DNA of 64,000 bases from an uncultured delta proteobacterium. Lineage in GTDB: Bacteria; Desulfobacterota; Desulfomonilia; UBA1062. Positions 1-64,000 of the stretch are shown piece after piece. Every line of letters begins with the position of its first letter. Position 1 is the stretch's first letter. A model generated the notes under the pieces. That model ran no database searches. It was not told the DNA's origin and saw only the letters and a list, made by a program, of their open reading frames with translations. Made by a program: the position numbers and the translations under genes. The stretch spans positions 443,722-507,721 of the forward strand of contig CAWCTR010000014.1 in the NCBI GenBank assembly GCA_963798485.1, in the 5' to 3' direction.

Positions 1-597
1 AAGCCAGTTCCCGAGACGGGCCTCTTTGAGGATATCCGCCTTGAGTTCATCCTTGACGGCCGATTGCACACTCCCCTTGATCTGTCCCGCTACCTGCCTG
101 GATATTTCATCGATGTACTTATCACGATCCGATGCAGGGAGCTGTGCGGCAGGGTTCCGCTTTGATGCCTCAAGGTATCGCTCCGCCTCCTCATCGCTGA
201 TGAGCCCGCGGTCTTTGAGGCCTTTGATCATGGTCTCGAAATCCAGTTGTGTGTCCTGCTGGGGCAAATCCGGGGTTACCGCGGTCTGCTGTAAGGTGGC
301 AGCCTGCTCTGCCGGGCCGGCCTGAGGCGCGGCCTCTGGGGTAATATTTTCAGCCGGGGCTGGCTCTGCGGCCTGTGGCGGGATTGAAGACGCTTCAGAC
401 TTCTCCGCCGGGGTCTGTTCAGTTGCATTATCCAGGACTGCCTGCTTATCCTCCGCAGTGGTCCCCTGCATCACAGGGGCTGCGGGGGCAGGCTCGTCTG
501 CATGAGCCTGCCCCACAACACAGACAAACGGGATAGAGATGAGAAGGGCGATTACATACGGATAAACTCTCTTCCTGTGAATCAGTAGGTGTATCAT
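1..597 (-). CDS. Exported protein, probable putative outer-membrane porin of the TPS/TonB cluster (runs off window)
   Basis: Not in the ORF track because it is open at the edge. Manual translation from ATG 597 (AAAGGA RBS): MIHLLIHRKRVYPYVIALLISIPFVCVVGQAHA-DEPA..., a signal peptide, a Pro/Ala/Glu-rich linker, then MIKGLKDRGLISDEEAERYL. Porin call rests on this helix and its position after TonB; the barrel is outside the window. Confidence 0.6.
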   Translation of the reverse strand, partial: MIHLLIHRKRVYPYVIALLISIPFVCVVGQAHADEPAPAAPVMQGTTAEDKQAVLDNATEQTPAEKSEASSIPPQAAEPAPAENITPEAAPQAGPAEQAATLQQTAVTPDLPQQDTQLDFETMIKGLKDRGLISDEEAERYLEASKRNPAAQLPASDRDKYIDEISRQVAGQIKGSVQSAVKDELKADILKEARLGNWL

Positions 598-716
598 CTA
601 ATGTCCTTTCATTTTTTTGTTAACATTCTCTGTGGAGCAAATTGTATGAACCCGCGATCGTCATTACTAAACAAGCAGCGGTCTCTGATCTCAATGGTCA
701 TAGCCTACTCAATATC

Positions 717-757
717 ACCCCTCTACCCTGACCCTCTCCCGCAAGGGGAGAGGGGAC
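717..757. repeat. REP-like palindromic element
   Basis: CCCTCTCCC-GCAAG-GGGAGAGGG perfect hairpin with a preceding CCCCTCTACCCTGA tail, between tonB and the porin gene. Confidence 0.6.
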
Positions 758-789
758 TTATTATGAAACGGCTTTCCCTTGAACCATCC

Positions 790-1476
790 TTACGCCCTTG
801 AGGAGATCTCTACCCTCAGGACCTTTGGCATGCCTTCAGGAGGCGGCTCGTTGAACCTCTTGATGAGACTCAGGGCGCGGGAAACGGCACTGTCCATCTG
901 CTCCGATCCGGAAGATTTGTAGATCCGGTACTTCACGAGGTTTCCGTTGTCATCGAGCTGAAGCACCACAATGGTTTCGAGGTTGCCCGAGGGTATGTTA
1001 CCCCTGGCGAAGACCTTGTGGATCTCATCCTGGATGCCCCTGTTGTACCAGGCATACTTCTGCATGAGGCTCTGGGGTCCTCCTCCATTTGGGTCGCTCC
1101 CCACCAGGGCCCTTCCACCTTTCCTGCCCACAAGCCCGAATGCGTCGCCCCCAGCGCCTCCCTCGGCATCGAGGCCCAGCTGATCGCCCGGCGGCGGCTC
1201 GTTCTTATCGGATTTGCTGTTCGGGACATCCTGCTGCTGGACCATCTGGTTCTCATGGGGCTTCTCCTGTTTGACCTCCTGCTCGGGCGGCTTCTCCAGC
1301 TTGGTCGGCGGGGGCGGTTTCAAAAGGGTGACCATGTGAATCGCCTTATGCCTCACCTTGTCCTCGGTCAGAACCATCTTCACCATGGTCGCGCCAAGCC
1401 CCACCAGTACGAGGATCACGATACCCGAGATCACCTTGACCCCGGTGGACAGCTTGTCTTCAGCATGCCTTACCAT
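790..1476 (-). CDS. tonB: TonB-family energy transducer
   Basis: N-terminal TM helix, KPPPPTKLEKPP proline segment, TonB/TolA C-terminal domain (KSSGSEQMDSAV...EPPP); follows exbD. Confidence 0.85.
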   Translation of the reverse strand: MVRHAEDKLSTGVKVISGIVILVLVGLGATMVKMVLTEDKVRHKAIHMVTLLKPPPPTKLEKPPEQEVKQEKPHENQMVQQQDVPNSKSDKNEPPPGDQLGLDAEGGAGGDAFGLVGRKGGRALVGSDPNGGGPQSLMQKYAWYNRGIQDEIHKVFARGNIPSGNLETIVVLQLDDNGNLVKYRIYKSSGSEQMDSAVSRALSLIKRFNEPPPEGMPKVLRVEISSRA

Positions 1477-1510
1477 GCACCCCTCCCCTACCCGTCGTCA
1501 GGCAGCAAGG

Positions 1511-1918
1511 TCATTTCACCACCTTCTGCGTTACAAGCCCCAGCTGCGTGATATCCAGCCGTTGTAAGAGATCGAGCACGTCGATGACCTGCTGGTAGGC
1601 GACCTGTGAATCGCCCTTGACGATGACCGGCAGATCCGGGTTGGTGGCCTTGTACTGGACGAGCGTGTTCTCGAGGTCCTTCAGGGTTACCGGGTAGGCA
1701 TCGAGGTAGATGGTCCCGTCAGCGGCAATAGTGATGGCCCTGGTGCTCGGCTTGTTCAGCGTCGGGGCCGTGCTCGCCTTGGGCAGGTTCACCTGGATGC
1801 CCTGTACCGCCGCTGTGATGCATACGATGAAAACGACCAGGAGGTTCCACGCCAGATCAAGCATGGGCGTAATGTTGATTTCATCGTACGCCTTCTGATC
1901 GAACATGCCCCGTTTCAT
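1511..1918 (-). CDS. exbD: ExbD/TolR biopolymer transport protein
   Basis: EINITPMLD motif, single TM, VIVKGDSQVAYQQVIDVLD. Confidence 0.93.
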   Translation of the reverse strand: MKRGMFDQKAYDEINITPMLDLAWNLLVVFIVCITAAVQGIQVNLPKASTAPTLNKPSTRAITIAADGTIYLDAYPVTLKDLENTLVQYKATNPDLPVIVKGDSQVAYQQVIDVLDLLQRLDITQLGLVTQKVVK

Positions 1919-3744
1919 CAGGCAATCCTCCTCTCTTCGAGAGTGTCATACCGTTGGGCATCCTCGGTGTAGTTGGCTTCCACATTGATGGTGAACTCAT
2001 CCACAAAGAGGTAGACATCCGCCATGATATCCTTGATCTTGGTGGTCAGGTAGTTGTATGCGAACAGCGCCGGTATGGCCAGGATCAGGCCCGTCAGGGT
2101 GCAAGCGAGCGCCGACGCGATGCCCGGCGCAATGGCCATAATGTTGGCTTCTCCCACCTGGGCCATGGCCGCAAAGGTGTTCATGACGCCCCAGACCGTA
2201 CCCAGCAGCCCCAGGAACGGCCCGCCGGTAATCCCGATGGTCAGGAGAATAAGACCGCTGTTCAGCTTCTGGCCCTCCCGCAGCGCACCTTTTTCCAGCT
2301 CGTTCCTGAAGATGCTTGTTACCTTCGGCGTTATAATATGTTTTCCGTTGATGCTCCTCATGCGGTTGTTAAGGACGTGACAGCCCTGCTTGAAGATGCG
2401 GTAAACGGGCGAACGCGGATATTCGCCGCAGGTTTTCTCGAAGCCGTAGTAATCGTCCCGCTCCTCGATCAGAGGCATGAATTCATCGTTCGCCTTGGTG
2501 ATGTTCCGGATGGTGTTCAACTTGTCGATAAAGAGCACGATGCAGAAGCCCAGGATAATGAGGGTGATGGCAATGATTGACCACCCGGAGATTGTGGTGT
2601 TTTTGAACACGATCACCAGATAGCCGAACACTTCGAGCATGCCGCCGCCTTTTGGGGCCTCGGCGGCCCCGTAGGAGAGCAGGGTCGGCTTGGGAGACTG
2701 GCTCGAATACTGTGCCTGGACCCAGGGCTTGGAACGTGCGGTATTGGAGATGGTGAGCTCGTCCAGGTCGCCTGCAAAGCCGTGACCGCCTTTGCCATCG
2801 TTGCCGATGACGATCTCGCCTGCGAGATTGGGCAGTGTGGGAGACAGGTCTATACCGTATATGTCCTTGCCGTCGATGTAGAGCGTAAGCTTGCCCTGGT
2901 GCTGGGCGCTCATCACCACATGGTGCCACTGGCCGAGCGTGATCTCGCTGTTGGCCACCGGGGTCATGAGGGTGTCTTCCCTGCCCGACTTGAGACGGCA
3001 GTAGAGCCTGGTCTTGTCTATGCCGATGGTGATCGCCTTGTCCCCTTCTTCCCGGTAGAGGAGATATGCGTCAGCCTGCGCCGTGTTGGCCCTGATCCAG
3101 GAGGAATAGGTAAACCCGCCGGAGATGTCCAGCGACGGGTTCGACTGGATGACGAGCTTGTCCGCTCCGCCTCCAAGCGTGACCCCTTTGCCCACTATGG
3201 CAGGCAGCCCCAATGACCCTGAAAACGCGGAGGCATTGTTGCCGTAGCCCGTGGAGTCCTTGGGCATGCCTTCGGTTTCGGCAAAGTGGAACACCGCCAC
3301 ATAGTTCTTGTCATAGGTGCCCTTCGTGTCATCGGCCCTGGGCGCCTTCTTGTTGTCGTAATACATCCAGATGAAGTCGGCCTTGGATGCGGCTGCAACC
3401 TTTGGGACGCGCACCCAGATAAGCGCCATCTCGTCGGTGATGTCCAAGAGCTCGATGTGGTGCTTGAGCATTGCCTTGTCATCCGATGATACGAACCGTA
3501 TGTCCGAGCCGTCTTCCTTGATGCGCGTGAAGTCGATATTCCCCGTATGGAGCCTGACCAGGACCGGTATTTCGTCCGCCCCTGCATGGATGTCCGCCCC
3601 GGAAGTTGTGGTGTCGATGGTGATCTTCTCCCTGCCCGACCACTCTTCATTCCACCATGCGCGCGCCTCGCCGGACCATAGGCAGATCAGCGAGCATGCC
3701 AGGAGAACCCCCAGCAACCGATTTCTTATCACATGTGAGTCCAT
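1918..3744 (-). CDS. exbB: ExbB/TolQ proton channel with N-terminal DUF2341 and LamG-like domains
   Basis: Start moved to ATG 3744 (GGAGGG RBS). Signal peptide, WWNEEWSGR..DGSDIRF (DUF2341), GQWHHVV..LYIDG (LamG), GPFLGLLGTVWGVM..IAPGIASAL (MotA/ExbB). Confidence 0.92.
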   Translation of the reverse strand: MDSHVIRNRLLGVLLACSLICLWSGEARAWWNEEWSGREKITIDTTTSGADIHAGADEIPVLVRLHTGNIDFTRIKEDGSDIRFVSSDDKAMLKHHIELLDITDEMALIWVRVPKVAAASKADFIWMYYDNKKAPRADDTKGTYDKNYVAVFHFAETEGMPKDSTGYGNNASAFSGSLGLPAIVGKGVTLGGGADKLVIQSNPSLDISGGFTYSSWIRANTAQADAYLLYREEGDKAITIGIDKTRLYCRLKSGREDTLMTPVANSEITLGQWHHVVMSAQHQGKLTLYIDGKDIYGIDLSPTLPNLAGEIVIGNDGKGGHGFAGDLDELTISNTARSKPWVQAQYSSQSPKPTLLSYGAAEAPKGGGMLEVFGYLVIVFKNTTISGWSIIAITLIILGFCIVLFIDKLNTIRNITKANDEFMPLIEERDDYYGFEKTCGEYPRSPVYRIFKQGCHVLNNRMRSINGKHIITPKVTSIFRNELEKGALREGQKLNSGLILLTIGITGGPFLGLLGTVWGVMNTFAAMAQVGEANIMAIAPGIASALACTLTGLILAIPALFAYNYLTTKIKDIMADVYLFVDEFTINVEANYTEDAQRYDTLEERRIA

Positions 3745-3760
3745 TAACCCTCCGCCTTTC

Positions 3761-6700
3761 TTACTTGTCCTTATCCTGATTCTTGGCCTTTTTCTTCGCC
3801 TGGTCATCATTACCCTGTCCGCTGTTATCCTGCCCTTGTTCATCATCGCCGAACCCGATAACCATGACCTTCACCCACTTAGGCACATAGCTTTCTTCTG
3901 CAGCAGCGCTGCTCTTGGCTGCTGACGAAGATATGCCCGACATCTCTTCAGAGAGCTGCGATGACTCGTTCAGGCTGCTTGTCCCTGACAGTGCGGTGAG
4001 GGACCCGGCGTTCGTGTTCGTCAGAGGCACCCCTACGGAGACGCCCGACACCTGGATGTTCTGGGTGTTGCGGACTTGCTGTGCGCCGATGTACAGGTTC
4101 TCTGCCGCAATGCCCGCTTCACCCGCGTCAATGATGCCCGCAGGTGCGAAAATATAGGCGTCGCCGGGCTCCGGGGACGGAGTCTGATCGTTGATCGAGT
4201 AGGTGACCGTGCGGATCCCGCTTCCGGTTGCAGCCGGCAGGTACTCTTGAGTCAGCTGTCCTGAATCTTCATCCCACGTCCAATCAGAGCCACCCCTTCC
4301 GACCGCGGTCTTGGAGCCCCTGCCGGCATTGATGTCACCCTTGTCGCTCCATATCAGGATGTCACCTCCGTAGAGAGTCATGACCCTTGACTGCAGGACA
4401 TCCACGTCCTTGCTCGAAAAGATATCGATATTGCCTCCCTTCCAGGTTTTTATGCCGGTACTTTCGTCAGAGGTCAGGTCGCTGCGGCCCACGTCCATGG
4501 TGCCTGTCGAGAGGATACTGATGTTCGAGTTGGTGCCCTTCGCCGTGATCTGCGAGCTGATCATCCGGATATCACCCTTAGCCAGGGTGGTATCAGTCCC
4601 CTGGGTAGCCGTAGATCCGGTGTCCACCGTGCCGATAAAGGGCTCTATGATGTTCTTATCCGTTTCGGCGACGATATCGAGCGCTCCTTTGGGATCGTCC
4701 TTGAGCTTGGTGCTGTAATCAATGCCTGCCTGCTTGATCTGGCTGAAGAACTGGTCGACGCCTGCCGGGTCCAGTGGGTGCGTCGCCGGATCGAGACCAG
4801 AGGCCACGATGAGATTGCACCCCTGGTTTCCGAGTTGAGAGGAATAGAGTTCAAAATAGTTTCCCTCTGATACAATGCCTTGCGTGGCCCCAAGGTCAAT
4901 GGAGTTTCCGGCCTGGACGATTAACGTGCCCGGCCCGCCGTACAAGAACCCGGTCCCATAACCGCTCGCGTCCACCGTGCTCATGACGATATCGTGTCCT
5001 GCGCTTATGACGGAGACATCGTTCTTATGGAGGTTCTGGCCCTGTATGTAGGTGTCGCGGATATCATTGCCCGCCTCTATCTGAGCCATCTTGGGCAGGT
5101 AGAGCCTCAGGTCGTGGATATCATTGCCTGCATCGATGGTGATCGAGGTATGATCGGCCTCGTGGATCAGGTCTCTGCTTGCGGATCTGGAGATGTCTCC
5201 TGCGATGACCTGGGCTTTTGTATTCTCGGTACTGATTGTTGTATATCTGGGCTTTCCCGTTCCTTCATCAATACTTGTCTCTATGGATAAACTGATAGGC
5301 ATTGCAGTGCCGTATACCTGCTGGGGGTCGAAGTCTGACATCTCTATCTTAGCCTCGCAATACGTCAAACCTGTACCTGATCCTACAGTGTACGCGCCGC
5401 TGATGTCACGGCCTGCAGCCATACTGAGGTTCCCTGTCAGGGAGGGCGCCAGATATAAATCCTGCAGGATATCGATATCCCGCCCGGCCTCGACCTCCAG
5501 GGTCGGCGGAAGCATTTCCTGGGCATTGGTCGTTGACGTCGAATCGCCATTGTAATAGGGCCCTGCTTTCCCGGTTATTGTGACATCACCCTGAATGGAT
5601 GTGATGCGCACCTTGGCGTCTTCGGTGTAACTGAATACATCATTGAGGCCTCCGGAAGTCGGCAGCCTGGGGTCGGCAAGGTTCGGGTTCACGATAGACC
5701 CCAGCATGATGTCGCCCTGGGCGGTAAGACGCACGTCCGTATCGAAGGCCTCCACGGCCATGTTCTGATTGTTCGTGCTTGCCATTTTCTGCTGGTCCGT
5801 GCCGATGTTGCCCATGGCGTTCAGCTCGCATACCCCGTCCTTGACCAGAAAACGGCCGTTGATGTCATTGTCTGATACGATCTTCAGATCGCTCTCGCCG
5901 TTCAGGCCGAAGGTCCCTGCCTGGGCAAAGAAGTCACCACCGGTTCGGATAGAAAGGTCCCCTCCTCCCATGGTGGCAATACCCCTAGTACTTTGAAGCA
6001 AGCCGTTCGTGTCTGCATAACTTGCCACCCAGGTGGGAGTGGTCATATTGCCGTCCGCATCAACAATAATATTTCCCTGGTCATCAACCTCGTAGGCTGA
6101 AAGACCCGTGTCCCATGCATTCGGGTTGATGCCGCCCTTTACATCACCTCCGACCTTCAGGTTGATGCCGCCGCCGTTGCCGAACCTCCAGTAAGATGAA
6201 TACGCATAATGCGGGGATGGCTCCATATATCCTGTCGTACGTATTGCCCCGTCCGTTCCCATGACCACATCCCCATTCACCGTAAGATCGATTGCCCCGG
6301 CTGCGCTCTGGATGGCCCCGCCCTTCTGAATCTGGGTGCTTCCCGTCAGTAACAGGTCCCTTCCCACCTCGCCTTTGATATCGCCGTCAAAGGTTGCGAG
6401 GTTGTACTTCATCGAGCCATTGATCATATATGAAGCAGTAGTTCCTGCGTAAGCCTGCATGATCGTGTCGCGGCCCGATGCGAAACGAAGCGGTGCGTTC
6501 TCGGTATAGACAAGCTTTGAGCCGATGTTGAGGTCGCCTGTATCGGGCGCGGATATGACGGCCATGGTATCGGCGCTGGCAAGGTCGGCACCGGCCGCCA
6601 GGGTAATACCCCACGAATCCATTTTAGTGTCTGCGGTAAGAGAGGTGAACACCGTGGGGTGGTCTGTAATATTCTGGTTGATATTCAGGTTTCCCCCTGC

Positions 6701-9700
6701 CCTCAGGGTCAGCATGCCGGGCTCGCCCCCAAAACGCCAATTCCATGTTACGGTTTTATTGCCGATCTTGGTCTTATTGCTTTGGCTGAGATCCCAGGTG
6801 CTGCTCAGGGTTATGTCACCCTGGCTCTGGATTTCGATACCGGGCACGAGATGGAACGAATCCGGATCTGATCCGCTCAGATCCAGAGAGGAAACGAGCC
6901 GTTCCTTGACGCCGGAAGCGGCGGCACTGTTCATGAACTTATTGGTATCCTGGTAGTACTTGCCGGAGTAGCCGATGTCATTTGCATTGATCACGACATT
7001 GACAGCGCCGGTATCAGGGTCAGTGACATAGTCATTGTCCGTGTCCTTATAGACCTTGACGGCCTCTGCAACCACACGCGAGGCGCCTTTAACCGTGCCT
7101 GCGAGGTCCATGCTGACATCTGTGCCGCCGGGGTTGGATGTATCGATACCGGTGCGGTCCGCCCTGAGGTATACCTGGCCGCCGGTACCTGCAGCTGTTG
7201 TTACGTTGCCGTTATTGTCCGTCAGCTGCGGGGACCCGCTCACATCGATGAGGGAGCCTTTCTCCATGGTCAGATCATTTTGAAGATCCTGGTTCGAGGA
7301 GTTGCCTGTCGTTGCGAGCCTTACTTCACCGCCCGCCCTGCCGGTACCTGTACCCTGGGCATTGGCATAGATCGCTCCCGTCGGTGCAAGGTCGATCTTG
7401 CCCGCATTGATCTCCACGCTGCCGCCCTGGGCACCCGCGGCGTCGATGTTCCCGGCTATGGTCAGAATACCCGTATCCGCGGTCAACTCCACGGACTTGG
7501 CGCTCAGCGTATCGCCCGCATTGACCTTCAAGTTCTCTGTGCGATCTCTGATGGAAATCGACTCGGTGAAACCCTTGAGGCCTTTGGACAGGGCACCGAG
7601 ATCCACATCACCGCCTCCTCCGTTGATGCTGTTTGCATCAAGCCCAAACGTGCCTGCCAGCCCGGCGTCTCCGGCTATTCCATTGAGCGTTGTTGCCAAA
7701 GCCGCATTACCGTTCGGCGTACTAATCACAACACTGCCTGCATCCCCATGGTAAACGCCCTGGCCATCCTTATATGCCGAGACATCAATCAGGGAGCCGG
7801 CCTGGCCTGTAAATCCTCCTCCACCTGAGGCCAGCGCCACCGCGCCTCCAGGGGTATAGACCTGCGTGCCGTTCACCGCGGCCTGCACTGTGCCCTGGGC
7901 CAGGATCTGCGAACCGTTCTCTAGTGTAATGCCGTCAGCGGCGTCTGAACCCGTCGCCGTGAGCTTGACCGTGGCTGACGGTGCCTCGATGATGCCTGCA
8001 TCGTCTATCGACCTGGCCGTGATCTCCAGCGTGCCTCCCGGGGTCAGGGCCCTGTTGGCCGCAAGCGTGTAATCCTTCTGGCCGTTGATGGCAAGCGGCC
8101 TGGCGCCGGCATCGATGCTGAACTGAGGGGCTTCATACGGCCCCTGGTCGGTCGTATCCGTGGGCGGGTCTCTGTAGAATGAGGTCGTGATGCGTCCTGC
8201 AGTGATATTCATAACTGCGTCCGGCGCCTGGTTGTTCAAGCTGTCCACACTCAGTGATCCTTTGCCCATGGTTGTAAGGTCATTGGCGCACTGGATGCCG
8301 ACAGAGCCGAAGCCGTTCATGATCATATCACCGTGGCCTATGCTCATCTGGTCCGCAGAGACGGTCAGAAGGGCGGTATCCGTATTGCCTGCGTCGCTGT
8401 TGGGATCTGGATTGTCGGGGTCCGCGATGCTGGTATTCTTCAGGGTGATCGTCTTTGAACCCATCTTCACCAAGCTGGAATCGCCAGCCGCATGATCGTG
8501 CACGATCCTCGGCGCATCGATATCAAGTTCCGTGCCAGTTTCAAGGTCTACAGCCCCCTCGAAGACCACGTCTTGCGTGCCCTTGAGGCTGAGGCTTGAG
8601 ACACCCTGGAAGCCGGTCAGCTTGTCGCTCAGGTAAAGCCCGCCTGTCTGTGCCGACTGGAAGCCGTCAGGGGTGACGAATATCCTTTGGGATGTGAGGT
8701 TGAGCGCACCGTTATCCACCTTACAGGTGCCTTGGAGGTCAAGGCTGCCGGCCTGGATGTTTATGGTATCTGTGGCATGGACGGAAGCCCCTTGGCTGAT
8801 GGTGATATTTCCATTGTAGGTGTTGAGGCTTGCCGCGCCTCCCGTGCCAGTCGCCTCGATGCCGGAGCCCGACGCGAGGGTGATGGAATCGGCTGCATTC
8901 AGGCTCACCTTGTTGGCGGTGAGTACCGCACCGTTCTGCAGGTCTACCGTCTTGGTCTTCGTTATGTCGCCAACGGTGATCTCCCCGATCCCCGAGGAGT
9001 TGAGTCCTTCCGCAGAGACAGTGCATTTTCCGTCATAATCGGGTGCTGCCGAAGATACCGTTGAGTCATAGGTGAAATCCTCAGGGAGGAGTACCGGTGA
9101 TTTCACCACTTCGTTATCCTCGGAAGCTAGGGTCAGAGAGCCGCTCTTGTAGCCGGTTCCCGCCAACGCCTGTGACGCTATGGAACCGCTGATGACGGTG
9201 GTGGGCCCGCTTATAGAGATGCTGCCTGCATCGCCTCCGACAAGCTCCATTGCCTGGTATCCGCCCTGGTTGACGGTGCCGTAGCCGCCCTGTTTGAGCA
9301 CATCGGATGCGGGCCTGATGCTGTATGTATGTGCCAGAGGCGACAAGACGGATGTCCCCTGAATCGTCTGATATCCTTGCGTGAGTGGATAGCCTTCCGT
9401 GGATGAGGTGAAGGAACCCGGCGTTGTAATGACACCGAGGTCGGATATGACGTAAGCTCCCGGCAGGAAGGCGTATTCTTCATGGTCTTTCGAAGATACC
9501 AGGGTGTATGTGCCGGATGGAAGCCCGGCTGCGCCGTTCAGCTTGACCGCATTTCCGGGCAAGGTCAACCCGGGTACGATAATATACTGGGCGCTCTGCT
9601 GGAGTGGGTCGGTGGAGCCCATGATGCCCGGCTGAAATACATAGGAGAATATCGAGCCCCCTCCCGACGTATCGATAGTAGCCCCCTGCTTGACAATGAC

Positions 9701-12700
9701 CTCATCGGCTGCCGAAATACTTATGGCCTTGTCCGGGACCGTGGCTGTCTGTGCGAGCTGGGTATTGGAAGGATCGATCTTGTCCGGCACGGTCCAGGAG
9801 GTGGCGTTCGCATCGAGCGTTCCGTAGAGGACCAGGCCCTGGCCCTTGGTGGAAAGAGTACTCCCGGTGTCCAGGTATATCTTGTCAGTGTTATTGGTAT
9901 CAGGATTACCGAGGGTGATGGCGCCCATGGGGGCGTAGATCGCACCGCCATGGTCGATGTTCCGCGCGTCTATGGTCAGACTTCCGCCTGCCGATAAAAT
10001 GGGGCCTTCCGTGATTCCCTGGCCCGGCTTGGTGGTGACGGTGCCGTATAGGATGTCGCCTTTGTCGTCTGTATACCCCAAGGCATCGATGGAGAAAGCA
10101 CTCCGGGTGGTTGGATATATGCGATCGGCAGTAAGGGTCAGGTCCCCGGGAATCTGGAGGGAACCATCGATCACTGTGGGTTGTTGAGTGCTGTCATGAT
10201 TTAGTGGTGTACTATATCTCGTATCCGAAAGTCTGATATCGTGCGTTGCCGTGAGGCCCACATCCTTGAACCCTTCCAGTTTGACGCTGCCGGTCACGTC
10301 GATAAAGTCACCCGAGAGGGCAAGCGACCCGGCCGGTGCCGCCGGTGCAGTTTCCTGGCCGGTGCTGGTGTTTTCAGAAGGCTGATAAGGATAATAGGAG
10401 TTGGTGAGCGTGATCATGGGCGCCTTGAGACTTATATCCTGCGTTCCGCTGATGACCGGGGCATCCAGGGTGAGGGCCCTTGCTATCGCCGTGTCCGTGA
10501 TGTCATCAGCCTGGGTGCGGGAGATGTCCAGGGAAAACCTGCTCGCCAGGGTGATGTCATCGAACCCGCTGCTCACATACCCATTGATATCATCCGTGGT
10601 TACGTTCAGATTCCCTGTGACAGGGTCCACATCGTTGGTCTTGCTTATGATGAGGGTGCCGCCCTTCAAGCCATCCAGGCGGGCGCCCGCCATGAGTGTT
10701 CCCTTGTTATCGAGTTCACCGTAAGATGACAGCTTCACCGTCCCGGGATCGGATGCGATATTGATAGATGAGATGGTGCCGTCATTCTTGGTGATCGTGT
10801 AGGGAGTCGGCTGCGAACCCGACACATCGATTGTTGCGCCTTTATCGATGGTTAGGTCACCGTAGTGATCTGTATTGCTGTTTTTTGCTTCAAGGTCCAC
10901 AACCCCTGCATTAACCGGGGTCATGGTTGTTTCGAGTCCTTTTGCAGGCGCCTTCAGATTCTGCATGTTGTAACCTGCGGCACTGATCACGGCTGTGGAC
11001 GCGATATGTAATCCCTGGACCTCGCTGTCAGGATCACCGAGAAATGTCCCGCTGCTCTCATTCGAGACAGCCGTTATCGTGCCAGCAGGCGAACTCAGGC
11101 TGCCTGCGATCTCGATGCGGGGTGCATTGAGGGTAATAGCGCCTCCGGGGGCCGACTGGATCGAAGACTTTTCCGGAATATCGATTGTCGCTGACAGGTC
11201 GATTATATTCGATGAGCTGCTGGTGGGTTTCTGTAAAGGGATATCCAGCGGTTGCCCGGCATTCAAAGAGATCGATGATGACCCGAGATACATAGGGTCA
11301 ATGGTAAAGAGTCCTTTCTGCTTGAGTTCCCCGCTTGATGCCTCCTCCATGGCATTGTAGTTATCGACGCCGCCATTTCCTCCTGCCGGTGTCGGGGTGA
11401 TCATCTTCACCAGGGACGGCTTGAGTATAACCGGGTCGTCATCCGAGCCGAACTTAAGGTCGTGAAGGCTGTAGAGCGCCACCTGGGTGAATCCCGTATC
11501 GTCAAGGCGGTGCTCCCACAGGTTGACCGTGCCGGGCTTGTATTTGTCTTTATCGAGTGTATCGAGCGGGCTGTCCGTCACGGCTATGTCGGGGGCATGC
11601 AGCTCAATGGTGCCGCCGTTGCTGCCTGCCAGGGAGTAACCCCTGATATCACCGTCCAGGACAAGAGCAGAACCCTGGATGGAAAGCTTCCCGGCATTTC
11701 CTCCTGTTATCGTGCCATTTTGCGCAATGGCATACCCTCCGCTTACATCCACGCGTGCATCTTTTGTTATCAGGACACCCTTGCCTTCTTCAGTCTTGTC
11801 CTGAAGCGAGATGGTACCTCCCGTAGTATTTCCGGTCGGTCTCAGGCCGGTGTCCATACTTCCGGTCTGGGAATTGTCTATGCTGAGCCCACTCACATCG
11901 AGCGTGCCGCCTATATAGATCTGCTGTCTGATATCCCGGTAATCCGGGTTATCATTTACCTCTTCCGTATCAAAGTTGGTAAGGCCCTTAAGGTATGTCT
12001 GGTTCTCTTCCAGGGTAAATTTTATCGATCCCGAGGGAGCCCTGATGCCGGCAAAATCCTCTATGCTCCGGGCCTTGATATCAATCTCCCCTCCGGGACA
12101 TAACGTGAGGTCCGCACCCCTTTCAAGGGTGACGACCGTATTCGAGTTGATCTGAATGGTTTTCAGTAAGGCATTGTTCAGGGTATCAGGAGACAGGTAC
12201 GAGACACCTTGCCTTTCAACGGGATAGGGATTACTTTTGGAATCTACCCCGAAGTCATCCGGAAGTCGGGTGAAGTCCTGGCTGATGACGACATCGCCGA
12301 GTTTATGGTCTGCTGCTTGGATATCGCTTATTGCACCATCTCTTAAGGTATAATCGCTTCCCATGATAAGGGTGCCGCCACTTGGCTCCATATTGGATCC
12401 TGCCAGCACCTTGCTGTTTCCGCTCGTGTTCAGCGGGTCCGATGCCTGGGTCTGGAAGATGCCCGGCACTGCAGATCCTTTCATGGTACCCTCAAATGCG
12501 ATATGGGGTGCTATGAGGGTGAGGGTCCCGGCATCGTCCCCCTGGCTGAATCCGGTGGCATAGTCCTTGATTGAGCTGCCGCCGCCGAAGTAGATGCCGC
12601 TGTATGTCTCGGTAATGCCGAAGCGGTTATACACCTGTTGGTAGTTCCCAAGCACCTTGTCATACGTTATCGATTCGGGGGCCGAGCCGATGTCATACAC

Positions 12701-14176
12701 CGTGTTGCCCGAGAGGAGCTTTGTAGTATCATAGGCGCCGATTGCATAATTGACGCCGCCCCCTGAAAAATCGACGTTTGACCCCTTCTTGGCAATGATG
12801 TCGCCGTTTGCCACGTTGATGGTGATAGCGCCACCCTTGGTGCTCTGGTCCTGGGCCGACACAGGCATGGTTGTGATGTTGCCGGAGGTGTCGCCTATGG
12901 AAGTCCCGGTCTGGGCATTGAAGCTGACATTCTGGCCCAGGAGAACGCCGTCCTTCTGACCAGTGTCGTCCTTGAGCTCTACACTGTTGAGCTGTGCCTG
13001 GATGAGATTTGCACCTGCAGGCTTGTCCTCGGTTACCCCTTTGGCGTCGATGGTGCTGCCGGCATCCAGCAGGACACGGTCGGTGGCATTGAGGCTGATT
13101 ATGCCGTGCGGGGATGAAATAACCCCCTGGTGCCAGATGCTCTGCAGCTGAAGCCCCGGTTCATTTCTCAGACCGTCGATCGTTATGTGCCCCAGAGGCT
13201 GGAAGGAATTGTCCGCAGTCTCCGTGGAAGTGGATATTGGGCAGATGGTTTGGCTCGATGGGCCTGTTTCCACCTCTTCCGTAGCGCGCAGCTCGATCTT
13301 GCCGTCATTCTTGAGGGCAACGATGCACTTCACAAGCCCGTCCTGGTTCACCGCCCTGCCGAAGAGCCCTGCAGATCCCCCGTCGGCTTCGATGGTCCCG
13401 GTTTGGGAATTGGTGGTTAGGCCGCTATTTTTCCCTGTGTCGTATGAATTGATTTGTATATCCCCGTTATTGTCCGCTGACAGGGTAATATCCTGCCCTG
13501 CAGCAAGAACGATATGTCCCTCGGGTGAATTGATGGCTCCATAATTCTCCACCAGGGACCCGATCAGGTATACCGAGCCGAGCGCGTCTGTCTGGATCGT
13601 GCCCTGGTTCGAAACCACGCCCGTGGCATCGGTGTCCTGACCGGTGAAGTACAGTGTCCCCGATTCAAAATCCTTAAGCGACAGCATGAGGGAAGAGGCG
13701 ATGAGCGAATGTACATTGACCTTGGAGCCCGGGCCGAAGAGGATGCCGTTCTGGTTGATAAGGTATATCTTCCCGTCTGAAGTCAGGTTGCCGTAGATCT
13801 GGGAAGGGTTGCTGTCATTGATGTAATTCAAGAGGGACCAGTAGGTCTTTCCCTGCTGGTCAAAGACGACCGAGGCCTTGGACCCGATGTCGAATGAATC
13901 CCATTGGATAACGGCATTCTGATCCGTCTGGTGGATAGTGAGCGTATTGTTGGCAGCAGCAGGGATTGCCGCATTGGTAACGGCGCCTGGACTTGTGCTG
14001 ACCACAGGCAGTTGGGTGGCGGCAGGTGTCTTCAAGGGAGCCGCCAAATTCCCGTAGAACCCCGGGATTGTCGGCCCTGCAGCATAGGTGAATGCAGGAA
14101 AGAAGACCTGGCAGACGACCTGGATGGCGGTCACAATCCGTATTACCTTTCTCAAGCGCCTGTTCACTCTCATCAT
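3761..14176 (-). CDS. Large two-partner-secretion exoprotein (TpsA, filamentous haemagglutinin family, C-terminal DUF3739-like; PdtA-like)
   Basis: 3471 aa; signal peptide; TPS domain (WDSFDIG, SQIYG, LINQNGILFG); beta-helix repeats; C-terminal GGDILIWSDKGDINAGRGSK and GIIDAGEAGI; adjacent TpsB. Confidence 0.92.
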   Translation of the reverse strand: MMRVNRRLRKVIRIVTAIQVVCQVFFPAFTYAAGPTIPGFYGNLAAPLKTPAATQLPVVSTSPGAVTNAAIPAAANNTLTIHQTDQNAVIQWDSFDIGSKASVVFDQQGKTYWSLLNYINDSNPSQIYGNLTSDGKIYLINQNGILFGPGSKVNVHSLIASSLMLSLKDFESGTLYFTGQDTDATGVVSNQGTIQTDALGSVYLIGSLVENYGAINSPEGHIVLAAGQDITLSADNNGDIQINSYDTGKNSGLTTNSQTGTIEADGGSAGLFGRAVNQDGLVKCIVALKNDGKIELRATEEVETGPSSQTICPISTSTETADNSFQPLGHITIDGLRNEPGLQLQSIWHQGVISSPHGIISLNATDRVLLDAGSTIDAKGVTEDKPAGANLIQAQLNSVELKDDTGQKDGVLLGQNVSFNAQTGTSIGDTSGNITTMPVSAQDQSTKGGAITINVANGDIIAKKGSNVDFSGGGVNYAIGAYDTTKLLSGNTVYDIGSAPESITYDKVLGNYQQVYNRFGITETYSGIYFGGGSSIKDYATGFSQGDDAGTLTLIAPHIAFEGTMKGSAVPGIFQTQASDPLNTSGNSKVLAGSNMEPSGGTLIMGSDYTLRDGAISDIQAADHKLGDVVISQDFTRLPDDFGVDSKSNPYPVERQGVSYLSPDTLNNALLKTIQINSNTVVTLERGADLTLCPGGEIDIKARSIEDFAGIRAPSGSIKFTLEENQTYLKGLTNFDTEEVNDNPDYRDIRQQIYIGGTLDVSGLSIDNSQTGSMDTGLRPTGNTTGGTISLQDKTEEGKGVLITKDARVDVSGGYAIAQNGTITGGNAGKLSIQGSALVLDGDIRGYSLAGSNGGTIELHAPDIAVTDSPLDTLDKDKYKPGTVNLWEHRLDDTGFTQVALYSLHDLKFGSDDDPVILKPSLVKMITPTPAGGNGGVDNYNAMEEASSGELKQKGLFTIDPMYLGSSSISLNAGQPLDIPLQKPTSSSSNIIDLSATIDIPEKSSIQSAPGGAITLNAPRIEIAGSLSSPAGTITAVSNESSGTFLGDPDSEVQGLHIASTAVISAAGYNMQNLKAPAKGLETTMTPVNAGVVDLEAKNSNTDHYGDLTIDKGATIDVSGSQPTPYTITKNDGTISSINIASDPGTVKLSSYGELDNKGTLMAGARLDGLKGGTLIISKTNDVDPVTGNLNVTTDDINGYVSSGFDDITLASRFSLDISRTQADDITDTAIARALTLDAPVISGTQDISLKAPMITLTNSYYPYQPSENTSTGQETAPAAPAGSLALSGDFIDVTGSVKLEGFKDVGLTATHDIRLSDTRYSTPLNHDSTQQPTVIDGSLQIPGDLTLTADRIYPTTRSAFSIDALGYTDDKGDILYGTVTTKPGQGITEGPILSAGGSLTIDARNIDHGGAIYAPMGAITLGNPDTNNTDKIYLDTGSTLSTKGQGLVLYGTLDANATSWTVPDKIDPSNTQLAQTATVPDKAISISAADEVIVKQGATIDTSGGGSIFSYVFQPGIMGSTDPLQQSAQYIIVPGLTLPGNAVKLNGAAGLPSGTYTLVSSKDHEEYAFLPGAYVISDLGVITTPGSFTSSTEGYPLTQGYQTIQGTSVLSPLAHTYSIRPASDVLKQGGYGTVNQGGYQAMELVGGDAGSISISGPTTVISGSIASQALAGTGYKSGSLTLASEDNEVVKSPVLLPEDFTYDSTVSSAAPDYDGKCTVSAEGLNSSGIGEITVGDITKTKTVDLQNGAVLTANKVSLNAADSITLASGSGIEATGTGGAASLNTYNGNITISQGASVHATDTINIQAGSLDLQGTCKVDNGALNLTSQRIFVTPDGFQSAQTGGLYLSDKLTGFQGVSSLSLKGTQDVVFEGAVDLETGTELDIDAPRIVHDHAAGDSSLVKMGSKTITLKNTSIADPDNPDPNSDAGNTDTALLTVSADQMSIGHGDMIMNGFGSVGIQCANDLTTMGKGSLSVDSLNNQAPDAVMNITAGRITTSFYRDPPTDTTDQGPYEAPQFSIDAGARPLAINGQKDYTLAANRALTPGGTLEITARSIDDAGIIEAPSATVKLTATGSDAADGITLENGSQILAQGTVQAAVNGTQVYTPGGAVALASGGGGFTGQAGSLIDVSAYKDGQGVYHGDAGSVVISTPNGNAALATTLNGIAGDAGLAGTFGLDANSINGGGGDVDLGALSKGLKGFTESISIRDRTENLKVNAGDTLSAKSVELTADTGILTIAGNIDAAGAQGGSVEINAGKIDLAPTGAIYANAQGTGTGRAGGEVRLATTGNSSNQDLQNDLTMEKGSLIDVSGSPQLTDNNGNVTTAAGTGGQVYLRADRTGIDTSNPGGTDVSMDLAGTVKGASRVVAEAVKVYKDTDNDYVTDPDTGAVNVVINANDIGYSGKYYQDTNKFMNSAAASGVKERLVSSLDLSGSDPDSFHLVPGIEIQSQGDITLSSTWDLSQSNKTKIGNKTVTWNWRFGGEPGMLTLRAGGNLNINQNITDHPTVFTSLTADTKMDSWGITLAAGADLASADTMAVISAPDTGDLNIGSKLVYTENAPLRFASGRDTIMQAYAGTTASYMINGSMKYNLATFDGDIKGEVGRDLLLTGSTQIQKGGAIQSAAGAIDLTVNGDVVMGTDGAIRTTGYMEPSPHYAYSSYWRFGNGGGINLKVGGDVKGGINPNAWDTGLSAYEVDDQGNIIVDADGNMTTPTWVASYADTNGLLQSTRGIATMGGGDLSIRTGGDFFAQAGTFGLNGESDLKIVSDNDINGRFLVKDGVCELNAMGNIGTDQQKMASTNNQNMAVEAFDTDVRLTAQGDIMLGSIVNPNLADPRLPTSGGLNDVFSYTEDAKVRITSIQGDVTITGKAGPYYNGDSTSTTNAQEMLPPTLEVEAGRDIDILQDLYLAPSLTGNLSMAAGRDISGAYTVGSGTGLTYCEAKIEMSDFDPQQVYGTAMPISLSIETSIDEGTGKPRYTTISTENTKAQVIAGDISRSASRDLIHEADHTSITIDAGNDIHDLRLYLPKMAQIEAGNDIRDTYIQGQNLHKNDVSVISAGHDIVMSTVDASGYGTGFLYGGPGTLIVQAGNSIDLGATQGIVSEGNYFELYSSQLGNQGCNLIVASGLDPATHPLDPAGVDQFFSQIKQAGIDYSTKLKDDPKGALDIVAETDKNIIEPFIGTVDTGSTATQGTDTTLAKGDIRMISSQITAKGTNSNISILSTGTMDVGRSDLTSDESTGIKTWKGGNIDIFSSKDVDVLQSRVMTLYGGDILIWSDKGDINAGRGSKTAVGRGGSDWTWDEDSGQLTQEYLPAATGSGIRTVTYSINDQTPSPEPGDAYIFAPAGIIDAGEAGIAAENLYIGAQQVRNTQNIQVSGVSVGVPLTNTNAGSLTALSGTSSLNESSQLSEEMSGISSSAAKSSAAAEESYVPKWVKVMVIGFGDDEQGQDNSGQGNDDQAKKKAKNQDKDK

Positions 14177-14189
14177 GGCTCATTCCCTC

Positions 14190-15917
14190 CTAGAACTGCC
14201 CTTTGACCAGGAAATGCAGTATCCGGTTGTTCTTGTCTGTCTGGTCCGTCTTCCTCAAGGCAAAGGCATAATCGGTCTCAAACTGGAAATATCTGGTCAG
14301 GCTCCCCCGCAGGCCTAGGCCGGTCCCGTAGATGCCCGCGCTTCTGTCCTGCTGGGGCAGCGGATCGATGGTGGTGAGCAGGGCAGCATCGCAAAAGAGG
14401 TACGGCGTCAGGTATGTAGTGCCCTGATCCGATCCTGAGGAAATATATGAAGTCAGCTTCGAGTATCCGGGTATCTTCAGCATCTTCATCAGATCCGGGG
14501 CTCGCAGCTCTATGGTGCCGTGCAGGGCGTTGTCGCCTGCCTCCTCACTTTCCTTGTATCCCCGGACACTCTCCATGCCGCCTGCCGTATACTGCTCATT
14601 GCTGATGAGCGGCTGGCCGCTCATCTGGCCGTCGACCTTGAGGAACAGGCTCGCATCTTTCGGCAGAGCCAGGTCGCGTTCCACGCCGAGCTTCGTGATG
14701 AAGTAATCGGCCCGCGCCATGTAGCGCTTGTCTTCGAACTGGCCCTCGCGGGTGCTGAACCCCCTGAAGCAGGTGCTCATGCCGGCCTGGAACCTGGTTG
14801 CCCCTAATGAATCGGGCAGGTTCGAATTGTACTGGACGTTAAACGGCAGATAAGTGACCGGCGTCTTGATACCGCTCGGAGAGTCCTTCGTGCCCTGGGT
14901 CTCTCTCATGTGCTTGTAGTCAACGCCAAATGATATGCTGTGCGAGTAGATCTTGTAGAAAGGGAGCGGCACTGCATACTGGAGCCCGTAGATGTCGCCT
15001 TTGCCGTTCACCTGGAAGCCTTCTCCGAATGCGGTCTGGCTGTCGGAGATCACCCCGTATACAGCCAGTATGTTGTCTTCGTTCCAGGGTGCCGGCAGCA
15101 CATAGGAGGCGGCAAAGGCCTTCACCTCGTCTGTTTCCTGTGGTGACATCTGGTACTGGAGGCTGATGCTGTGGCTGCTCTGCCAGAGATTGTCATAGTG
15201 AATGACGCCGTTCAATCTCAGGTCGCTCGTGTCGTGCGTGGAACGGTTGTTCAGCTCGATGCTGCCGTGCAGGGGAAAATAGTCCGTGGCACGCAACTCG
15301 ACGTCCGTTGTCCCGAGCTCCTTGCCGGGCATGAGGATGGGTTCTATCTTGAGGTCGGAGGCGCTGTTCGCCTTGTTCATTTCCTTCTGGACTTCAGGCA
15401 CATAAAGGAGCTCGCCCCTCCTGAACGCCGGGAGCATTTCCAGGATCTTTTCCTTGGTATGGTAACGGTTCCCGGTAACCCTGACATCTCCGATCTTGCT
15501 CTCGATGACCTCCAATGTCACTACACCCTCCTGCACATCCTGTGGGGGTATGTTCACAAGGACCGTGGGATACCCATCGTTGTGGTAGAGTTTTTCAAGG
15601 TATTTCCTCGCCTCCTCGACATCTTTAGAGGTCTTGTTCTGTCCTGTGTAGAAGTTGAGGCCTTCGATAATCCTGTCATAGTCCAGCAGCGTGTTGCCCT
15701 TTACGATATAACCCTTGATCTCAAAGGCCGTCTCTTCCTCCTGTGCCGTATACCCGTCCCGGAACATGACAAGCAGAGTGAATACCACCACCACCAGGAT
15801 CCACATGGTCTCCATGAACAACCCTGATTCTTCATCCTGTCTCTTATTGCCGTTACCAGCTGGATCCATGTCGGCATAACCATACCTCTGATGCTTCTGA
15901 GATTTTATCTCCTTCAT
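14190..15917 (-). CDS. TpsB (ShlB/FhaC/HecB) outer-membrane transporter
   Basis: POTRA region (FEIKGYIVKGNTLL, IPPQDVQEGVVTLEV), SVRGY motif, C-terminal Phe; start could be a later ATG. Confidence 0.92.
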   Translation of the reverse strand: MKEIKSQKHQRYGYADMDPAGNGNKRQDEESGLFMETMWILVVVVFTLLVMFRDGYTAQEEETAFEIKGYIVKGNTLLDYDRIIEGLNFYTGQNKTSKDVEEARKYLEKLYHNDGYPTVLVNIPPQDVQEGVVTLEVIESKIGDVRVTGNRYHTKEKILEMLPAFRRGELLYVPEVQKEMNKANSASDLKIEPILMPGKELGTTDVELRATDYFPLHGSIELNNRSTHDTSDLRLNGVIHYDNLWQSSHSISLQYQMSPQETDEVKAFAASYVLPAPWNEDNILAVYGVISDSQTAFGEGFQVNGKGDIYGLQYAVPLPFYKIYSHSISFGVDYKHMRETQGTKDSPSGIKTPVTYLPFNVQYNSNLPDSLGATRFQAGMSTCFRGFSTREGQFEDKRYMARADYFITKLGVERDLALPKDASLFLKVDGQMSGQPLISNEQYTAGGMESVRGYKESEEAGDNALHGTIELRAPDLMKMLKIPGYSKLTSYISSGSDQGTTYLTPYLFCDAALLTTIDPLPQQDRSAGIYGTGLGLRGSLTRYFQFETDYAFALRKTDQTDKNNRILHFLVKGQF

Positions 15918-15973
15918 CTATTTCCCGGCTTCCCCTCTTTTCTGTGTGAGCGTCTCTTGTGCATCGATTCCGT

Positions 15974-17185
15974 TCACTGCCCCGACGTGCAACCCTGCTG
16001 TTCCTGGGGCAATGTCAAAGAGGCTTTCGAGGTTTCTCTCTTTCCTGTCATGCCGTGTGCGATGCAGTGTATCTCGCTGGCGAGTTTTGCGGCGTTGCTG
16101 AACCCGCTGAGCTTTTTCACTACCGTCCCGTCAGGACTTATGAGCACCGTCAAAGGAAACCCCTCCTGCTGGTACATTGTCTTGTATTCTTTGTTCAGGT
16201 CCGAATCGATCTTCACCCACACGAAGTTTTCGGCAATGGCCTTGATCCTCGGGTCTACCAGGGTTTCATCAAAGTATTTTTTGCTCCACTGGCACCATGA
16301 TGCATAGAGCACGAGCAGGACAGATTTGTGCTCTTCTTTGCCCCGGGAAAGGCCGGCCTTGTAGTCATCGCCCCAGGCTATCTTCATGGCTTCCATGGCT
16401 GCCTTGGGTACAAAGGAAACAGCTTCAACCGTAAGGTTGATGTTCTTCCCGGCCAGGGGATTGTTCAGGTCCACAGTGAATTTCTTGCCGTCACTCGAGG
16501 TGATGACCCCCTTTTTCCCATCTGCATCGAAATCGGCGCCGATCTGCGGGGTGAGTGTGACATAGATCATATCGCCTTTCACCCTGACGACAGTCTTCCC
16601 GAAGGGGCTTTGCGCTGTAAAGCCGTCTTTTGGCTGGTTCACGAGCACTGCCTCCTTCTCGGTCACCTTCTTCACCTTTGCCGGAAAGTACGGGTTTGCA
16701 TTTACCTTGGCCCCTGCAACCGGGAGCTTGTTGAACCGGAATACATATTCACCCGGTTTCATGGTGAAGGCCTTCTTCATGGTCTTTATGCAGTCGAACT
16801 GTTTGAAAAGATTCTTGTCTATTGACCCGTACGCATTCTGTGCCGGCACTGTTACGGTCCGTCTTTCACCGACGCGCATCCCTGGGAGTATATCCTTGAG
16901 TCCGGGTACCGGGCCGTCTTCCCCGGCTATCATATCGGAAGGTATGGCACAGTCGGGCTCATCGTATCCCCTAGCCCTGACCGTATCTGCCCCTGAGGCG
17001 GTAAGAGGTTCTGTCGTGTAGATTGTCTCACCGCTCTCGGTCCTTGCGGTTATATTGATAGTGACGAGGTCACCCTTTTGTATCTCAGTGCCCGTTGCCG
17101 ATGCAGGCAGCCATCCGATGATGGACGGCAAAACCCAGATCATGGTTGTTGTTATTATGATAGGAAAAAGGCGTCCTGTTTTCAT
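15974..17185 (-). CDS. Exported SlyD-like FKBP peptidyl-prolyl isomerase fused to a thioredoxin-like domain
   Basis: GMRVGERRTVTVPAQNAYG and VDLNNPLAGKNINL (FKBP); C-terminal LYASWCQWS (CxxS) and GFPLTVLISPDG (Trx fold). Confidence 0.85.
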   Translation of the reverse strand: MKTGRLFPIIITTTMIWVLPSIIGWLPASATGTEIQKGDLVTINITARTESGETIYTTEPLTASGADTVRARGYDEPDCAIPSDMIAGEDGPVPGLKDILPGMRVGERRTVTVPAQNAYGSIDKNLFKQFDCIKTMKKAFTMKPGEYVFRFNKLPVAGAKVNANPYFPAKVKKVTEKEAVLVNQPKDGFTAQSPFGKTVVRVKGDMIYVTLTPQIGADFDADGKKGVITSSDGKKFTVDLNNPLAGKNINLTVEAVSFVPKAAMEAMKIAWGDDYKAGLSRGKEEHKSVLLVLYASWCQWSKKYFDETLVDPRIKAIAENFVWVKIDSDLNKEYKTMYQQEGFPLTVLISPDGTVVKKLSGFSNAAKLASEIHCIAHGMTGKRETSKASLTLPQEQQGCTSGQ

Positions 17186-18045
17186 GGTTGCTTGTCCTTC
17201 TGGGTTTTATCGCCGGCACCTGTGCCCCGGGGCAGTATGGAGTCGATTTGCACATCGCACATGAGCTCTTCACCGCCGAAGGGATTCCCGTAGTCGATAG
17301 TGAATGTCTTTTCTGTCACTTTTATGATCCGGCCCACCTGGGACGCGGATCGTACAAGGTGACCCTCCTGTGCATTGGTCACGATGTCATAATGGTCGGG
17401 GTAATCTCTGATCACCCCCCTGCCGAACGGCTGGTCAACGATACGGCCGTCTTCCACATCGATATGGATGAGAGCCTCCTTGTCCTTTATATCTTTTACG
17501 GTACCCACAAAACCCTGATAGGAAAATGCCTGATCGCCTATGGCTGGGACATATCCGATCTTTTCTTTCAGGGCCTTCAGGGCCACCTTCTGTTCCTTTT
17601 CCCTTCGTACCACCCGGCCGAGGGTTGTATAGCGGTCCCCCTCCTTCAGATCGGAGGGGACATCGGACCTGAGTACGATGGTGTTGTTTTCACCCACCTT
17701 CATGCCCACAATCGCCCGGGCCACTTGGGCCGCAACTTCCCACTCGAACATCTTGAGTTTGCCGAACCTCGGGTAGTTGTCCGGACCGCCCGCCACCAGA
17801 TCTTCAGGGCCATATTTCTTGAAGGGAAGGAAGATGGCCGCTTGAGAAGCCTTGTCCCCGGCGATCTCTTCACGGGTGGTGAGCACAACTTCGCCGTTCA
17901 TCAGGCGGCAGGTGTAGTTCACCATGGCAGTGTCTCCCTGCTTTACCCGGACAGGGCCGAATGATGAACAACCGCTGAGTGTCGATGCAATGATGATGGT
18001 TATCAGTGCGAAAGAAATAACATGTTCCTGTTTGTGCATCATCAA
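17182..18045 (-). CDS. SlyD-like FKBP peptidyl-prolyl isomerase, lipoprotein
   Basis: Lipobox LSGC; VKQGDTAMVNYTCRL, GMKVGE, IDYGNPFGGEEL. Confidence 0.82.
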   Translation of the reverse strand: MMMHKQEHVISFALITIIIASTLSGCSSFGPVRVKQGDTAMVNYTCRLMNGEVVLTTREEIAGDKASQAAIFLPFKKYGPEDLVAGGPDNYPRFGKLKMFEWEVAAQVARAIVGMKVGENNTIVLRSDVPSDLKEGDRYTTLGRVVRREKEQKVALKALKEKIGYVPAIGDQAFSYQGFVGTVKDIKDKEALIHIDVEDGRIVDQPFGRGVIRDYPDHYDIVTNAQEGHLVRSASQVGRIIKVTEKTFTIDYGNPFGGEELMCDVQIDSILPRGTGAGDKTQKDKQP

Positions 18046-18086
18046 ACTTTCTTCCTTTTTTCATTCCGTATAATTTGTGCACTTTA

Positions 18087-18115
18087 GGGGAAGGGCCCGC
18101 GAGGAGCCCTCCCCC
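18087..18115 (-). terminator. GC-rich hairpin after the PstS-like gene (partial terminator or mRNA stabiliser)
   Basis: GGGGGAGGGC-loop-GCCCUUCCCC on the minus strand; no long U tract. Confidence 0.45.
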
Positions 18116-18146
18116 ACTGTATGTAACCTTGTTCTTTAAGCGGCGA

Positions 18147-19376
18147 CTACTGGCGGACCGGGTATGTTAAATCGGTGGTCTTCGTCACGCTCATCTCGCT
18201 GCTGGTTGCCCACCAGGTGTTCTCGGAGGCAGGCAGGTTGGCTGGATTGGCTGCGAAGTTGACCAGGTCATTGACCAGACCGTTCATTGTTGTACCCAGG
18301 TTGTTCGGCCAGTACAGCTCCTGTGCTGACCAGAAGTCATACTGTCCCTCTTTGATATGGGTCCTGTCGCCGGTGACACCCATATAGGGCAGCCGCGTGG
18401 CGCCGGTAAGGACCTGATCGGAGTCGGCATAACCAATAGCGCCTGACACTGTGGAGACGCAGGTCATCATCTGGCCGGTGCCGTCATTGAAATATGTCAC
18501 AGGGGACAATCCGGCAAGATAGAGCGGGTCGGTGGGAAGGACCTCGGTGGTCACCAGGGAGTAATCGCCCCTCATGACGGCCGCATCAAGTGTGGCAACC
18601 GTGCCCGAGCCTGCATGCCTCATGCACACGACGATCGGCGTCGATGCCGTAGTGGTGTCCAGCTGGTTCCAGTTGGTAACCTGTCCGGAGAAAATCTGAG
18701 TGGCCATGAGCCTGCTCATGTTGGTAATGTTGGCCAATTTGGTGTCGCTGCTGTTCTTGAAGAAGGAAAAGGGAACGACCAGGGGTGATGCGTTGTAGTA
18801 CGTTGCCGGCATGCTCAGGCCCGAGACGATACGATCGACCTGGGAACCGCCTGCAGGGCCGTTGGCCAGCCCGTGGCTCTCCTGGTTGAATGTCTCTGCC
18901 TTCACATCGGAAGCAGCTACGTTGATGGGCACGCACAGGTTGGCGGTTACGGTGTGCGCAGACCAGCTGGCGGTTGCCTGATTTGCCATCTGGCGCTGGG
19001 CGTTGTTTGTACAACCTGCAGTTGCGAAATCGTTCAGACCCTGAACGGCATCGACGCCGTCATAGGATGCCTTGGAAGAATAACGCAAAACGAGCGTGTC
19101 ATGGGTGCCGCTGATGCCGCTGCCCGATACACCGCCGAAGGCCGTGTTGCCGGCGCATACCGCGATGCCGTGCTTGTTGTCGGAAGAATGGGCCGTGTAG
19201 ATATCGCCCGATGCGCAGCCCTTGGAGGCGAGGAACGCGGCGTCGGATGCGGTCCAGAAATTGTATTCTGCCGAGGCGCCGTACATGTTGATTTCGTAGC
19301 TTGCAGCATTTGCCATGCCGCCGATCGCCAGCATTGACACACCAAGGATCGCTGATTTCATATATTTATTAAACAT
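18147..19376 (-). CDS. Exported PstS/DING-like substrate-binding protein
   Basis: Start ATG 19376 (AGGAGA RBS); signal peptide ANA-A; N-terminal YGAS, IFSGQVTNWNQL, CMRHAGSGT, GAIGY and GQYDFW, typical of the phosphate-binding PBP fold; six Cys. Confidence 0.75.
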   Translation of the reverse strand: MFNKYMKSAILGVSMLAIGGMANAASYEINMYGASAEYNFWTASDAAFLASKGCASGDIYTAHSSDNKHGIAVCAGNTAFGGVSGSGISGTHDTLVLRYSSKASYDGVDAVQGLNDFATAGCTNNAQRQMANQATASWSAHTVTANLCVPINVAASDVKAETFNQESHGLANGPAGGSQVDRIVSGLSMPATYYNASPLVVPFSFFKNSSDTKLANITNMSRLMATQIFSGQVTNWNQLDTTTASTPIVVCMRHAGSGTVATLDAAVMRGDYSLVTTEVLPTDPLYLAGLSPVTYFNDGTGQMMTCVSTVSGAIGYADSDQVLTGATRLPYMGVTGDRTHIKEGQYDFWSAQELYWPNNLGTTMNGLVNDLVNFAANPANLPASENTWWATSSEMSVTKTTDLTYPVRQ

Positions 19377-19424
19377 AGTGTATTCTCCTTTTTTTAGTAT
19401 ATTCATTCGGTTCAGTATGATTGG

Positions 19425-20198
19425 TTACGCGGCCGTCTCTGCGCCCTTCTTTTTCAGACCCACAAGACCAAGCAGCCCGGACCCGAAGAGCAGTATGCTC
19501 GCCGGGATCGGTGTGGCGGCAGTCGATTCGGCGACCGTGCTGCCGTTTGCATTGAGGGTGAGTATACCGCTGTAGGGGGTGCCGTTTGCGCCGGGAGCTG
19601 CGGAGACCAGGTTGAAGTGGTAGAGGTACATAGTTACGGAACCACCATTATCGAGAGCAGCAAGGCTGGCTTCGCCGAGTGCACTGGCTGCCGTATTAAG
19701 TCCTCCATAGTAGCCTGGGGCGGTTCCATTCGAATCCATCTTCTTTACATATGAATTCACATTGCTTGGACTGGCATCCACGATCTGATTTGTGGTGCCG
19801 CCAAGTTGGGTGGCGTAGTATGTGTTGACAGTAGAGCCGTAGGCAGTACTAAAGTTAGTCCTTGCGTTAGGATTGATTACCGGGGTTGTAGTCGCCGTGG
19901 TTGCGAAGTACTCCTGGTAGGTTGAACCGCTGTAGGCAAAGAACCCGACTTTCAGATTCGACCAGCTGGATGCCTGGAGTGCGCTGAGGTTGATGCTGTC
20001 CGCACCGGCAAGGGTCAACGAGCTTGCGATGGTGTCAAGGTTCAGGGTGGCGAGATTGCCGAGATCGATGGCGCGTTCAGCCGTTGTTCCGTTGTACACG
20101 ACCTCAATGAGATCGTTGTTCGAAAAATAGGCAAAAGCCTGTGAAGAAAGTGCTGTCATGAGCACAACTGCTAGTATGGTTATGAAACTGGATTTCAT
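19425..20198 (-). CDS. PEP-CTERM-type (VPLPA/TPIPA) surface protein
   Basis: Signal peptide AFA-Y; Ser/Thr/Asn-rich body; C-terminal TPIPASILLFGSGLLGLVGLKKK. Confidence 0.88.
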   Translation of the reverse strand: MKSSFITILAVVLMTALSSQAFAYFSNNDLIEVVYNGTTAERAIDLGNLATLNLDTIASSLTLAGADSINLSALQASSWSNLKVGFFAYSGSTYQEYFATTATTTPVINPNARTNFSTAYGSTVNTYYATQLGGTTNQIVDASPSNVNSYVKKMDSNGTAPGYYGGLNTAASALGEASLAALDNGGSVTMYLYHFNLVSAAPGANGTPYSGILTLNANGSTVAESTAATPIPASILLFGSGLLGLVGLKKKGAETAA

Positions 20199-20370
20199 GT
20201 TTTTTACCTCCTCTGTTTTTTAGTGATGCCTGGTGTTTCTTTAAGTATGTTGCCGCCGAGGGATTCTTTATTTTATTTTGACTTGCCTCTCCTTGCCCTG
20301 ATCACCCCCTTTCTTTCGGCTTCCGGCCGTACGCACTGTGTGTGCGGACAGAGTTAGGCCGTTCGTTTAA

Positions 20371-20515
20371 GAGGGCTTCCTGTTCCTTACTGTACGTATA
20401 TTAAGGAATGATGGCGCTCGGTAAATTCAGAGCCGAAGAACTTCGATTCATTCCCCTTAGCTCATTCCTCATTGTGATTCTAAAAACTGATCAACGTAAG
20501 TCAGCAAAGTACCCT
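20371..20515 (-). ncRNA. Candidate structured 5' leader motif, copy 1
   Basis: AGGGUACUUUGCUG (20515-20502) and CAGGAAGCCCUC (20382-20371) can pair with each other; both blocks recur identically at 40349-40419. Confidence 0.55.
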
Positions 20516-20553
20516 GTATGTATTTAATTGTGAGACGGGTTGTACCACGGGTA

Positions 20554-20592
20554 TGTGAACGGAGTATGAATGAACAATGAATTTTTTGTTAA
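20554..20592 (-). promoter_or_regulatory. Pho-box-like array upstream of the PEP-CTERM/TPS/TonB operon
   Basis: TTAACA-TTCATT-TTCATA-TTCACA at 11-bp period, then GTGG-TACAAC. Confidence 0.75.
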
Positions 20593-20726
20593 TATTGAAA
20601 ATAGTTTGTGGTCATGTATGTCATTGATTTTATATTTGTTTATTAACGTTGTCACGTCAGGTCCAGACCTTCGAGGCATGAGTGAAATGTGATACTCGGC
20701 TGAATCGTTTCACTCGGCGCATTTTG

Positions 20727-21581
20727 CTAGGTGCGCTTTGACTGGCCCGCAAGGGGGACACTCACCGTGAGAATCTCGCCGCTCCTCTCCACCTCGAAGG
20801 AGAGAGCAGAAGCGCCCTTCAGGCTCCTCGTTGCCAGCGCAGCATCACCCATGGAATTTACCGGAATCCCGTTGATGGACCTGATAATGTCCCCCGGTCT
20901 CATGCCGAACTGGTAAAGCCTCGAGCCGACCCCCACACCAGACACCCTGTAACCCTGGGATCGTGTCTGTTCCTGGGCCTGGGCAATGGCAGGGGCAATG
21001 GCGGACATACCCAGGGCAGACTGTGCTGAAACTTTAGCCCCCTGATTGGTTTTCAAGGCGCCTCCAGAAGCAATTTGGGCACCCCCCTGATTGGTATCTC
21101 TGAAATCCATGACAAGCATCTGGTTCCTGCCCCCTGTGCTTACTATGATCTGATCGCGGAATATGGCCTGTATGACCCCGCCTTTCAGCAGGTCACCGAT
21201 CTTGTAGATGCGCTGCTCTTTGTTCTCCTCGATAATTGCACGGGCTAGATCCTTCGGACCGGCTATGGTACCTTTAAGAACCAGCCCCATCGACAAAAAC
21301 GTGCCCATGGGCATGGACTGGTCCGTGGTCGCAGATCCTGTCCTGGCAACTTTGAACAAGTCCCTCTCGAAGATGACTTCATAGGCTGATTTTGTCCTGA
21401 TGGGCTTGTTCTGCATTTCTTTGGTGATATTAAGTGCCTTCTGAGGAACAGGAGGTTTATAGAGGATATGGCCTGCTATTGATGTCACAAGACCGGCTGC
21501 AACCCATGTAAACATACCAATAAAAAACACTGCAGCTATCCATTTATATTTATATAGTGTCTTGTTATAGTGTGACTTCAT
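20727..21581 (-). CDS. gspC: Type II secretion protein C-like (GspC, with PDZ domain)
   Basis: N-terminal TM, IFERDLF, LVLKGTIAG..ARAIIEE..QRIYKIGD (HR domain), GMRPGDIIRSING (PDZ). Confidence 0.8.
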   Translation of the reverse strand: MKSHYNKTLYKYKWIAAVFFIGMFTWVAAGLVTSIAGHILYKPPVPQKALNITKEMQNKPIRTKSAYEVIFERDLFKVARTGSATTDQSMPMGTFLSMGLVLKGTIAGPKDLARAIIEENKEQRIYKIGDLLKGGVIQAIFRDQIIVSTGGRNQMLVMDFRDTNQGGAQIASGGALKTNQGAKVSAQSALGMSAIAPAIAQAQEQTRSQGYRVSGVGVGSRLYQFGMRPGDIIRSINGIPVNSMGDAALATRSLKGASALSFEVERSGEILTVSVPLAGQSKRT

Positions 21582-21665
21582 CTATGAACCTGCACCCACC
21601 AACCCGGTAACTTCTCATTAATATATGCCTTGAAAGTTCAATCTATGAAATTCGTACCACGGATT

Positions 21666-21704
21666 TATCAATATCCTATGAACAAGCTGTTAATTTTAGG
21701 TTAA
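21666..21704 (-). promoter_or_regulatory. Pho-box-like array upstream of gspC
   Basis: TTAACC-TTAACA-TTCATA-TTGATA at 11-bp period, then GTGG-TACGAA. Confidence 0.72.
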
Positions 21705-21865
21705 CAATTGGGTCTTTGAAAGCCAGGATGAAGATATGATGGAAAATGTATAAATTCAGGTCAGGTCTATTGTCTCGATCTCACATAAAGTATATAGAAA
21801 GGATATTGATGCTCATTCGTTGGAAACCGGACCAATTGGTATACAATAAAAGTATAAATGAGCTC

Positions 21866-21882
21866 TTCATTGATTCTTAACA
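21866..21882 (+). promoter_or_regulatory. Pho-box-like site upstream of phoB (autoregulation)
   Basis: TTCATT-TTAACA at 11-bp period. Confidence 0.6.
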
Positions 21883-21943
21883 ATTATCTGGCATACGTAG
21901 TTTGTGATTGATAACTTAAGGCCTTATGGAAGGATGAACGTTT

Positions 21944-22618
21944 ATGGGTAAACGTATAGCTGTGGTGGATGACGAACCTGATATTATACACTTGGTCACT
22001 ATTCACCTCAAGAAGGCCGGGTACAGCGTGGACAGCTTTCTCAACGGAAGCTCCCTGCTGAAGTCTCTCCCGACAAGCATTCCCGATCTCGTCATCCTCG
22101 ACCTCATGCTGCCTGATCTCGATGGGTTCGATGTGTGCAGGATGATGAAAAGTAACCAAAGCTACGAGTCCATCCCCATCATCATGCTTACGGCAAAGGG
22201 ACAAGAGGCCGACAAAGTGACCGGCCTGGAGCTCGGCGCAGACGACTACCTGACAAAACCGTTTTCTCCCCGCGAGCTCCTTGCGCGAGTCAAGGCCGTA
22301 CTCAGGAGGACATCCGCATCGAAACTGGCTCAAATAATCGTCGGCGACATCTCCATCGACCCGGAACGGTTCGAGGTCATGGTCAATGAGAAACCCGTGA
22401 CCCTGACACCTGTTGAGTTCAAGATCCTCCACCTGCTTGCACAGAACCCGGGAAAGGTCTTTTCAAGGGAGCGCATACTCGACCACCTCTGGGGTAACGA
22501 AAAGGCCGTGATCGACAGGACCGTGGACGTGCATATCAAAAACCTCAGGGACAAACTGGGCCCTGCAGGCGACCTTGTGAGAAACATCCGGGGCGTGGGG
22601 TATAAGATCCAGGCATGA
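21944..22618 (+). CDS. phoB: OmpR/PhoB-family response regulator
   Basis: VVDDE, LDLMLP, GADDYLTKPF, RTVDVHIKNLR..IRGVGY; pho context. Confidence 0.92.
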   Translation: MGKRIAVVDDEPDIIHLVTIHLKKAGYSVDSFLNGSSLLKSLPTSIPDLVILDLMLPDLDGFDVCRMMKSNQSYESIPIIMLTAKGQEADKVTGLELGADDYLTKPFSPRELLARVKAVLRRTSASKLAQIIVGDISIDPERFEVMVNEKPVTLTPVEFKILHLLAQNPGKVFSRERILDHLWGNEKAVIDRTVDVHIKNLRDKLGPAGDLVRNIRGVGYKIQA

Positions 22619-24333
22619 GGAGATCCATTTTTTTCAAAATGTTCATGGGATACCTGGTGATCATGATCGCCATGGCAGTCCTTATCCTCACCTTCACCTA
22701 TGAGATCGTCAAATCGCATTATGAGCAAACCATGTCAGATAACCTGAAGAATATCGCCATTCCATTGCGGCAGGTCATGACCCCATACCTGACACAGGGC
22801 AAGCCGGACCATCTGAATGCCGTGGTCGGTGAGTACGCGCGCGCGCTTGAACTCAGGATAACGGTTATTGACCCTGCAGGCAAGGTGCTTGCAGATTCCG
22901 AGAGGGACCCGGCCACACTCGAAAACCACCGGGACAGGCCTGAAATGGGCCAGGCCCTTGCCGGTAAAACCGGTCAAAGCATACGTTTCAGCACCACCCT
23001 CTGGCAGGACCTTCTCTATGTTGCGCTTCCTGTCGAGGCAGAGGGAAAGATAATCGGCGTACTCCGGCTGAGTACCCCGCTAACGCACATCAGCAACCTG
23101 CTGAAGACCCTGAGAATAAGGGAACTCCAACTGACACTCATAGTTATTGTTATTTCACTGCTCATTGCAGCGCTCATCTCTCACCGCTTGTCAACGCCCA
23201 TCCGGGAACTAAGCAAGGCGGCAAGAAGGGTTGCCTCCGGAGATCTCTCCGTGAGGGTATCCCCCAAGCCCCATGCAGACGATGAGATCAGGGACCTCAC
23301 TGAAGGTTTCAACGAGATGACTCAAAGGCTTGGACAGACCTTTGCGGAACTCAGCGGACGCAATGAAGAGCTTGAGAGTATCATATCATCCATGACCGAG
23401 GCCCTGCTCGTACTCGATGAAGAAGGAAAGGTCCGGCTTTTCAATGCAGGCGCCCAGAAGCTCATGCCTGCTGAAAATATCCTGGGCAGATATTACTGGG
23501 AGCTGCTCAGATCGACAAGGCTCAACACATTGCTTGAGGAGAGCTCTGAAAGGTCCATCTCCGACGAGGTGGAGCTTGCGGATAAATCTTTCCTGTGCAT
23601 TATTACACCCCTTGCTTCCAGGAAGGCAAAGGTCGTGCTTCTGCATGACATCACAGAATTGAAGCAGATAGAACGGGTGAAGAAAGACCTGGTGGTCAAT
23701 GTCTCCCATGAACTCAGGACCCCGCTCACTGCCATCAAGGGATTTACCGAGACACTCTTGGATGAGGCAGACCCCAAATCAATGGAATACCTCCGGATCA
23801 TCAAGCGCCATACGGACAGGCTCATCGCCATGGTTAGTGACCTGCTTACCCTTTCCGAGTTGGAGGAAAAACCGCAGCTCGTCATCGACGATGTAAACCT
23901 CCAAGAGCTTATTACCAATGTGCTGGCTATCTACGATCCCAGGATAAGGGCCAAGGGCCTGGGTCTCACTGCCGATATCAGCCCCATCACCCTCAAGGGT
24001 GATGCATTCAAGCTTGAACAGCTCCTCACAAACCTCATCGACAACGCCCTTAAATACACGGAGAAGGGACAGATCTCCGTGGGTACCGAGGTGAGGGAGG
24101 ACAACGCCATTATCACCATAAATGATACAGGGATAGGGATACCGAAAGAAGACCTGGGAAGGGTATTCGAGCGTTTCTACGTAGTGGACAAATCACGTTC
24201 AAGAAGTATGGGCGGCACCGGGCTCGGGCTTTCCATTGCGAAACATATTGCTACGCTCCACGCCGGGTCTATCGAGGTGGCAAGCTCCCCATACACGGGC
24301 AGCACCTTTACCGTTATTATCCCTATAAAATGA
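22615..24333 (+). CDS. phoR: PhoR-type sensor kinase (sensor, HAMP, PAS, HisKA, HATPase)
   Basis: ENHRDRPE sensor motif, NVSHELRTPLT, FERFYVVDKSRSR, GGTGLGLSI; ATGA overlap with phoB. Confidence 0.92.
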   Translation: MRRSIFFKMFMGYLVIMIAMAVLILTFTYEIVKSHYEQTMSDNLKNIAIPLRQVMTPYLTQGKPDHLNAVVGEYARALELRITVIDPAGKVLADSERDPATLENHRDRPEMGQALAGKTGQSIRFSTTLWQDLLYVALPVEAEGKIIGVLRLSTPLTHISNLLKTLRIRELQLTLIVIVISLLIAALISHRLSTPIRELSKAARRVASGDLSVRVSPKPHADDEIRDLTEGFNEMTQRLGQTFAELSGRNEELESIISSMTEALLVLDEEGKVRLFNAGAQKLMPAENILGRYYWELLRSTRLNTLLEESSERSISDEVELADKSFLCIITPLASRKAKVVLLHDITELKQIERVKKDLVVNVSHELRTPLTAIKGFTETLLDEADPKSMEYLRIIKRHTDRLIAMVSDLLTLSELEEKPQLVIDDVNLQELITNVLAIYDPRIRAKGLGLTADISPITLKGDAFKLEQLLTNLIDNALKYTEKGQISVGTEVREDNAIITINDTGIGIPKEDLGRVFERFYVVDKSRSRSMGGTGLGLSIAKHIATLHAGSIEVASSPYTGSTFTVIIPIK

Positions 24334-24483
24334 TGGGGCTTACCTCTAGGGGTTTACCTGAGTAAAGCTTGAAAAATCAACTGTTACCAGGTGACATCCG
24401 CACTTGACTGAACAGGGCAATCCTTATAAAACAATTCCGGCACCATGTAAGTTACTCGCATGAGGACATTCGAGGAGGAGTGA

Positions 24484-25110
24484 ATGGGGTTCAGCTTTCT
24501 CCCTAAGGATCATAATTTCTTTGCACTGTTCAACAAGCAGGCACAATATGCGGTCGATGCCTCAGCACTGTTCGCCGAAATGGCTGCACAAGGGACCTTC
24601 GACACTGAGACGGTACAAAGGATGCGAGATATCGAGCACAATGCGGATGAGGTTGCCCATGAAATCATGAACCGCCTCAACAAGACCTTCATCACCCCCT
24701 TTGACCGCGAGGACATTCATGCCCTGGCGTGCGCGCTGGACGATGTCATTGATATGGTCTACACCATCTCTAACCGCATGAGGGTCTACAAGGTTGTAGA
24801 GCGAGACTCCGACCTCATGGAATTCTCCGCTATCATCGAACAATCGGTCCGCGCTCTGGCCTTAGCCGTCGAAGGCCTGCTGGACACCAAGCACCCGGAG
24901 ACAACGCTTAAATCCTGCATTGAGGTGAACCGGCTCGAGAATGTCGGTGATACCATGAGGGACGCTATCCTTACCAAACTGTTCGAGACCGCGCACGACC
25001 CCATCTATCTGATAAAGTGGAAAGAGATCTATCAGTTCGCCGAAAACGTGCTTGATATCTGCGAGGACGTGGCCCACATAGTGGAATCCATTATCGTTAA
25101 ACAAGCATAA
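24484..25110 (+). CDS. DUF47 / PhoU-like Pit accessory protein
   Basis: LNKTFITPFDREDI, LENVGD, IKWKEIY; directly upstream of pit. Confidence 0.9.
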   Translation: MGFSFLPKDHNFFALFNKQAQYAVDASALFAEMAAQGTFDTETVQRMRDIEHNADEVAHEIMNRLNKTFITPFDREDIHALACALDDVIDMVYTISNRMRVYKVVERDSDLMEFSAIIEQSVRALALAVEGLLDTKHPETTLKSCIEVNRLENVGDTMRDAILTKLFETAHDPIYLIKWKEIYQFAENVLDICEDVAHIVESIIVKQA

Positions 25111-25113
25111 ACG

Positions 25114-26094
25114 ATGACCCTTTACATCGTCTTTCTGATCCTTCTCGCCTTGACGTTCGATTTTCTGAACGGATTTCATGACTCTGCAAACTCCATTGCC
25201 ACTATTGTTTCCACACGTGTCCTTTCACCCCGATATGCAGTAATCTGGGCCGCCTTTTTCAACTTCGTGGCCTTTTTGTTCCTTGGTCTTCACGTGGCCA
25301 ACACCATAGGCAAGGGGATTGTGGATGTGGGCATTATCGACCCGAATATCATCTTCGCCACTTTGGTGGGTGCATGTCTCTGGGACATTATTACTTGGTA
25401 CGTCGGGCTACCTACGAGCTCGTCCCATGCCCTCATCGGCGGCATGGTCGGTGCGGCCCTAGTCAAGACCGGCCCTGATGCCCTGGTATGGAAGGGCATC
25501 ATTAAGACCATAACCTTTATATTTGTCTCACCCACTGTGGGGCTCTGTCTGGGTCTTCTCATCGGGATAGCCGTCTATTGGACCTTCAGAAAATCAACTC
25601 CACGAAATGTCGACCACATCTTCCGTAAAGGGCAGCTCTTTTCTGCTGCATTATACAGCCTGGGCCATGGAGGCAATGACGCCCAGAAGACCATGGGCAT
25701 CATCGCGGGGTTGTTGTTCAGTGCGGGCCTCCTGGGCGATAAATTCTATATCCCGTTTTGGGTGGTCATCTCATGCCAGACGGCCATTGCGCTGGGGACC
25801 ATGTTCGGCGGCTGGCGCATCGTGAAGACCATGGGCCAGAAGATTGCCAAACTCAAACCGGTAGACGGTTTCTGTGCCGAGGCCGGTGCTGCCGTCACCC
25901 TCTTCATCTCAACAGCCCTCGGTATCCCGGTAAGCACTACCCATACCATCACAGGGGCTATTATGGGTGTGGGCTCTCTGCGACGTATGAGTGCGGTGAA
26001 ATGGGGTGTTGCAGGCCGCATAGTGTGGGCCTGGATACTCACAATCCCAGCCGCAGCAGTTATTTCGGCCATCACCTACATACTTGCACGATAG
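25114..26094 (+). CDS. pit: PiT-family inorganic phosphate transporter
   Basis: NGFHDSANSIAT, PTSSSHALIGG, HGGNDAQKTMG, PVSTTH. Confidence 0.95.
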   Translation: MTLYIVFLILLALTFDFLNGFHDSANSIATIVSTRVLSPRYAVIWAAFFNFVAFLFLGLHVANTIGKGIVDVGIIDPNIIFATLVGACLWDIITWYVGLPTSSSHALIGGMVGAALVKTGPDALVWKGIIKTITFIFVSPTVGLCLGLLIGIAVYWTFRKSTPRNVDHIFRKGQLFSAALYSLGHGGNDAQKTMGIIAGLLFSAGLLGDKFYIPFWVVISCQTAIALGTMFGGWRIVKTMGQKIAKLKPVDGFCAEAGAAVTLFISTALGIPVSTTHTITGAIMGVGSLRRMSAVKWGVAGRIVWAWILTIPAAAVISAITYILAR

Positions 26095-26114
26095 ATATTC
26101 CCTGTGCAGACCTT

Positions 26115-26147
26115 GTAGGTTGGGTTTCGTCCCTCAACCCAACCTAC
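26115..26147. repeat. GTAG-type REP-like palindrome
   Basis: Perfect 12-bp inverted repeat GTAGGTTGGGTT...AACCCAACCTAC. Confidence 0.7.
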
Positions 26148-26165
26148 ACATTTGCAATTGGCCCC

Positions 26166-26204
26166 TTCATGAAAAATTAACACACTCTTTATTCATAATT
26201 CACA
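26166..26204 (+). promoter_or_regulatory. Pho-box-like array upstream of pstS
   Basis: TTCATG-TTAACA-TTTATT-TTCACA at 11-bp period; TATAAT at 26218-26223. Confidence 0.8.
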
Positions 26205-26243
26205 TTTGAGTCATATCTATAATAAAAACAGTGGAGGAATTTC

Positions 26244-27077
26244 ATGAAATCAAATTTGTCCTCAAAGATAACATGGTACATTATGGCGGTCCTGATCATT
26301 GCTATACCTGCCTCAATAGTCCATGCAGCGGGAAATACCATTATCATAAAGGGTTCGACCACGGTACTGCCTGTAGCGCAAGCGGCAGCAGAGGTCTTCA
26401 TGGAGAAGAATCCCGGCGTCAACATCTCGGTGCAGGGCGGCGGCTCCGGTGTGGGCATTGCCTCGCTCCTGGACAAGACCACGGATATCGCCGACTCATC
26501 CCGCAAGATCAAACCGGAGGAAATAGACAAGGCAAAGGCCGCAGGGGTCAACCCCAACGAGATCTCCATAGCGATCGACGGCATCGCAGTCATCGTGCAT
26601 CCGACCAATCCCGTCAAGGCCCTTACCAAGACCCAGATCAGGGACATCTTTACCGGCAAGATCACCAACTGGTCCGAGGTCGGGGGCAAGAGTGCCAAGA
26701 TCGTTGCCGTGAACCGCGATACCAGTAGTGGTACTTTCGAGGCATTCGAGACGCTTGCCCTGAACCACGAGAAGGTCCGCCCCGATGCGCTGACAACGGC
26801 GTCCAACCAGGCCGTGGCCCAGACCGTCGCCCAGACCCCGAACGCCATCGGCTATGTGGGGCATGGGTTTTTAAGCCCCAAGGTAAAGGCAGTGACCGTT
26901 GACAAGATCGAATGCACCAAGCAGACCATCCAGTCCGAGAAGTACCCGCTCTCCAGGTACCTGTACGTGTATACCAACGGCAAGCCGTCCGGGAACGTCC
27001 AGAAGTTCATCGGCTTTCTCCTGAGCGCCCAAGGACAGAAGCTCGTAGTGGACGAGGGGTTCGTCGAGATCAAGTAA
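26244..27077 (+). CDS. pstS: Phosphate ABC transporter substrate-binding protein
   Basis: KGSTTVLP, GGGSGVG, RDTSSGT, YPLSRYLY. Confidence 0.95.
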   Translation: MKSNLSSKITWYIMAVLIIAIPASIVHAAGNTIIIKGSTTVLPVAQAAAEVFMEKNPGVNISVQGGGSGVGIASLLDKTTDIADSSRKIKPEEIDKAKAAGVNPNEISIAIDGIAVIVHPTNPVKALTKTQIRDIFTGKITNWSEVGGKSAKIVAVNRDTSSGTFEAFETLALNHEKVRPDALTTASNQAVAQTVAQTPNAIGYVGHGFLSPKVKAVTVDKIECTKQTIQSEKYPLSRYLYVYTNGKPSGNVQKFIGFLLSAQGQKLVVDEGFVEIK

Positions 27078-27105
27078 CAATCTATTGTAAGGTGATGCCG
27101 ACTTG

Positions 27106-27138
27106 AGAGGAGGAGGGGCTCCCTGCCCTTTCTCCTCT
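27106..27138 (+). terminator. Hairpin after pstS
   Basis: 14-bp stem AGAGGAGGAGGGGC/GCCCTTTCTCCTCT with G-U pairs. Confidence 0.6.
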
Positions 27139-27151
27139 ATGAAAGCTGCCC

Positions 27152-27190
27152 TTAACGGATAATTCACCCGATCTTCATTGCATCTTAACA
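27152..27190 (+). promoter_or_regulatory. Pho-box-like array upstream of pstC
   Basis: TTAACG-TTCACC-TTCATT-TTAACA at 11-bp period. Confidence 0.78.
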
Positions 27191-27229
27191 ATTCTTCCCT
27201 ACTGATGAGTGTTGAAAGAGGAAACGGAC

Positions 27230-28129
27230 ATGGACAGGAAATCCCTGCGAAGAGTCAAAGAAGGCATCTACGAGTGGATATTCGCGACCCTGGCCTTTGC
27301 CTCGCTCGTTTTCCTCGTGGGCATCATCATCACGCTCCTCAGGGAGTCTTTGCCGGTCTTTGCCAGGATCAAGCTGAGCTCATTTCTCTTCGGGCAAGCG
27401 TGGTATCCCACCGCTGATCCACCGGAAATGGGGATATGGCCTCTGATCACGGCATCATTCACGGTGACGGTTGGTGCCATGGTGGTCTGTGTCCCCATCG
27501 GCATCGGCACGGCACTGTTCATTCATGAACTGGCAAGCCATTCCCAGCGGGCATTCCTGAAACCTGTCATCGAGTTGCTGGCTGGCATCCCTTCCATTGT
27601 GTACGGCTTTTTCGGCATGGTCATAGTCGCCCCGTTTCTTCAGGACCTTCTCGGCATACCCACAGGCCTGTGCGCCTTTACGGCAAGCCTGGTGCTCGGC
27701 ATCATGGCAACGCCCACGGTGGCGAGCCTTGCAGAAGACGCCTTGAGCTTTGTGCCCAGGAGCTTCAGGGAGGCGTCACTGGCGCTCGGCGCCAACCGGT
27801 GGCAGACGCTGACCAAGGTTGTCATGCCTGCTGCGGGTTCCGGCATCTCCACAGCCATAATCTTGGGCATGGGCAGGGCCGTCGGCGAGACCATGACCGT
27901 GCTCATGGTGGCGGGTGGTGCGGCCATGGTGCCCAAGAGCATCTTCGACCCGGTGAGGCCCATGACATCCACCATTGCAGCCGAGATGGGCGAGGCCGTG
28001 CTGGGGAGCCTCCATTATCACGCGCTCTTCGCCATCGGGCTGATCCTCTTTTTGATCACGCTCGGGGTAAATATCTGTGCGGAGATCATCAGCAGACGGT
28101 ACAGGCTGAAGCTGGGGCTCGGCAGATGA
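27230..28129 (+). CDS. pstC: Phosphate ABC transporter permease PstC
   Basis: [28 protein letters not shown]; start ATG 27230 with GAGG RBS. Confidence 0.95.
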   Translation: MDRKSLRRVKEGIYEWIFATLAFASLVFLVGIIITLLRESLPVFARIKLSSFLFGQAWYPTADPPEMGIWPLITASFTVTVGAMVVCVPIGIGTALFIHELASHSQRAFLKPVIELLAGIPSIVYGFFGMVIVAPFLQDLLGIPTGLCAFTASLVLGIMATPTVASLAEDALSFVPRSFREASLALGANRWQTLTKVVMPAAGSGISTAIILGMGRAVGETMTVLMVAGGAAMVPKSIFDPVRPMTSTIAAEMGEAVLGSLHYHALFAIGLILFLITLGVNICAEIISRRYRLKLGLGR

Positions 28130-29055
28130 CGACACAAAACGGCATTACGGAGAATCTCACCGGCACCATGCCGAAGCGGACCTCCGGAAAAAAGAAGCTC
28201 ATCAGGATGAGCGATGTCACGCAAGCCCTTGGGTTTCTCTTTCTGATACTCTGCATTCTTTTCGCGCTCTTTTTTCTCGGATCCATCATCTACTTTATCA
28301 CTTCCCGGGGAATAGCCGTCATCTCGTGGGAGTTCCTTACTTCTGTACCCAGAAAGGCCATGACACAGGGCGGCGTAGCACCTGCGATTGTGGGGACATT
28401 CTACCTCACCCTGGGCGCCATCGCATTCTCCCTGCCGCTCGGGCTTGCCAGTGCCATCTATCTGTGCGAGTACAGCCCGGGTAATGTTGCGGTGAACATA
28501 ATCCGCCTTTCCATCAACAACCTGGCAGGCATCCCTTCCGTAGTGTTCGGGCTTTTCGGGTTTGCGGTATTCGTGAAGATATTCGGCTTCGGTGTGTGTA
28601 TCCTCTCGGGCAGCCTGACGCTCGGCATCATGGCCTTGCCGGGTATCATTTCCGCATCCCAGGAGGCGATCCTTGCGGTACCCCAGTCATACAAAGAGGC
28701 ATCCCTCGCCCTGGGAGCAACACACTGGCAGACCATCAAGAAGGTGGTCCTGCCGACGGCCCTGCCCGGGATTCTCACCGGTGTCATCTTGAATATCGGC
28801 AGGGTAGCCGGGGAGACTGCGCCCATCCTGTTCACTGCAGCCACCTTTTATACGCGGGACTATCCTAATTCGGTTTTTTCCGAGGTCATGGCACTGCCCT
28901 ATCACATCTATGCGCTCATGACCGAGGGCACGCACCCTGAGGTGCAGACGGCAATCGCATACGGTTGCGCGCTCATCCTGCTTGCACTCGTGCTTGCCAT
29001 ATCGGCATGCGCCATCATCTTAAGACAGAAACAGAGGATTACCTATGGCTCCTGA
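28126..29055 (+). CDS. pstA: Phosphate ABC transporter permease PstA
   Basis: [22 protein letters not shown]; start set at ATG 28126 overlapping the pstC stop. Confidence 0.93.
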
Positions 29056-29806
29056 GGTGAAGATCAGCGCACAGGACATCAATTTCTTCTACGGGAAGAC
29101 CAGGGCTCTGAAGAATATGTCCCTGGATATCTTTGAAAAACATGTAACTGCCTTCATCGGTCCTTCCGGCTGCGGCAAGTCCACCTTTATCAGGCTCATA
29201 AACCGCATGAACGATCTCATACCCGGCTCCAGGGTGGAAGGCCGGATCATGATGGACGGGTTTGACATCAACCACGTAAAGACCGATGTGGTGGACCTGA
29301 GGCGTCGTGTAGGTATGGTGTTCCAGAAGCCGAACCCCTTTCCCAAGACCATCTTTGAAAACATGGCATACGGGCTCACCATAGGCGGAATAAAAGATAA
29401 AGGATTTATTGAGAACAGGGTAGTCAACTCGCTCAAAAAGGCTGCCCTTTTTGATGATGTGAAAGACCGTCTGAACGACAGTGCACTCATGCTTTCGGGC
29501 GGTCAGCAGCAGAGGTTGTGCATCGCCCGGTGCCTGGTGGTGGAGCCCGAGGTGATCCTCTTCGACGAACCCTGCGCCAGCCTGGACCCCATCTCCACCC
29601 GCAAGATAGAGGAGCTCCTCCTGGAGCTCAAGAAAGACTACACCATCGTGATCGTCACCCATAACATGCAACAGGCAGCCCGCGTCTCGGACTATACGGC
29701 ATTCATGTACCTGGGCGAGCTCATCGAGTACGACCGCACCGAGAAGATCTTCACCGTACCCAAAGAGCGGATGACAGAAGAATACTTAAGTGGTAAATTC
29801 GGATAA
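29045..29806 (+). CDS. pstB: Phosphate ABC transporter ATPase PstB
   Basis: [41 protein letters not shown]. Confidence 0.96.
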
Positions 29807-29815
29807 GGAGCATTC

Positions 29816-30481
29816 ATGTTAGAAGAGGCAAAACTGACGAATCTGAAGAAGACGCTCATGGAGTTCGCAACATTGGTGGAGACCATGGTGGACCAGAGCA
29901 TCACCGGGCTGAAAATGAAGAAGCCGGACATGCTTCATGACGTGATACAGCTTGATGAACCGAGGGCAAACACCTACGAGGTCGAACTCGACGAGAAGAG
30001 TGTGTCCATAATCGCCCAGCACCAGCCCACGGGCAAGGCCCTGCGCACCATTATCATGACCCTGCACATCAACAGCACCCTGGAGCGTATAGGAGACCAT
30101 GCCGTGACTATTGCAGAGAGCGGCCTTATCCTTATCGAACAACCACCGGTCAAGTCGCTCATCGACATCCCAAGGATGGGGGATGTGGTGAAGACCATGA
30201 TATCGGACAGCATCACATCCTTTATCAACGAGGATGCCGAGCTTGCGAGGAGCGTATGCGAGCGCGACAACATCGTAGACGGCCTGCGCACCCAGATCAT
30301 CAGGGAGCTCATCACCTTTATGATATCAGACCCTACCTCTATCGAGAGGGCACTGCATCTCATGAAGATCGCGAGCAACCTGGAACGCATTGCAGACCTC
30401 ACCACCAACATCTGTGAGGACGTGATCTACATGGTCAAGGGGCAGGTGATTAAGCATCATATGAATGAAAGAAATGAATGA
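29816..30481 (+). CDS. phoU: Phosphate signalling protein PhoU
   Basis: Two PhoU repeats (LERIGDHA, LERIADLTTNICE). Confidence 0.95.
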   Translation: MLEEAKLTNLKKTLMEFATLVETMVDQSITGLKMKKPDMLHDVIQLDEPRANTYEVELDEKSVSIIAQHQPTGKALRTIIMTLHINSTLERIGDHAVTIAESGLILIEQPPVKSLIDIPRMGDVVKTMISDSITSFINEDAELARSVCERDNIVDGLRTQIIRELITFMISDPTSIERALHLMKIASNLERIADLTTNICEDVIYMVKGQVIKHHMNERNE

Positions 30482-30529
30482 ATCAAACCCTGTTGAACAT
30501 GAACGGCTGTTCGTTGGAAGATGATTCGT

Positions 30530-30997
30530 ATGGCCAAAGAGATTGAAAGAAAGTTCCTGGTGGATATGAATCAATGGAAACCGGATCATTCCGGCTCCAT
30601 GATAAAACAGGGGTTCATCCCGACTTCCGGCCATTCTGTCGTACGCATCCGCATCAGCGGAGATAAGGCATATCTGACAATCAAAGGAAAAAATACGGGG
30701 TCTGTGCGAAGCGAATTCGAATATTCCATACCTGTCTTCGATGCCGAGCAAATGCTCCAAGAGATCTGCGACAGGCCTTTCATAGAGAAGACGAGATACC
30801 TTGCGAATTACTCAAGCAGTACCTGGGAGGTAGATGTCTTTCACGGTGAGAATGAAGGTCTCACTATTGCCGAGATCGAGCTGGATTCCGTTGACCAGAA
30901 GATCGATCTTCCTCCATGGGTTTCAAAAGAGGTTACCGATGATCCCAGATATTACAATGTCAACCTCGTGAACCACCCGTTCATCCTGTGGCGGTAA
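30530..30997 (+). CDS. CYTH-domain (triphosphate tunnel) protein
   Basis: EIERKFLV, EFEYSIP, IEKTRY, WEVDVF, AEIEL, VTDDPRYYN. Confidence 0.92.
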   Translation: MAKEIERKFLVDMNQWKPDHSGSMIKQGFIPTSGHSVVRIRISGDKAYLTIKGKNTGSVRSEFEYSIPVFDAEQMLQEICDRPFIEKTRYLANYSSSTWEVDVFHGENEGLTIAEIELDSVDQKIDLPPWVSKEVTDDPRYYNVNLVNHPFILWR

Positions 30998-31003
30998 AGA
31001 TCC

Positions 31004-31849
31004 ATGGAGGGGTTCGCCTCAGGAATATATGGCTTCCTCAAAAACCGCTGGAACGAATATGGGCCGCCTGCTTACGGCACAGCTACTCAAACCCTGACAC
31101 TGCTGACATACAATGCATGGTTCATGCCGTTCGCGGATGCGGAGCGCTCTATGGCCCTGCTGGAGATCATACGCTCGGGCAATGCCGACATCATCGGCAT
31201 CCAGGAGGTAACGCCTAAGCTCCTGGGGATGATCCTGGAGCAGGACTGGGTAAGGAAGGACTACCTCGTTTCCGATTTCCAGGGCAAAACAGTCGAGCCC
31301 CACGGCGTCTTCCTTCTCTCTCGTTTCCCCGTGCGCAGACTGGCCGTTTATAACCTGCCGGGCGCCCTTGACCGCAAGGTCCTGATCGCAGAACTCATGC
31401 TCAACTCCTCTGTGACAAAGATAGCCGTCCTCCATCTCGAGAGCAGGAAGAAGAACGCCCATGTGAGGACCGAGCAGCTCACGGGCCTCTTTCCACTCCT
31501 GGAAGATGCCCCCCATGCCGTCCTCATGGGAGATTTCAACCTCGACACAGTTGGCGCCGCCGAACCCTCCCCTATCGACGGCAGGTATGAGGACGTGTGG
31601 TCAATACTCAAACCGGAAGATCCCGGCTTCACCATCGATACCGACATCAATACCATGCGGTTCGAGCAGAAGGGCGGGTCGAAGAGGGTCCGCTTCGACC
31701 GCATACTCGTGCGCAGCGGATCCCCGGGCTGGAGACCCGAAGCCATCAGGCTGCTGGGTACTGATCCCATCAGAAAGACACACCCGGTTGTCTTCCCTTC
31801 CGATCATTTCGGACTCATGGCCAGCCTGAAATGGAGCACAGCCGGCTGA
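31004..31849 (+). CDS. Endonuclease/exonuclease/phosphatase family protein (TDP2-like)
   Basis: LTYNAW, IGIQEV, HLES, MGDFN, RFDRI, PSDHFG. Confidence 0.88.
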   Translation: MEGFASGIYGFLKNRWNEYGPPAYGTATQTLTLLTYNAWFMPFADAERSMALLEIIRSGNADIIGIQEVTPKLLGMILEQDWVRKDYLVSDFQGKTVEPHGVFLLSRFPVRRLAVYNLPGALDRKVLIAELMLNSSVTKIAVLHLESRKKNAHVRTEQLTGLFPLLEDAPHAVLMGDFNLDTVGAAEPSPIDGRYEDVWSILKPEDPGFTIDTDINTMRFEQKGGSKRVRFDRILVRSGSPGWRPEAIRLLGTDPIRKTHPVVFPSDHFGLMASLKWSTAG

Positions 31850-32018
31850 TCTGCGGATGCTCCCTTCAACTTGCATTGTTCCCGTTTCATGCAATATCCC
31901 CCCTTGACTTTTATAAGGAGAGGATTAATATTAATGGTCCTGAGATAGTAATATTAAATATTTTTAGAGATTGCCAAGCATCTCTCACTAATGAGAGAAT
32001 CCCAAAGTGAGGTGTACC

Positions 32019-32333
32019 ATGAGAAACTTCGGTTCCGGGTCCAGGTATTTTATCTTCAAGTGCCAGAATCCTGATTGCAATGAAGATATTCCTGTGGCGT
32101 TACACTCTTTCGCCCCTTCCGGGAAGAGGACTTCCACAGTAACATGTCATAAAAGGGATGAAGGGACAGACGAGACTGACTCGATTAATATCACCTGTCC
32201 ATATTGCAATTCTTTAAATCATATTCTCATGCTGAACAGCCACAATGAAGTAAACAGACATGTGTTCGAAGCGGAAAATAAAGCGATGAATGCGATGCAG
32301 TTCAAACGCATTGATCTACCGGCTCAGGTTTAG
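32019..32333 (+). CDS. Small hypothetical protein with possible Zn-binding Cys pairs
   Basis: GAGGTG RBS; CQNPDC and CPYC motifs. Confidence 0.55.
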   Translation: MRNFGSGSRYFIFKCQNPDCNEDIPVALHSFAPSGKRTSTVTCHKRDEGTDETDSINITCPYCNSLNHILMLNSHNEVNRHVFEAENKAMNAMQFKRIDLPAQV

Positions 32334-32482
32334 GAATCGAGTATAGAGAAGAATTTATTTAAAAGATATTTAATTATCAGCATTCTTTATTGCCCGAACA
32401 CACTATCTCTGGAGCATGAGAATGAGTACGCCGTGATTCTCCTAAAGCAGCCCCTTATTCTCAAGCAGTCAGTTGCGGTTTT

Positions 32483-32521
32483 TTCATGAATATTTAACCA
32501 TACCCAAAAATTTCTTTAACA
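32483..32521 (+). promoter_or_regulatory. Pho-box-like array upstream of a small ORF
   Basis: TTCATG-TTAACC-(degenerate)-TTAACA at 11-bp period. Confidence 0.62.
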
Positions 32522-32619
32522 AAGTGCGGATAAATACACCTCATAAGATCAGAGTCCTTGCATCTGTGGTGAATGCACGCGGATAGCACTCGATGATCAG
32601 GTAAAGATTGGGGGTGAGT

Positions 32620-32889
32620 ATGTCATATCAGGTCTTGTATATCAAAGAGCCCCGTATACCGGGGGATCAGGCGGATGTACTGAACTATGAACCCGAATTA
32701 TTCATTACCGAGGATCTTGCACTCGAAAACGCATTCAAGGCTATGGAACGCCAAAGAAAACGTGATCACACAGAAGGATATGGAGGATCCTTCCAGATCC
32801 GGGGGCCGGATGGGTTTCTGATGAAGCATACCGCTGTAATAGAGAGATACCGGAAATGGTACTGGCTGAAAACGGGCAGATTGCCGTGA
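32620..32889 (+). CDS. Small hypothetical protein (89 aa)
   Basis: GGGGTG RBS; lies downstream of a Pho-box-like array; no family recognised. Confidence 0.6.
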   Translation: MSYQVLYIKEPRIPGDQADVLNYEPELFITEDLALENAFKAMERQRKRDHTEGYGGSFQIRGPDGFLMKHTAVIERYRKWYWLKTGRLP

Positions 32890-32909
32890 ATCAGGACATG
32901 GAGAGATTC

Positions 32910-34508
32910 TCATCCTGTACGGATGATCTCAAGCTTTTTCCCAAAGATTCTCCTGAAGAAATCCCTGTGATTTTGTACGCCCCAGAGCTCGAGCTGGCAA
33001 TTTTTTGAAGATGCGATTTCGAGGGCCACGGTTTTATCTGAGTCTGTGCTGCTGAACTGGGCGTCCTCCACAAGGCCGCCGTGGCTTCGGTCAAGGCTTT
33101 CGGCCAGGCGCAGGAAGACCGACTGTATCCTGATTACATCCTGATCCGGTTTGTCGAGGTCCTTCAGTTGGGGGTGCTTCCTGCCGGGAAAGGCTTTCCG
33201 ATGAAAAAAGACCATCCCGGCCATGAGGGCCAGCTCATCCTGGTTGAAGCCCAAGAGATCCGCGTTGCGGATCAGGTAGGCGCTGTTGCCCTGGTGATTA
33301 TGGTAGGAAATGAATGTGCCGATGTCGTGGAGCTGGGCGGCATAGTAAAGGAGCTCGCGCTTGACCAGGCCCTGCTTGTGCAAATCGAGCTCCCGGGCAC
33401 TGTCGAAGAGCGAAAGGGAGAGCCGTGCCACGGTGCCCGCATGCTGTTCGTCGAAACTGCATCTGCGGCCGAGCTTGAGGACACTCCTCTGCCTTACCGA
33501 TAGCTCGTCCATGAGGGGATGCTCGATGCGGGAGAGATAGTTCACAAGCAGTCCGTCCCTCAGCTCCCTGTCGCTGACCGTGATCTCACTTAATTTCAGC
33601 TCGGAGAGGATCGTGTCGAGAATTACCGCTCCTCCGATGATGATATCGGCCCTTTTGGGGTTCATGCCCGGCACATTCTGCCGTTCCTTCACGGAAAGCG
33701 AGCATAAGAGCTCGATGACCTGCTTGAGGTCCTTCAGCCGCATGGTTTTTCTCTTCTCCGGGTCGCCGCCATGGATGACCTGGCAGCAGACCTCGGCAAG
33801 GCTCTGGATCGTGCCCGAACTGCCGAATGCCTTTTCCGCATTGAACTTGCGCAGGCCCTGAAAGGTGCGGATATACTTGTTGCGTACGAACTCCTGTAGC
33901 TCCTGGTAGCGCTTACCCGAAATCGGGCCATCAATACCGTCCAATTGGAGCATGGTCAGCCGGATGGCGCCGAGCTTGAGGCTGTCGAGGAATTGGTATC
34001 CCTTCTCGTCCCCTATGACAAGCTCTGTGCTACCGCCGCCGATATCGATGAACAGGGCGTTTCCGGAGAGGTTGATCCCGCTGGCAACGCCGAGATATAT
34101 GAGCCGTGCCTCCTCCTTGCCGGATATCACGTGGACATCGACTCCCGATTCCCGCTTGAGCCGGTGAAGGAATTCGCTCTGATTCCTGGCATCACGGGCG
34201 GCTGAAGTGGCCACGACAATGATCTTGTCCGCCTTGAAGGACCGTGCCATGACCTCGAAGTTCCGGCATACGGCAACCGCCCTGTCCATGGCCTCCTGTT
34301 TGAGGATGTTGTCGGTGAATTCGCCTGCCCCCAGGCGTATCATCTCCTTCTGTCGGGAGATGACGGTATATGAGTGGTTCGGGCTGATGCGCACGATCAT
34401 AATGCGCACGGAGTTGGTACCCATGTCCATGAAGGCAACAACACTGTCGCTGCCGGCTGAATCGCGGCCTTCTTTCAGGGTTGCCTTTTCACCTGCCATG
34501 TCCTTCAA
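32910..34508 (-). CDS. ppx: Ppx/GppA exopolyphosphatase
   Basis: DMGTNSVR, ATSAARDA, GKEEARL, DIGGGSTE, C-terminal HD-like LHDIG. Confidence 0.93.
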   Translation of the reverse strand: MKDMAGEKATLKEGRDSAGSDSVVAFMDMGTNSVRIMIVRISPNHSYTVISRQKEMIRLGAGEFTDNILKQEAMDRAVAVCRNFEVMARSFKADKIIVVATSAARDARNQSEFLHRLKRESGVDVHVISGKEEARLIYLGVASGINLSGNALFIDIGGGSTELVIGDEKGYQFLDSLKLGAIRLTMLQLDGIDGPISGKRYQELQEFVRNKYIRTFQGLRKFNAEKAFGSSGTIQSLAEVCCQVIHGGDPEKRKTMRLKDLKQVIELLCSLSVKERQNVPGMNPKRADIIIGGAVILDTILSELKLSEITVSDRELRDGLLVNYLSRIEHPLMDELSVRQRSVLKLGRRCSFDEQHAGTVARLSLSLFDSARELDLHKQGLVKRELLYYAAQLHDIGTFISYHNHQGNSAYLIRNADLLGFNQDELALMAGMVFFHRKAFPGRKHPQLKDLDKPDQDVIRIQSVFLRLAESLDRSHGGLVEDAQFSSTDSDKTVALEIASSKNCQLELWGVQNHRDFFRRIFGKKLEIIRTG

Positions 34509-35842
34509 TTCCCGATTTCAACCCTGCGGCCGAACGTAACCTGCATGAGATCGCTCTTGATGAGGCCGAAGGCAATCTCCTCTTCGGCAGGACCCGATGT
34601 GCTGCATGTTATCCTGATGGAATCCGGCAGCACTGCGCAGCCGACATCCTGAACCGCATTCCGGTGTGTCCGATCGAGCCCGTCAGCTACCCGGAGCAGG
34701 GCTGAGAGCTTCATGACAATATCCCGGCACGGTTCGGATAATGCCGCGAACCGGTCGTGTTTCATGGAAGGCACGGCCTTGCGGTGGTATCGGGCAATCA
34801 ATGCAATCATTATGATCTCACCCGGGCTGAACTTGGAGAGTCCATGTTCGATGATGATATCCATGGAGTGTTTGTGATGGCCTTTTACATCCGTCGTAAT
34901 GCCGATGTCATGGAGAAGCGCTGCACATTCGAGCATGATGCGCTCATGTTGTGAAAGGCCGTGTATCTCCCCAAGGCAGTCGAAGAGCTTCAGCGCCAGT
35001 GATGCGGTCTGGATCGCGTGGCCCTCCTCAAAGGAGTAGGATCTTCCGAGATCCAGGGCCTCCTGGACGCATAAAGACCTGTCCGGCAATGCACCCGTGG
35101 GCGTATCCTCGGCAACGACATCCCTGTAGCCCCTCCCCGTAAGGACCATCCTTGCGTACACATCCGGCAGTCCTTTTTCACGGATTGAGGAGGCTGCCTG
35201 GTGAATGTCATAGGGGATCCGGTAGTGGCTGACCTGCATGGAGCGTTTCGTGAGGGTAAGGACGGCATATGATGCCCGCGGATCTCCGTCTGTCTGCAGG
35301 CCGATGCTCCCGGGGTTTATGAAGGAGATTCCTCCTGCTTCTCTGACAAAAGGGCTGTGGGAGTGCCCGCATACAACAATATCCGCGCTCGCCTGTTCGG
35401 CAAGGCTTTTAAGCCGTGATGCCGGTGTGCCTGGCCCAATGTGCTCGTCCCCGGATTCGGGGCTGCCATGGACCAAGAGGATCTCCCATCCAAGCCGCAG
35501 GCATCTCATTTCATCGGGCAGCCCTATGATATAGGAGATGTTTTCCTCGGAGAGCATCTCGAAGGTGTATCTCCACATGGAGAACTTATCGAATGATTTC
35601 CCTTTTTCCCACATTTGTTTCTTGTCAGGGAACTTCAGTATCTTCCGGTCGTAGTTCCCGGCTATACTGAGGATATCGTTGCTCCTGAGGAGAGAAACGG
35701 CTTCATCCGGGAAGGCGCAGAAACCCAAGGCATCCCCCAGGTCCCAAATCTCGTCGATATCTCCTTGTGCCCTGATGTCATCCATGACTGCGATAAGGGC
35801 GGTCAGGTTGGCATGGATGTCTCCGATGAGCACGATCTTCAT
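34505..35842 (-). CDS. YfcE-like metallophosphoesterase fused to a Ppx-type HD domain
   Basis: GDIHAN, LGD, GNYD, HGSP, GHSH, NPGSIG; then AALLHDIG, IARYHRK, LRVADGLD. Confidence 0.88.
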   Translation of the reverse strand: MKIVLIGDIHANLTALIAVMDDIRAQGDIDEIWDLGDALGFCAFPDEAVSLLRSNDILSIAGNYDRKILKFPDKKQMWEKGKSFDKFSMWRYTFEMLSEENISYIIGLPDEMRCLRLGWEILLVHGSPESGDEHIGPGTPASRLKSLAEQASADIVVCGHSHSPFVREAGGISFINPGSIGLQTDGDPRASYAVLTLTKRSMQVSHYRIPYDIHQAASSIREKGLPDVYARMVLTGRGYRDVVAEDTPTGALPDRSLCVQEALDLGRSYSFEEGHAIQTASLALKLFDCLGEIHGLSQHERIMLECAALLHDIGITTDVKGHHKHSMDIIIEHGLSKFSPGEIIMIALIARYHRKAVPSMKHDRFAALSEPCRDIVMKLSALLRVADGLDRTHRNAVQDVGCAVLPDSIRITCSTSGPAEEEIAFGLIKSDLMQVTFGRRVEIGN

Positions 35843-36849
35843 GGTTGTGTATTACGCTCTGAAACCGGCTGCTCCTCTTTCCCGGCGAGTCTGGTGAGCA
35901 TGGCAAGGAGTGCCGGCCAGGAGGCCGTGTTTTGTTCCCAGTATTCGACGAATTCCCGGTAGCGTTTCTCCCTGAATGCGCGGCGGTCAGCCAGGAGAGA
36001 CTCGATCCCTCGCTTCAGTCTCCCCACGGAGCGCGTATGCCCGATGTATTCGAGGGCCAGCTCACGCTCTTCGGTAAGGAACTCCGGGAGGAATTCGAGC
36101 CATACGTCGCAGTCGTGGATATCGCCGAGCATTTCCTGAATGTTTTTTACGATCTTTATGTACTTGGCAAGCTTCTTCTCATAGGCAGGCTCGAAGGCCT
36201 CCAGGCTGTAGCGTAAGTGCTTTGAGGCGATACGCATTGCATGGAGCTCGGAAATGCGTGCTGGGTCGTGGATGTAGATGGTATACCCGAGAACCTCGGA
36301 TAGTCTCCCGGATATCTCTTCACATGCCGCCCTGAAGATATACTCCTGAGATCCCGCGTCTTTCTCGAGGATGAACGGAGAGAGCATAATCCTTAAGATA
36401 CCTTCCATATCATGAATTACCCCGGAGTGCGCCAGACGGTTCATGGTCCGGACGACCTTTTTCTGGAGGCGACTGCGCTTCTGTCTGAGCCGTAGCAGCA
36501 GTCGGTTTATCCCGAGGGTGTCCCGGCTGGACAGGGTCTTAAGAAAGGATTCCACGAGGATGATCTGGACATCGACATCGCGCGCAGCCCCCAATGCCTT
36601 CGTAACAGTGCGGAAATTATTGTTCCATTCCCTGCCCTTCTTATCGGGCAGGCATGATCCGAAAAGTGCAAGCCTTGTCCTTATCCTGCGGGAAGCGACA
36701 CGCATACGGTGGACGTATTCGGGATCGGCTGCCTCAATCACCCCTTCGATCTCCCGGGTCAGTAACAAGAGCTGATCGTGCAGCGACTGCACGCCGAACC
36801 TCATGAAGGCCCGGTCCGGACACATATTGTCATGCGCTATGCTATCCAT
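35839..36849 (-). CDS. CHAD-domain polyphosphate-binding protein
   Basis: VHRMRVASRR, LGAARDVDV, LHAMRIASKHLRY, QEMLGDIHDCDV. Confidence 0.92.
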   Translation of the reverse strand: MDSIAHDNMCPDRAFMRFGVQSLHDQLLLLTREIEGVIEAADPEYVHRMRVASRRIRTRLALFGSCLPDKKGREWNNNFRTVTKALGAARDVDVQIILVESFLKTLSSRDTLGINRLLLRLRQKRSRLQKKVVRTMNRLAHSGVIHDMEGILRIMLSPFILEKDAGSQEYIFRAACEEISGRLSEVLGYTIYIHDPARISELHAMRIASKHLRYSLEAFEPAYEKKLAKYIKIVKNIQEMLGDIHDCDVWLEFLPEFLTEERELALEYIGHTRSVGRLKRGIESLLADRRAFREKRYREFVEYWEQNTASWPALLAMLTRLAGKEEQPVSERNTQP

Positions 36850-38975
36850 GTTCCGCGCGTATCTAAGAGCAGGGTCTGCGAGTTGACCGGTTCATCGCCT
36901 TCTTTCGGGGCGATCCTCTCGTAGCTGCCGTCAGGTTTGAGCATCCTGGACTGCATGTTGTCCTTCAGGTGTATTGAGAGAAAATTATTCTTTACGATAT
37001 CCTTGAGCCTGGCGTCCGCTACCGGGAAGAGGACCTCGATCCTGCGGTCGAGGTTACGGGGCATCATATCGGCGCTGCCGATGAATACCTCGTCATCCCC
37101 GCCGTTTCTAAAATAGAAGATGCGTGTATGTTCAAGGAATCGCCCCACGATGGATGTCACCGTGATATTCTCGCTGATGCCAGGCAGGCCCGGTTTCAGA
37201 CAGCAGATCCCGCGTACCTGGAGATCCACCCTGACTCCGGCCTGTGACGCACGGTAGAGCGACTGGATGATCTTCTTGTCCACGAGGGCATTCATCTTGA
37301 AGGCGATATAACCATCCCCATCTTTACGCTGTCGATCTATCTCCCGTTCGATGCGCTTCGTGATCTCGGCGCGCATCGTTGCCGGTGCAACCAGGAGCGA
37401 CCGGTATTCTTCCTTGGCCGAGTATCCGGTCAGCGTATTGAAAAGGTCCGATACATCCGCACCGATTACCGGGTCGCAGGTGAAGTAGCCGATATCCGCA
37501 TAGATGCGGCTCGTGACGATATTGTAATTGCCGGTGCTCATGTGTACGTACCGCACGAGCCCGTCCGCCTCCCGCCTGACCACCAGGCACAGCTTGGAAT
37601 GGACCTTCATCCCCATGACCCCGTATACCACATGAACGCCATCCTGTTCCAGCTCCCGTGCCCAGTTGATGTTCGTCTCCTCGTCAAACCGTGCCTTAAG
37701 TTCCAGGAGCACGGCGACCTGCTTCCCTTCGCTGCGCGCCTCCATGAGGGCTTCGAAAAGGGGGCGGTTGTTACCGGTCCGGTACAGGGTCTGCTTGATT
37801 GCGAGGACATCGGGGTCTTTGGCAGCCTGGCGGATGAATTCGATGACCGGATTGAAGCTGTCATAGGGATGGTAAAGCAGGATACTGTTTCTCCGGATCA
37901 CTGAAAAGATGTTCTCCTGGTGGGAGATCAGCTTCGGAACCCCGGGCAGATAAATGCGGTCCTTGAGGTCGGGCCTGTCGGTCTTGGTGAGCTGCATGAG
38001 ATCCGCCATGCCGATCATGCCCTTGACCGTGTATACCTGGAACGTTTCGATCTCAAGGTTGCGGATAATGATATCCCTGATCCTCTCGGGCATGGTATCA
38101 TCGATTTCGAGGCGCACGGTGCTGCCGAAAAATCTCTCCTCAATTTTTTCCTCAACCATTGTGAGCAGGTCTTCCGCCTCATCCTCTTCGATCTCGATAT
38201 CGGCATCCCGGGTTATGCGGAAGGGATATGCAGAGATGATTTTCAAACCCGGGAAAAGCATGTCGAGGTTGGCGATAATGACCTCTTCGAGGAGGACCAG
38301 TGTATATGCACGTTGCCTTACAATACCTAATGAATCTAGTTCTGTGGTGTCTTTCTCGGGTACCTGGATAAAACGCGGAAAGGTATCGGGCACCTTGAGA
38401 CGGGCAAATCTTTCTTCTTTCCGTCCGAATTTCACCACCACGGCAAGGTTGAGACTCAGGTTGGATATGTGAGGGAACGGGTGGGCAGGATCAAAGGCAA
38501 GAGGCGTCAGCACCGGGAATAATTCCCTTTCGAAAAGTTTGCGGAGGAGTTTTTTCTGATCAGTTCCGAGATCGTTGTAGCTCACTATCCTGATGTCCGC
38601 TTCTGAGAGTCTGGGAAAGATATCTGCATACCAGCATCCGGTTTGCTTTTCATAGAACTCGATCAGACAGCGGCGGATCTCCTGAAGCTGCTCGGCAGGG
38701 GTCATGCCATCGATGGATTTTTCCTGGATACCTGATACCAGCTGTCTGCGCAGCCCGGATACCCTGACCATGAAAAATTCGTCGAGGTTGCTTGCCGTGA
38801 TGGAGAGAAACTTTGCCCTCTCCAGGAGGGGGTGACGTGTATCAAGCGCCTCCTCAAGGACGCGCCAGTTGAACCTGATCCAGGAAAGCTCGCGATTGAA
38901 ATAAAGGGATGGATCACTGAGATCGAGATCATTGGCAGGTGATGCTTGGTTTTCCAATTGTTTCAAGGGTTCCAT
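36837..38975 (-). CDS. ppk1: Polyphosphate kinase 1
   Basis: NRELSW, NLDEFFMVRV, ELKARFDEE, KVHSK, SIVGRFLEH, GSADMMPRNLDRR; start ATG 38975 with GAGGTG RBS. Confidence 0.97.
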   Translation of the reverse strand: MEPLKQLENQASPANDLDLSDPSLYFNRELSWIRFNWRVLEEALDTRHPLLERAKFLSITASNLDEFFMVRVSGLRRQLVSGIQEKSIDGMTPAEQLQEIRRCLIEFYEKQTGCWYADIFPRLSEADIRIVSYNDLGTDQKKLLRKLFERELFPVLTPLAFDPAHPFPHISNLSLNLAVVVKFGRKEERFARLKVPDTFPRFIQVPEKDTTELDSLGIVRQRAYTLVLLEEVIIANLDMLFPGLKIISAYPFRITRDADIEIEEDEAEDLLTMVEEKIEERFFGSTVRLEIDDTMPERIRDIIIRNLEIETFQVYTVKGMIGMADLMQLTKTDRPDLKDRIYLPGVPKLISHQENIFSVIRRNSILLYHPYDSFNPVIEFIRQAAKDPDVLAIKQTLYRTGNNRPLFEALMEARSEGKQVAVLLELKARFDEETNINWARELEQDGVHVVYGVMGMKVHSKLCLVVRREADGLVRYVHMSTGNYNIVTSRIYADIGYFTCDPVIGADVSDLFNTLTGYSAKEEYRSLLVAPATMRAEITKRIEREIDRQRKDGDGYIAFKMNALVDKKIIQSLYRASQAGVRVDLQVRGICCLKPGLPGISENITVTSIVGRFLEHTRIFYFRNGGDDEVFIGSADMMPRNLDRRIEVLFPVADARLKDIVKNNFLSIHLKDNMQSRMLKPDGSYERIAPKEGDEPVNSQTLLLDTRGTWIA

Positions 38976-39024
38976 CGCTAAGTCACCTCTCAATGATTAT
39001 CTGAAAGGAATTCTACCCATTAAA

Positions 39025-39063
39025 TGTTAAGAAAGAGTGAAGATCCCATGAATATCTCAGGAA
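39025..39063 (-). promoter_or_regulatory. Pho-box-like array upstream of the ppk1 operon
   Basis: TTCCTG-TTCATG-TTCACT-TTAACA at 11-bp period, then TAGAAT (39015-39010). Confidence 0.75.
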
Positions 39064-39247
39064 GAGGATGGGGATCAGCTTAAAAAATATCTTGAAGGAA
39101 TTAACCGTTTGTTAATCAAAAATTAACAAATGAGTATTATTGTTATTCTTTGTGATTATTATGGGCAGGAATTTTAGATAAATCTCGGGTAAGGCAAATC
39201 TCTTTAAGCTATCTTGAATGAGAGAGAAAGGACGATGGTGACTGAAA

Positions 39248-39427
39248 ATGCCGTATAGGGTAATGTATACCACCAATGTCGACCAAAATTTATTGAAACG
39301 AATATACCAACTATCCGATAAAATTAAAGTCAGGCCCAATGTTATTCTGGAGCAGGCGATAAACGAGTATCTGGAAAAACATGAGCTGATCGTACAAAGT
39401 GACTCTTTAAAACAAAGAATTCAGTGA
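39248..39427 (+). CDS. Small ribbon-helix-helix DNA-binding protein (59 aa)
   Basis: Below the ORF-track cutoff; manual translation MPYRVMYTTNVDQNLLKRIYQLSDKIKVRPNVILEQAINEYLEKHE... has a strand-helix-helix RHH pattern. Confidence 0.65.
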   Translation: MPYRVMYTTNVDQNLLKRIYQLSDKIKVRPNVILEQAINEYLEKHELIVQSDSLKQRIQ

Positions 39428-39531
39428 TCAGGGAAGAAGTATTATTCAAATAAAGACTCCCCAGAAGGTAATAAGTGCAGGGTCTTTCCATGACCCGCTA
39501 GAGCTGTTGCTGATTTCACCATTATTCCAGT

Positions 39532-40263
39532 TCATATGGTAGGAAGAGTGGTCTTTCTTCTCAAACCCAACAACCCGAGCAGACCAGTACCTAAGAGCAG
39601 AAAGGCTGCGGGGACGGGGGTCGGGGTGAGCGACTCTATATCCTGCAGATGGCCTGATGTGTCTGTCGTGTAAATCTTGATTACATTGTATCTTGATGCA
39701 TACGAACTCAAATCCCCAAGAGGTATCTGGCTTTCAAAGAACTCCTTCATGGTAAAGAGATATTCATAACCGGCATAGGTAGTGCTATCGTAGGTGACCG
39801 GTTGCCCTATCTGGTCCCAGACAGCGAGCTGCAGGGCAACGCCGGTAGCCAACGAGTCCCTTCCCGGATAGGTGTACGGTTTAGAAGCAGCATAATGGTC
39901 GATAAGCCATGCCGCCCTGAGGAGACCGCTGTCATCACCTGTTATTGCAGAGGTTTCTGCATGATAAGATCCGGGAATCGGCAATGAGGCGGTCCTATTC
40001 ACACAATAGCCGTAATACGTAGGGGAACCCGGTCCGCTGCCGAAATTGTAGTAGATCTCACCTGTCAAAAATTTAGAATAATCGATGTTCTGGAAATCAG
40101 ACAGGTAGATGCTTCCACTGTAGGCTGACGCCGTCATCGGCGACATCAGAATTGAAAAACTCAGCACCACGCCATAAAAAAATACCCTGTTTATCATCAA
40201 TGCCTTTATTCTAGATTTACCTGTTGAAATCAGAGATGAATGAATCCCGGGCACCCTTTCCAT
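39532..40263 (-). CDS. PEP-CTERM-type (PVPAA) surface protein
   Basis: Signal peptide ASA-Y; YGYCV..RAAWL..ALQLAVW body; C-terminal TPVPAAFLLLGTGLLGLLGLRRK; start at 40263 (GAGGAGG RBS) or 40197. Confidence 0.85.
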   Translation of the reverse strand: MERVPGIHSSLISTGKSRIKALMINRVFFYGVVLSFSILMSPMTASAYSGSIYLSDFQNIDYSKFLTGEIYYNFGSGPGSPTYYGYCVNRTASLPIPGSYHAETSAITGDDSGLLRAAWLIDHYAASKPYTYPGRDSLATGVALQLAVWDQIGQPVTYDSTTYAGYEYLFTMKEFFESQIPLGDLSSYASRYNVIKIYTTDTSGHLQDIESLTPTPVPAAFLLLGTGLLGLLGLRRKTTLPTI

Positions 40264-40348
40264 AGCTTCCTCCTCACAAGAGTTTTTACCATTCCTCATG
40301 CTACGGGATAGGTTTCATCCGTGTTGCACACTGAGCCTTATGTCTTGT

Positions 40349-40419
40349 GAGGGCTTCCTGGTTCTGTTAAATGCCGTTTTTTCTGGGAAGGTTCCCTTTG
40401 AAAGCCAGCAAAGTACCCT
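40349..40419 (-). ncRNA. Candidate structured 5' leader motif, copy 2
   Basis: Same AGGGUACUUUGCUG and CAGGAAGCCCUC blocks as 20371-20515, with a shorter, different interior. Confidence 0.55.
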
Positions 40420-40444
40420 ATAAGCGCACTGTCTAACATAGAGA

Positions 40445-40483
40445 TGTTAATATTTCATGAACGGGCTGTTAATTCTTAATGAA
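40445..40483 (-). promoter_or_regulatory. Pho-box-like array upstream of the second PEP-CTERM gene
   Basis: TTCATT-TTAACA-TTCATG-TTAACA at 11-bp period. Confidence 0.78.
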
Positions 40484-40671
40484 TGTATGAGAACGGTTGG
40501 TGGGTGGGTGAGGTCTTGCTTTTTGCTTTTTAAAACATCGGGGTATGTGCATTTCTTGTCTCAGGGGCAATCTTGTCATGTAAAGCACTTGGGCCGGGTC
40601 TCAACATTTGACACTGTTTGTTGATTGTTGAGACCAAGCCCTGGAGTCACCCTTTGTCAACAGCTCAGCTG

Positions 40672-40866
40672 TTAGGGATGTATGCTATTGGCCTGTGAGG
40701 ATGATACAAGGAAAGAACTAAGGAGCTCATTGATGAATGACCTGCCCTGCTTTATAGACTCTATTTTGTCCTTTAAGACTTTGAGCGTGCATTCCATCTG
40801 TCTTCGCGTTGAACAGATTTGGGTATGGAGGGGAATGACAACCCCGTAACCCATATCCTCTTCCAT
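40672..40866 (-). CDS. Small hypothetical protein (64 aa)
   Basis: ORF downstream of the array at 40964-40991; weak RBS. Confidence 0.4.
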   Translation of the reverse strand: MEEDMGYGVVIPLHTQICSTRRQMECTLKVLKDKIESIKQGRSFINELLSSFLVSSSQANSIHP

Positions 40867-40963
40867 ATAACCGAAGGTCCTTAACCCTTCGCCTCAGATC
40901 CCGCACCGGATTTTCAAAGAGCTTGAAATCTCTTTTCTCTTATGAAGAACGATACCAGGAGAA

Positions 40964-40991
40964 AATGAATATCTGATGAATGAAGGGTTAA
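40964..40991 (-). promoter_or_regulatory. Pho-box-like array
   Basis: TTAACC-TTCATC-TTCATT at 11-bp period, then CTGG-TATCGT. Confidence 0.65.
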
Positions 40992-41090
40992 ATTTTGATG
41001 TGTTTTTAGAGGACCATCTGCGAACACCTGTTCCGGACCGGGAATATGCTCCCGCACAAGCCGGCCTTTAGGCATCATAGAGGAGGGCTA

Positions 41091-41384
41091 TCAGAATCGC
41101 GTCTCAACCTTCAACAAACAGGATATTCCTTTTGCTGTTAAAAATGCTTCTATCCGCTGGATGTGCGGTTTGAGGTCATCAGTATTTGCAAACCCCTGTG
41201 TGAGGAAATCCTCCATCACCCGAATGAACCGGGGATGGAGATTTGGAGAGATGTGCATTTTTGGGCTCAGGAACAATCTTGTCATGGCGAGCAGTGCCAG
41301 GTATGAGGCATCATCATTCCGGGAATTGGGCATTCTTTCCACGACCCCCGGGCCTGACGGTTCCGCATTTATCTTCTTTGCCAT
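41091..41384 (-). CDS. Small hypothetical protein (97 aa)
   Basis: GGTGGAG RBS before ATG 41384; downstream of a Pho-box-like array. Confidence 0.6.
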   Translation of the reverse strand: MAKKINAEPSGPGVVERMPNSRNDDASYLALLAMTRLFLSPKMHISPNLHPRFIRVMEDFLTQGFANTDDLKPHIQRIEAFLTAKGISCLLKVETRF

Positions 41385-41484
41385 TATATCTCCACCACTT
41401 AAATATCGAAGATAACGAACACCCTTTCCTTCCACTATTGAATCTCACTGTGACCGATTTTAAGTTGTATCTATATATACGGGG

Positions 41485-41523
41485 CGTGAAGGAAGAATTA
41501 AATATTCATCAATTCTTGGTTAA
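41485..41523 (-). promoter_or_regulatory. Pho-box-like array
   Basis: TTAACC-TTGATG-TTAATT-TTCACG at 11-bp period, then TATAGA. Confidence 0.65.
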
Positions 41524-41590
41524 TTAGGGAATAGAAAATTCTGCGAAATCCGATCTCCATCCCTACGAGAGAAGATATAAAATAATATAC

Positions 41591-41621
41591 TTGACAGATA
41601 TATATCGTAATGATATATACT
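41591..41621 (+). promoter_or_regulatory. Sigma70 promoter with an overlapping palindromic operator (probable PadR site)
   Basis: TTGACA at 41591; inverted repeat TATATATC-N5-GATATATA at 41599-41619 covering the spacer and -10. Confidence 0.65.
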
Positions 41622-41647
41622 CTTTCAATACATTAAGGAGGCACTCC

Positions 41648-42217
41648 ATGGACGTGAAGACCATTATACTCGGCTTTCTCATCGACAACAGCATGACCGG
41701 ATACGAGCTGAAGAAGGCCTTTTCAATATCGTTCTCCTTCTTCTCCGGGATCAGCTACGGCTCCATCTATCCGGCATTGAAGAAGATGGAGGGCGAGGGA
41801 CTCATTACCATGATCCACCAGATCGCCGACGGCTCTCCGAACCGGAAGGTCTACACCATCACGGAAAAGGGGAAAGGGCTCTTCCGCGATTCCCTGATGG
41901 AACCTATCCGCCAGGAGCCGAAACGGGACAGCTTCCTCATGCACCTCTTCTTCTTCGCGCACCTGAGTCCTGCCGAAGGCATCAAGAAGGCCAGGCACCA
42001 CCTGGAATCCGTCAAAAAGATTCTCTCGGCCCTGGAGTCGGTGGGGCCTGATATTGCGGAACACGCCGACAGGTATCAGGCCCTGTGCTACCAGTACGGA
42101 CTCCGGTTCTGCCGCGACCTCGTGAAGAATGTCGAGGGAGTGGTGCGATCTCTCGAAGAAATCCCTGCGCAAAAAAAGAGGAGTACCTTACATCCCCGGA
42201 AGGGAGGACCTGTATGA
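41648..42217 (+). CDS. PadR-family transcriptional regulator
   Basis: MTGYELKK, SYGSIYPALKKME, RKVYTITEKG; AAGGAGG RBS. Confidence 0.92.
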   Translation: MDVKTIILGFLIDNSMTGYELKKAFSISFSFFSGISYGSIYPALKKMEGEGLITMIHQIADGSPNRKVYTITEKGKGLFRDSLMEPIRQEPKRDSFLMHLFFFAHLSPAEGIKKARHHLESVKKILSALESVGPDIAEHADRYQALCYQYGLRFCRDLVKNVEGVVRSLEEIPAQKKRSTLHPRKGGPV

Positions 42218-42864
42218 CAAAGGTACAGAAGACCATGGAGCGGTTTCTCCTATTTGCACCATTTATCCCCCTCGCCTCATTCAAGATCTGGGCTTCAACA
42301 CCGAGACCGGTTGCGAGTCTCCTCACAGCTGCATGCATTATGGCGGCTGTTTGCATAGGAATCATCATCCTGGCATACCGGGTTGATAAGCCCTCGTATT
42401 TCGACTGGGCCATCAGCGCCTATTTCATTACTGCGGCACTGCTGCTTTCCCTGCTGCCGGAGATAGGACGGACGATATTCACCAACTATGCAGTGACCGG
42501 GATCTTCCTGTGCCTCTTCCTGGCGAGCTTTCTTCCGCCCGTTATGGGCATGGAACCCTTCACCTATCACTTTGCCAGGAAGACGGCGCCTCCCGAAGTC
42601 TGGAAGAACCCGCTTTTCATAAGGATCAACATGATCATGACCTATGTCTGGGCAGGTGTGTTTGCCTCATGCATCCTGCTCAGTCTCTATCCGTCGGTCA
42701 TAACCCGGGCAATTATCCCCTTGAGCCTAGTCATTTTTCTGGGGATTCCCTTCAATATGAGATTCCCCGACTTTTATCTGAAAAAGAAGAGGCTGCCCTC
42801 CCGGGCAGAGATGAGAGAGCTGTTTGCAACAGATCCGCACAAACCGGAACAGCATTCAGAATAA
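42214..42864 (+). CDS. Integral membrane protein
   Basis: About 6 TM helices, PFTYHFAR..F..IN..MT.VW motif; ATGA overlap with padR. Confidence 0.75.
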   Translation: MTKVQKTMERFLLFAPFIPLASFKIWASTPRPVASLLTAACIMAAVCIGIIILAYRVDKPSYFDWAISAYFITAALLLSLLPEIGRTIFTNYAVTGIFLCLFLASFLPPVMGMEPFTYHFARKTAPPEVWKNPLFIRINMIMTYVWAGVFASCILLSLYPSVITRAIIPLSLVIFLGIPFNMRFPDFYLKKKRLPSRAEMRELFATDPHKPEQHSE

Positions 42865-42895
42865 TGCAGACGAGAATAAGATAAGGAGGTTATCC

Positions 42896-43972
42896 ATGAA
42901 AGTATTGGCCATTAATTCAAGCGCACGGCCCGAAGGCCAGACAAAGACGAAGATGATGCTCGACCACCTGGTCAAGGGCATGGCTGAAGCAGGAGCCGAG
43001 GTGGAGGTGGTGGATCTCAGGAAAAAGGAGGTCAAGTTCTGTATCGGGTGCTACACCTGCTGGACCAGGACACCCGGCAAGTGCATCCTCAAGGACGACA
43101 TGACCGCAGAGCTCTTCCCCAAATGGCTTACATCGGACCTCGTGGTCTATGCATCGCCCCTTTTCCACTTCACCATCAATGCCCAGATGAAGGCATTCAT
43201 CGAGCGGACCCTCCCGGTTCTCCAGCCCTTTTTCGAAAAAAAGGGGGGAGAGACCGTCCACCCCTGGCGTCATAAGCATCCCCGGGTGGTCATGCTGAGC
43301 GTTTGCGGATTCCCGGAGCTCTCGGCCTTCGACCAGCTGTCGTCCTGGGCCCGATATGTCTTCGGAAGGAGCGGTCTCCTAACTGCCGAGATCTACCGTC
43401 CCATGGCCGAGGTCATGGCGCAGCCTCAGATGAAGGGAAAAGCCTGGGAGATCTTGGCGGCCGTAGAGAGGGCGGGCCAACAGATCGTGGAGAGCGGCTC
43501 TATATCCTCAGAGACCATGGCCGCCATCACCCAGGACCTCATGGAGGACCCTGAGTGCTTCCTGCAGCACAGCGGCAATCTCATGTGGAAGACCTGCATT
43601 GATGAAAAGATGACGCCGAAGGAGTTTGGCGAAAAGAACATGGTCCCCAGGCCCGATTCAGTGGAGGGATACCTGAACGTCATGTCCTTCGGCTTCAACG
43701 CATCGGCTGCCAAGGATCTGCAGGCCGTCTACCAGTTCGCGTTCACGGGCAGCACGGAAGGGATCTGCCATTTCAACATCGCGGACGGGAAGATCCGATA
43801 TTCCTCAGGACCGGCCGAGAAACCTGACATCATCATCACGGCCCCGTTCGACCTGTGGATGGACATCATAACCAGGAAGGCCGATGGCCAGCAGATGTTC
43901 CTGGAACAGAAATATACCATTCAGGGAGACATGAACCTGCTGCTCCGCATGAACGAGCTCTTCGGGGCATAG
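42896..43972 (+). CDS. Iron-sulfur flavoprotein / NADPH-dependent FMN reductase fused to an SCP2 lipid-binding domain
   Basis: MKVLAINSSAR, CIGCYTCW..C..DDM, ASPLF; C-terminal YQFAFTG..DGQQMFL..IQGDMNLL. Confidence 0.85.
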   Translation: MKVLAINSSARPEGQTKTKMMLDHLVKGMAEAGAEVEVVDLRKKEVKFCIGCYTCWTRTPGKCILKDDMTAELFPKWLTSDLVVYASPLFHFTINAQMKAFIERTLPVLQPFFEKKGGETVHPWRHKHPRVVMLSVCGFPELSAFDQLSSWARYVFGRSGLLTAEIYRPMAEVMAQPQMKGKAWEILAAVERAGQQIVESGSISSETMAAITQDLMEDPECFLQHSGNLMWKTCIDEKMTPKEFGEKNMVPRPDSVEGYLNVMSFGFNASAAKDLQAVYQFAFTGSTEGICHFNIADGKIRYSSGPAEKPDIIITAPFDLWMDIITRKADGQQMFLEQKYTIQGDMNLLLRMNELFGA

Positions 43973-44303
43973 GCAATGAAAACACGCTCAAGGCCTTTAC
44001 CCGTGCCTTCATAAACCCTATCCGGCCGCCCTAGAGCCTGATGAAACCGGCATTACGGTCCCATATACTCAACCGATGTTTCAGAAGAACCGAGCGGGCC
44101 GCCCTGGCCCTTGTAGAGCACAAGCAGCCCGTCGCTGGCACGGTACCAGGAATCGCCATGCCAAAACAGGAAGAGCGCACCCTTGATCCTCAGACAGACC
44201 CTTACTGCCTCGAATTTCCTTCCCCGGTAGGTAAGAACTCATCGGCATCATGTTCGGTGCTACCGTATCCATGAGTTATTAATTTTTTGTTAAGATATGC
44301 ATT

Positions 44304-44320
44304 TTTATACAATCTTAACA
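44304..44320 (+). promoter_or_regulatory. Pho-box-like site upstream of the 67-aa ORF
   Basis: TTTATA-TTAACA at 11-bp period, then GTGG-TATTTC. Confidence 0.5.
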
Positions 44321-44445
44321 AAACAGTGGTATTTCTTTGATCAGTTTATACTTATTGCATCCACTCCAACACGGAACCAGCACAATGAACAGCGGATGAA
44401 TTCAAAACCCATGGAGAGAATTACGTCCACGTGAGAGGGGGGATT

Positions 44446-44649
44446 ATGGAAATGAATTGCCTGCAGGCAGATCGTCTCGTTGTGGAGCGGACAAGGAATC
44501 ATGTCCTGGCACTGCTCACCCGGTGCATCATGGACATCAGGAAGACTGTTACCGCTTCAGGGCTTAGTTTGAGAGATGTCGGCATCGGGGTCGAGGAGCA
44601 ACGCATATCGGATGATTCTTTTATTGTGGACCTGAAGGTGATGCTCTAA
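44446..44649 (+). CDS. Small hypothetical protein (67 aa)
   Basis: GAGAGGGGGG RBS before ATG 44446. Confidence 0.6.
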   Translation: MEMNCLQADRLVVERTRNHVLALLTRCIMDIRKTVTASGLSLRDVGIGVEEQRISDDSFIVDLKVML

Positions 44650-44684
44650 GGACCACCGAGTCAGTCTCTTTCCACCAAAGTACT

Positions 44685-44721
44685 AAAAGAAAAAGGCACG
44701 AGCAAAATTTTTGCCCGTGCC
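44685..44721 (-). terminator. Intrinsic terminator
   Basis: GGCACGGGCAA-loop-UUGCUCGUGCC followed by UUUUUCUUUU; the G-U pair only works on the minus strand. Confidence 0.8.
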
Positions 44722-44778
44722 CATTAGTGAGAGGGGGTAGATATGCATCTCGTCGTATGGAATAAAGGTTCTTTACCA
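44685..44778 (-). ncRNA. Candidate small regulatory RNA (~90 nt)
   Basis: Bounded by a Pho-box-like promoter (-10 TATAAG at 44789-44784) and a minus-strand intrinsic terminator; contains CUACCCCCUCUCAC; ends approximate. Confidence 0.5.
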
Positions 44779-44798
44779 ACACCCTTATAAGCGGACAG

Positions 44799-44837
44799 TG
44801 TGAATTCCGGATAAAGAAACAAAAAAATTACGGTTAA
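44799..44837 (-). promoter_or_regulatory. Pho-box-like array with no downstream protein gene
   Basis: TTAACC-(TTTTTT)-TTTATC-TTCACA at 11-bp period, then TATAAG at the usual 15-nt offset. Confidence 0.58.
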
Positions 44838-44923
44838 ATATAGCTTTTTCAATCGTTGCCGGTATCAGTCTGTTGCCGCTCAAATAAAAAGTTGGTTTAT
44901 GAGACCATGGTCAGACCGCTCCA

Positions 44924-46201
44924 TCAACCCTTTGTAAGCCCTGGGCTGAACTTCGCCATCTTCGGGTAGTCGGGCCCTTTTGTGCAGTTGAAGAACCCAC
45001 AGGTACGGTAGTACATCCAGTCTTCGAACCACAGGCGCATAAACTCCCGGTCGCTGTTAAGCCTTTTCAGGATACCGGATGGCCATGGCAGAAGCGGAAA
45101 CAGGGGGCTTATCATCTCGGAAGGGTCTCGGAAACACTCCCAGTCACAGGCCCGGCAGGGCATGGACGAGGTGCGCCGCGACCTGTCGAGGTCCCAGTAC
45201 TTGCCCAGGTTCTCGCTTCCCCGGTATCCGCAGGGGAAGGTATCACCGTCTTTCGCATCGATGAAGAAGAAATCGGAACCGCCCCCGCATGGGCTGCTTG
45301 CCTCTGCAATCCCCTCGTGGTCCAGGATGAGCGAGTGCAGTGAGCAACGAGGAGAGAAGATCCTTATCCTGCCCCGATACTCGGGGATGGTGTCGAACAG
45401 AGCCCTGTAGACCCGGGCGCGCTCGGCCTTGGAGAACCGCATGAGGCCAGAAGAAGAAGTGGCCCTGTAGACCGCGTTCAGCTTGGCGTCATTCTCATCA
45501 GCCATGCTCATGGGGTAGCACGCATTGGCAATGGTAAAGCCCAATCCGATAACGAACTCGTAGAACAGGCGAAAGCCATACCTGAAGGCCTCGTAGTAGG
45601 ATAAGGGATCGTCGGTTTCGATACCCCTGAGGTCGATGATGGCCTTGCTGATGCCAAGGTTAGCCGATGGGTATATACCGTGCTCATGGAATATCGGCAG
45701 CGCCTTCCTGATGCCCTCGACCACACCAGGCAGTCCACGCATATGCTCGTGGAGGGCTTCATCATAGCTGTCGATACTGATCCAGAAGGTATAAACACCC
45801 GCATCCTTTAGCTTCAAAGCTATTTCCGATATACTTTTCTCAAATCCGGGATTGCCATGTTGCATGAACATGAACCCGTTGGTTCCGGTGCGGGTATAGG
45901 GGATGCCTGATATGCGGGCATACCGCAGCAGGTCGATGATGTCGTCGAGGTACAAGAACGGCTCTCCTCCTGTGAAGGACAGTGACACTACCCCGGACGG
46001 CACAGCGGAATCGATGATCTTTCGGCAGGTATCTTTGTCGAGCCGGGAGCGCTGAAATGAGTTGGATCTGCGCATGCCGCACTGGGGGCAACTTGCGTTG
46101 CAAACATCGGTGTACTGGATCACGAGCTGTCCGGGTACGCGGTTTCTTAAGACAGGAATAATCTGCCGCATGATGGGGCCTGATGTAACACGGATGGTCA
46201 T
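44924..46201 (-). CDS. Radical SAM protein with a C-terminal SPASM/twitch-like Cys cluster
   Basis: CNASCPQC, FTGGEP, TNG; C-terminal CGGG..PCGYR..CRACDWEC. Confidence 0.9.
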   Translation of the reverse strand: MTIRVTSGPIMRQIIPVLRNRVPGQLVIQYTDVCNASCPQCGMRRSNSFQRSRLDKDTCRKIIDSAVPSGVVSLSFTGGEPFLYLDDIIDLLRYARISGIPYTRTGTNGFMFMQHGNPGFEKSISEIALKLKDAGVYTFWISIDSYDEALHEHMRGLPGVVEGIRKALPIFHEHGIYPSANLGISKAIIDLRGIETDDPLSYYEAFRYGFRLFYEFVIGLGFTIANACYPMSMADENDAKLNAVYRATSSSGLMRFSKAERARVYRALFDTIPEYRGRIRIFSPRCSLHSLILDHEGIAEASSPCGGGSDFFFIDAKDGDTFPCGYRGSENLGKYWDLDRSRRTSSMPCRACDWECFRDPSEMISPLFPLLPWPSGILKRLNSDREFMRLWFEDWMYYRTCGFFNCTKGPDYPKMAKFSPGLTKG

Positions 46202-47208
46202 GTGGCGGCCTTATTTGTCCCCATGAGGTTGATCCCCATCGTTAAACCCTTTCCTGGTAACCTGGTGACATATATCTTCCCGGTGAATAAACACCACAGC
46301 ACCAGGGGCAGAATCAGATTTTCAATCACCTGTTTCAAAGCGATGATCCATGGATCATGAAAAACATGAAGCGCAAAATACAGGGCCTCAATGGCCTCTG
46401 CCGGAACCTGCAGTAATACCAGGAGGGCAAGACAAGTCATAGATCTCCAGGCGCCTGGCCGGGCTCCCAGGAATACGGATGCAAGGGACAGGGAACTAAA
46501 GAGGATGATACCCGTAAAATCCACAAACATAGGCGTGATGGGAACATGTTCCGGACCATGAATGATGTAGCCGCACATCCTCAGGAGTGTGCAGATGATG
46601 AAGATGACAGAGCGTGAATACACTGAGCCGACGGCAAGCCATGCGGCACTGAGCACTGTCATGAAGAGCACGGCGAACCCGACAAACCGCGCATGAAAAG
46701 GTGTGCCTTCGGACGTATCATCTGAAGGCAGTTGGCATATGCTTAGTCCGAGTATGGCCATGATCATGATCATCCTGCTGAAGACCATGTGTACGTATTC
46801 CATGAGCCACTGCGAGTACATTCCAGCCGTCAGAATGATGCTTATGCGCATGGCGTTGATGAGGATGAGCACCGTAATACCCCAAAGCGTCTTGAGAACC
46901 ATTTGTTTAAGGGTTAACTGAGCGGCAATCAAGAAGGCGATGAAGGGTACTGAAATGAAGAGCACCGAGCACTCCCTGGAGAGTTGGACGCAGGATCTGC
47001 CGAGGACAACAAAATCGCCTCTTGTGACCGGAGCAAGGCCTGAAGGACTCAGCATGGTTCTGACAATAAAGGAATCGAGCCGGGCAAGGGCATGGAATAG
47101 AGAATCTGGTGCGTGATACGCAAGCATAAAGAGGGAGAAGCTTGCGGAAATGAACAGGATGCAGAAATGGGCAGCGCTGTATCCGGGGATGGTTGTGCTT
47201 TTATTCAT
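46198..47208 (-). CDS. Exosortase-family protein (XrtH-like) with an extra C-terminal membrane domain
   Basis: Multi-TM; candidate catalytic Cys (RECS), Arg (NAMRI) and His (EYVH) in the expected order. Confidence 0.75.
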   Translation of the reverse strand: MNKSTTIPGYSAAHFCILFISASFSLFMLAYHAPDSLFHALARLDSFIVRTMLSPSGLAPVTRGDFVVLGRSCVQLSRECSVLFISVPFIAFLIAAQLTLKQMVLKTLWGITVLILINAMRISIILTAGMYSQWLMEYVHMVFSRMIMIMAILGLSICQLPSDDTSEGTPFHARFVGFAVLFMTVLSAAWLAVGSVYSRSVIFIICTLLRMCGYIIHGPEHVPITPMFVDFTGIILFSSLSLASVFLGARPGAWRSMTCLALLVLLQVPAEAIEALYFALHVFHDPWIIALKQVIENLILPLVLWCLFTGKIYVTRLPGKGLTMGINLMGTNKAAT

Positions 47209-47218
47209 GGAGGTTCTT

Positions 47219-48892
47219 TCAGGAGGACAAGTGCTTTCCCATGCCGATGAGGCCGATTATGAGCACCATGACGGATGAAATGAGGATCCCCGTATCGTTT
47301 GTGGCATCAACACCGACAACAGTATTGCCGAGATTCACGCGCGGCTTGGTGATGCCTGCCGCCGCATATGTTATGGGGTCACCGTGCGCCGTAAGCTGGG
47401 ACTTGACGGCTGCAGGCGACAGGAAAGAGCCTGTATTGATCTTTGCCATGCTTTGCATGCATGCAGCCGCACCGGCGGCATACGGACAGGCCGCTGAGGT
47501 TCCGCCGAAATTCGTGGAGAACCCCTGGCCAAGTGATGTCGTTGTGGCATTATTCGATGGTGCGAACACGGTGAGGATTGAAGCGACATTGGAGTAGGGG
47601 GCTACCACGTCGGGGCCGGTAGTGTATGCCCAGGCAACAGTGTCAGGACTGCAGCTCTGATACGTTGCCTGGTTTGGTGCGCAGGAGGAAGGGTCCACGC
47701 AAAAACCCACGGAGCCTATATTGGCATCGAATACCGCACCTACTGAGATCACGTTCGACATGCAGGAAGGAAGGGCTATTGCGTTACAGTATCCGTTGTT
47801 ACCGGATGATGCGAAGACGGTGATCCCGGACGATACGGCAGCAGCCGCTGCCTGGGCCAGGGAAGGCGACGCGGTATCGCAGGCCTGAGCATAACCGCCC
47901 ACACCGAAGCTTGTGGATATGATCATGATAGGGTTTGCCGGGCTGTCGTTCTGGTGTGTCACACACCATTCCCATGCAGAGACCAGGTCGGAGAGGTAGG
48001 CGCTATCTGTATTGCTGTAGGTGATCTTCAGGGCATACAGTTTGGATGAACAAGCAACACCCCCTATGTAATCGCCCGACGACGGCGTATTGCCCGCAGC
48101 AATACCTGCACACTGCGTGCCATGGCCGTTGAGGTCCATGGGATTGGAATCTTTGTCACCGAAATCATACCCTCCGATGACCTTCGTATTCGGGAACCCA
48201 CCGCCTCCTAAACGCGAGTGAGTATAATCAATCCCTGTGTCACAGACAGCGATGGAGACACCCTGCCCTGAATAAGTGTCCCTGACCGACGTTGCATTCA
48301 TGAGGGGAATGCCCTGGGCCGTATGGGCCTGGAGGATGACATCCTTCTCTACGGCAGCCACCTCAGGCCTGTCAAGAAGGCTTGAGAGCCCTGTGAGATT
48401 CACCTCGGCCGAGAACCCCGGGATGTAGATGAACCTGTTTGTGATATGTACGTGAGAAGGGTCAAGGCGGGATATGACGCGGTCCCTGTAAGATTGAACC
48501 GCACTGCGAAGGCGCTCCCTTGCAGTAGTGTCCCTCAGTGAGGCCGGGGCCTGCGTTTCAGGTGTGCGGACAAGGGTGACGATGATAAATGTCTTCTCTG
48601 AACCTTTTCGAAAATCATCCAGTAACACATCGCGGTGGACGAGCTTGCTGCTGGTGAGCATCGAAACGGGTATGTTTGCGGCCTCCAGGCATTGGACCAT
48701 GGAGATGATGCCTGAGAAAATAAACACAAAATACATGACCGCTTTGAATAAACCTCGGCGACAGAGCCGCAAAACGTTAAAGCGCTCGCCATATTTCTTT
48801 TCAGAATCCAGAGCGATCCGCCGCCGGGATGTTTGCGTTGGGGAGGGGGAGCTTAATGCCCGTTGGCGGATCGCCGGATTCATCCGTCTCAC
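47219..48892 (-). CDS. S8 subtilisin-like serine protease with I9-like propeptide and C-terminal sorting/anchor segment
   Basis: DTGID, HGTQCAG, SGN, GTSAACP; tail VDATNDTGILISSVMVLIIGLIGMGKH; true start uncertain and probably downstream. Confidence 0.88.
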   Translation of the reverse strand: MRRMNPAIRQRALSSPSPTQTSRRRIALDSEKKYGERFNVLRLCRRGLFKAVMYFVFIFSGIISMVQCLEAANIPVSMLTSSKLVHRDVLLDDFRKGSEKTFIIVTLVRTPETQAPASLRDTTARERLRSAVQSYRDRVISRLDPSHVHITNRFIYIPGFSAEVNLTGLSSLLDRPEVAAVEKDVILQAHTAQGIPLMNATSVRDTYSGQGVSIAVCDTGIDYTHSRLGGGGFPNTKVIGGYDFGDKDSNPMDLNGHGTQCAGIAAGNTPSSGDYIGGVACSSKLYALKITYSNTDSAYLSDLVSAWEWCVTHQNDSPANPIMIISTSFGVGGYAQACDTASPSLAQAAAAAVSSGITVFASSGNNGYCNAIALPSCMSNVISVGAVFDANIGSVGFCVDPSSCAPNQATYQSCSPDTVAWAYTTGPDVVAPYSNVASILTVFAPSNNATTTSLGQGFSTNFGGTSAACPYAAGAAACMQSMAKINTGSFLSPAAVKSQLTAHGDPITYAAAGITKPRVNLGNTVVGVDATNDTGILISSVMVLIIGLIGMGKHLSS

Positions 48893-48937
48893 CCGGCCGT
48901 GTTCCGTACTGAAAGATCGCCCGGGGTGAGTTTCTTT

Positions 48938-51364
48938 TTACCCGGTCTCCTTTTTATTGGCAGAGGGCGTTCTTGTTTCTATCCCAGGATAACCATGCGA
49001 ACCCACCAACTGTTCGAGGAGCGAATCGTTGCTATAGCGGGAGGTGGCATGGAGCCTTGCTCTTCGCTTCATTCTGGCGTATGTCCTGGGATCATTCTCG
49101 ATGATATTGAGCATGACATGGATCTTTTCGAGCATGTCATGCGGGTCGTCCCGCCTGGCAACAAAGCCTGTCCGTCCTTCGCTGATTATCTCCTGAGGAC
49201 CGCCTACGTCGGAGACTATCGCAGGCAACCCGCAGGCCTGAGCCTCGAGAACCACCATGCCGAAGGTGTCCGTCGTGCTCGGGAACACGAAGATATGGGA
49301 ATTCGAGTAGAGTGGCGGCAGCTCTTCCCGTGGAAGCCTCCCGGTGAAGTGGATACGCGCCTCGCCGGACATGGCATGCTTCATCTCTTCCAGATAGGGG
49401 CCGTCGCCCACGATGAGGAGGTTGATGTCACGTCGTTCTTTTGAAAGTGACAGGTATGCCTCGCAGAGAAGTTCCAAGTTCTTGTCTTTGGATATCCTGC
49501 CGGCATAGAGCAGGGTGATGCCGTCATTGATCCCCCATTTGGCAAGTATCTCCGGTCCTATGCCTTTACCCGGGTTGAAGAGCTCCGGATCCACGGCTTT
49601 GGGTATGATCTTGAGCTTCCATGGCTCGAACCCCCTGTCCACGAGCATCTGGCCATATTCCGCGGTTGGGACTCTGACCACGTCCGTCATGGAGTAGAAC
49701 CACCTCATAGAGCGTTCCACAATGTCCGGCAGGCTGTTGTCCTGAACGATATGCTCGATCTGCCGGGTGAAATCGGTATGGTAGATGCCCGTGCTCCTTA
49801 TCTTGAGCAGTTTTGCAGCCAGGAGGCCCAGCAGCCCGATCGGTCCGGGTGTGGAGATAAAAATCTCCGTAGGCTCTTCCTTTGATATCAGCTCGATCGC
49901 CTTCAGCAACGAAGGGAAGTGGATAGTGAGATTCTCATATTCGGGGAGAACCAGCGAGAAGAATGTAGGGACGAAGATAATATTAGGCGGCAGCCCCATA
50001 CCCTTGTCCTTTTCCGGTAATGCAGCCACGAGACGGACCGTCCGCCCATTCCGGTGCGACATCCACGCGAAGTCCTTGAGGGTCTCGGCCACACCGTTGA
50101 GGTCGTTGATCGTGTCCGTGAACCAGAGTATCTTTCTTCCGCGGTCTAAAAGAGGTATGTCGAGCCGTTCCCTGATCTCAGAAATAATCTCCCGGTTGTC
50201 GTACATGTGCCCCAGGGCCGAGAGGAAAGGCAGGGAGAGGAACAATCCGGGGATGGAGGACGAGACGTTGATGATGATGCTCGATATGTCACCGGTTTCC
50301 AAATCAGAGGCCAGTGTCTCGATGATCCTTTTGAAGAATTCATCCGCGATATCGGATGCTTTATCATAAATCACTTCAAACCGCTCCTCAATGAGCTCCG
50401 GATCTATCTTTTTCACCTCCTCCACGGTCCGGCGGATAAGATCGGTAATGCGGCTGCTTGTTATCCTGCCCAAGGGCCTGATGCTCTTCGACAGGTTGCA
50501 GTCCCGAGGATCCTGTGGCTGTGACCTGAAGAGCTGCTCGGATATGGAGAACAGAAGCGAGCCCGGGCTCTTGCCGTTCTTGGCCTGTGTAAAGTCAAGC
50601 GCGATCTTGTAAATCCCGAATGCGAGGCTCTTGTAATCGTTGTGCCTTCCTTTCGGGATCATCCTCTTGCTCCTGATATTGTCAAGAATCCCTTCTACGC
50701 TTGATGCACCGGTCAGGGTGTAGGTCGTGCCGATGAAGAGCCCCGAGTGGTCGTCGGATCCTGCGGTAAACGCCTTGCACCATGGCTCATCACCTGCAGG
50801 CACAATGGCGTGCCGTGTCCTTAAGGCTTCGATGCGAGCCGGTGTCAATTGCTGCAGGATCTCCATCCATGCGCTGTTGAAGAAAAGCCCCCGGGCGCCG
50901 TTGATGCCCTCGAACACATCGAAGAGCAGGATGAGCTTCTCAAGATGGGAGACGGTGAGCTTGTTGTTGATGGAGTATGTTGCGTGGGCCACCGAATGGG
51001 CTATGTTCTCACTGTTAAGATAATCCCTGAGATCGTAGATGCTGTGGCGCAGCCTCTGAATGGTGCTGTACTGTTTCTCATCGATACCATAAATGAGAAG
51101 GTGAACCTTGCACCGGTCCTCGGGGAAATAGGTGGTGGTCTCCACTCCTACGATGACCTTGTCGGGATGGAGTCCTTTCAGGAGCAAGGCGCCATCGATG
51201 CGGTTGTGGTCGGTTATGGTGATGAAATCCATTCCCCGCTTCATCGCGGCTTCATAAGCCTGCTCGGGCCTGCTGTAGGACTCCCTGGCGCCGATGCGCT
51301 GGAGAAACCATTCGGACGGATGCTCCGAAAAGGCCGTGTGTACGTGCATGTCTATCTTTGCCAT
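48938..51364 (-). CDS. PHP-phosphoesterase / GT4 glycosyltransferase fusion
   Basis: DMHVHT, ITDHN, GSDDH (PHP); DLNGVA, STPGPIG, YHTDF, GRISKDKN, DTFGMVVLEAQACGLP (GT-B, family 4). Confidence 0.9.
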   Translation of the reverse strand: MAKIDMHVHTAFSEHPSEWFLQRIGARESYSRPEQAYEAAMKRGMDFITITDHNRIDGALLLKGLHPDKVIVGVETTTYFPEDRCKVHLLIYGIDEKQYSTIQRLRHSIYDLRDYLNSENIAHSVAHATYSINNKLTVSHLEKLILLFDVFEGINGARGLFFNSAWMEILQQLTPARIEALRTRHAIVPAGDEPWCKAFTAGSDDHSGLFIGTTYTLTGASSVEGILDNIRSKRMIPKGRHNDYKSLAFGIYKIALDFTQAKNGKSPGSLLFSISEQLFRSQPQDPRDCNLSKSIRPLGRITSSRITDLIRRTVEEVKKIDPELIEERFEVIYDKASDIADEFFKRIIETLASDLETGDISSIIINVSSSIPGLFLSLPFLSALGHMYDNREIISEIRERLDIPLLDRGRKILWFTDTINDLNGVAETLKDFAWMSHRNGRTVRLVAALPEKDKGMGLPPNIIFVPTFFSLVLPEYENLTIHFPSLLKAIELISKEEPTEIFISTPGPIGLLGLLAAKLLKIRSTGIYHTDFTRQIEHIVQDNSLPDIVERSMRWFYSMTDVVRVPTAEYGQMLVDRGFEPWKLKIIPKAVDPELFNPGKGIGPEILAKWGINDGITLLYAGRISKDKNLELLCEAYLSLSKERRDINLLIVGDGPYLEEMKHAMSGEARIHFTGRLPREELPPLYSNSHIFVFPSTTDTFGMVVLEAQACGLPAIVSDVGGPQEIISEGRTGFVARRDDPHDMLEKIHVMLNIIENDPRTYARMKRRARLHATSRYSNDSLLEQLVGSHGYPGIETRTPSANKKETG

Positions 51365-51411
51365 AGTGTCATTCCCTTCTTGGTGTTACGGGGGAGATTG
51401 AACCAGACAAT

Positions 51412-51461
51412 CATGAACAGAAGATGAACATTTGGTGAATAGTGCATCAATATTGAGTTAA
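51412..51461 (-). promoter_or_regulatory. Five-unit Pho-box-like array upstream of the PHP-GT4 operon
   Basis: TTAACT-TTGATG-TTCACC-TTCATC-TTCATG at 11-bp period. Confidence 0.75.
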
Positions 51462-51530
51462 TTCTTAATGATAGTCGCTTGATAATAGTATTTACAAGAA
51501 GCAAGAGACCTTGATGTTTTTTGCAAATTC

Positions 51531-51558
51531 TTCATTTGCCCTTCATCAAGATTTAATA
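51531..51558 (+). promoter_or_regulatory. Pho-box-like array upstream of the metallophosphoesterase
   Basis: TTCATT-TTCATC-TTAATA at 11-bp period. Confidence 0.68.
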
Positions 51559-51675
51559 ATTGGTTGTCAGTATGTCGTTCCAGGAGGTTAGTTGCAACAC
51601 GCTTTAGCCAAGGATAAACGAAGAGCTTCAAAAAAGGTAAATCGATAAAACAATCAATGGGGAGGACGAGACAAA

Positions 51676-53478
51676 ATGAAAAAAGAATCTTTCTTTAAAA
51701 CAGCATGCGCCCTGGCGATGGGGATGTTCATCCTTGCGTCATCGGCATGTGCCGCCACCTCGGCGGGACCCTGGAAATTCGGCATCATATCCGACACCCA
51801 GTGGACCACATCCGATCCGGCCAACCAGAACCCCAATACCATACCCGCGAGCATCATCAAGCAGGTGAACCAGCAGCTCATTAACAACGGTGTGCAGTTC
51901 GTCATTGCAATGGGCGACCAGGTGGACACGGGAAGCCAGGCCAACGACTATGTCCGGGCGCTCTACGCCCAGGACCTATACAACGCAGGCATCGGCTTTT
52001 ACCCCATGCGCGGCAACCACGAAGCAGCCAACAGCAATAACCATATGTTCTCCGACGTGGATTTCTGGTACGCATACCCACAGATATCTAACGGTTTGAA
52101 CAATGCCACTCCGTCCGACATCACGACCAACCTTATCCCGGCGGCCGTCATGGCTGCTAATCCTCCCGCGGCCGTTACAGGTACGACCTTCACCGTCGGT
52201 ACCGGTTTTTCTTACCCAACCTCCGCCAATGCTACCAACCACAGCGTCTCATATTCCTTCAAGTATAACAACGCAACGTTCATGCTGCTCGACCAGTTCC
52301 AGTCTCCCGACTACTACACCAGTCACATCATGCCCGAGCAGCAAGACTGGATCAACAGCACCCTTTCCGGCCGTCCGGCCAACACCCATGCGTTCGCCTT
52401 TACCCACAAGAACATTCTTGGAGGCAACCATAAAGACAATATGTTCGGTGGTGCTGTGGACGCCACCGACCCAGGCGACGGCTACGGCGTAAACGTCAGC
52501 GGGCTCTCCTCCGCCAACCAGGCCGCCCTGGCCTCCAAGCAGTCCGCCGAGAATACCTTCCTCGGATTACTTCAGGCCAATAACGTGAAGTACATGATCT
52601 CCGGTCACGATCACCACCACTATAACTCCGTCGTCACCAGCCCCGATCAACAGAGTAAAGTCCATCAACTCATCTGCCAGTCCGACAGCTCCAAGTTCTA
52701 TACTCCCGGCAACCCGGTATCTACCAACGATATACCTGTTGAGCAGGATCTGCAGCGAGTCGGATACTACATATTCACCGTTGACGGCCCGCGCGTAACC
52801 ATCGATTATTACGCCGACAACCACGGCGGCTGGCACTCGGACGCAAACTATCCCTACGGATCTACCGACCTTGTCAATTTTCCCAAGCAGGTCACTCCTG
52901 CTTTAACCTTCGTCAAGCGGTCCACTACCGGCTACAGCCTGAACGGTAAGGAAAAACTCGTGACCCGCGGTGCCTCTTACGCCATGACCGATAACACCAC
53001 CGTGGCCGCTACCATGGAACCCGGCTTCCGCGGCACATCGATGTCCATCCTGTCCGGCACCAACAGCAGCACCGCCGCGACCAACTACGGCAAGGCAACC
53101 GGAAAGGCCGTCAACACCGGTTGGGCTCCGCAAGCTGACACCCTGAGCGATGTTCTCTCCCTTTGGGGAATGACGGACCTAGGCGCTGTTAAAACCGATA
53201 CCTTTGCCCTCTCCCTATCGTACGATCCGGCAGTCGGGGTAAACACAGGCACAATAAACCAGGGCATCGTCGTGGCCTTGAGCATCAAGGATCAAAACGG
53301 CAACTGGGTTAATGCCGTGAACCAGAATGTCGGAGGTGGAAAGAAGTTCGTTCTTGGTCCTTGGAGAAGCTCCTACCCGCTGGGCACTTACGGGGTTGAT
53401 CCTGCGACCCACACCGCCTGGGCGGTCATAAACACTACCGGCTCCGGCCAGTTCGCCGTGGTTCAGAGCCATAATTAG
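51676..53478 (+). CDS. Secreted calcineurin-like metallophosphoesterase
   Basis: Signal peptide; SDTQ, GDQVD, GNHE, THK, GHDH motifs; extra C-terminal beta domain. Confidence 0.88.
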   Translation: MKKESFFKTACALAMGMFILASSACAATSAGPWKFGIISDTQWTTSDPANQNPNTIPASIIKQVNQQLINNGVQFVIAMGDQVDTGSQANDYVRALYAQDLYNAGIGFYPMRGNHEAANSNNHMFSDVDFWYAYPQISNGLNNATPSDITTNLIPAAVMAANPPAAVTGTTFTVGTGFSYPTSANATNHSVSYSFKYNNATFMLLDQFQSPDYYTSHIMPEQQDWINSTLSGRPANTHAFAFTHKNILGGNHKDNMFGGAVDATDPGDGYGVNVSGLSSANQAALASKQSAENTFLGLLQANNVKYMISGHDHHHYNSVVTSPDQQSKVHQLICQSDSSKFYTPGNPVSTNDIPVEQDLQRVGYYIFTVDGPRVTIDYYADNHGGWHSDANYPYGSTDLVNFPKQVTPALTFVKRSTTGYSLNGKEKLVTRGASYAMTDNTTVAATMEPGFRGTSMSILSGTNSSTAATNYGKATGKAVNTGWAPQADTLSDVLSLWGMTDLGAVKTDTFALSLSYDPAVGVNTGTINQGIVVALSIKDQNGNWVNAVNQNVGGGKKFVLGPWRSSYPLGTYGVDPATHTAWAVINTTGSGQFAVVQSHN

Positions 53479-53678
53479 TCTCATGGGGAATTAAACCAAT
53501 ATCATATAAAGGAGGCAAGATAATGCTTAGGAAAATGATCATCGTCGCTGCTGTTTTTTATGGAAAGTATTAGGTCATGAGTATAGTAGCACAGTGATTC
53601 TCACTTATTTAAAGTCCCTGCCAAATTTGCCAAACTCCCAACTCATGAATCTGTTTGACACCTTGGGCGACAATTTTT

Positions 53679-54225
53679 TTATTCTCTTCTCGATAGCAGA
53701 TAAGCTGAAACAATATTCCTGATGGAATCGAAGCCGATGCTGTTCAGATCAATATCAGCAGGTTTAATAAAGAGAATGTCCTGAATTTCCTCCGAGGGCT
53801 TCTGACCCTTAAAAGAATCTACTGTGCAGACAAAGGCGAGATCAAGCGTCCTGTTGGAGATGTTGTCATAGGGGTATATGTTGGGGAATGACTTAAAATA
53901 GGAACACCTCCTTTACCTTAAGGTTCAGCTCTTCTTTTATTTCCCGCTTCAGCGCACCCTCGGCTGTCTCTTTAAAATTAACAAATCCCCCGGGCAGGTC
54001 CAATGTGTCCTTTTCCGGGTCATGCGCTCGAACAGTCAGAAGGAGCCTGCCGATATCGTCTTCTATAAGACCGGCCACTGCTGCACCGACATTGAAATAG
54101 AGGTGATAGCCGCATTTTCTGCACAATATCGATCGATCGCCTTGGATAGTTATCCCCTTGGCTCCACAGCCGGGGCAATACCTGAAGTTTCTCCAGGGGG
54201 GTGCATGTCCGGGTGTATCAACCAT
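53679..54225 (-). pseudogene. Zn-ribbon NUDIX hydrolase, frameshifted
   Basis: CPGC..CRKC and Nudix box GGFVNFKETAEGALKREIKEELNL; reading continues in another frame near 53905 (SYFKSFPNIYPY..TLDLAF..IGFDSIR) to TAA at 53679. Confidence 0.78.
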
Positions 54226-54278
54226 GTCTAAAGGCCTCCCATCATGTACATAAATATTGCGGTAATTCCTCTAAGCGA

Positions 54279-54929
54279 TCACTTCTTCCGAACGATCCCG
54301 GCCTTCTGGTAATACACATCCTTTTTGACCATTTCTCTCAGTCCCTTCAAGGTAAGGAATGGTTGGTCCTTCTGGATTATATTCGATATAAAGGCCGGTA
54401 TATAGCCTGCCGGGTCGGCCTTGACGATGTACACCACATGCGTCCTGTCCTGGTCTATACGATTCATGGAGTATGTGGCATTTAAATCCGTCATCCGGAC
54501 ATACTTGTCCTGTATGGGGACAAGTTGTTCCTTGAAGGCATTAATGGCGATTGCGTACTTGCCTGATTGTTTATCAAACTTGTCAAAGGCCTCCATCACA
54601 ATATCACGGTCCTTGACAGGCCCCATGGTTTTCAAGACAAAATACATTACCCTATGGTTCTCAGGGTCATGTATGAGCAGCTTTATCTCCTTACAGAATC
54701 CATACCACTGGGTGAACGAAGGGATATCTTTGAAGACCTCCACGATCACCTCAATGGGCGCGTCGATCTCAGCGATGCCCTTGAACTCATTTGCGGCTGA
54801 ACCGGGCACAGATCTCGTAAAAACCTTGATCCCTTCAGCATCTTTGGCAAGCTTCCACGGTTCTTCCGCATGAAGTCCCATTGCAGATAAAACAAAAAAT
54901 ACAAATACCATCAGTACAAATCTCTTCAT
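54279..54929 (-). CDS. Exported START-domain lipid-binding protein
   Basis: Signal peptide; WKLAKDAEGIKVFTR, PVKDRD, ADPAGYIPAF. Confidence 0.85.
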   Translation of the reverse strand: MKRFVLMVFVFFVLSAMGLHAEEPWKLAKDAEGIKVFTRSVPGSAANEFKGIAEIDAPIEVIVEVFKDIPSFTQWYGFCKEIKLLIHDPENHRVMYFVLKTMGPVKDRDIVMEAFDKFDKQSGKYAIAINAFKEQLVPIQDKYVRMTDLNATYSMNRIDQDRTHVVYIVKADPAGYIPAFISNIIQKDQPFLTLKGLREMVKKDVYYQKAGIVRKK

Positions 54930-55197
54930 AAACGCCCCTTTTATGAATCAAAGTTCAAATCCTTTGAGGATAGTTGCACATACATTGAATATCTTATCAG
55001 ATCATAGTGCGCAAACACAAGGTTGAGAGGAGAATCATATGAGGTTGCAATCGAAAACTCACCCCTTCACTCATCTCATCTCCTCTAAAAACGAGTACAA
55101 GACATGATGAGTTAAGGTCGGTTGTGCTCAAAGAACTGGACTTATTGACATTTGCAGAACAAGTCTTAAAATATACAATAAGACAAGGAGGCTGTAG

Positions 55198-55635
55198 ATG
55201 TTCGAAAAGATCCTCTTCCCTACGGATTTCTCAGATGTGGCGACAAAGGCCCTGCAGTATGTGAAGCGCCTGAAGGAGGCAGGTGGTGAGGAGGTAACCG
55301 TACTGCATGTCATAGACCAGTCGAACCTCGAACTCTTAAGCTCTTACAGCACAATCCAGGACTTTATCAGTATTGAGAAGGAGATTGAAAAGCGTTCGTC
55401 AGAAGAGATTGCGTTAGTGGTCAACGAGCTGAAACAGCTTGGCTTCAATGTGAAGGAGCGGATTGAAAAGGGTGTGCCTTTGCGGGTGGTGCTCAAGGTG
55501 GCGGAAGAGGAAGATCCTTCGGTGATCGTTGTCGGCTCCCATGGAAAAAGCAACCTTGAAGAGATGCTGCTCGGCTCGGTTTCTGAAAAGGTAGTGAGAA
55601 GATCGAAGCACCCGGTATTGGTGGTTAAACGATAG
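55198..55635 (+). CDS. Universal stress protein
   Basis: KILFPTDFS, GSHGKS..LLGSVSEKVVR..PVLVV. Confidence 0.93.
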   Translation: MFEKILFPTDFSDVATKALQYVKRLKEAGGEEVTVLHVIDQSNLELLSSYSTIQDFISIEKEIEKRSSEEIALVVNELKQLGFNVKERIEKGVPLRVVLKVAEEEDPSVIVVGSHGKSNLEEMLLGSVSEKVVRRSKHPVLVVKR

Positions 55636-55669
55636 TCAAGAGGCCTGTGCTGATACTGTACAAAGGGTT

Positions 55670-55711
55670 CATCAGCGCTATAAACTTATCATCGTCGGGA
55701 TCTTCACAGAC
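55670..55711 (-). pseudogene. Remnant of a PIN-domain toxin gene
   Basis: Reads VCEDPDDDKFIAL directly at the 3' end of the AbrB-type gene; resembles the C-x-D-P-D-D-D-K-F motif of PIN toxins. Confidence 0.55.
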
Positions 55712-55967
55712 GGGCTCGAGCCTTTGCGACAGCAGCAGGGATATCCGATTTCTTCAAGCCGGCTTTACGTGCTTGTTTACGTGCTTCACCAATCAATGCA
55801 TCAAAATCCTTCATTGATGGTGCTTCTATTGCTTTCAGAATGACAACACCTTCTTCGCCCAGAACGACAAATTGGGAACCAGCCTTCAGATTGAGGCGCT
55901 TCCTGATATCCTCGGGGATGACGACTTGGCCTTTTGATGACATCTTGGTTGTTGCTAGGTTCGGCAT
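55704..55967 (-). CDS. AbrB/MazE/SpoVT-family antitoxin-like DNA-binding protein
   Basis: TTKMSSKGQVVIPEDIRKRLNLKAG; GGAG RBS before ATG 55967. Confidence 0.9.
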   Translation of the reverse strand: MPNLATTKMSSKGQVVIPEDIRKRLNLKAGSQFVVLGEEGVVILKAIEAPSMKDFDALIGEARKQARKAGLKKSDIPAAVAKARARL

Positions 55968-56007
55968 ACTATCTCCCAACGACATCCATGTTAAGCGTCA
56001 ACTGAAT

Positions 56008-56040
56008 AAAAAAAACCCCTTCGCCTTATGGGCGAAGAGG
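56008..56040 (-). terminator. Intrinsic terminator after the Asn-synthetase-like gene
   Basis: CCUCUUCGCC-loop-GGCGAAGGGG followed by U8. Confidence 0.8.
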
Positions 56041-56066
56041 CTCTTTTTAGGAACCTTACTCTGTCT

Positions 56067-57290
56067 CTAGAAGAGGAATATGGGGTATGTGTCAGGATTC
56101 TTTCCGAAGCAGGTGACATCGTCGATCTTTTCGATATTGGCGCCCTTGAGGATCGCATAGAGCGACCTCTCAACACCGATGCCGGCACCCATAGTATCGG
56201 GGAAATACGGCTGACCCTTCTTATTGAGCATATGCACTGCGGTGAGGAAGGGCCCATATCCATCAAGGACAGAAATATTTTTCAGCACCCCGCCTTCAAA
56301 AATCGGCTCCTCAGGGATAATCCGGTTATCGAGGAGTCTCTGGATTATCGGCTCATACAGCCATTCTCTGAGTGCGCCTGAGAGTATTTCCAGGGCCGGG
56401 GTAAACTTATTGGTCTTTCTGATAATGGACTTTGCGCAGACATCGTAGTTATAGATCATGTCCGACGTAAATGAAGACAGGGGCGCCTTGCTCCCATCCG
56501 AAAGCAGATATGGGTAAATAAGATCATAGTTTTCTCTCATGAGCCCGGTAACCCAGAAGAACTGGCCTTTGATATCATCGCCGGCCTTTGCATCGAGATC
56601 CACCTTGCCATGCTTCTTTATTGCATGGTCGTGTCTAACCCTGGGGAATGGCTGCTTGGGCACTTCAAGTGCAATTCCCAAGGCCTTGAGGTTGTCTTCA
56701 TTCTTCTCTACAATGTCAGCTATAGCAGTAATGATCATCCTCTCGAGAAAATCTATGACCTTCTCCATGTCTTCATTCAGGATCTTCTTCACCTTTTCCG
56801 GCTGGTTTTTGTACTGGTCGAAATCAATACCCCTGTTTCTCCTGAGCTCTATATCGATCTGGGAGAAGTCGATCAGATATTTCCCCCTTTGCTTCCTCTG
56901 CGGGCTCTCGATCTCCAGGCGGATGTTGGGTGAGTCGGTATATATACCTTTAAGTTTCGGGTTGAAGCATGCAAGGAACTTCATATAGATCATGGAGTGT
57001 GTGACCACATAAGGCATGCCCTTGTAATGAATAGTCGGGACGTGCTCCACGTCATGGGCCAACGGGTCTGTCACAGGGCTCATCTCCACCCGCTCAAGAT
57101 TCACTAGGCCTTCATCCACGAGAAAATTATTGATGGCGGTCACAAAGGTGGTGCGGATACTCATAACGTTGAAGATGTCATCGTTCACCCACTTATTCAC
57201 ATAGTTATCACGCACGAAGTCTTCAAATGTTGAGCCTGACTCATTGAGCATAGCCTGAAAATGGAATAGATCTTCACCAATAAACGCCAT
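56067..57290 (-). CDS. AsnRS/AspRS-like catalytic-domain-only protein (probable archaeal-type asparagine synthetase)
   Basis: SPVTDPL, THSMI, SPNIRLE, DFSQIDIE, EILSGALRE, GAGIGVER; no OB-fold anticodon domain. Confidence 0.78.
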   Translation of the reverse strand: MAFIGEDLFHFQAMLNESGSTFEDFVRDNYVNKWVNDDIFNVMSIRTTFVTAINNFLVDEGLVNLERVEMSPVTDPLAHDVEHVPTIHYKGMPYVVTHSMIYMKFLACFNPKLKGIYTDSPNIRLEIESPQRKQRGKYLIDFSQIDIELRRNRGIDFDQYKNQPEKVKKILNEDMEKVIDFLERMIITAIADIVEKNEDNLKALGIALEVPKQPFPRVRHDHAIKKHGKVDLDAKAGDDIKGQFFWVTGLMRENYDLIYPYLLSDGSKAPLSSFTSDMIYNYDVCAKSIIRKTNKFTPALEILSGALREWLYEPIIQRLLDNRIIPEEPIFEGGVLKNISVLDGYGPFLTAVHMLNKKGQPYFPDTMGAGIGVERSLYAILKGANIEKIDDVTCFGKNPDTYPIFLF

Positions 57291-57426
57291 CTTAAAATCC
57301 TCCTTGAGTCTGTATTGGCCCTAAGGGCCTCTCGTGAGTTTACCTCTTAATAGCAACGGTTATGCCAGAAGGAAACAAAATAAATATCCGCCGGCTTTAA
57401 AGATACATTACCCGTATAAACTCCAT

Positions 57427-58830
57427 TTAGAAACAGAATTTGTCAAACTCGTCAGGTATTGCCGTCGGATAACTGCCGTCAAAGCAGGCGGTGCAGTAAT
57501 TCGACCCGCATTCCACAGTGCTGAGCATGCCGGGGATGGAGAGATATGCGAGAGAGTCGGCTTCGAGATAGCACCTGATCTGCTCTATGGTCTTTTCATT
57601 CGCTATCAGCTCGGAGTGCTTTGATATATCAATGCCATAATAGCAGGGGTTCATGATCGGCGGCGAGCTTATCCTCACATGTATCTCTCTGGCGCCTTTG
57701 TCCCGAAGCATCCTCACGATCTGACGCATAGTGGTGCCCCTTACAATGGAATCATCCACCAATACGACACGTTTGTCCTTGAGAACACCCGTGACAGGGT
57801 TGAGCTTGACCTTTACATCGAGCTTCCTTTTGTCCTGATGTGGCGCGATAAAGGTCCGTCCCACATAGTGGTTCCTGATAAGCCCGATCTCATACCGGAG
57901 CCTCGATACCCGTGCATAACCCAAGGCAGCGGTATTTCCCGAGTCAGGTACGGCGATCACGATATCCGCATCAGCCGGGGCCTCTATTGCCAGTCTTTTC
58001 CCCAGACTCCTACGGATCTTGTCCACCTTCTCGCCGAAGATCAGGCTGTCCGGGCGCGCAAAGTAGATATGCTCAAATATGCAGTAGCTTCTCCGAGGTG
58101 CCTCAGGCAAGTGGCTGCACCTGATACCGGCATTATCAATAACCACGATTTCGCCTGGCTCCAGGGATCTGATATACTCGGCGCCTACGATATCAAAGGC
58201 ACAGGTCTCTGAAGCCACCATATATACCCCGTTAATCATGCCAAGACTCAAGGGCCTGAAGCCATATGGATCCCGCGCGGCAATCAGTTTATCCGGCGTT
58301 AAAAATACAAAGCAGTAGGCGCCTACAAGCTTTTCCAATGCATCCGTTATCGCATCGACAATATCGGTTTGACTGGAACGGGCTATGAGATGCAGTACAA
58401 TCTCACTGTCGGAGGTAGTCTGAAAAATCGATCCACTGTCTTGCATGCCTTTGCGGATTTGTGAAGCATTGGTGATTGTGCCGTTGTGCGCCACCGCAAT
58501 CTGGCCTGACTTGCACTCGATTACAATGGGCTGGGCATTAATGATGTTTGTGCTCCCTCTGGTGGAATAACGGTTATGGCCGATTGCCGCATGCCCTGTA
58601 AGCTTGGGCATTGCAGCAGGGTCGGAGAACACCGCCCAGACAAGACCCAATCCCTTGTGAAGGGCTATCCCGCACCCATCGGTTGAGGCGATGCCTGCAC
58701 TTTCCTGTCCGCGATGTTGAAGTGCGTAGAGACCGAGATAAATCTTCTCCGCGGCCTTTTCATCACCATAGATCCCTGCTATCCCGCATTCTTCGTGCCA
58801 ATGATCGTCAAGCCGATTCATATTGTTCAT
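57427..58830 (-). CDS. purF: Amidophosphoribosyltransferase
   Basis: EECGIAG propeptide/Cys1, QHRGQESAG, GHNRYST, VDDSIVRGTT, PCYYGID. Confidence 0.96.
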   Translation of the reverse strand: MNNMNRLDDHWHEECGIAGIYGDEKAAEKIYLGLYALQHRGQESAGIASTDGCGIALHKGLGLVWAVFSDPAAMPKLTGHAAIGHNRYSTRGSTNIINAQPIVIECKSGQIAVAHNGTITNASQIRKGMQDSGSIFQTTSDSEIVLHLIARSSQTDIVDAITDALEKLVGAYCFVFLTPDKLIAARDPYGFRPLSLGMINGVYMVASETCAFDIVGAEYIRSLEPGEIVVIDNAGIRCSHLPEAPRRSYCIFEHIYFARPDSLIFGEKVDKIRRSLGKRLAIEAPADADIVIAVPDSGNTAALGYARVSRLRYEIGLIRNHYVGRTFIAPHQDKRKLDVKVKLNPVTGVLKDKRVVLVDDSIVRGTTMRQIVRMLRDKGAREIHVRISSPPIMNPCYYGIDISKHSELIANEKTIEQIRCYLEADSLAYLSIPGMLSTVECGSNYCTACFDGSYPTAIPDEFDKFCF

Positions 58831-59050
58831 GTATTTCCAGCCTTGCAGCTCCAATGCCTGTTTTCGTACGTCTGCCGCCACGAGAAGTCTGTCCAAGACG
58901 GTCTTATTCTTACCACCCATCTTTCCGTCGGGCAATGGCAAACAGAAACGTTCACTCACATAAGACAGCCTGGTAAATAACACAATTTCGTCTAGATATG
59001 TTTATATAGCCCTTTTTTGTTTCAAATGAATTGGAATCGGGTGCTGATCT

Positions 59051-61600
59051 TTACTTGGCAACAATACCCTTCATCCCTCCGGAAGTAAGCGTGGCGATAT
59101 TTGTAAGAACCACAGGAAGAGACAAGGTCGTCGGAGAAGCCAGGTAACGAGGCCGCCACTGGGGCTGGAACTTTTCCTTATACTGACGCAGGCCCTGAAA
59201 ATTGTAAAAGTTCTCCACATGTTTAAAGAGAAAGCCGCCAATGCGGTTCCACAGGGATGCAAGCGAGTTATCAGAAAGACCTGCCAGTGGGGCCATGCCG
59301 AAGTTAAACCAATGATACCCGTTCTCTTTACCCCATAGCATGAGATGTACAAACAGGTAGTCCATCGTTCCATTCGGCGCATCCGGGGTATATCGCATAA
59401 GATCTACCGAAATCTCTTCCATCCTTCCGGAAGACCAGATATTTGCAAAGGCCAGTATTTTATCCCCTCTACGAATCAGCCCTATGGGAAATTGTACGAT
59501 GTAGTCCTCCATGAAATATCCAAGAGAAAAGCCCTTCTCCCTGGTATGCTTTTCTTCAAGCCAGGCGTCTGATATGCTTCTCAGATCACCCATGATCTGA
59601 GACACTGCACCACCCTGAACCACCTCGAAGGTATACCCCTCCTTGCCGAGCTTGTTGTATGTATGCCTCAGCTCTTTTCTGAGGCCTCCTTCCAGGCTGA
59701 AGGTCCCCAGTTCCACCCTCCCCTCTTCCCCAAGCTTGACCAATGTCATACCGAGGTCGATATACACATGAAGGTTTTCCGATCCGACCTCATAAAAAAC
59801 AGGCCAGCCCCCGAAACGGTCACAAAGTTCACAAAATTGCCAGGCCAGTTCCTGCCACTGGGATTTCGGACCAATGGGATCACCCATAGCGATCCAGCTT
59901 CTCCCGCTGACCGTATACATAATGAATGCCTTGCCGTTTTCGCTGAACAGAAGCGTCTTGTCGTTCAGCAGGGCAAGATTCGCATGAGAGTCAAGTGATT
60001 CCTTGATTATCGGCAATGCCCGCTCCAGATCACTTCTGTTTCCTGTTATCGGCGGTGGCGAGAAAGGATGAAGAATCTTTGCGAATGCATAGGTAAGGGC
60101 CGCAACAAGGGCACCTACTGCAGCCCGTAAAGACCGTGGGGCATCAGCCTTGAACGCAAACAGCCACCACAGATCCGTCGAATATTCCACATGCTTGTAG
60201 GAGAAATAGGTAAGCCATGCTGTTGAGATAAATACGATTCCTATGGAAAAAAGCCAGCCTGCAGTGAACCTGCCGCCCAAAAGGGAACCTTTTCGGTAGA
60301 AACTCGGCCGTGATGGTATCAGGATGAGGAGCATGATCAAAAGGACTGTTGCCTCTTCATATTCAAGTCCCTTCAAAAGGGAGAGAATGATACCGCCGAT
60401 AACAAGCGCAACTGTCATGTAATAAGCAGTATCGAGCCTCCTCTGAAGTCCCCGTGCAAGAATGAGCAGACCTACACCGAAAATGCTTCCGAGAAAGTGT
60501 GAGACCTCGATCACCGGCAGGGGTACATATGAACTCATTTGAGCAAGCCGTTCGCTGATATCCGGGGTAGCACCGGAGAAGAGCAAGACGACACCGCCCA
60601 GGAAGGCAATAACGGTCAGGACCGGGGGGACCATATAAGGGAGCCACCTGGTAATGGCCTGCGCGCCCCACTGCAGGATCTGCTTGCGCTGAAAGACTTC
60701 TTCTATTCCAAGGATTATGGCGGCAAGGAGAAGGGGAAAGATATAATAGGTCAGCCGGTAAATAACCAGTGAGCCGATGATTGAATATGCGGGCATAAGG
60801 GGTGAGAGAAAAACCAGGATTACCGCCTCGAATATCCCCAGACCTCCGGGGATCTGGCTTACCAACCCTGCAAACTGGGCGATCAGGTATATTCCGATAA
60901 AGCTCGGCAATGGAAGGCCCGGGGGTAAAAGGACATACAGAATACTGCCGGCCAAGGCCCAGTCGAGCGTGGCTACTCCTACCTGGGGGAGGAATAGTCT
61001 CGCTGGCGGAATAGCCATTTCAATTTCACCGAATCTGATTGCCCTCCTCTTTATCATAACCAGGACCGCATAGATGAGGATGGGGACAAGGAAGAGAAAT
61101 CCCAGCGGTTGATCGGTTGCGAAGGGGATATGGAGTGCCTTAGGTATAACGAGAGGCTCTGTGAGGAATACCCCTGCGCCAAGGGTTAAAAAACCAATCC
61201 AAATACTTATGGTATTAAAAAAGATAACCTTGGTAATATCGAGGGCTGACAGGCCCCAGGAGGAATAGAGCCGGTACCTTATGGAAGCGCCGGCAACCAG
61301 GGAAAAGCCGATATTGTTACTGAAGGCATACCCGATAAAAGAGGCAGTGGCGATCTTCCTGAAACCCAATGGCCGGTTTATAAACCGCAAGGCAAGAAAG
61401 TCGTAGCCGGTCATGATAAGATAACTGAATATTGTCAGTGCTACGGCTATCAGGACCTGCTTCAGCGGTATCCCGTGAAGGTATTGAAGGATCTCATGAA
61501 GCCGGTATCTTTCAAGCTCCTTATGAAGAACCCACAAGGCTGCGCCGAAGAGAACGAGCCCGATGGATGCCCCTAAGGCCTTCAGTATACGTCCCGTCAA
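59051..61600 (-). CDS. mprF: Aminoacyl-phosphatidylglycerol flippase/synthase MprF
   Basis: Many TM helices with PGGLGIFE; DUF2156 domain (MGDPIG, EKGFSLG, DLMR, GMAPLAG, YNFQGLRQYKEKF). Confidence 0.95.
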   Translation of the reverse strand: MTGRILKALGASIGLVLFGAALWVLHKELERYRLHEILQYLHGIPLKQVLIAVALTIFSYLIMTGYDFLALRFINRPLGFRKIATASFIGYAFSNNIGFSLVAGASIRYRLYSSWGLSALDITKVIFFNTISIWIGFLTLGAGVFLTEPLVIPKALHIPFATDQPLGFLFLVPILIYAVLVMIKRRAIRFGEIEMAIPPARLFLPQVGVATLDWALAGSILYVLLPPGLPLPSFIGIYLIAQFAGLVSQIPGGLGIFEAVILVFLSPLMPAYSIIGSLVIYRLTYYIFPLLLAAIILGIEEVFQRKQILQWGAQAITRWLPYMVPPVLTVIAFLGGVVLLFSGATPDISERLAQMSSYVPLPVIEVSHFLGSIFGVGLLILARGLQRRLDTAYYMTVALVIGGIILSLLKGLEYEEATVLLIMLLILIPSRPSFYRKGSLLGGRFTAGWLFSIGIVFISTAWLTYFSYKHVEYSTDLWWLFAFKADAPRSLRAAVGALVAALTYAFAKILHPFSPPPITGNRSDLERALPIIKESLDSHANLALLNDKTLLFSENGKAFIMYTVSGRSWIAMGDPIGPKSQWQELAWQFCELCDRFGGWPVFYEVGSENLHVYIDLGMTLVKLGEEGRVELGTFSLEGGLRKELRHTYNKLGKEGYTFEVVQGGAVSQIMGDLRSISDAWLEEKHTREKGFSLGYFMEDYIVQFPIGLIRRGDKILAFANIWSSGRMEEISVDLMRYTPDAPNGTMDYLFVHLMLWGKENGYHWFNFGMAPLAGLSDNSLASLWNRIGGFLFKHVENFYNFQGLRQYKEKFQPQWRPRYLASPTTLSLPVVLTNIATLTSGGMKGIVAK

Positions 61601-61918
61601 GGCATGCCCCCGTAAGCCTCAATTATAAAGAAAGAATACCTATCACTATCTATGGCCGTGGCATGGCATCAAACGCCTGACTGAGTCTATCTTTAACAAT
61701 CCCACACCATTTTAAGTTCGTCCAATGATAGATATTTTTACCAAGCTGTCAAGGACTTATCGAAGATCCCAATAACAAGCACAGATTTTGAGCTTGAGTA
61801 AATAATGAGCGGTAGGGGGAGGTCAAATAGTGGTGATTATGGTTACAAGTATCCAGTATGGGCAATGCGTTTTGTATAACGAGATCTATGATTGAAATCC
61901 TGGGATAGTAATCATAAA

Positions 61919-62593
61919 GTCGAGTAGCCCGGGGGAATCTCACCCCCAGGCCCTCACAGAACCGGACGTGAGACTCTCACCTCATCCGGCTCCTGCCGTC
62001 CAGTCATCTGTAAAGAACATAACGACTTTACCTTATCCATAAGCTCCTCCCATTGCTGGTTGACTCACGAACAAGGTCGGACAGCTCAGCCCCTTCGCTC
62101 CATCCGCATTACCGGACTTCATCACTACTACGGACTGATCCGCCCCTGCGCTCTGCATCGGTACTCTCGTCTTCATGGGTCCTCCACTTCGACTTGTCCC
62201 TTAGCATCAGAGCGCCAGGTTCCCACGTTCCGCATGAAAGCCCAAACCAGGCTCGCGCCACCTTTCTGCCGGCCACCATCTGGGCAGTAAACAGGTTTCC
62301 CCCAGACTCTGTCCCGGACCCGATAAAGGAGCCCGGTTTCGATGACGTCTTTAACTTTTCGACAGCTCATCAGTGGTTCACTCTCGTTCGCCTTCCTGGT
62401 CCTCACCTGCCGAGGTCTTGCCTCGACTTTTCCTGGACCGCTCACCACCTGGGATCTTATCCCCACGCAGCGTCAGGCGGTTTGGGATCTGATCCTGTAA
62501 CCCGATCCCGAGGGGCCTCCCCTCATCTCCCATGCAGCATGGCTGCTCCAATGTAGCCTTTAAAGACTACCTCTTCGCGCCTTCGTGGCGCAC
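61919..62593 (-). mobile_element. Group II intron RNA (IIB, class D-like), RT ORF deleted
   Basis: 5' GUGCG at 62593; domain V GAGCCGGAUGAGGUGAGAGUCUCACGUCCGGUUC, domain VI and terminal CUACUCGAC at 61919; only 675 nt long. Confidence 0.92.
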
Positions 62594-62729
62594 TTTATCG
62601 AAGTTATGTAAACTCTGATATAGATCTTATATATAGCTTATGTTATGATCATAATAATTAGTGGTTAAACACCTGTGATCCCATCTCTAGAAATCTCTAA
62701 TTGCATTCAATGAGCATGGTTAGGAAAAT

Positions 62730-62940
62730 ATGAAAAACCTATTGTCCTGCATAATCACAGTCATCTTTCTTAGCGGCTGCGCAACAATATTCACAAGCTC
62801 GACAGATCCCATATCCTTCAAGTCTGTTCCTGAAGGGGGCAAAAGTTGAAATTAATGGAGCAAATATTGGGGGAACACTTATAACTTCTCCCATCAGACG
62901 GGAGCTAACACCTCCTCAAGTGCAACTTAAGCTGGTATGA
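62730..62940 (+). pseudogene. PEGA-domain lipoprotein, frameshifted and truncated
   Basis: MKNLLSCIITVIFLSGCATIFTSSTDPISFKSVPEG, frameshift in the G5 run at about 62835-62839, then AKVEINGANIG..VQLKLV stop. Confidence 0.7.
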
Positions 62941-63136
62941 TGTACGATATATTGAATTATGAACCCGGCTTGAGGCCAAGAAGAAATAAGAAACCCAGTT
63001 CATTCAGCGTAAGCATACTTTTCAGTCGAAAGAGCTGGTATGAAGGTTAGACCTCTCCTGGATAACGTGTCGTGTGAAAGTATAACTATCGTGCCAAGAG
63101 TCATGGTATGAACAACAAAGCATAAGAGGGGGACAT

Positions 63137-63832
63137 ATGAAATCTCGCTTTGTCTTAATTTCCCGATGCCTGACAATTACTATTGTTTGTTCCATCATAT
63201 TATCAGGGTGTGCTGCCTTTCCAGGCTTAACTCTCCCCCAATATACCTATGACCAGCTCACGCCGCCACAGAAAAAACCCTCGGTGGATTATGATGCTAA
63301 GACCTTTAAGGATTCTAGTGGTCCGTTGGTAAGAGTTGATGTCGAAGGGCTGTTCCATGAAGAAATTAACAAAGTTTTTGCACAAAGCAATCTTTTCTCA
63401 AAATACAATGCTGGAACTGTCGGGGGTGAGTATCATTTCTCTTTTGATTTCGAAACTAATCCCTATATACCAGAAGGCGCTTCTCGTTTATTTAACGCCA
63501 TCGACACCCTTACGTGGATGTTCTCTTGCGGGATCATACCTATGTTCGGTAAACAAAATCTTACCCTCACTGTCAATGTAAAGAAAGGCGACCAGGTCAT
63601 AAAACAATATGTATATAAAGATTATGTCGATATGTGGTGTGAGGATCTATTGTTTGTCATGATGCCGATCTATTCCCCCACAAAAGCAGTACGGGAAACA
63701 ATGGATGAAATGCTGTTGGTATTTTTACATGATCTGGAAGAAGACAAGCTGCTAGAAATGAAGCAACTCATACACAACCAAAGCCCATCGACAAAGTCCA
63801 ATAAGAGAAAAGGGAAAGGTGGAAAGAGATGA
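63137..63832 (+). CDS. Hypothetical lipoprotein
   Basis: GAGGGGG RBS, lipobox LSGC, internal hydrophobic SCGIIP segment; lower GC than the island. Confidence 0.75.
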   Translation: MKSRFVLISRCLTITIVCSIILSGCAAFPGLTLPQYTYDQLTPPQKKPSVDYDAKTFKDSSGPLVRVDVEGLFHEEINKVFAQSNLFSKYNAGTVGGEYHFSFDFETNPYIPEGASRLFNAIDTLTWMFSCGIIPMFGKQNLTLTVNVKKGDQVIKQYVYKDYVDMWCEDLLFVMMPIYSPTKAVRETMDEMLLVFLHDLEEDKLLEMKQLIHNQSPSTKSNKRKGKGGKR

Positions 63833-64000
63833 GGAAGGTGTCCAGATCGCGATCGCTGGCGGGCTGTACAAACTCCTCTTCCCTGAGAAAACTGGAATCA
63901 ACAAGGAGGCAAAAGTAAAAAAACCGAGTTACAGTTATGCTTCAGCTTTCTGGAGTGAGAGCGGATGGAAATAAAACTCAGGAAACTCGAGATTATATTA

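Follow-up and report, generated by a model that had tools for sequence, protein, structure and literature searches.

The locus occupies the first third of a 64,000-nucleotide stretch of DNA from an uncultured delta proteobacterium (the window), where ten co-oriented ORFs are found on the minus strand of positions 1-20592. Ten such genes had been proposed in a preliminary description made from the sequence, and ORF calls with matches to Pfam and NCBIfam models located every one of them where it had been placed. Intergenic gaps range from -4 to 101 nt, with the exception of 192 nt ahead of the porin gene. On the coding strand, terminator-like sites number four, and every one of them is intragenic (overall, there are 22 such sites versus 16.5 +/- 3.6 in shuffled sequences). 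The short gaps and the intragenic location of these coding-strand sites indicate a single transcription unit, and the ten genes constitute one real, long operon that extends beyond the window edge. Past the left edge, it continues with the rest of the porin gene and then with genes for a small lipoprotein and a 229-aa coiled-coil protein. The operon is accessory, because its ExbB fusion is present in only 1 of 40 relatives.

The promoter region carries a four-unit Pho-box-like direct-repeat array (20555..20592, minus strand) with the units TTAAC, TTCAT, TTCAT and TTCAC. These begin at 20592, 20581, 20570 and 20559, with a period of exactly 11 nt, and the four-unit array first described is thereby confirmed. 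When the motif TT[CA]A[TC]-N6 was counted as three repeats on both strands of the 4.3-Mb genome, 17 arrays were obtained, 13 of them within the window, whereas about 0.5 per genome would be expected by chance (our own arithmetic, assuming uniform base composition). Arrays precede gspC, the ppk1 operon and a GT4/metallophosphoesterase gene pair, another separates pstS from pstC, and a five-unit array lies ahead of the canonical pstS gene (26244-27077). The phosphate island around the operon array comprises phoB-phoR, Pit, pstSCAB-phoU, ppx and ppk1. The earlier suggestion of a Pho-type regulon is upheld by this concentration of arrays in the island and by their presence ahead of pstS, and on sequence grounds the repeat is a genuine regulon motif. 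Across 982 kb of related loci, degenerate three-unit arrays occur eight times compared to 0.25 times in shuffled sequences, and one of them precedes the FKBP-TpsB-ExbB genes of locus L037 directly. Genome G209 has a four-unit array ~1 kb before its PEP-CTERM gene, and in G084 phoU-phoB-phoR are 5-11 kb upstream of the module. Genes for a phoB-like response regulator and a phoR/pnpS-like kinase (21944..24333, plus strand) are divergent from the operon and 1.3 kb from the array. The best NCBIfam model for this regulator is PhoB, at 251 bits, which is below the 296-bit equivalog cut-off. Judged from the sequence, it is likely that a PhoB-type regulator drives the operon from the four-unit array when phosphate is scarce.

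Between the array and the PEP-CTERM gene is a conserved 5′ leader element (20374..20514, minus strand), in which the blocks GGGTACTTTGCTG ... ACAGGAAGCC are separated by a 118-nt insert. The genome has three copies, each 3′ of a Pho-box array and 5′ of a PEP-CTERM gene. The distance from the final clear repeat unit to the presumed leader start is 45 nt here versus 32 nt in the two sister promoters. A search of Rfam with the element gave no relevant curated covariance model at E values up to 10, and the predicted fold of the operon copy is no better than those of shuffled sequences. The element is probably a second control layer. On the minus strand at 20727..21581 there is also an orphan GspC-like gene (T2SSC and PDZ domains) that has a separate three-unit array, at 21678-21704. 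This is a second GspC for the genome, the other being near a secretin ~395 kb distant, and no GspC gene was found beside the module in the other genomes surveyed.

The gene following the leader (19425..20198; this and all remaining coordinates refer to the minus strand) encodes a secreted PEP-CTERM-type protein of 257 aa, with a signal peptide and a sorting end, TPIPASILLFGSGLLGLVGLKKK. This end matches the NCBIfam VPLPA-CTERM model weakly and the Pfam PEP-CTERM model not at all, and 27 of 30 Atlas matches of the protein belong to PEP-CTERM clusters. It has the features of a sorting substrate, namely a signal peptide, a C-terminal P-x-P, a hydrophobic helix and a basic cluster, in a genome that encodes an exosortase; the exosortase gene is 17 kb past the operon end. 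Homologues with 32-38% identity adjoin a PstS-like gene in G084, G420, G288 and G209. The signal peptide, PEP-CTERM-type end, long 5′ non-coding region and nearby exosortase are all shared with the known PEP-CTERM/exosortase system that is controlled by PrsR and sigma-54 through motif 1 and a -24/-12 promoter (Haft et al. 2006, PMC1569441). In contrast to that system, the upstream DNA here holds a Pho-box-type array and the leader, without the published motif 1. A sigma-54 -24/-12 promoter within the leader was considered and ruled out, since by our reading the GG...GC spacing of 6 nt is too short.

The next gene (18147..19406) encodes a 419-aa binding protein with a signal peptide, a PBP_like_2 domain, six cysteines and ~150 aa of insertions. 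Its structure model (pLDDT 91.8) has the type II binding-protein fold, and the top fold matches are PstS1 structures (TM over target 0.79-0.82 for 4exl and 4lat and 0.79-0.83 for PstS1 entries overall), with RHAGSGT and SD motifs that align to those of PstS. The family score is 52.7 bits for TIGR02136 and does not reach the 206.6-bit cut-off. The motifs GASA, S114, SD166-167 and RHAGSGT263-269, which we take to be the phosphate-site residues of E. coli PstS, are kept across 37 sequences. Both PstS (4exl, 4ecf) and DING proteins (2q9t, 4f1v) share the type II fold and the SD and R..GSGT motifs, and they differ from this protein in lacking its inserted residues and six cysteines. It had been called PstS/DING-like, of which the DING half fits less well: DING and HPBP entries appear only at ranks 20-35 or below, with TM over target of 0.40-0.52 (0.49-0.52 for the DING structures). 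Its gene is part of the TPS operon and lacks a dedicated pstCAB, and the canonical pstSCAB is elsewhere. Judging from the motifs, the ligand would be phosphate or a similar oxyanion.

Two FKBP-type proteins are encoded downstream, as had been suggested, although they are not simple twins because one is an FKBP-thioredoxin fusion. The 287-aa protein (17182..18045) appears to be a lipoprotein, with LSGC closing its N-terminal signal as a putative lipobox by our reading, and its FKBP_C match, at 18.2 bits, falls short of the 21.1 cut-off. Its 403-aa paralogue by tblastn (15974..17185) combines FKBP_C with Thioredoxin_7 and carries the motif WCQWS, i.e. CxxS. This fused architecture is repeated at L058:9704-11002, and an FKBP pair is present in both L058 and G288. 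SurA-like parvulins occupy the isomerase slot, filled by FKBPs here, in L022 and in 13 of the surveyed loci.

A two-partner secretion pair comes next. The TpsB exporter (14190..15917) has POTRA_2 and a ShlB barrel, and the 3471-aa TpsA fibre protein (3761..14176) has a TPS domain at residues 62-294 (E 5e-27) and DUF3739 at 3270-3384 (E 2e-32). Near the TpsA C-terminus, residues 3433-3443 (3848..3880) read KWVKVMVIGFG, with an acidic and basic tail after them. Of the 36 real TpsA C-termini listed, nearly all show the pattern [KS][WF][LI]xV[KE]V[IL][GD]F[GV][DE], and this end is, by its sequence, a conserved TonB-box-like strand.

The remaining genes specify a motor and a porin. The ExbB2-type stator subunit (1918..3846) probably starts at 3744, giving 608 aa, and joins a DUF2341 and Laminin_G_3 (LamG) head to a MotA_ExbB channel (MotA/TolQ/ExbB), an architecture common to at least 1011 clusters. 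Among NCBIfam models, TolQ fits the channel part best (E 4.9e-34, versus 4.4e-22 for ExbB). An ExbD/TolR protein with an ExbD domain match (1511..1918; 57-69% identity across surveyed loci) and a TonB/TolA-like protein with a C-terminal TonB_2 domain and a weak TolA match (790..1476) follow. These parts resemble E. coli TolQ-TolR-TolA and ExbB-ExbD-TonB in their channel domain, ExbD and C-terminal TonB_2 domain. They differ in the ~400-residue DUF2341 and LamG head of the stator and in the absence from the locus of the clients of those motors, plugged receptors and Pal/TolB. The window contains the N-terminal 199 of 591 aa of a Porin_5 protein (1..597; E 6e-126), with the remaining 1.2 kb of the gene to its left. 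A signal peptide and a low-complexity linker precede a helical stalk and the barrel, which is encoded left of the window, and the N-terminus has a conserved motif, L..L...G.i..E.A. The model predicts 16 long strands and an 80-residue helical stalk without a plug; confidence in the stalk is moderate, with block means of 48-80 and values under 50 at residues 172-182 and 192-200. The top fold match is Veillonella OmpM1 (TM over target 0.71-0.73), and DcaP is at rank 36. Both OmpM1 (Veillonella parvula, 8byt) and DcaP (Acinetobacter baumannii, 6eus) likewise have a 16-strand barrel and an N-terminal helical periplasmic stalk. The present protein is set apart by its Pfam family, Porin_5, and by its linkage with a motor and a TPS pair; no SLH or peptidoglycan-binding domain was detected on it.

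The absence of a TonB-dependent receptor, noted previously for the ten genes, extends to the downstream region. None is present in or near the locus, and the genome has only two PF00593 matches, one on contig C4 and the nearest on C14, 245 kb away. A TonB-dependent transport system is rejected, as the barrel is predicted to have 16 strands and no plug, unlike a 22-strand receptor with its plug and TonB box.

A structure prediction of the TonB C-terminal domain with the TpsA C-terminus had been put forward as a check. Using our own alignments, residues 95-228 of the TonB-like protein and the last 60 residues of TpsA were modelled as a complex alongside three controls. The score was 0.45 versus 0.00 for the best control, a verdict of weak support; runs share at least 77% of contacts, and the partner pLDDT is at least 47. 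Among solved complexes, 58 of 80 pass the mark, as do 2 of 110 mismatched pairs, counts that are rough given our own alignments. Passes at 0.60 or less came from just 7 of the 80 solved complexes and from both passing mismatches, and a prediction in this class would be more often wrong than right unless the pairing is likely beforehand. Complexes of TonB with TonB boxes have already been solved, and the pass may for this reason show likeness only; the strand addition to TonB in the prediction may come from model memory. The TpsA C-terminus has a conserved strand and a weak pass, and the action of TonB on it is a hypothesis.

To survey gene neighbourhoods, as had also been recommended, 83 loci were examined, with three near-identical loci dropped before counting. 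Co-occurrence is strongly conserved. A Porin_5 homologue is present in 27 of the 29 loci that extend 5 kb or more downstream and 2.5 kb or more upstream, and the TpsA C-terminus or TpsB in 38 of the 45 with at least 2.5 kb upstream. Where at least 5 kb is available downstream, ExbD is found in 37/37 loci and TonB in 31/37. The widely conserved core consists of TpsB/TpsA(DUF3739), DUF2341-LamG-ExbB, ExbD, the TonB-like protein, Porin_5 and the coiled-coil protein. Of 401 genomes sampled from the phylum, 7 have the PstS-like gene. In all four genomes with ~27-40 kb around the match, it adjoins FKBP(s), TpsB, TpsA, the ExbB fusion, ExbD and TonB, and Porin_5 is alongside in all three of these whose stretch reaches far enough. 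Conservation extends to the PEP-CTERM protein, the PstS-fold protein and the FKBP foldases, which belong to a Desulfobacterota variant of the cluster and lie beside the core in 4/4 other genomes that offer sufficient context. A HAD-like gene and a 134-aa lipoprotein gene show no conservation alongside the module in the surveyed loci and genomes.

The resemblance to the Pdt/exbB2 locus of P. aeruginosa, pointed out in the preliminary description, is borne out in gene content and order by the published accounts (PMC4971064, PMC2729926). In PAO1, pdtA (PA0690) and the phdA-pdtB-exbB2D2-tonB4 operon belong to the PUMA3/sigma-VreI and PhoB regulons (PMC4971064, PMC2729926), and the operon, which continues through PA0696-PA0701, is induced via PhoB at low phosphate (PMC4971064). 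PA0696 and PA0697 have signal peptides and PA0699 is a PpiC-type isomerase (PMC2729926). The association of TPS, exbBD and PA0696 in other bacteria had been noted by Llamas 2009. Both clusters have a giant TpsA with TpsB, then ExbB, ExbD and a TonB homologue (PMC4971064), along with two signal-peptide proteins (here Porin_5 and the 229-aa coiled-coil protein) and a prolyl isomerase. Neither has a cognate TonB-dependent receptor, and no function has been assigned to the P. aeruginosa cluster. The P. aeruginosa cluster is also under VreA-VreI-VreR, whereas PhoB-type boxes lie directly on the operon here and no ECF sigma/anti-sigma genes (vreAIR) are among the neighbours scanned (gspC, phoB, phoR, Pit, pst). 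Further differences are the FKBP foldases in place of a PpiC-type isomerase, the lack of an adjacent Hxc-type secretion system other than the orphan GspC paralogue, and the addition of the PEP-CTERM protein, PstS-fold protein and leader element. We are highly confident that the operon is the Desulfobacterota form of a Pdt/ExbB2-type envelope cluster. The novelty first claimed for the system was overstated, as its core is in print for P. aeruginosa, where it is mechanistically unexplained; what is new is a conserved variant with added parts. Haemophilus influenzae HxuCBA (TpsA HxuA, TpsB HxuB and TonB-dependent transporter HxuC) likewise couples a two-partner-secreted protein to Ton-dependent energy, there for nutrient capture (PMC5422565). 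However, HxuC is a plugged transporter, and the only barrel here is a stalked 16-strand porin.

The best overall explanation is a phosphate-starvation fibre-motor operon, to which we give roughly even chances. Phosphate shortage probably switches the operon on. TpsB would export the 3471-residue TpsA fibre, and the two FKBP chaperones, one with a thioredoxin domain, would keep both TpsA and the cysteine-rich PstS-fold protein in a state fit for export. The very end of the TpsA C-terminus might remain periplasmic and display its TonB-box-like strand. The TonB/TolA-like protein could then grip this strand by strand addition, powered by the lectin-headed ExbB2-ExbD stator, such that the proton gradient could hold, tension or release the fibre; this grip and its control of the fibre are tentative and, taken alone, somewhat unlikely. 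The stalked, plug-less porin would be the matching outer-membrane channel, the PstS-fold protein would be an extracytoplasmic binder of phosphate or a similar oxyanion, and the neighbouring exosortase would sort the PEP-CTERM protein to the surface.

The motor might instead act on the stalked porin, in line with the preliminary description, which named the porin or TpsA as the partner of TonB; we consider this unlikely. The TonB-like protein or the ExbB lectin head would grip the helical stalk and its conserved motif, opening or positioning the channel for energised uptake of a phosphate-bearing solute that has been collected by the PstS-fold protein and the fibre. Among the neighbours, the porin is the most constant (27/29 loci), its stalk is predicted to project into the periplasm, no plugged receptor is present, and OmpM1 and DcaP are precedents for stalked trimeric porins. 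A general-porin barrel nevertheless offers no plug to pull, energised gating is without known precedent, the stalk is modelled at moderate confidence, and the more TonB-box-like sequence is the TpsA C-terminus. A purpose in matrix formation or adhesion rather than nutrient capture seems less probable still. Here, phosphate stress would lead to a floc or biofilm fibre built with exosortase/EPS machinery, assembled or anchored by the motor, with the PstS-fold protein as a sensor or structural partner. Consistent with this, an exosortase/EPS locus (exosortase, PrsT-like TPR, Wzz/GNVR, AAA_31) adjoins the operon, whose first gene encodes the PEP-CTERM protein, and L037 has exosortase and glycosyltransferase genes directly upstream. 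PdtA, moreover, is grouped with adhesin-like TpsA proteins of unknown function (PMC5422565). Across the 83 loci, genes for Wzz/GNVR, Poly_export and TPR proteins turn up repeatedly, in 8, 7 and 7 of them, but this is a minority of loci that are possibly kin to one another, and the intact PstS phosphate-site motifs and Pho context favour a phosphate-related role.

The fibre could also be a passenger of the regulon in an envelope-integrity device resembling Tol-Pal, a proposal that we regard as improbable. The TolQ-like stator, TolR-like ExbD and TolA-like protein would tether the outer membrane via the OmpM-like porin during lipid remodelling in phosphate starvation. However, the locus has no Pal or TolB homologue, the porin has no detectable peptidoglycan-binding domain, and the tight TpsA/TpsB linkage (38/45 loci) is left unexplained. 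What speaks for such a device is the preference of the channel for the TolQ model, the weak TolA match of the TonB-like protein, the outer-membrane attachment porin that is the top fold match of Porin_5, and the presence of Pho-box arrays upstream of the GT4 and metallophosphoesterase genes that the island also contains.

The system is a conserved core of the Pdt/ExbB2 type, already known, joined to newly found conserved add-ons. The operon comprises ten ORFs on the minus strand, spanning window positions 1-20198, that encode a PEP-CTERM protein, a PstS-like protein, an FKBP, an FKBP-thioredoxin protein, TpsB, TpsA, an ExbB fusion (DUF2341, LamG and MotA/TolQ/ExbB domains), ExbD, a TonB-like protein and a Porin_5 porin. 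The preliminary description of these genes behind a Pho-box-like array is confirmed by gene calls, domains and the array, and profile searches of the ten ORFs bear out its gene content and domains, with corrections. The porin gene crosses the window edge and is complete in a fetched locus (L009:17544-19319; 591 aa, Porin_5 E 6e-126). Three more genes lie beyond it on the same strand. The first codes for a 134-aa protein that is read as a probable lipoprotein from an N-terminal signal ending in ISC, the second for a coiled-coil protein of 229 aa that is anchored in the membrane, and the third, set apart by a gap, for a HAD-like protein. No TonB-dependent receptor is present in or near the locus; the two PF00593 matches of the genome are on contig C4 and 245 kb away. 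The genome comprises 4.3 Mb in 32 contigs, and the window is C14:443722-507721. Its nearest named relative by the ExbB fusion is a Desulfomonilia MAG (85% identity), and the only sequencing runs with this sequence are freshwater-sediment metagenomes (DNA).

In P. aeruginosa, the Pdt/ExbB2 cluster has since 2009 been associated with phosphate starvation and virulence, and its private TonB-type motor lacks an assigned role. The likeness between the PAO1 cluster and the operon rests on gene order. According to PMC4971064, promoter PphdA of PAO1 transcribes phdA, pdtB, exbB2D2, tonB4 and PA0696-PA0701, PpdtA transcribes pdtA, and at least the vreA promoter is PhoB-dependent and active only in low phosphate. 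PMC2729926 describes PA0696 and PA0697 as proteins with signal peptides but no known function and PA0699 as a PpiC-type isomerase, reports wild-type zebrafish virulence for single mutants of tpsA, tpsB, the tonB homologue and PA0696, and states that homologues of TPS, exbBD and PA0696 also co-occur in other bacteria. A TPS review places PdtA under unknown function (PMC5422565). In the literature searched, no paper links a function to DUF2341-ExbB, Porin_5 or DUF3739, and among the papers listed since 2017 none gives a role for tonB4, PA0696 or exbB2. An environmental variant with extra conserved genes, namely a PstS-fold binder, a PEP-CTERM surface protein and foldases, points to phosphate handling at the cell surface.

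The core is widespread, with at least 1011 protein clusters sharing the PF10102, PF13385 and PF01618 architecture. The full ExbB fusion is found in one of 40 relatives from the same genus, family and class. A metagenome scan yielded at least 531 relatives, from which 80 loci were kept; together with three genome loci these gave 83 that were searched by tblastn with the window proteins, the near-identical L020, L036 and L082 being left out of the core counts. Where at least 5 kb of downstream sequence is available, ExbD is present in 37 of 37 loci, TonB in 31 and a downstream Porin_5 in 28, and Porin_5 occurs at any position in 27 of 29 loci with both flanks. Of the 45 loci that extend at least 2.5 kb upstream, 38 carry the TpsA C-terminus or TpsB. 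Anaeromyxobacter (L021) has the core as well, as does a Chthoniobacterales MAG (L022). Clustering all ORFs of the loci and scanning the representatives revealed further families, including a family of about 230 aa resembling the coiled-coil protein (35 loci), SurA-like parvulin isomerases (13), Wzz/GNVR (8), TPR (7), Poly_export (7), AAA_31 (5), GDP-mannose dehydratase (4) and OmpR-type regulators (4). An FKBP gene accompanies the core in L037, and a pair in L058 has a thioredoxin domain in its second member; the ExbB fusions of these two loci are among the closest outside the near-identical relatives.

The add-ons, comprising the PEP-CTERM, PstS-like and FKBP genes, are conserved and are new relative to the known core. 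At E ≤0.001, 202 relatives of the 419-aa PstS-like protein were found, most of them assigned to Desulfobacterota by their source names. Its predicted model (pLDDT 91.8 from a 37-row alignment) matches PstS along the whole length, with TM over target of 0.79-0.83 (4exl, 4lat, 4ecf). DING and HPBP structures reach 0.40-0.52, and the DING identity suggested in the preliminary description is rejected in favor of PstS. Residues kept in the family are GASA (43-46), S114, S166-D167 and R263-H-A-G-S-G-T269, of which the latter two blocks line up with the same blocks of PstS1. These conserved residues presumably correspond to the eight that ligate phosphate in E. coli PstS, and the protein would bind phosphate. 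The family also has five nearly invariant cysteines, and the FKBP-thioredoxin gene encodes WCQWS (CxxS) in place of CxxC at window 16300-16315. The FKBPs would act as chaperones, and a CxxS thioredoxin domain would suit a six-cysteine client.

Among 401 sampled genomes of the phylum, seven carry the PstS-like protein at E ≤1e-20. Genomic context of about 27-40 kb is available in four of these and a whole contig of 7.2 kb in a fifth. The entire gene set surrounds the PstS-like gene in all four genomes with context, except that no porin is seen in the G288 stretch, which stops at the TonB gene. G084 is collinear with the window (PEP-CTERM twice, PstS-like, FKBP, TpsB, TpsA, ExbB fusion, ExbD, TonB, Porin_5) and carries phoU-phoB-phoR 5-11 kb upstream; G326, G420 and G288 have the same genes in different orders. 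The short contig of G209 holds PEP-CTERM and PstS-like genes, and in a sixth genome (G171) the PstS-like match is at a contig end. G013, of the same genus, gave no match to the PstS-like gene and matched the PEP-CTERM query in the sorting tail only; at 76% completeness and 410 contigs, this genome gives no evidence of absence.

The array upstream of the operon consists of four direct repeats spaced 11 nt apart, TTAAC at 20592, TTCAT at 20581, TTCAT at 20570 and TTCAC at 20559. The pattern TTCAY-N6-TTCAY-N6-TTCAY occurs twice genome-wide, both times inside the window. The looser three-unit form built on TT[CA]A[TC] has 17 occurrences, of which 13 fall within the window, two lie some 30 kb left of it and two are on contig C7, compared with a chance expectation of about 0.5, an arithmetic estimate assuming uniform base composition. 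The genome pattern search places arrays at 21704 before gspC, at 27152 between pstS and pstC, at 39052 before a ppk1-CHAD-phosphoesterase-ppx operon, and at 40483 and 40991 before a PEP-CTERM gene. Three-unit arrays on both strands, at 51439 and 51531, separate two divergent genes at 48938-53478. Their products, a GT4 glycosyltransferase of 808 aa and a metallophosphoesterase of 600 aa, resemble the phosphate-sparing lipid-remodelling pair of other bacteria. A five-unit array precedes pstS. The window also carries a phosphate island of phoB-like, phoR-like, PhoU_div, Pit, pstSCAB-phoU, CYTH, EEP phosphatase, ppx and ppk1 genes. Because of this setting and the genome-wide distribution of arrays, the array is accepted as a predicted binding site of the local PhoB-type regulator, whose score is below the NCBIfam equivalog cut-off. 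We infer that the operon would be induced under phosphate limitation.

The cluster of the same-genus relative L020 likewise adjoins phosphate genes, on the opposite side, with a ppx homologue shortly after the coiled-coil gene (L020:8305-8610). One metagenome locus (L041:12911-16730) has an insertion that separates the TonB gene from the porin gene and consists of a Pho-box-like array and two extra genes, one of which encodes a kumamolisin-type propeptidase carrying an InlB B-repeat.

Between the array and the PEP-CTERM gene lies a leader element that recurs upstream of PEP-CTERM homologues as GGGTNCTTTGCTG, a variable hairpin and then (A/C)CAG(G/A)AAGCCC. There are three copies in this genome, all on the minus strand: the operon's own at window 20514, a second at 40351-40418 preceding a PEP-CTERM gene at 39532-40299 (255 aa), and a third at 393028-393099 of contig C7 preceding one of 237 aa. 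Each begins 64-78 nt past the first Pho-box unit, and three different PEP-CTERM genes follow. An IUPAC pattern of the leader matches 11 places in seven of the same 401 genomes and its reversal none; six of the seven also hold the PstS-like gene. The pattern misses the operon's own copy because of its long insert; with that copy added, an ORF of 229-288 aa with a PEP-CTERM end follows nine of 12 instances, and the three that lack one are a tandem copy in G084 and single copies in G395 and G420.

Two kinds of output device are apparent. In the G209, G084a, G288 and G420 copies, the 3ˊ block lies within a terminator-like hairpin with a U run, as folded for G209a (a strong terminator, z -4.55, with 0 of 200 shuffles as good) and as read from sequence for the rest. 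In the window 40418 and C7 copies, the 3ˊ block is immediately followed by 10 nt that are complementary to the Shine-Dalgarno region; the former folds with z -1.53. The operon's own copy folds no better than its shuffles (z 0.06). Two devices behind one conserved block look like the arrangement of riboswitches and protein-bound attenuators. The closing helix is paired in 95.8% of cells with 9 of 11 pairs invariant, and its covariation of 0.102, compared with 0.074 in shuffles, of which 34 of 500 reach 0.102, is uninformative because the helix is almost invariant; since the search pattern fixed most positions, it neither proves nor disproves the helix. No Rfam family matches either the leader or the 5ˊ region. 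A second block, (A)GAAAGG(G/A)GGTGAT, at window 20295-20310 and downstream of the leader in L145, L147, L143 and L148, is a near-perfect anti-16S sequence located 50-110 nt past the leader, a long way before the real start codons.

The 257-aa product of the first gene ends in TPIPASILLFGSGLLGLVGLKKK, and 27 of its 30 language-model neighbors are PEP-CTERM clusters. An exosortase gene (506-aa ORF, PF09721 E 1e-58) is found 17 kb past the operon end in an EPS locus with PrsT-like TPR protein, Wzz/GNVR and AAA_31 genes, and this exosortase would sort the PEP-CTERM product. In L037, FKBP-TpsB-ExbB comes directly after genes for glycosyltransferases and an exosortase-EpsI fusion, and a Pho-box-like array lies in between. 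A sigma-54 promoter reading of the leader is rejected because its GG-GC spacing is 6 nt in all copies, not 10, and it differs from the PrsR/sigma-54 PEP-CTERM site of PMC1569441. PMC3333781, in the literature searched the one paper to treat PEP-CTERM, phosphate starvation and PhoB jointly, places PEP-CTERM genes under another regulator. Some PEP-CTERM genes appear wired to phosphate starvation through a leader without an RNA family rather than through the published PrsR/sigma-54 scheme.

The porin is a stalked barrel without a plug. In its model (mean pLDDT 72 from a 31-row alignment, barrel blocks mostly 85-97), a signal peptide is followed by a linker that is disordered at 26-115, by helices at 117-195 and by 16 long strands. 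By fold it is most like the stalked attachment porin OmpM1 (TM over target 0.71-0.73), and general porins and AlgE are also among the top matches; DcaP, likewise stalked, comes at rank 36. A comparison of 47 family members, that of the window and 46 from the loci, shows that the linker varies, and that the L..L...G.i..E.A motif and the helices that follow are conserved. These helices belong to one candidate site for the motor, and action on the porin stalk is retained as a rival account.

The other candidate site is the end of the fibre. The 36 TpsA C-termini from the loci and that of the window share a Ser/Ala-rich linker, a strand and a charged tail. The strand, outside DUF3739, has the form [KS][WF][LI]xV[KE]V[IL][GD]F[GV][DE], and resembles the TonB boxes of plugged receptors. 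A regular expression stricter than needed kept 29 of the 37 rows for the alignment; of the eight dropped, five show the motif too, and the others are a duplicate locus, an ORF in the wrong frame and a weak case. Complex prediction with our own alignments for both partners, residues 95-228 of the TonB-like protein and the last 60 of TpsA, scores 0.45 (best of three controls 0.00). Of 80 solved complexes, 58 attain the mark used, as do 2 of 110 mismatches; at scores of 0.60 or lower, seven of the 80 and both passing mismatches attain it. Contacts agree between runs at 77% or more and partner pLDDT is at least 47. TonB-box complexes are already solved structures, and for this reason the pass may show likeness only. 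The prediction lends weak support to placing the TonB-like domain on the TpsA end.

Mechanistically, the TpsA C-terminus would stay in the periplasm by analogy with the FhaB prodomain, and the TonB-like protein would grip its terminal strand. We put forward, as an unlikely but concrete proposal, that the fibre is the client of a TonB4-type motor, with the terminal strand as TonB box and the proton-motive force acting via TpsB to tension, retract or release, on demand, a surface filament thousands of residues long; that in Desulfobacteria the filament, the PstS-fold binder and the stalked porin scavenge phosphate; and that the leader RNA is a second checkpoint on Pho-regulon PEP-CTERM genes. 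Beside action on the porin stalk, two further rivals are kept, in which the fibre is a matrix fibre or the apparatus is a Tol-like tether. The earlier interpretation, an energized surface apparatus capturing phosphate with TonB acting on the porin or TpsA, is partly supported: the regulon motif, the likeness to the Pdt/ExbB2 cluster and the conserved co-occurrence bear it out, and phosphate capture and the partner of TonB stay tentative. For the proposal that the motor grips the fibre, a TonB-box-like strand conserved across phyla offers a cheap, concrete hypothesis, which makes the long-open question of the motor's role directly testable.

An orphan second copy of GspC (T2SSC and PDZ domains) is encoded at window 20727-21581 on the minus strand with its own Pho-box array at 21678-21704, the other copy being near a secretin at 64-70 kb of contig C14; under phosphate stress, the orphan copy could redirect the housekeeping type II secretion system. 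Neither GspC nor the HAD-like gene nor the 134-aa lipoprotein is conserved with the module elsewhere, and all three are rejected as parts of it: a search for homologues in the 83 loci and around the module in G084, G326, G420 and G288 found none, and the 134-aa gene is limited to near-identical relatives. Between the TonB and porin genes, a repeat at window 709-770 has at least 14 copies on nine contigs and contains a GC-rich 9-bp hairpin at 732-754.

Follow-up and report, generated by a model that had tools for sequence, protein, structure and literature searches.

A conserved, uncatalogued leader RNA element of Pho-type messages for secreted surface proteins

Genomic context of the two leaders

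The window, i.e., the whole 64,000-nt stretch of DNA analyzed here, contains pstSCAB-phoU and, on its minus strand, two genes for surface-type proteins whose leaders share two short sequence blocks. The genes and their translation signals are as follows:

19425..20198, minus strand: gene 1 ("family A"), encoding a PepA-like secreted protein whose tail is PEP-CTERM-like
20196..20214, minus strand: translation start of gene 1, with the Shine-Dalgarno (SD) sequence AGAGGAGG at 20214-20207 and the start codon at 20198-20196
18147..19406, minus strand: PstS-family-like binding protein, encoded by the second, conserved operon gene (Pfam PBP_like_2; TIGR02136 sub-threshold)
39532..40263, minus strand: gene 2, a PEP-CTERM protein (TIGR02595 match of 17.7 bits, cut-off 16)
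40261..40282, minus strand: CUCUUGUGAGGAGG (40282-40269, holding the SD sequence) and start codon (40263-40261) of gene 2

Both genes had been taken to encode PEP-CTERM proteins. This stands for gene 2, whose TIGR02595 match lies at G000:C14:483274-483342 of the source genome, G000 (window 39553-39621). Gene 1 stays below the cut-off of every sorting domain (VPLPA-CTERM, 16.5 bits vs 25.35); the gene 1 relative in locus L173 passes the VPLPA-CTERM model with 31.6 bits. The source genome has two exosortase genes above the cut-off. The element described below is not a general mark of PEP-CTERM genes, as only one of the seven PEP_CTERM-model matches in the genome carries it. Family-A relatives lie behind the element in L172, L173, L168, L165, L106, L117, L118, L103 and L095, and the order of gene 1 and the PstS-like gene recurs in the first three of these loci. 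Elsewhere, the element precedes genes for alkaline phosphatases, a WcaI glycosyltransferase, an exosortase and an S8 peptidase. Downstream of each examined copy, a same-strand ORF starts within 60-350 nt, although some of these ORFs are implausible as genes.

The two copies of the element are organized as follows:

20515..20502, minus strand: block 1 of copy 1, AGGGTACTTTGCTG, the 5′ strand of helix P1 (covariance-model match, 51.9 bits)
20383..20501, minus strand: variable interior of copy 1, 119 nt, with a fold closed by CUUAC (20500-20496) and GUAAG (20390-20386)
20382..20371, minus strand: block 2 of copy 1, CAGGAAGCCCTC, the 3′ strand of helix P1
40419..40406, minus strand: block 1 of copy 2, AGGGTACTTTGCTG (covariance-model match, 70.1 bits)
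40361..40405, minus strand: 45-nt variable interior of copy 2, whose folds contain a GGGA/UCCC hairpin
40360..40349, minus strand: block 2 of copy 2, CAGGAAGCCCTC, the 3′ strand of helix P1

The original prediction of a 14-nt and a 12-nt block identical in both leaders was borne out by exact matches on the minus strand, and the enclosed lengths were likewise as claimed. Allowing two mismatches, block 1 occurs in the window only in these two copies (0.27 matches expected; 5 of 100 shuffles reach two). Allowing one mismatch, block 2 has three window matches, the two exact ones and 43553-43564 (0.30 expected; none of 100 shuffles reaches three). We scanned the 4.3-Mb genome for block 1 followed by block 2 within 600 nt on the same strand, with at most two mismatches in each, and obtained four pairs. 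Two are the window copies and one, at G000:C7:393026-393100(-), is a third true copy; the last, on contig C16 (2+2 mismatches) in a coding-like region, was judged to be a chance match.

In genome G013, the leader preceding the gene 2 orthologue is similarly long and has diverged in sequence: it retains the promoter and the 3′ part and lacks the blocks, which are thus dispensable for at least one gene. An origin of the blocks from a MITE or another insertion was rejected, since no target duplication was found and the G013 orthologue shows no empty site.

Pho-type promoters and transcription start

Upstream of both copies of block 1, we localized arrays of phased boxes, which are given below with the pstS promoter of the window as a reference:

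20530..20592, minus strand: Pho-box-like array of copy 1, with 11-bp phased TTAACA, TTCATT, TTCATA, GTTCAC, CCGTGGTAC and CCGTCTCAC
40445..40495, minus strand: Pho-box-like array of copy 2, including GTTCATGAAATATTAACA, near-identical to the pstS box
26166..26223, plus strand: pstS promoter, with the same box (TTCATGAAAAATTAACAC) and TATAAT

The Pho-box-like promoters that had been proposed here do carry the boxes of the pstS promoter (TTCAT-N6-TTAACA), so that at the sequence level both leaders possess the 11-bp direct repeats, shared with pstS, of a PhoB/PhoP-type Pho-box promoter. A genome-wide scan for phased triple hexamers TT[CA]A[CT][ATC] returned 12 matches, as compared with 0 in the reversed control, and all 12 fall in the Pho island, in two of the three leaders (copy 1, whose array holds two of them, and the C7 copy) or before the small-protein gene discussed below. 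The copy 2 array was found by a looser scan of the window. Canonical TGTCAC repeats are present upstream of the copy in genome G498.

Simple promoter scans were ambiguous, placing the start of transcription 18 nt upstream of block 1 in copy 2 and approximately 41 or 105 nt upstream of it in copy 1. We infer that block 1 is itself transcribed. A promoter-like site of copy 1, CTGACT-16-TAGAAT (20504..20477), would start transcription within the element; it was discarded, as inspection by eye found no counterpart in the other copies. Also by eye, the TACTTT of block 1 was rejected as a -10 or -35 hexamer because it lies 28 bp past the last box, too far for PhoB geometry. The share of the stretch was 0.00 in each of three metatranscriptome runs from the same study, a value that is uninformative on expression.

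Haft et al. (2006; PMC1569441) describe a PrsR enhancer motif and a sigma-54 promoter upstream of proteobacterial PEP-CTERM genes, the PrsR site being a DNA site with a 17-nt motif ending in TTTACA, a spacer of approximately 63 nt and a -24/-12 promoter. Our element resembles the PrsR site in being a conserved nucleotide element in a long non-coding region before PEP-CTERM genes, whereas it differs in that the leaders carry PhoB-type phased boxes and have no sigma-54-like match nearby. A sigma-54 promoter or PrsR site was rejected for both leaders on the basis of the promoter motif: TGGCACN5TTGCW, with at most two mismatches, has no match in 20516-20700 or 40420-40600, and its 25 matches in the window compare with 31 expected.

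Pairing of the two blocks

In each copy, block 1 (NGGGUACUUUGCUG) is complementary to block 2 (CAGRAAGCCC) around a variable hairpin, P2, forming an irregular helix that we call P1. The pairing put forward originally, AGGG/CCCU, a UA bulge, CUUU/GAAG, a G bulge and CUG/CAG, is correct as written. In compact copies from other genomes, P2 is a hairpin of changing sequence (GCUUCAUC/GAUGAAGC, CUUGCC/GGCAAG, GUCC/GGAC), and the closing pairs CUUAC/GUAAG of the copy 1 interior are also found in L103, L118 and L090.

We evaluated the pairing in 37 copies (36 distinct sequences, 430 pair cells), 22 of which had been collected with a pattern in which block 1 was fixed. Pairing is possible in 92.8% of the cells, as compared with 27-61% in slid controls, and none of 500 shuffles reached the observed pairing or covariation score. 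The variation in P1 consists mostly of U-A/U-G exchanges, together with C-G and U-A swaps: pair 10 is UA in 21, UG in 13 and CG in 2 sequences, while pair 1 is AU in 10, CG in 6, UG in 5 and UA in 2, and every copy with C as its first base has G opposite. Pair-preserving changes are thus accompanied by some compensatory ones, and three pairs vary on both sides. Nevertheless, the covariation is modest, since block 1 is near-invariant and the alignment was fitted to the model. Pairs 1 and 15 are unpaired in 13 and 15 of the 36 sequences, respectively, pairs 2, 7 and 14 have one non-pair each, and a degenerate second copy in L176 reads CCA for CUG and is uncompensated.

Read on the opposite strand, the numerous U-G pairs would turn into C-A mismatches. 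The fold is therefore confined to the sense strand of the downstream genes, where the element behaves as an RNA-level one, in agreement with the RNA element that had been proposed. The distance between the blocks ranges from 13 to 128 nt, which also fits RNA pairing better than a DNA site. The blocks have to be weighed against DNA operators situated at or just after the promoter and bound by the small protein or another regulator, given that block 1 adjoins the PhoB-type boxes and that the predicted fold of the small protein is weakly, and non-significantly, like MADS-box cores (TM 0.43-0.49, E 7-9). However, insertions of 2 nt and 1 nt make the blocks differ, so that they are not equivalent half-sites; their spacing is variable, their variation obeys RNA pairing rules, including U-G, and block 2 is fused to terminator stems. 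We therefore consider operators to be highly improbable. A CsrA-binding site was also rejected, as the GGA of block 2 reads GAA in most copies.

Occurrence in other genomes and comparison with Rfam

The prediction that further copies would exist was confirmed in the source genome and in 11 other genomes; the 37 copies derive from these 12 genomes, which belong to several Desulfobacterota families, and from metagenome contigs. Using covariance models built from the copies, we found three copies in G000 and one in G013 among the 52 genomes of the family sample, and significant matches in G000, G081 and G119 among the 151 genomes of the phylum sample. G222, G223, G224, G119, G081, G228, G291, G498, G368 and G405 carry one to three copies each, arranged in tandem in G119 and G228. 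In addition, 80 scanned loci yielded 20 complete and 2 truncated copies; L102 and L114, which are cut by contig ends, were excluded from the counts, and L196 (21 bits) was excluded from A8.

Several weaker matches were set aside: a match in G087 (E 0.035, in a coding region) and those in G221, G235 and G239 (E 0.37-0.49) were treated as noise, matches to block 1 with one mismatch are, in 61 relatives, as frequent as those of the reversed-pattern control, and exact matches to block 1 in L047 and L043 lie inside coding sequence with no block 2.

The element had not been recognized as a known riboswitch, and the Infernal search suggested for it is consistent with this: no Rfam 15 family reaches its gathering score at the element. 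In the whole window, the only matches above the gathering threshold were two to group II introns (61919-62524); at E ≤10, the interval 19900-20700 gave two noise rows (E 3.3 and 3.4), both off the blocks, and among 26 related loci nothing was found on the element. A search of the freely accessible literature returned no description of it. The blocks belong to a conserved RNA element that is not yet catalogued and that opens Pho-type messages for secreted surface proteins.

Two c-di-GMP-I variant families were detected beside the element in other loci. RF03167 (c-di-GMP-I-GGC) is above threshold in L154, L117 and L106, approximately 170-200 nt downstream of block 1, and RF03168 (c-di-GMP-I-UAU) is sub-threshold in L100. 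These aptamers share leaders with the element but form a separate downstream domain; the element itself matches neither family, and the Rfam scan found no such aptamer in either window leader.

Alternative pairing of block 2 and expression platforms

Overlooked in the original prediction, a competing second partner exists for the GCCC end of block 2 and differs with the architecture of the leader: it is part of an intrinsic terminator in compact copies, and the SD region or a G-rich box in the window copies. The corresponding features in the window are:

20301..20312, minus strand: G-rich box AAAGGGGGUGAU of copy 1, with which block 2 pairs instead in the minimum-energy fold
40343..40353, minus strand: CCCUCACAAGA, comprising the end of block 2 of copy 2 and 6 further nt; it is the anti-SD strand of the alternative fold in minimum-energy folds

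In the compact copies, all from other genomes, the GCCC of block 2 opens the terminator stem and a U-run follows it, as expected of Rho-independent terminators, in which a G+C-rich hairpin runs directly into a U-run; this layout was found in 11 folded copies and in more that were read. The two window leaders have no intrinsic terminator. Pairing at the SD sequence joins CCCUCACAAG to CUUGUGAGG in L125 and, in the minimum-energy folds, in copy 2 and the C7 copy; in the G013 copy, it is CCUC that pairs with GGAGG. For copy 1 and L118, the partners are the GCCCUC of block 2 and GGGGGU. The G-rich box, which is complementary to the 3′ end of the 16S rRNA of the source genome with one G-U pair, is present downstream of the element in 12 of the 24 loci examined; a leader peptide starting at its GUG was rejected, as the frames are not conserved by eye.

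In the terminator stems as well as in the SD-sequestering helix, the expression platform hence shares a strand with the helix that would act as the sensor, which is a riboswitch- or antiterminator-like architecture. One sensor-like domain on different expression platforms is typical of both riboswitches and protein-controlled attenuators. In the 11 leaders folded, enforcing P1 costs 1.8-10.8 kcal/mol relative to the free minimum; with the alternative fold being the more stable one, the switch proposed below would require something that stabilizes P1.

These pairings also bear on whether the P1-P2 region could be a passive 5′ structure that stabilizes or marks the message, its overlap with the second partner being incidental and no switching taking place. 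A 5′-terminal stem protects messages from 5′-end-dependent decay, and, by eye, a transcription start close to block 1 would make P1 the very first structure of the message. Such a role needs no sequence conservation, yet block 1 is near-invariant across families; moreover, block 2 repeatedly has a competing partner, in three different forms, and in L199a a Pho-type promoter lies, by eye, approximately 45 nt upstream of block 1. We regard a passive structure as very unlikely.

The compact unit from block 1 to the terminator might instead be an independent small RNA of approximately 80-95 nt, with its conserved 5′ end acting as a seed that pairs with other messages and with the window leaders as derived forms. 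Compact copies, and only these, have the classic layout that would suit such an RNA, also one of the Hfq type acting in trans: an unpaired 5′ stretch and a small hairpin are followed by an A-rich linker and a terminator with U-tail. The tandem copies would fit as well, and block 1 is mostly unpaired in the minimum-energy folds of compact copies. Seeds are typically near-invariant over approximately 14 nt of the 5′ end, as is the element. Against this, long forms devoid of a terminator keep both blocks and their complementarity, a same-strand ORF follows every examined copy at 60-350 nt, and block 2 is conserved beyond the needs of a terminator. Nor is the complement of block 1 in excess in the genome, with 8 and 19 matches as compared with 11 and 15 in the control. 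An independent small RNA thus appears quite unlikely.

A co-occurring small protein

All 12 carrier genomes encode an orphan protein of 55-62 aa, present once in each except in G291, which has two matches. Its gene lies 3-307 nt upstream of a copy of the element in G081, G119, G228, G291 and G498 and, in the source genome (C14:413458-413619), sits behind phased Pho-type boxes. The protein was found in 3/52, 3/151, 8/401 and 1/41 sampled genomes, and four genomes chosen solely for having it all carry the RNA (4/4). Nevertheless, the family-A cargo gene has the same distribution (full-length in 1/41 genomes, in one sample), so that co-occurrence does not single out the small protein and may just reflect one accessory gene cluster.

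The small protein, predicted to consist of one helix and a beta-hairpin, has no RNA-binding family or fold detectable with Pfam, Foldseek or VIA-align. Pfam assigned no family to the three proteins scanned or to 60 alignment members, the best match being DUF2196 in 10 of the 60 (E 0.026 or worse); Foldseek against PDB returned nothing at E ≤0.001, and the best VIA-align Z was 4.1. The family comprises at least 809 clusters, now labelled hypothetical. A DUF2292/YezD-like identity was rejected, as none of the 60 members matches Pfam PF10055 at E ≤1. The only trace of such an identity is a neighbour cluster in the Atlas (score 0.79), of whose members 27% carry PF10055.

The single NusG paralogue of G000 was also considered as a partner and was rejected because it is not linked to the loci. 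Based on ORF translations, this paralogue lies between a peptidase and an hflX-like gene.

Proposed switching mechanism and related systems

We propose that the blocks are probably the two strands of the irregular helix P1 in a Pho-driven 5′ leader RNA endowed with a two-fold switch. Most likely, the leader element switches between two folds and thereby lets the message be completed or translated. P1 would enclose the variable hairpin P2, and the 3′ half of block 2 (GCCC/CCCUC) would have two possible partners, block 1 and a strand further downstream, the latter being the 3′ arm of the terminator in compact copies, the SD region in copy 2 or the AAAGGGGGUGAU box in copy 1. When P1 is formed, the terminator or sequestering helix would be blocked and the message completed or translated (ON); when P1 is absent, the more stable alternative fold would prevail (OFF). 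The leading candidate for the effector that stabilizes P1 is, by inference, the co-occurring orphan protein, and a small molecule, as in a true riboswitch, is the other option.

Among the closest known systems is the RAT antiterminator of BglG/LicT/SacY-type systems, a short imperfect helix with conserved bulges whose 3′ strand overlaps the 5′ arm of a terminator, so that the stabilized helix prevents termination; several operons of one regulon share the element. Our bulged helix is alike in overlapping a terminator arm and in recurring in several operons of one regulon. It differs in having no sequence likeness to RAT (bglG-cis-reg is at noise level, 23.3 bits vs 80), in being coupled to SD-sequestering platforms as well, and in its candidate partner, a 55-62 aa orphan protein in place of a PRD-containing antiterminator. 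TRAP, PyrR and HutP, as well as the NusG paralogues LoaP and RfaH, are further cases of a dedicated protein acting on a conserved leader element before a terminator, but the small protein has no family or fold match to any of them.

The element likewise resembles ON-type riboswitches, in which P1 competes with a terminator or anti-SD helix, in that the 3′ strand of the sensor helix is shared with the platform, both kinds of platform occur on one domain and copies occur in tandem, whereas it has no assigned ligand, a core of a single helix and no Rfam match. As a true riboswitch, it would respond to a small molecule, a signal related to phosphate status or surface-polymer synthesis, bound in a pocket made of the UA and G bulges of P1 and the P2 junction. 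As in ligand-binding cores, an almost invariant part, block 1, contrasts across several families with a variable P2 and variable platforms, and transcriptional and translational platforms are joined to one domain. Tandem riboswitch arrangements are known, and, besides the tandem copies in G119 and G228, the element stands in tandem before c-di-GMP-I-type aptamers in L154, L117, L106 and L100 and, by eye, in L202, L205 and L196. However, one interrupted helix of approximately 12 pairs is small for a selective pocket, the biosynthetic or transport genes of no single metabolite recur downstream, and a dedicated small protein co-occurs; a small-molecule effector is accordingly unlikely.

More tentatively, the two-fold switch may belong to a new two-part riboregulatory system of Desulfobacterota, in which the orphan protein binds the bulged P1 and relieves termination or SD sequestration, or else may be the first phosphate-status riboswitch. 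Control of the Pho regulon is usually described as purely transcriptional, via PhoR and PhoB. If the proposal is correct, a switch leader on a subset of Pho-driven operons adds a checkpoint after initiation and couples the production of surface proteins and polymers to phosphate limitation through exosortase/PEP-CTERM systems, whose regulation outside Proteobacteria is, to our knowledge, largely unknown. Under the two-part arrangement, part of the phosphate-starvation regulon, comprising surface PEP-CTERM proteins, exosortase, glycosyltransferase and alkaline phosphatases, would be subject to a second gate at the RNA level. Annotators would gain a new RNA family and a name for the small-protein family. 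Judging by the title of the sequence record, the element occurs, in two copies, in a cultured species, Desulfobulbus elongatus DSM 2908; with a cultured carrier, a candidate partner and a short, sharply defined element, the proposal is directly testable.

Two shared blocks and their copies in the source genome

According to the original prediction, two sequence blocks are shared by the leaders of two PEP-CTERM genes, here called gene 1 (encoding a family-A PepA-like protein) and gene 2 (encoding a PEP-CTERM protein). Both blocks are indeed present in the two leaders on the minus strand, where they enclose 119 nt in copy 1 and 45 nt in copy 2, as had been proposed.

20515..20502, minus strand: block 1 of copy 1, AGGGTACTTTGCTG
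20382..20371, minus strand: block 2 of copy 1, CAGGAAGCCCTC
40419..40406, minus strand: block 1 of copy 2, AGGGTACTTTGCTG
40360..40349, minus strand: block 2 of copy 2, CAGGAAGCCCTC

In the window, block 1 with up to two mismatches matched twice, against 0.27 matches expected, and block 2 with up to one mismatch matched three times, against 0.30 expected, a count reached in none of 100 shuffles. The whole source genome (G000) holds one further true copy, on contig C7 (393026-393100, minus strand), in which block 2 reads CAGAAAGCCCTC and a U-G pair becomes U-A. Two PEP-CTERM-like genes lie downstream of this C7 copy, the second with 73% identity to gene 1. Outside the window, at C4:140400-140450 (loci L004/L007), a perfect hairpin (AGGGUAC-UUUG-GUACCCU), whose first 11 nt are those of block 1, occurs in three tandem copies ~37 nt apart; these precede, by ~330 nt, a gene whose product has a Tat-like signal peptide.

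Pho-type boxes upstream of the leaders

By its gene content, the window is a phosphate island, and leader 1 stands at the head of a long minus-strand gene run.

21944-24333: phoB/phoR-like genes
26244-30481: pstSCAB-phoU
36837-38993: Ppk
Within the island: PhoU_div/PHO4 pair
Within the island: CYTH, exo/endo-phosphatase, Ppx, metallophosphoesterase and CHAD
Leader 1 run, minus strand: PepA-like protein, PstS-like binding protein, FKBP-thioredoxin, TpsB/TpsA pair, ExbB-lectin fusion and TonB

The two-partner secretion pair of this run (3761-15917, minus strand) comprises a ShlB/FhaC-type transporter and a 3471-aa TPS-domain protein, and is followed by the ExbB-lectin fusion and the TonB-like gene.

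Both leaders are preceded by repeats of the box that is found at the pstS promoter (TTCATGAAAAATTAACAC at 26166-26183, compared with GTTCATGAAATATTAACA at 40461-40444 for leader 2). Scanning the whole genome for three TT[CA]A[CT][ATC] hexamers with 11-bp phasing gave 12 matches versus none in the reversed-sequence control, all of them located in the island, before the copy 1 leader, before the C7 leader or before the gene of a small orphan protein described below; the box array of copy 2 came from a separate, looser scan of the window. Because of the box shared with pstS and the result of the phased scan, the earlier proposal of a Pho-box-like promoter before the leaders is, at the level of sequence, well founded, and the boxes are candidate PhoB sites. 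Promoter scans of the two leaders gave ambiguous results, and none of the RNA sequencing runs listed contained the stretch. Further phased arrays of the Pho type were observed at these window positions:

21704: before a T2SS-C/PDZ gene (20727-21581)
27163: between pstS and pstC
39101/39126: palindromic pair between ppk and gene 2
40991: ~570 nt upstream of leader 2
51531: before a 600-aa gene at 51676

Distribution and architectures

The first covariance model (alignment A2, model R1), built from the four first copies, found only these four among 52 family genomes. Collection scans with the pattern block 1 + RCTT yielded 53 stretches from metagenomes and 27 from genomes, with a complete element in 20 of the 80 and a truncated one in two; the remainder are chance 18-mers, mostly in coding sequence. 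Long forms resembling those of the window were found at loci L084, L095, L124, L125, L103/L136, L090, L118 and L149. In the compact form, block 1 is followed first by a hairpin of 4-8 bp, then by a linker of 2-3 nt and by block 2, which runs directly into an intrinsic terminator. This form occurs on metagenome contigs and in records whose titles name Desulfobulbus elongatus DSM 2908 (where there are two copies), an uncultured Desulfobulbus, a Desulfatiglandales MAG and Deltaproteobacteria MAGs.

Among 151 phylum-wide genomes, the second model (R2) gave significant matches in G000, G081 and G119, and one weak match in a coding region of G087. It was positive in G228 among eight genomes of the order of G119, and only in G222 among 41 genomes of that genome's family. 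The element, with one to three copies per carrier genome, is sporadic yet spread across several families. Block 1 is almost unchanged across relatives, while the downstream proteins, by our own reading, share only ~30-45% identity. Tandem elements ~200 nt apart come directly after the small-protein gene in G119 (L171:1501-1747) and G228 (L176:1501-1800), the first copy with a terminator and the second without; the second copy in L176 is degenerate. At the G013 orthologue of gene 2 (L068:1260-1500), the promoter boxes and the distal leader hairpin of window copy 2 are conserved, and unrelated sequence of similar length replaces blocks 1 and 2.

Pairing within the element

In an alignment of 37 copies (A8; 36 distinct), 92.8% of the 430 cells of P1, the helix of blocks 1 and 2, are standard pairs. 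The observed pairing, the covariation score and the 20 cells changed on both sides were matched in none of 500 shuffles, and sliding the partner strand as a control lowered pairing to 27-61%. U10 faces A in 21 copies and G in 13, and in the two copies where position 10 is C the partner is G. Pair 1 is AU in 10, CG in 6, UG in 5, UA in 2 and unpaired in 13 copies, with G opposite in all six that begin with C; pair 15 is GC in 14, AU in 5 and unpaired in 15; pairs 2, 7 and 14 show one non-pair each. P1 variation appears to obey pairing rules, which is supportive rather than decisive, since 22 of the 37 copies were found by a pattern fixing block 1, the alignment was fitted to the model and block 1 barely varies. 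The numerous U-G pairs would be C-A on the opposite strand, which assigns the fold to the strand on which the downstream gene lies. A DNA operator formed by the blocks ranks below a cis-acting RNA switch. The interior hairpin P2 is clear in compact copies, where its sequence changes, and is closed by CUUAC/GUAAG-type pairs in long copies.

Every architecture offers an alternative partner to the 3′ end of block 2. In compact copies, the terminator stem starts from this end (GCCCGGAUC...GAUCCGGGC, then U-runs). The Shine-Dalgarno sequence is contained in CUUGUGAGG, the partner of CCCUCACAAG in window copy 2, in L125 and in the C7 copy. In G013, the partner of CCUC is GGAGG, located a few bases downstream, and GCCCUC has GGGGGU of the AAAGGGGGUGAU box as its partner in both window copy 1 and L118.

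20301-20312, minus strand: AAAGGGGGUGAU box, also at C14:343241 (minus) and C8:199869 (minus) of G000

This box is complementary to the 3′ end of the G000 16S rRNA (GGAUCACCUCCUUUCU), with one G-U, and lies downstream of the element in 12 of 24 loci; one of its five occurrences in G000 corresponds to the antisense strand at the end of the 16S gene. The box at C14:343241 directly follows a -10-like AT-rich stretch and precedes another secreted-protein gene, and CAGGG...GAG comes after the box in three cases.

When one conserved domain adjoins a terminator in some genomes and a Shine-Dalgarno-sequestering helix in others, this is the signature of a riboswitch or a protein-controlled attenuator. 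We rank first, and regard as rather probable, a cis-acting RNA switch; an element that is an independent small RNA, or a passive 5′ structure, ranks lower. Enforcing P1 in 11 leaders costs 1.8-10.8 kcal/mol relative to the free minimum fold, and P1 would therefore need help to persist. The leader would switch between P1 and the alternative pairing, with formation of P1 presumably being the ON state and the small protein or a metabolite being candidate effectors.

Downstream genes and a candidate partner

The element precedes a gene for a PepA-like secreted protein with a PEP-CTERM-type tail and then one for a PstS-like binding protein, an order common to the window, L172, L173 and L168. Other products encoded downstream are as follows:

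L174 and L167: two alkaline-phosphatase-like proteins
L169: WcaI-family glycosyltransferase
L175: XrtM-like exosortase
G013: S8 peptidase
Other loci: unassigned secreted proteins

In G000, two exosortase genes and seven PEP_CTERM-model matches were found; of the seven, only gene 2 is preceded by the element.

In several genomes, a small gene encoding a 55-62 aa protein (...FTGYIKVNFSQGSxGRIEKFEEILK) lies just upstream of the element:

G081: 3 nt upstream
G119: 73 nt in genome coordinates, or 69 nt counted from the stop codon
G228: 6 nt, again in genome coordinates
G291 and G498: ~280-310 nt

The single G000 gene (C14:413458-413619) lies 30 kb before the window, with four phased Pho-type hexamers upstream. 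The protein was detected in three of 52 family genomes (G000, G013 and, weakly, G061, which had no RNA match in the model scan), in three of 151 genomes, exactly the convincing RNA-positive G000, G081 and G119, in all four of G222, G223, G224 and G228, and in 8 of 401 and 1 of 41 genomes sampled. Conversely, G291, G498, G368 and G405, newly found by the protein alone, each carry one to three RNA matches. These data make the protein a candidate partner of the element. As a control, the full-length family-A gene was sought in the same 41 genomes and likewise occurred in G222 alone; hence, the co-occurrence may be due to a single accessory cluster and not to a partnership between the molecules. 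The protein has at least 809 relatives, all without a name, and no Pfam family; its predicted fold, one helix and a beta-hairpin (pLDDT 80.8), gave no significant structural match.

Comparison with known elements

The blocks had no match in Rfam 15, either at the gathering threshold or at E ≤10, nor did the element in 26 related loci, in agreement with the original statement that no known riboswitch was recognised. In a published account, the PEP-CTERM upstream site consists of a sigma-54 promoter and an enhancer motif (PMC1569441); neither window leader has a sigma-54-like match nearby.

In L154/L168, L117, L106 and L100, a c-di-GMP-I variant aptamer separates the element from the PepA-like gene (RF03167 above threshold in three of these loci, RF03168 below threshold in L100), and the same arrangement was recognised by eye in L202, L205 and L196; such leaders thus combine two regulatory RNA domains, one after the other. 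Group II intron RNA domains are located at 61919-62524 on the minus strand (RF01999, 104 bits; RF00029, 64 bits).
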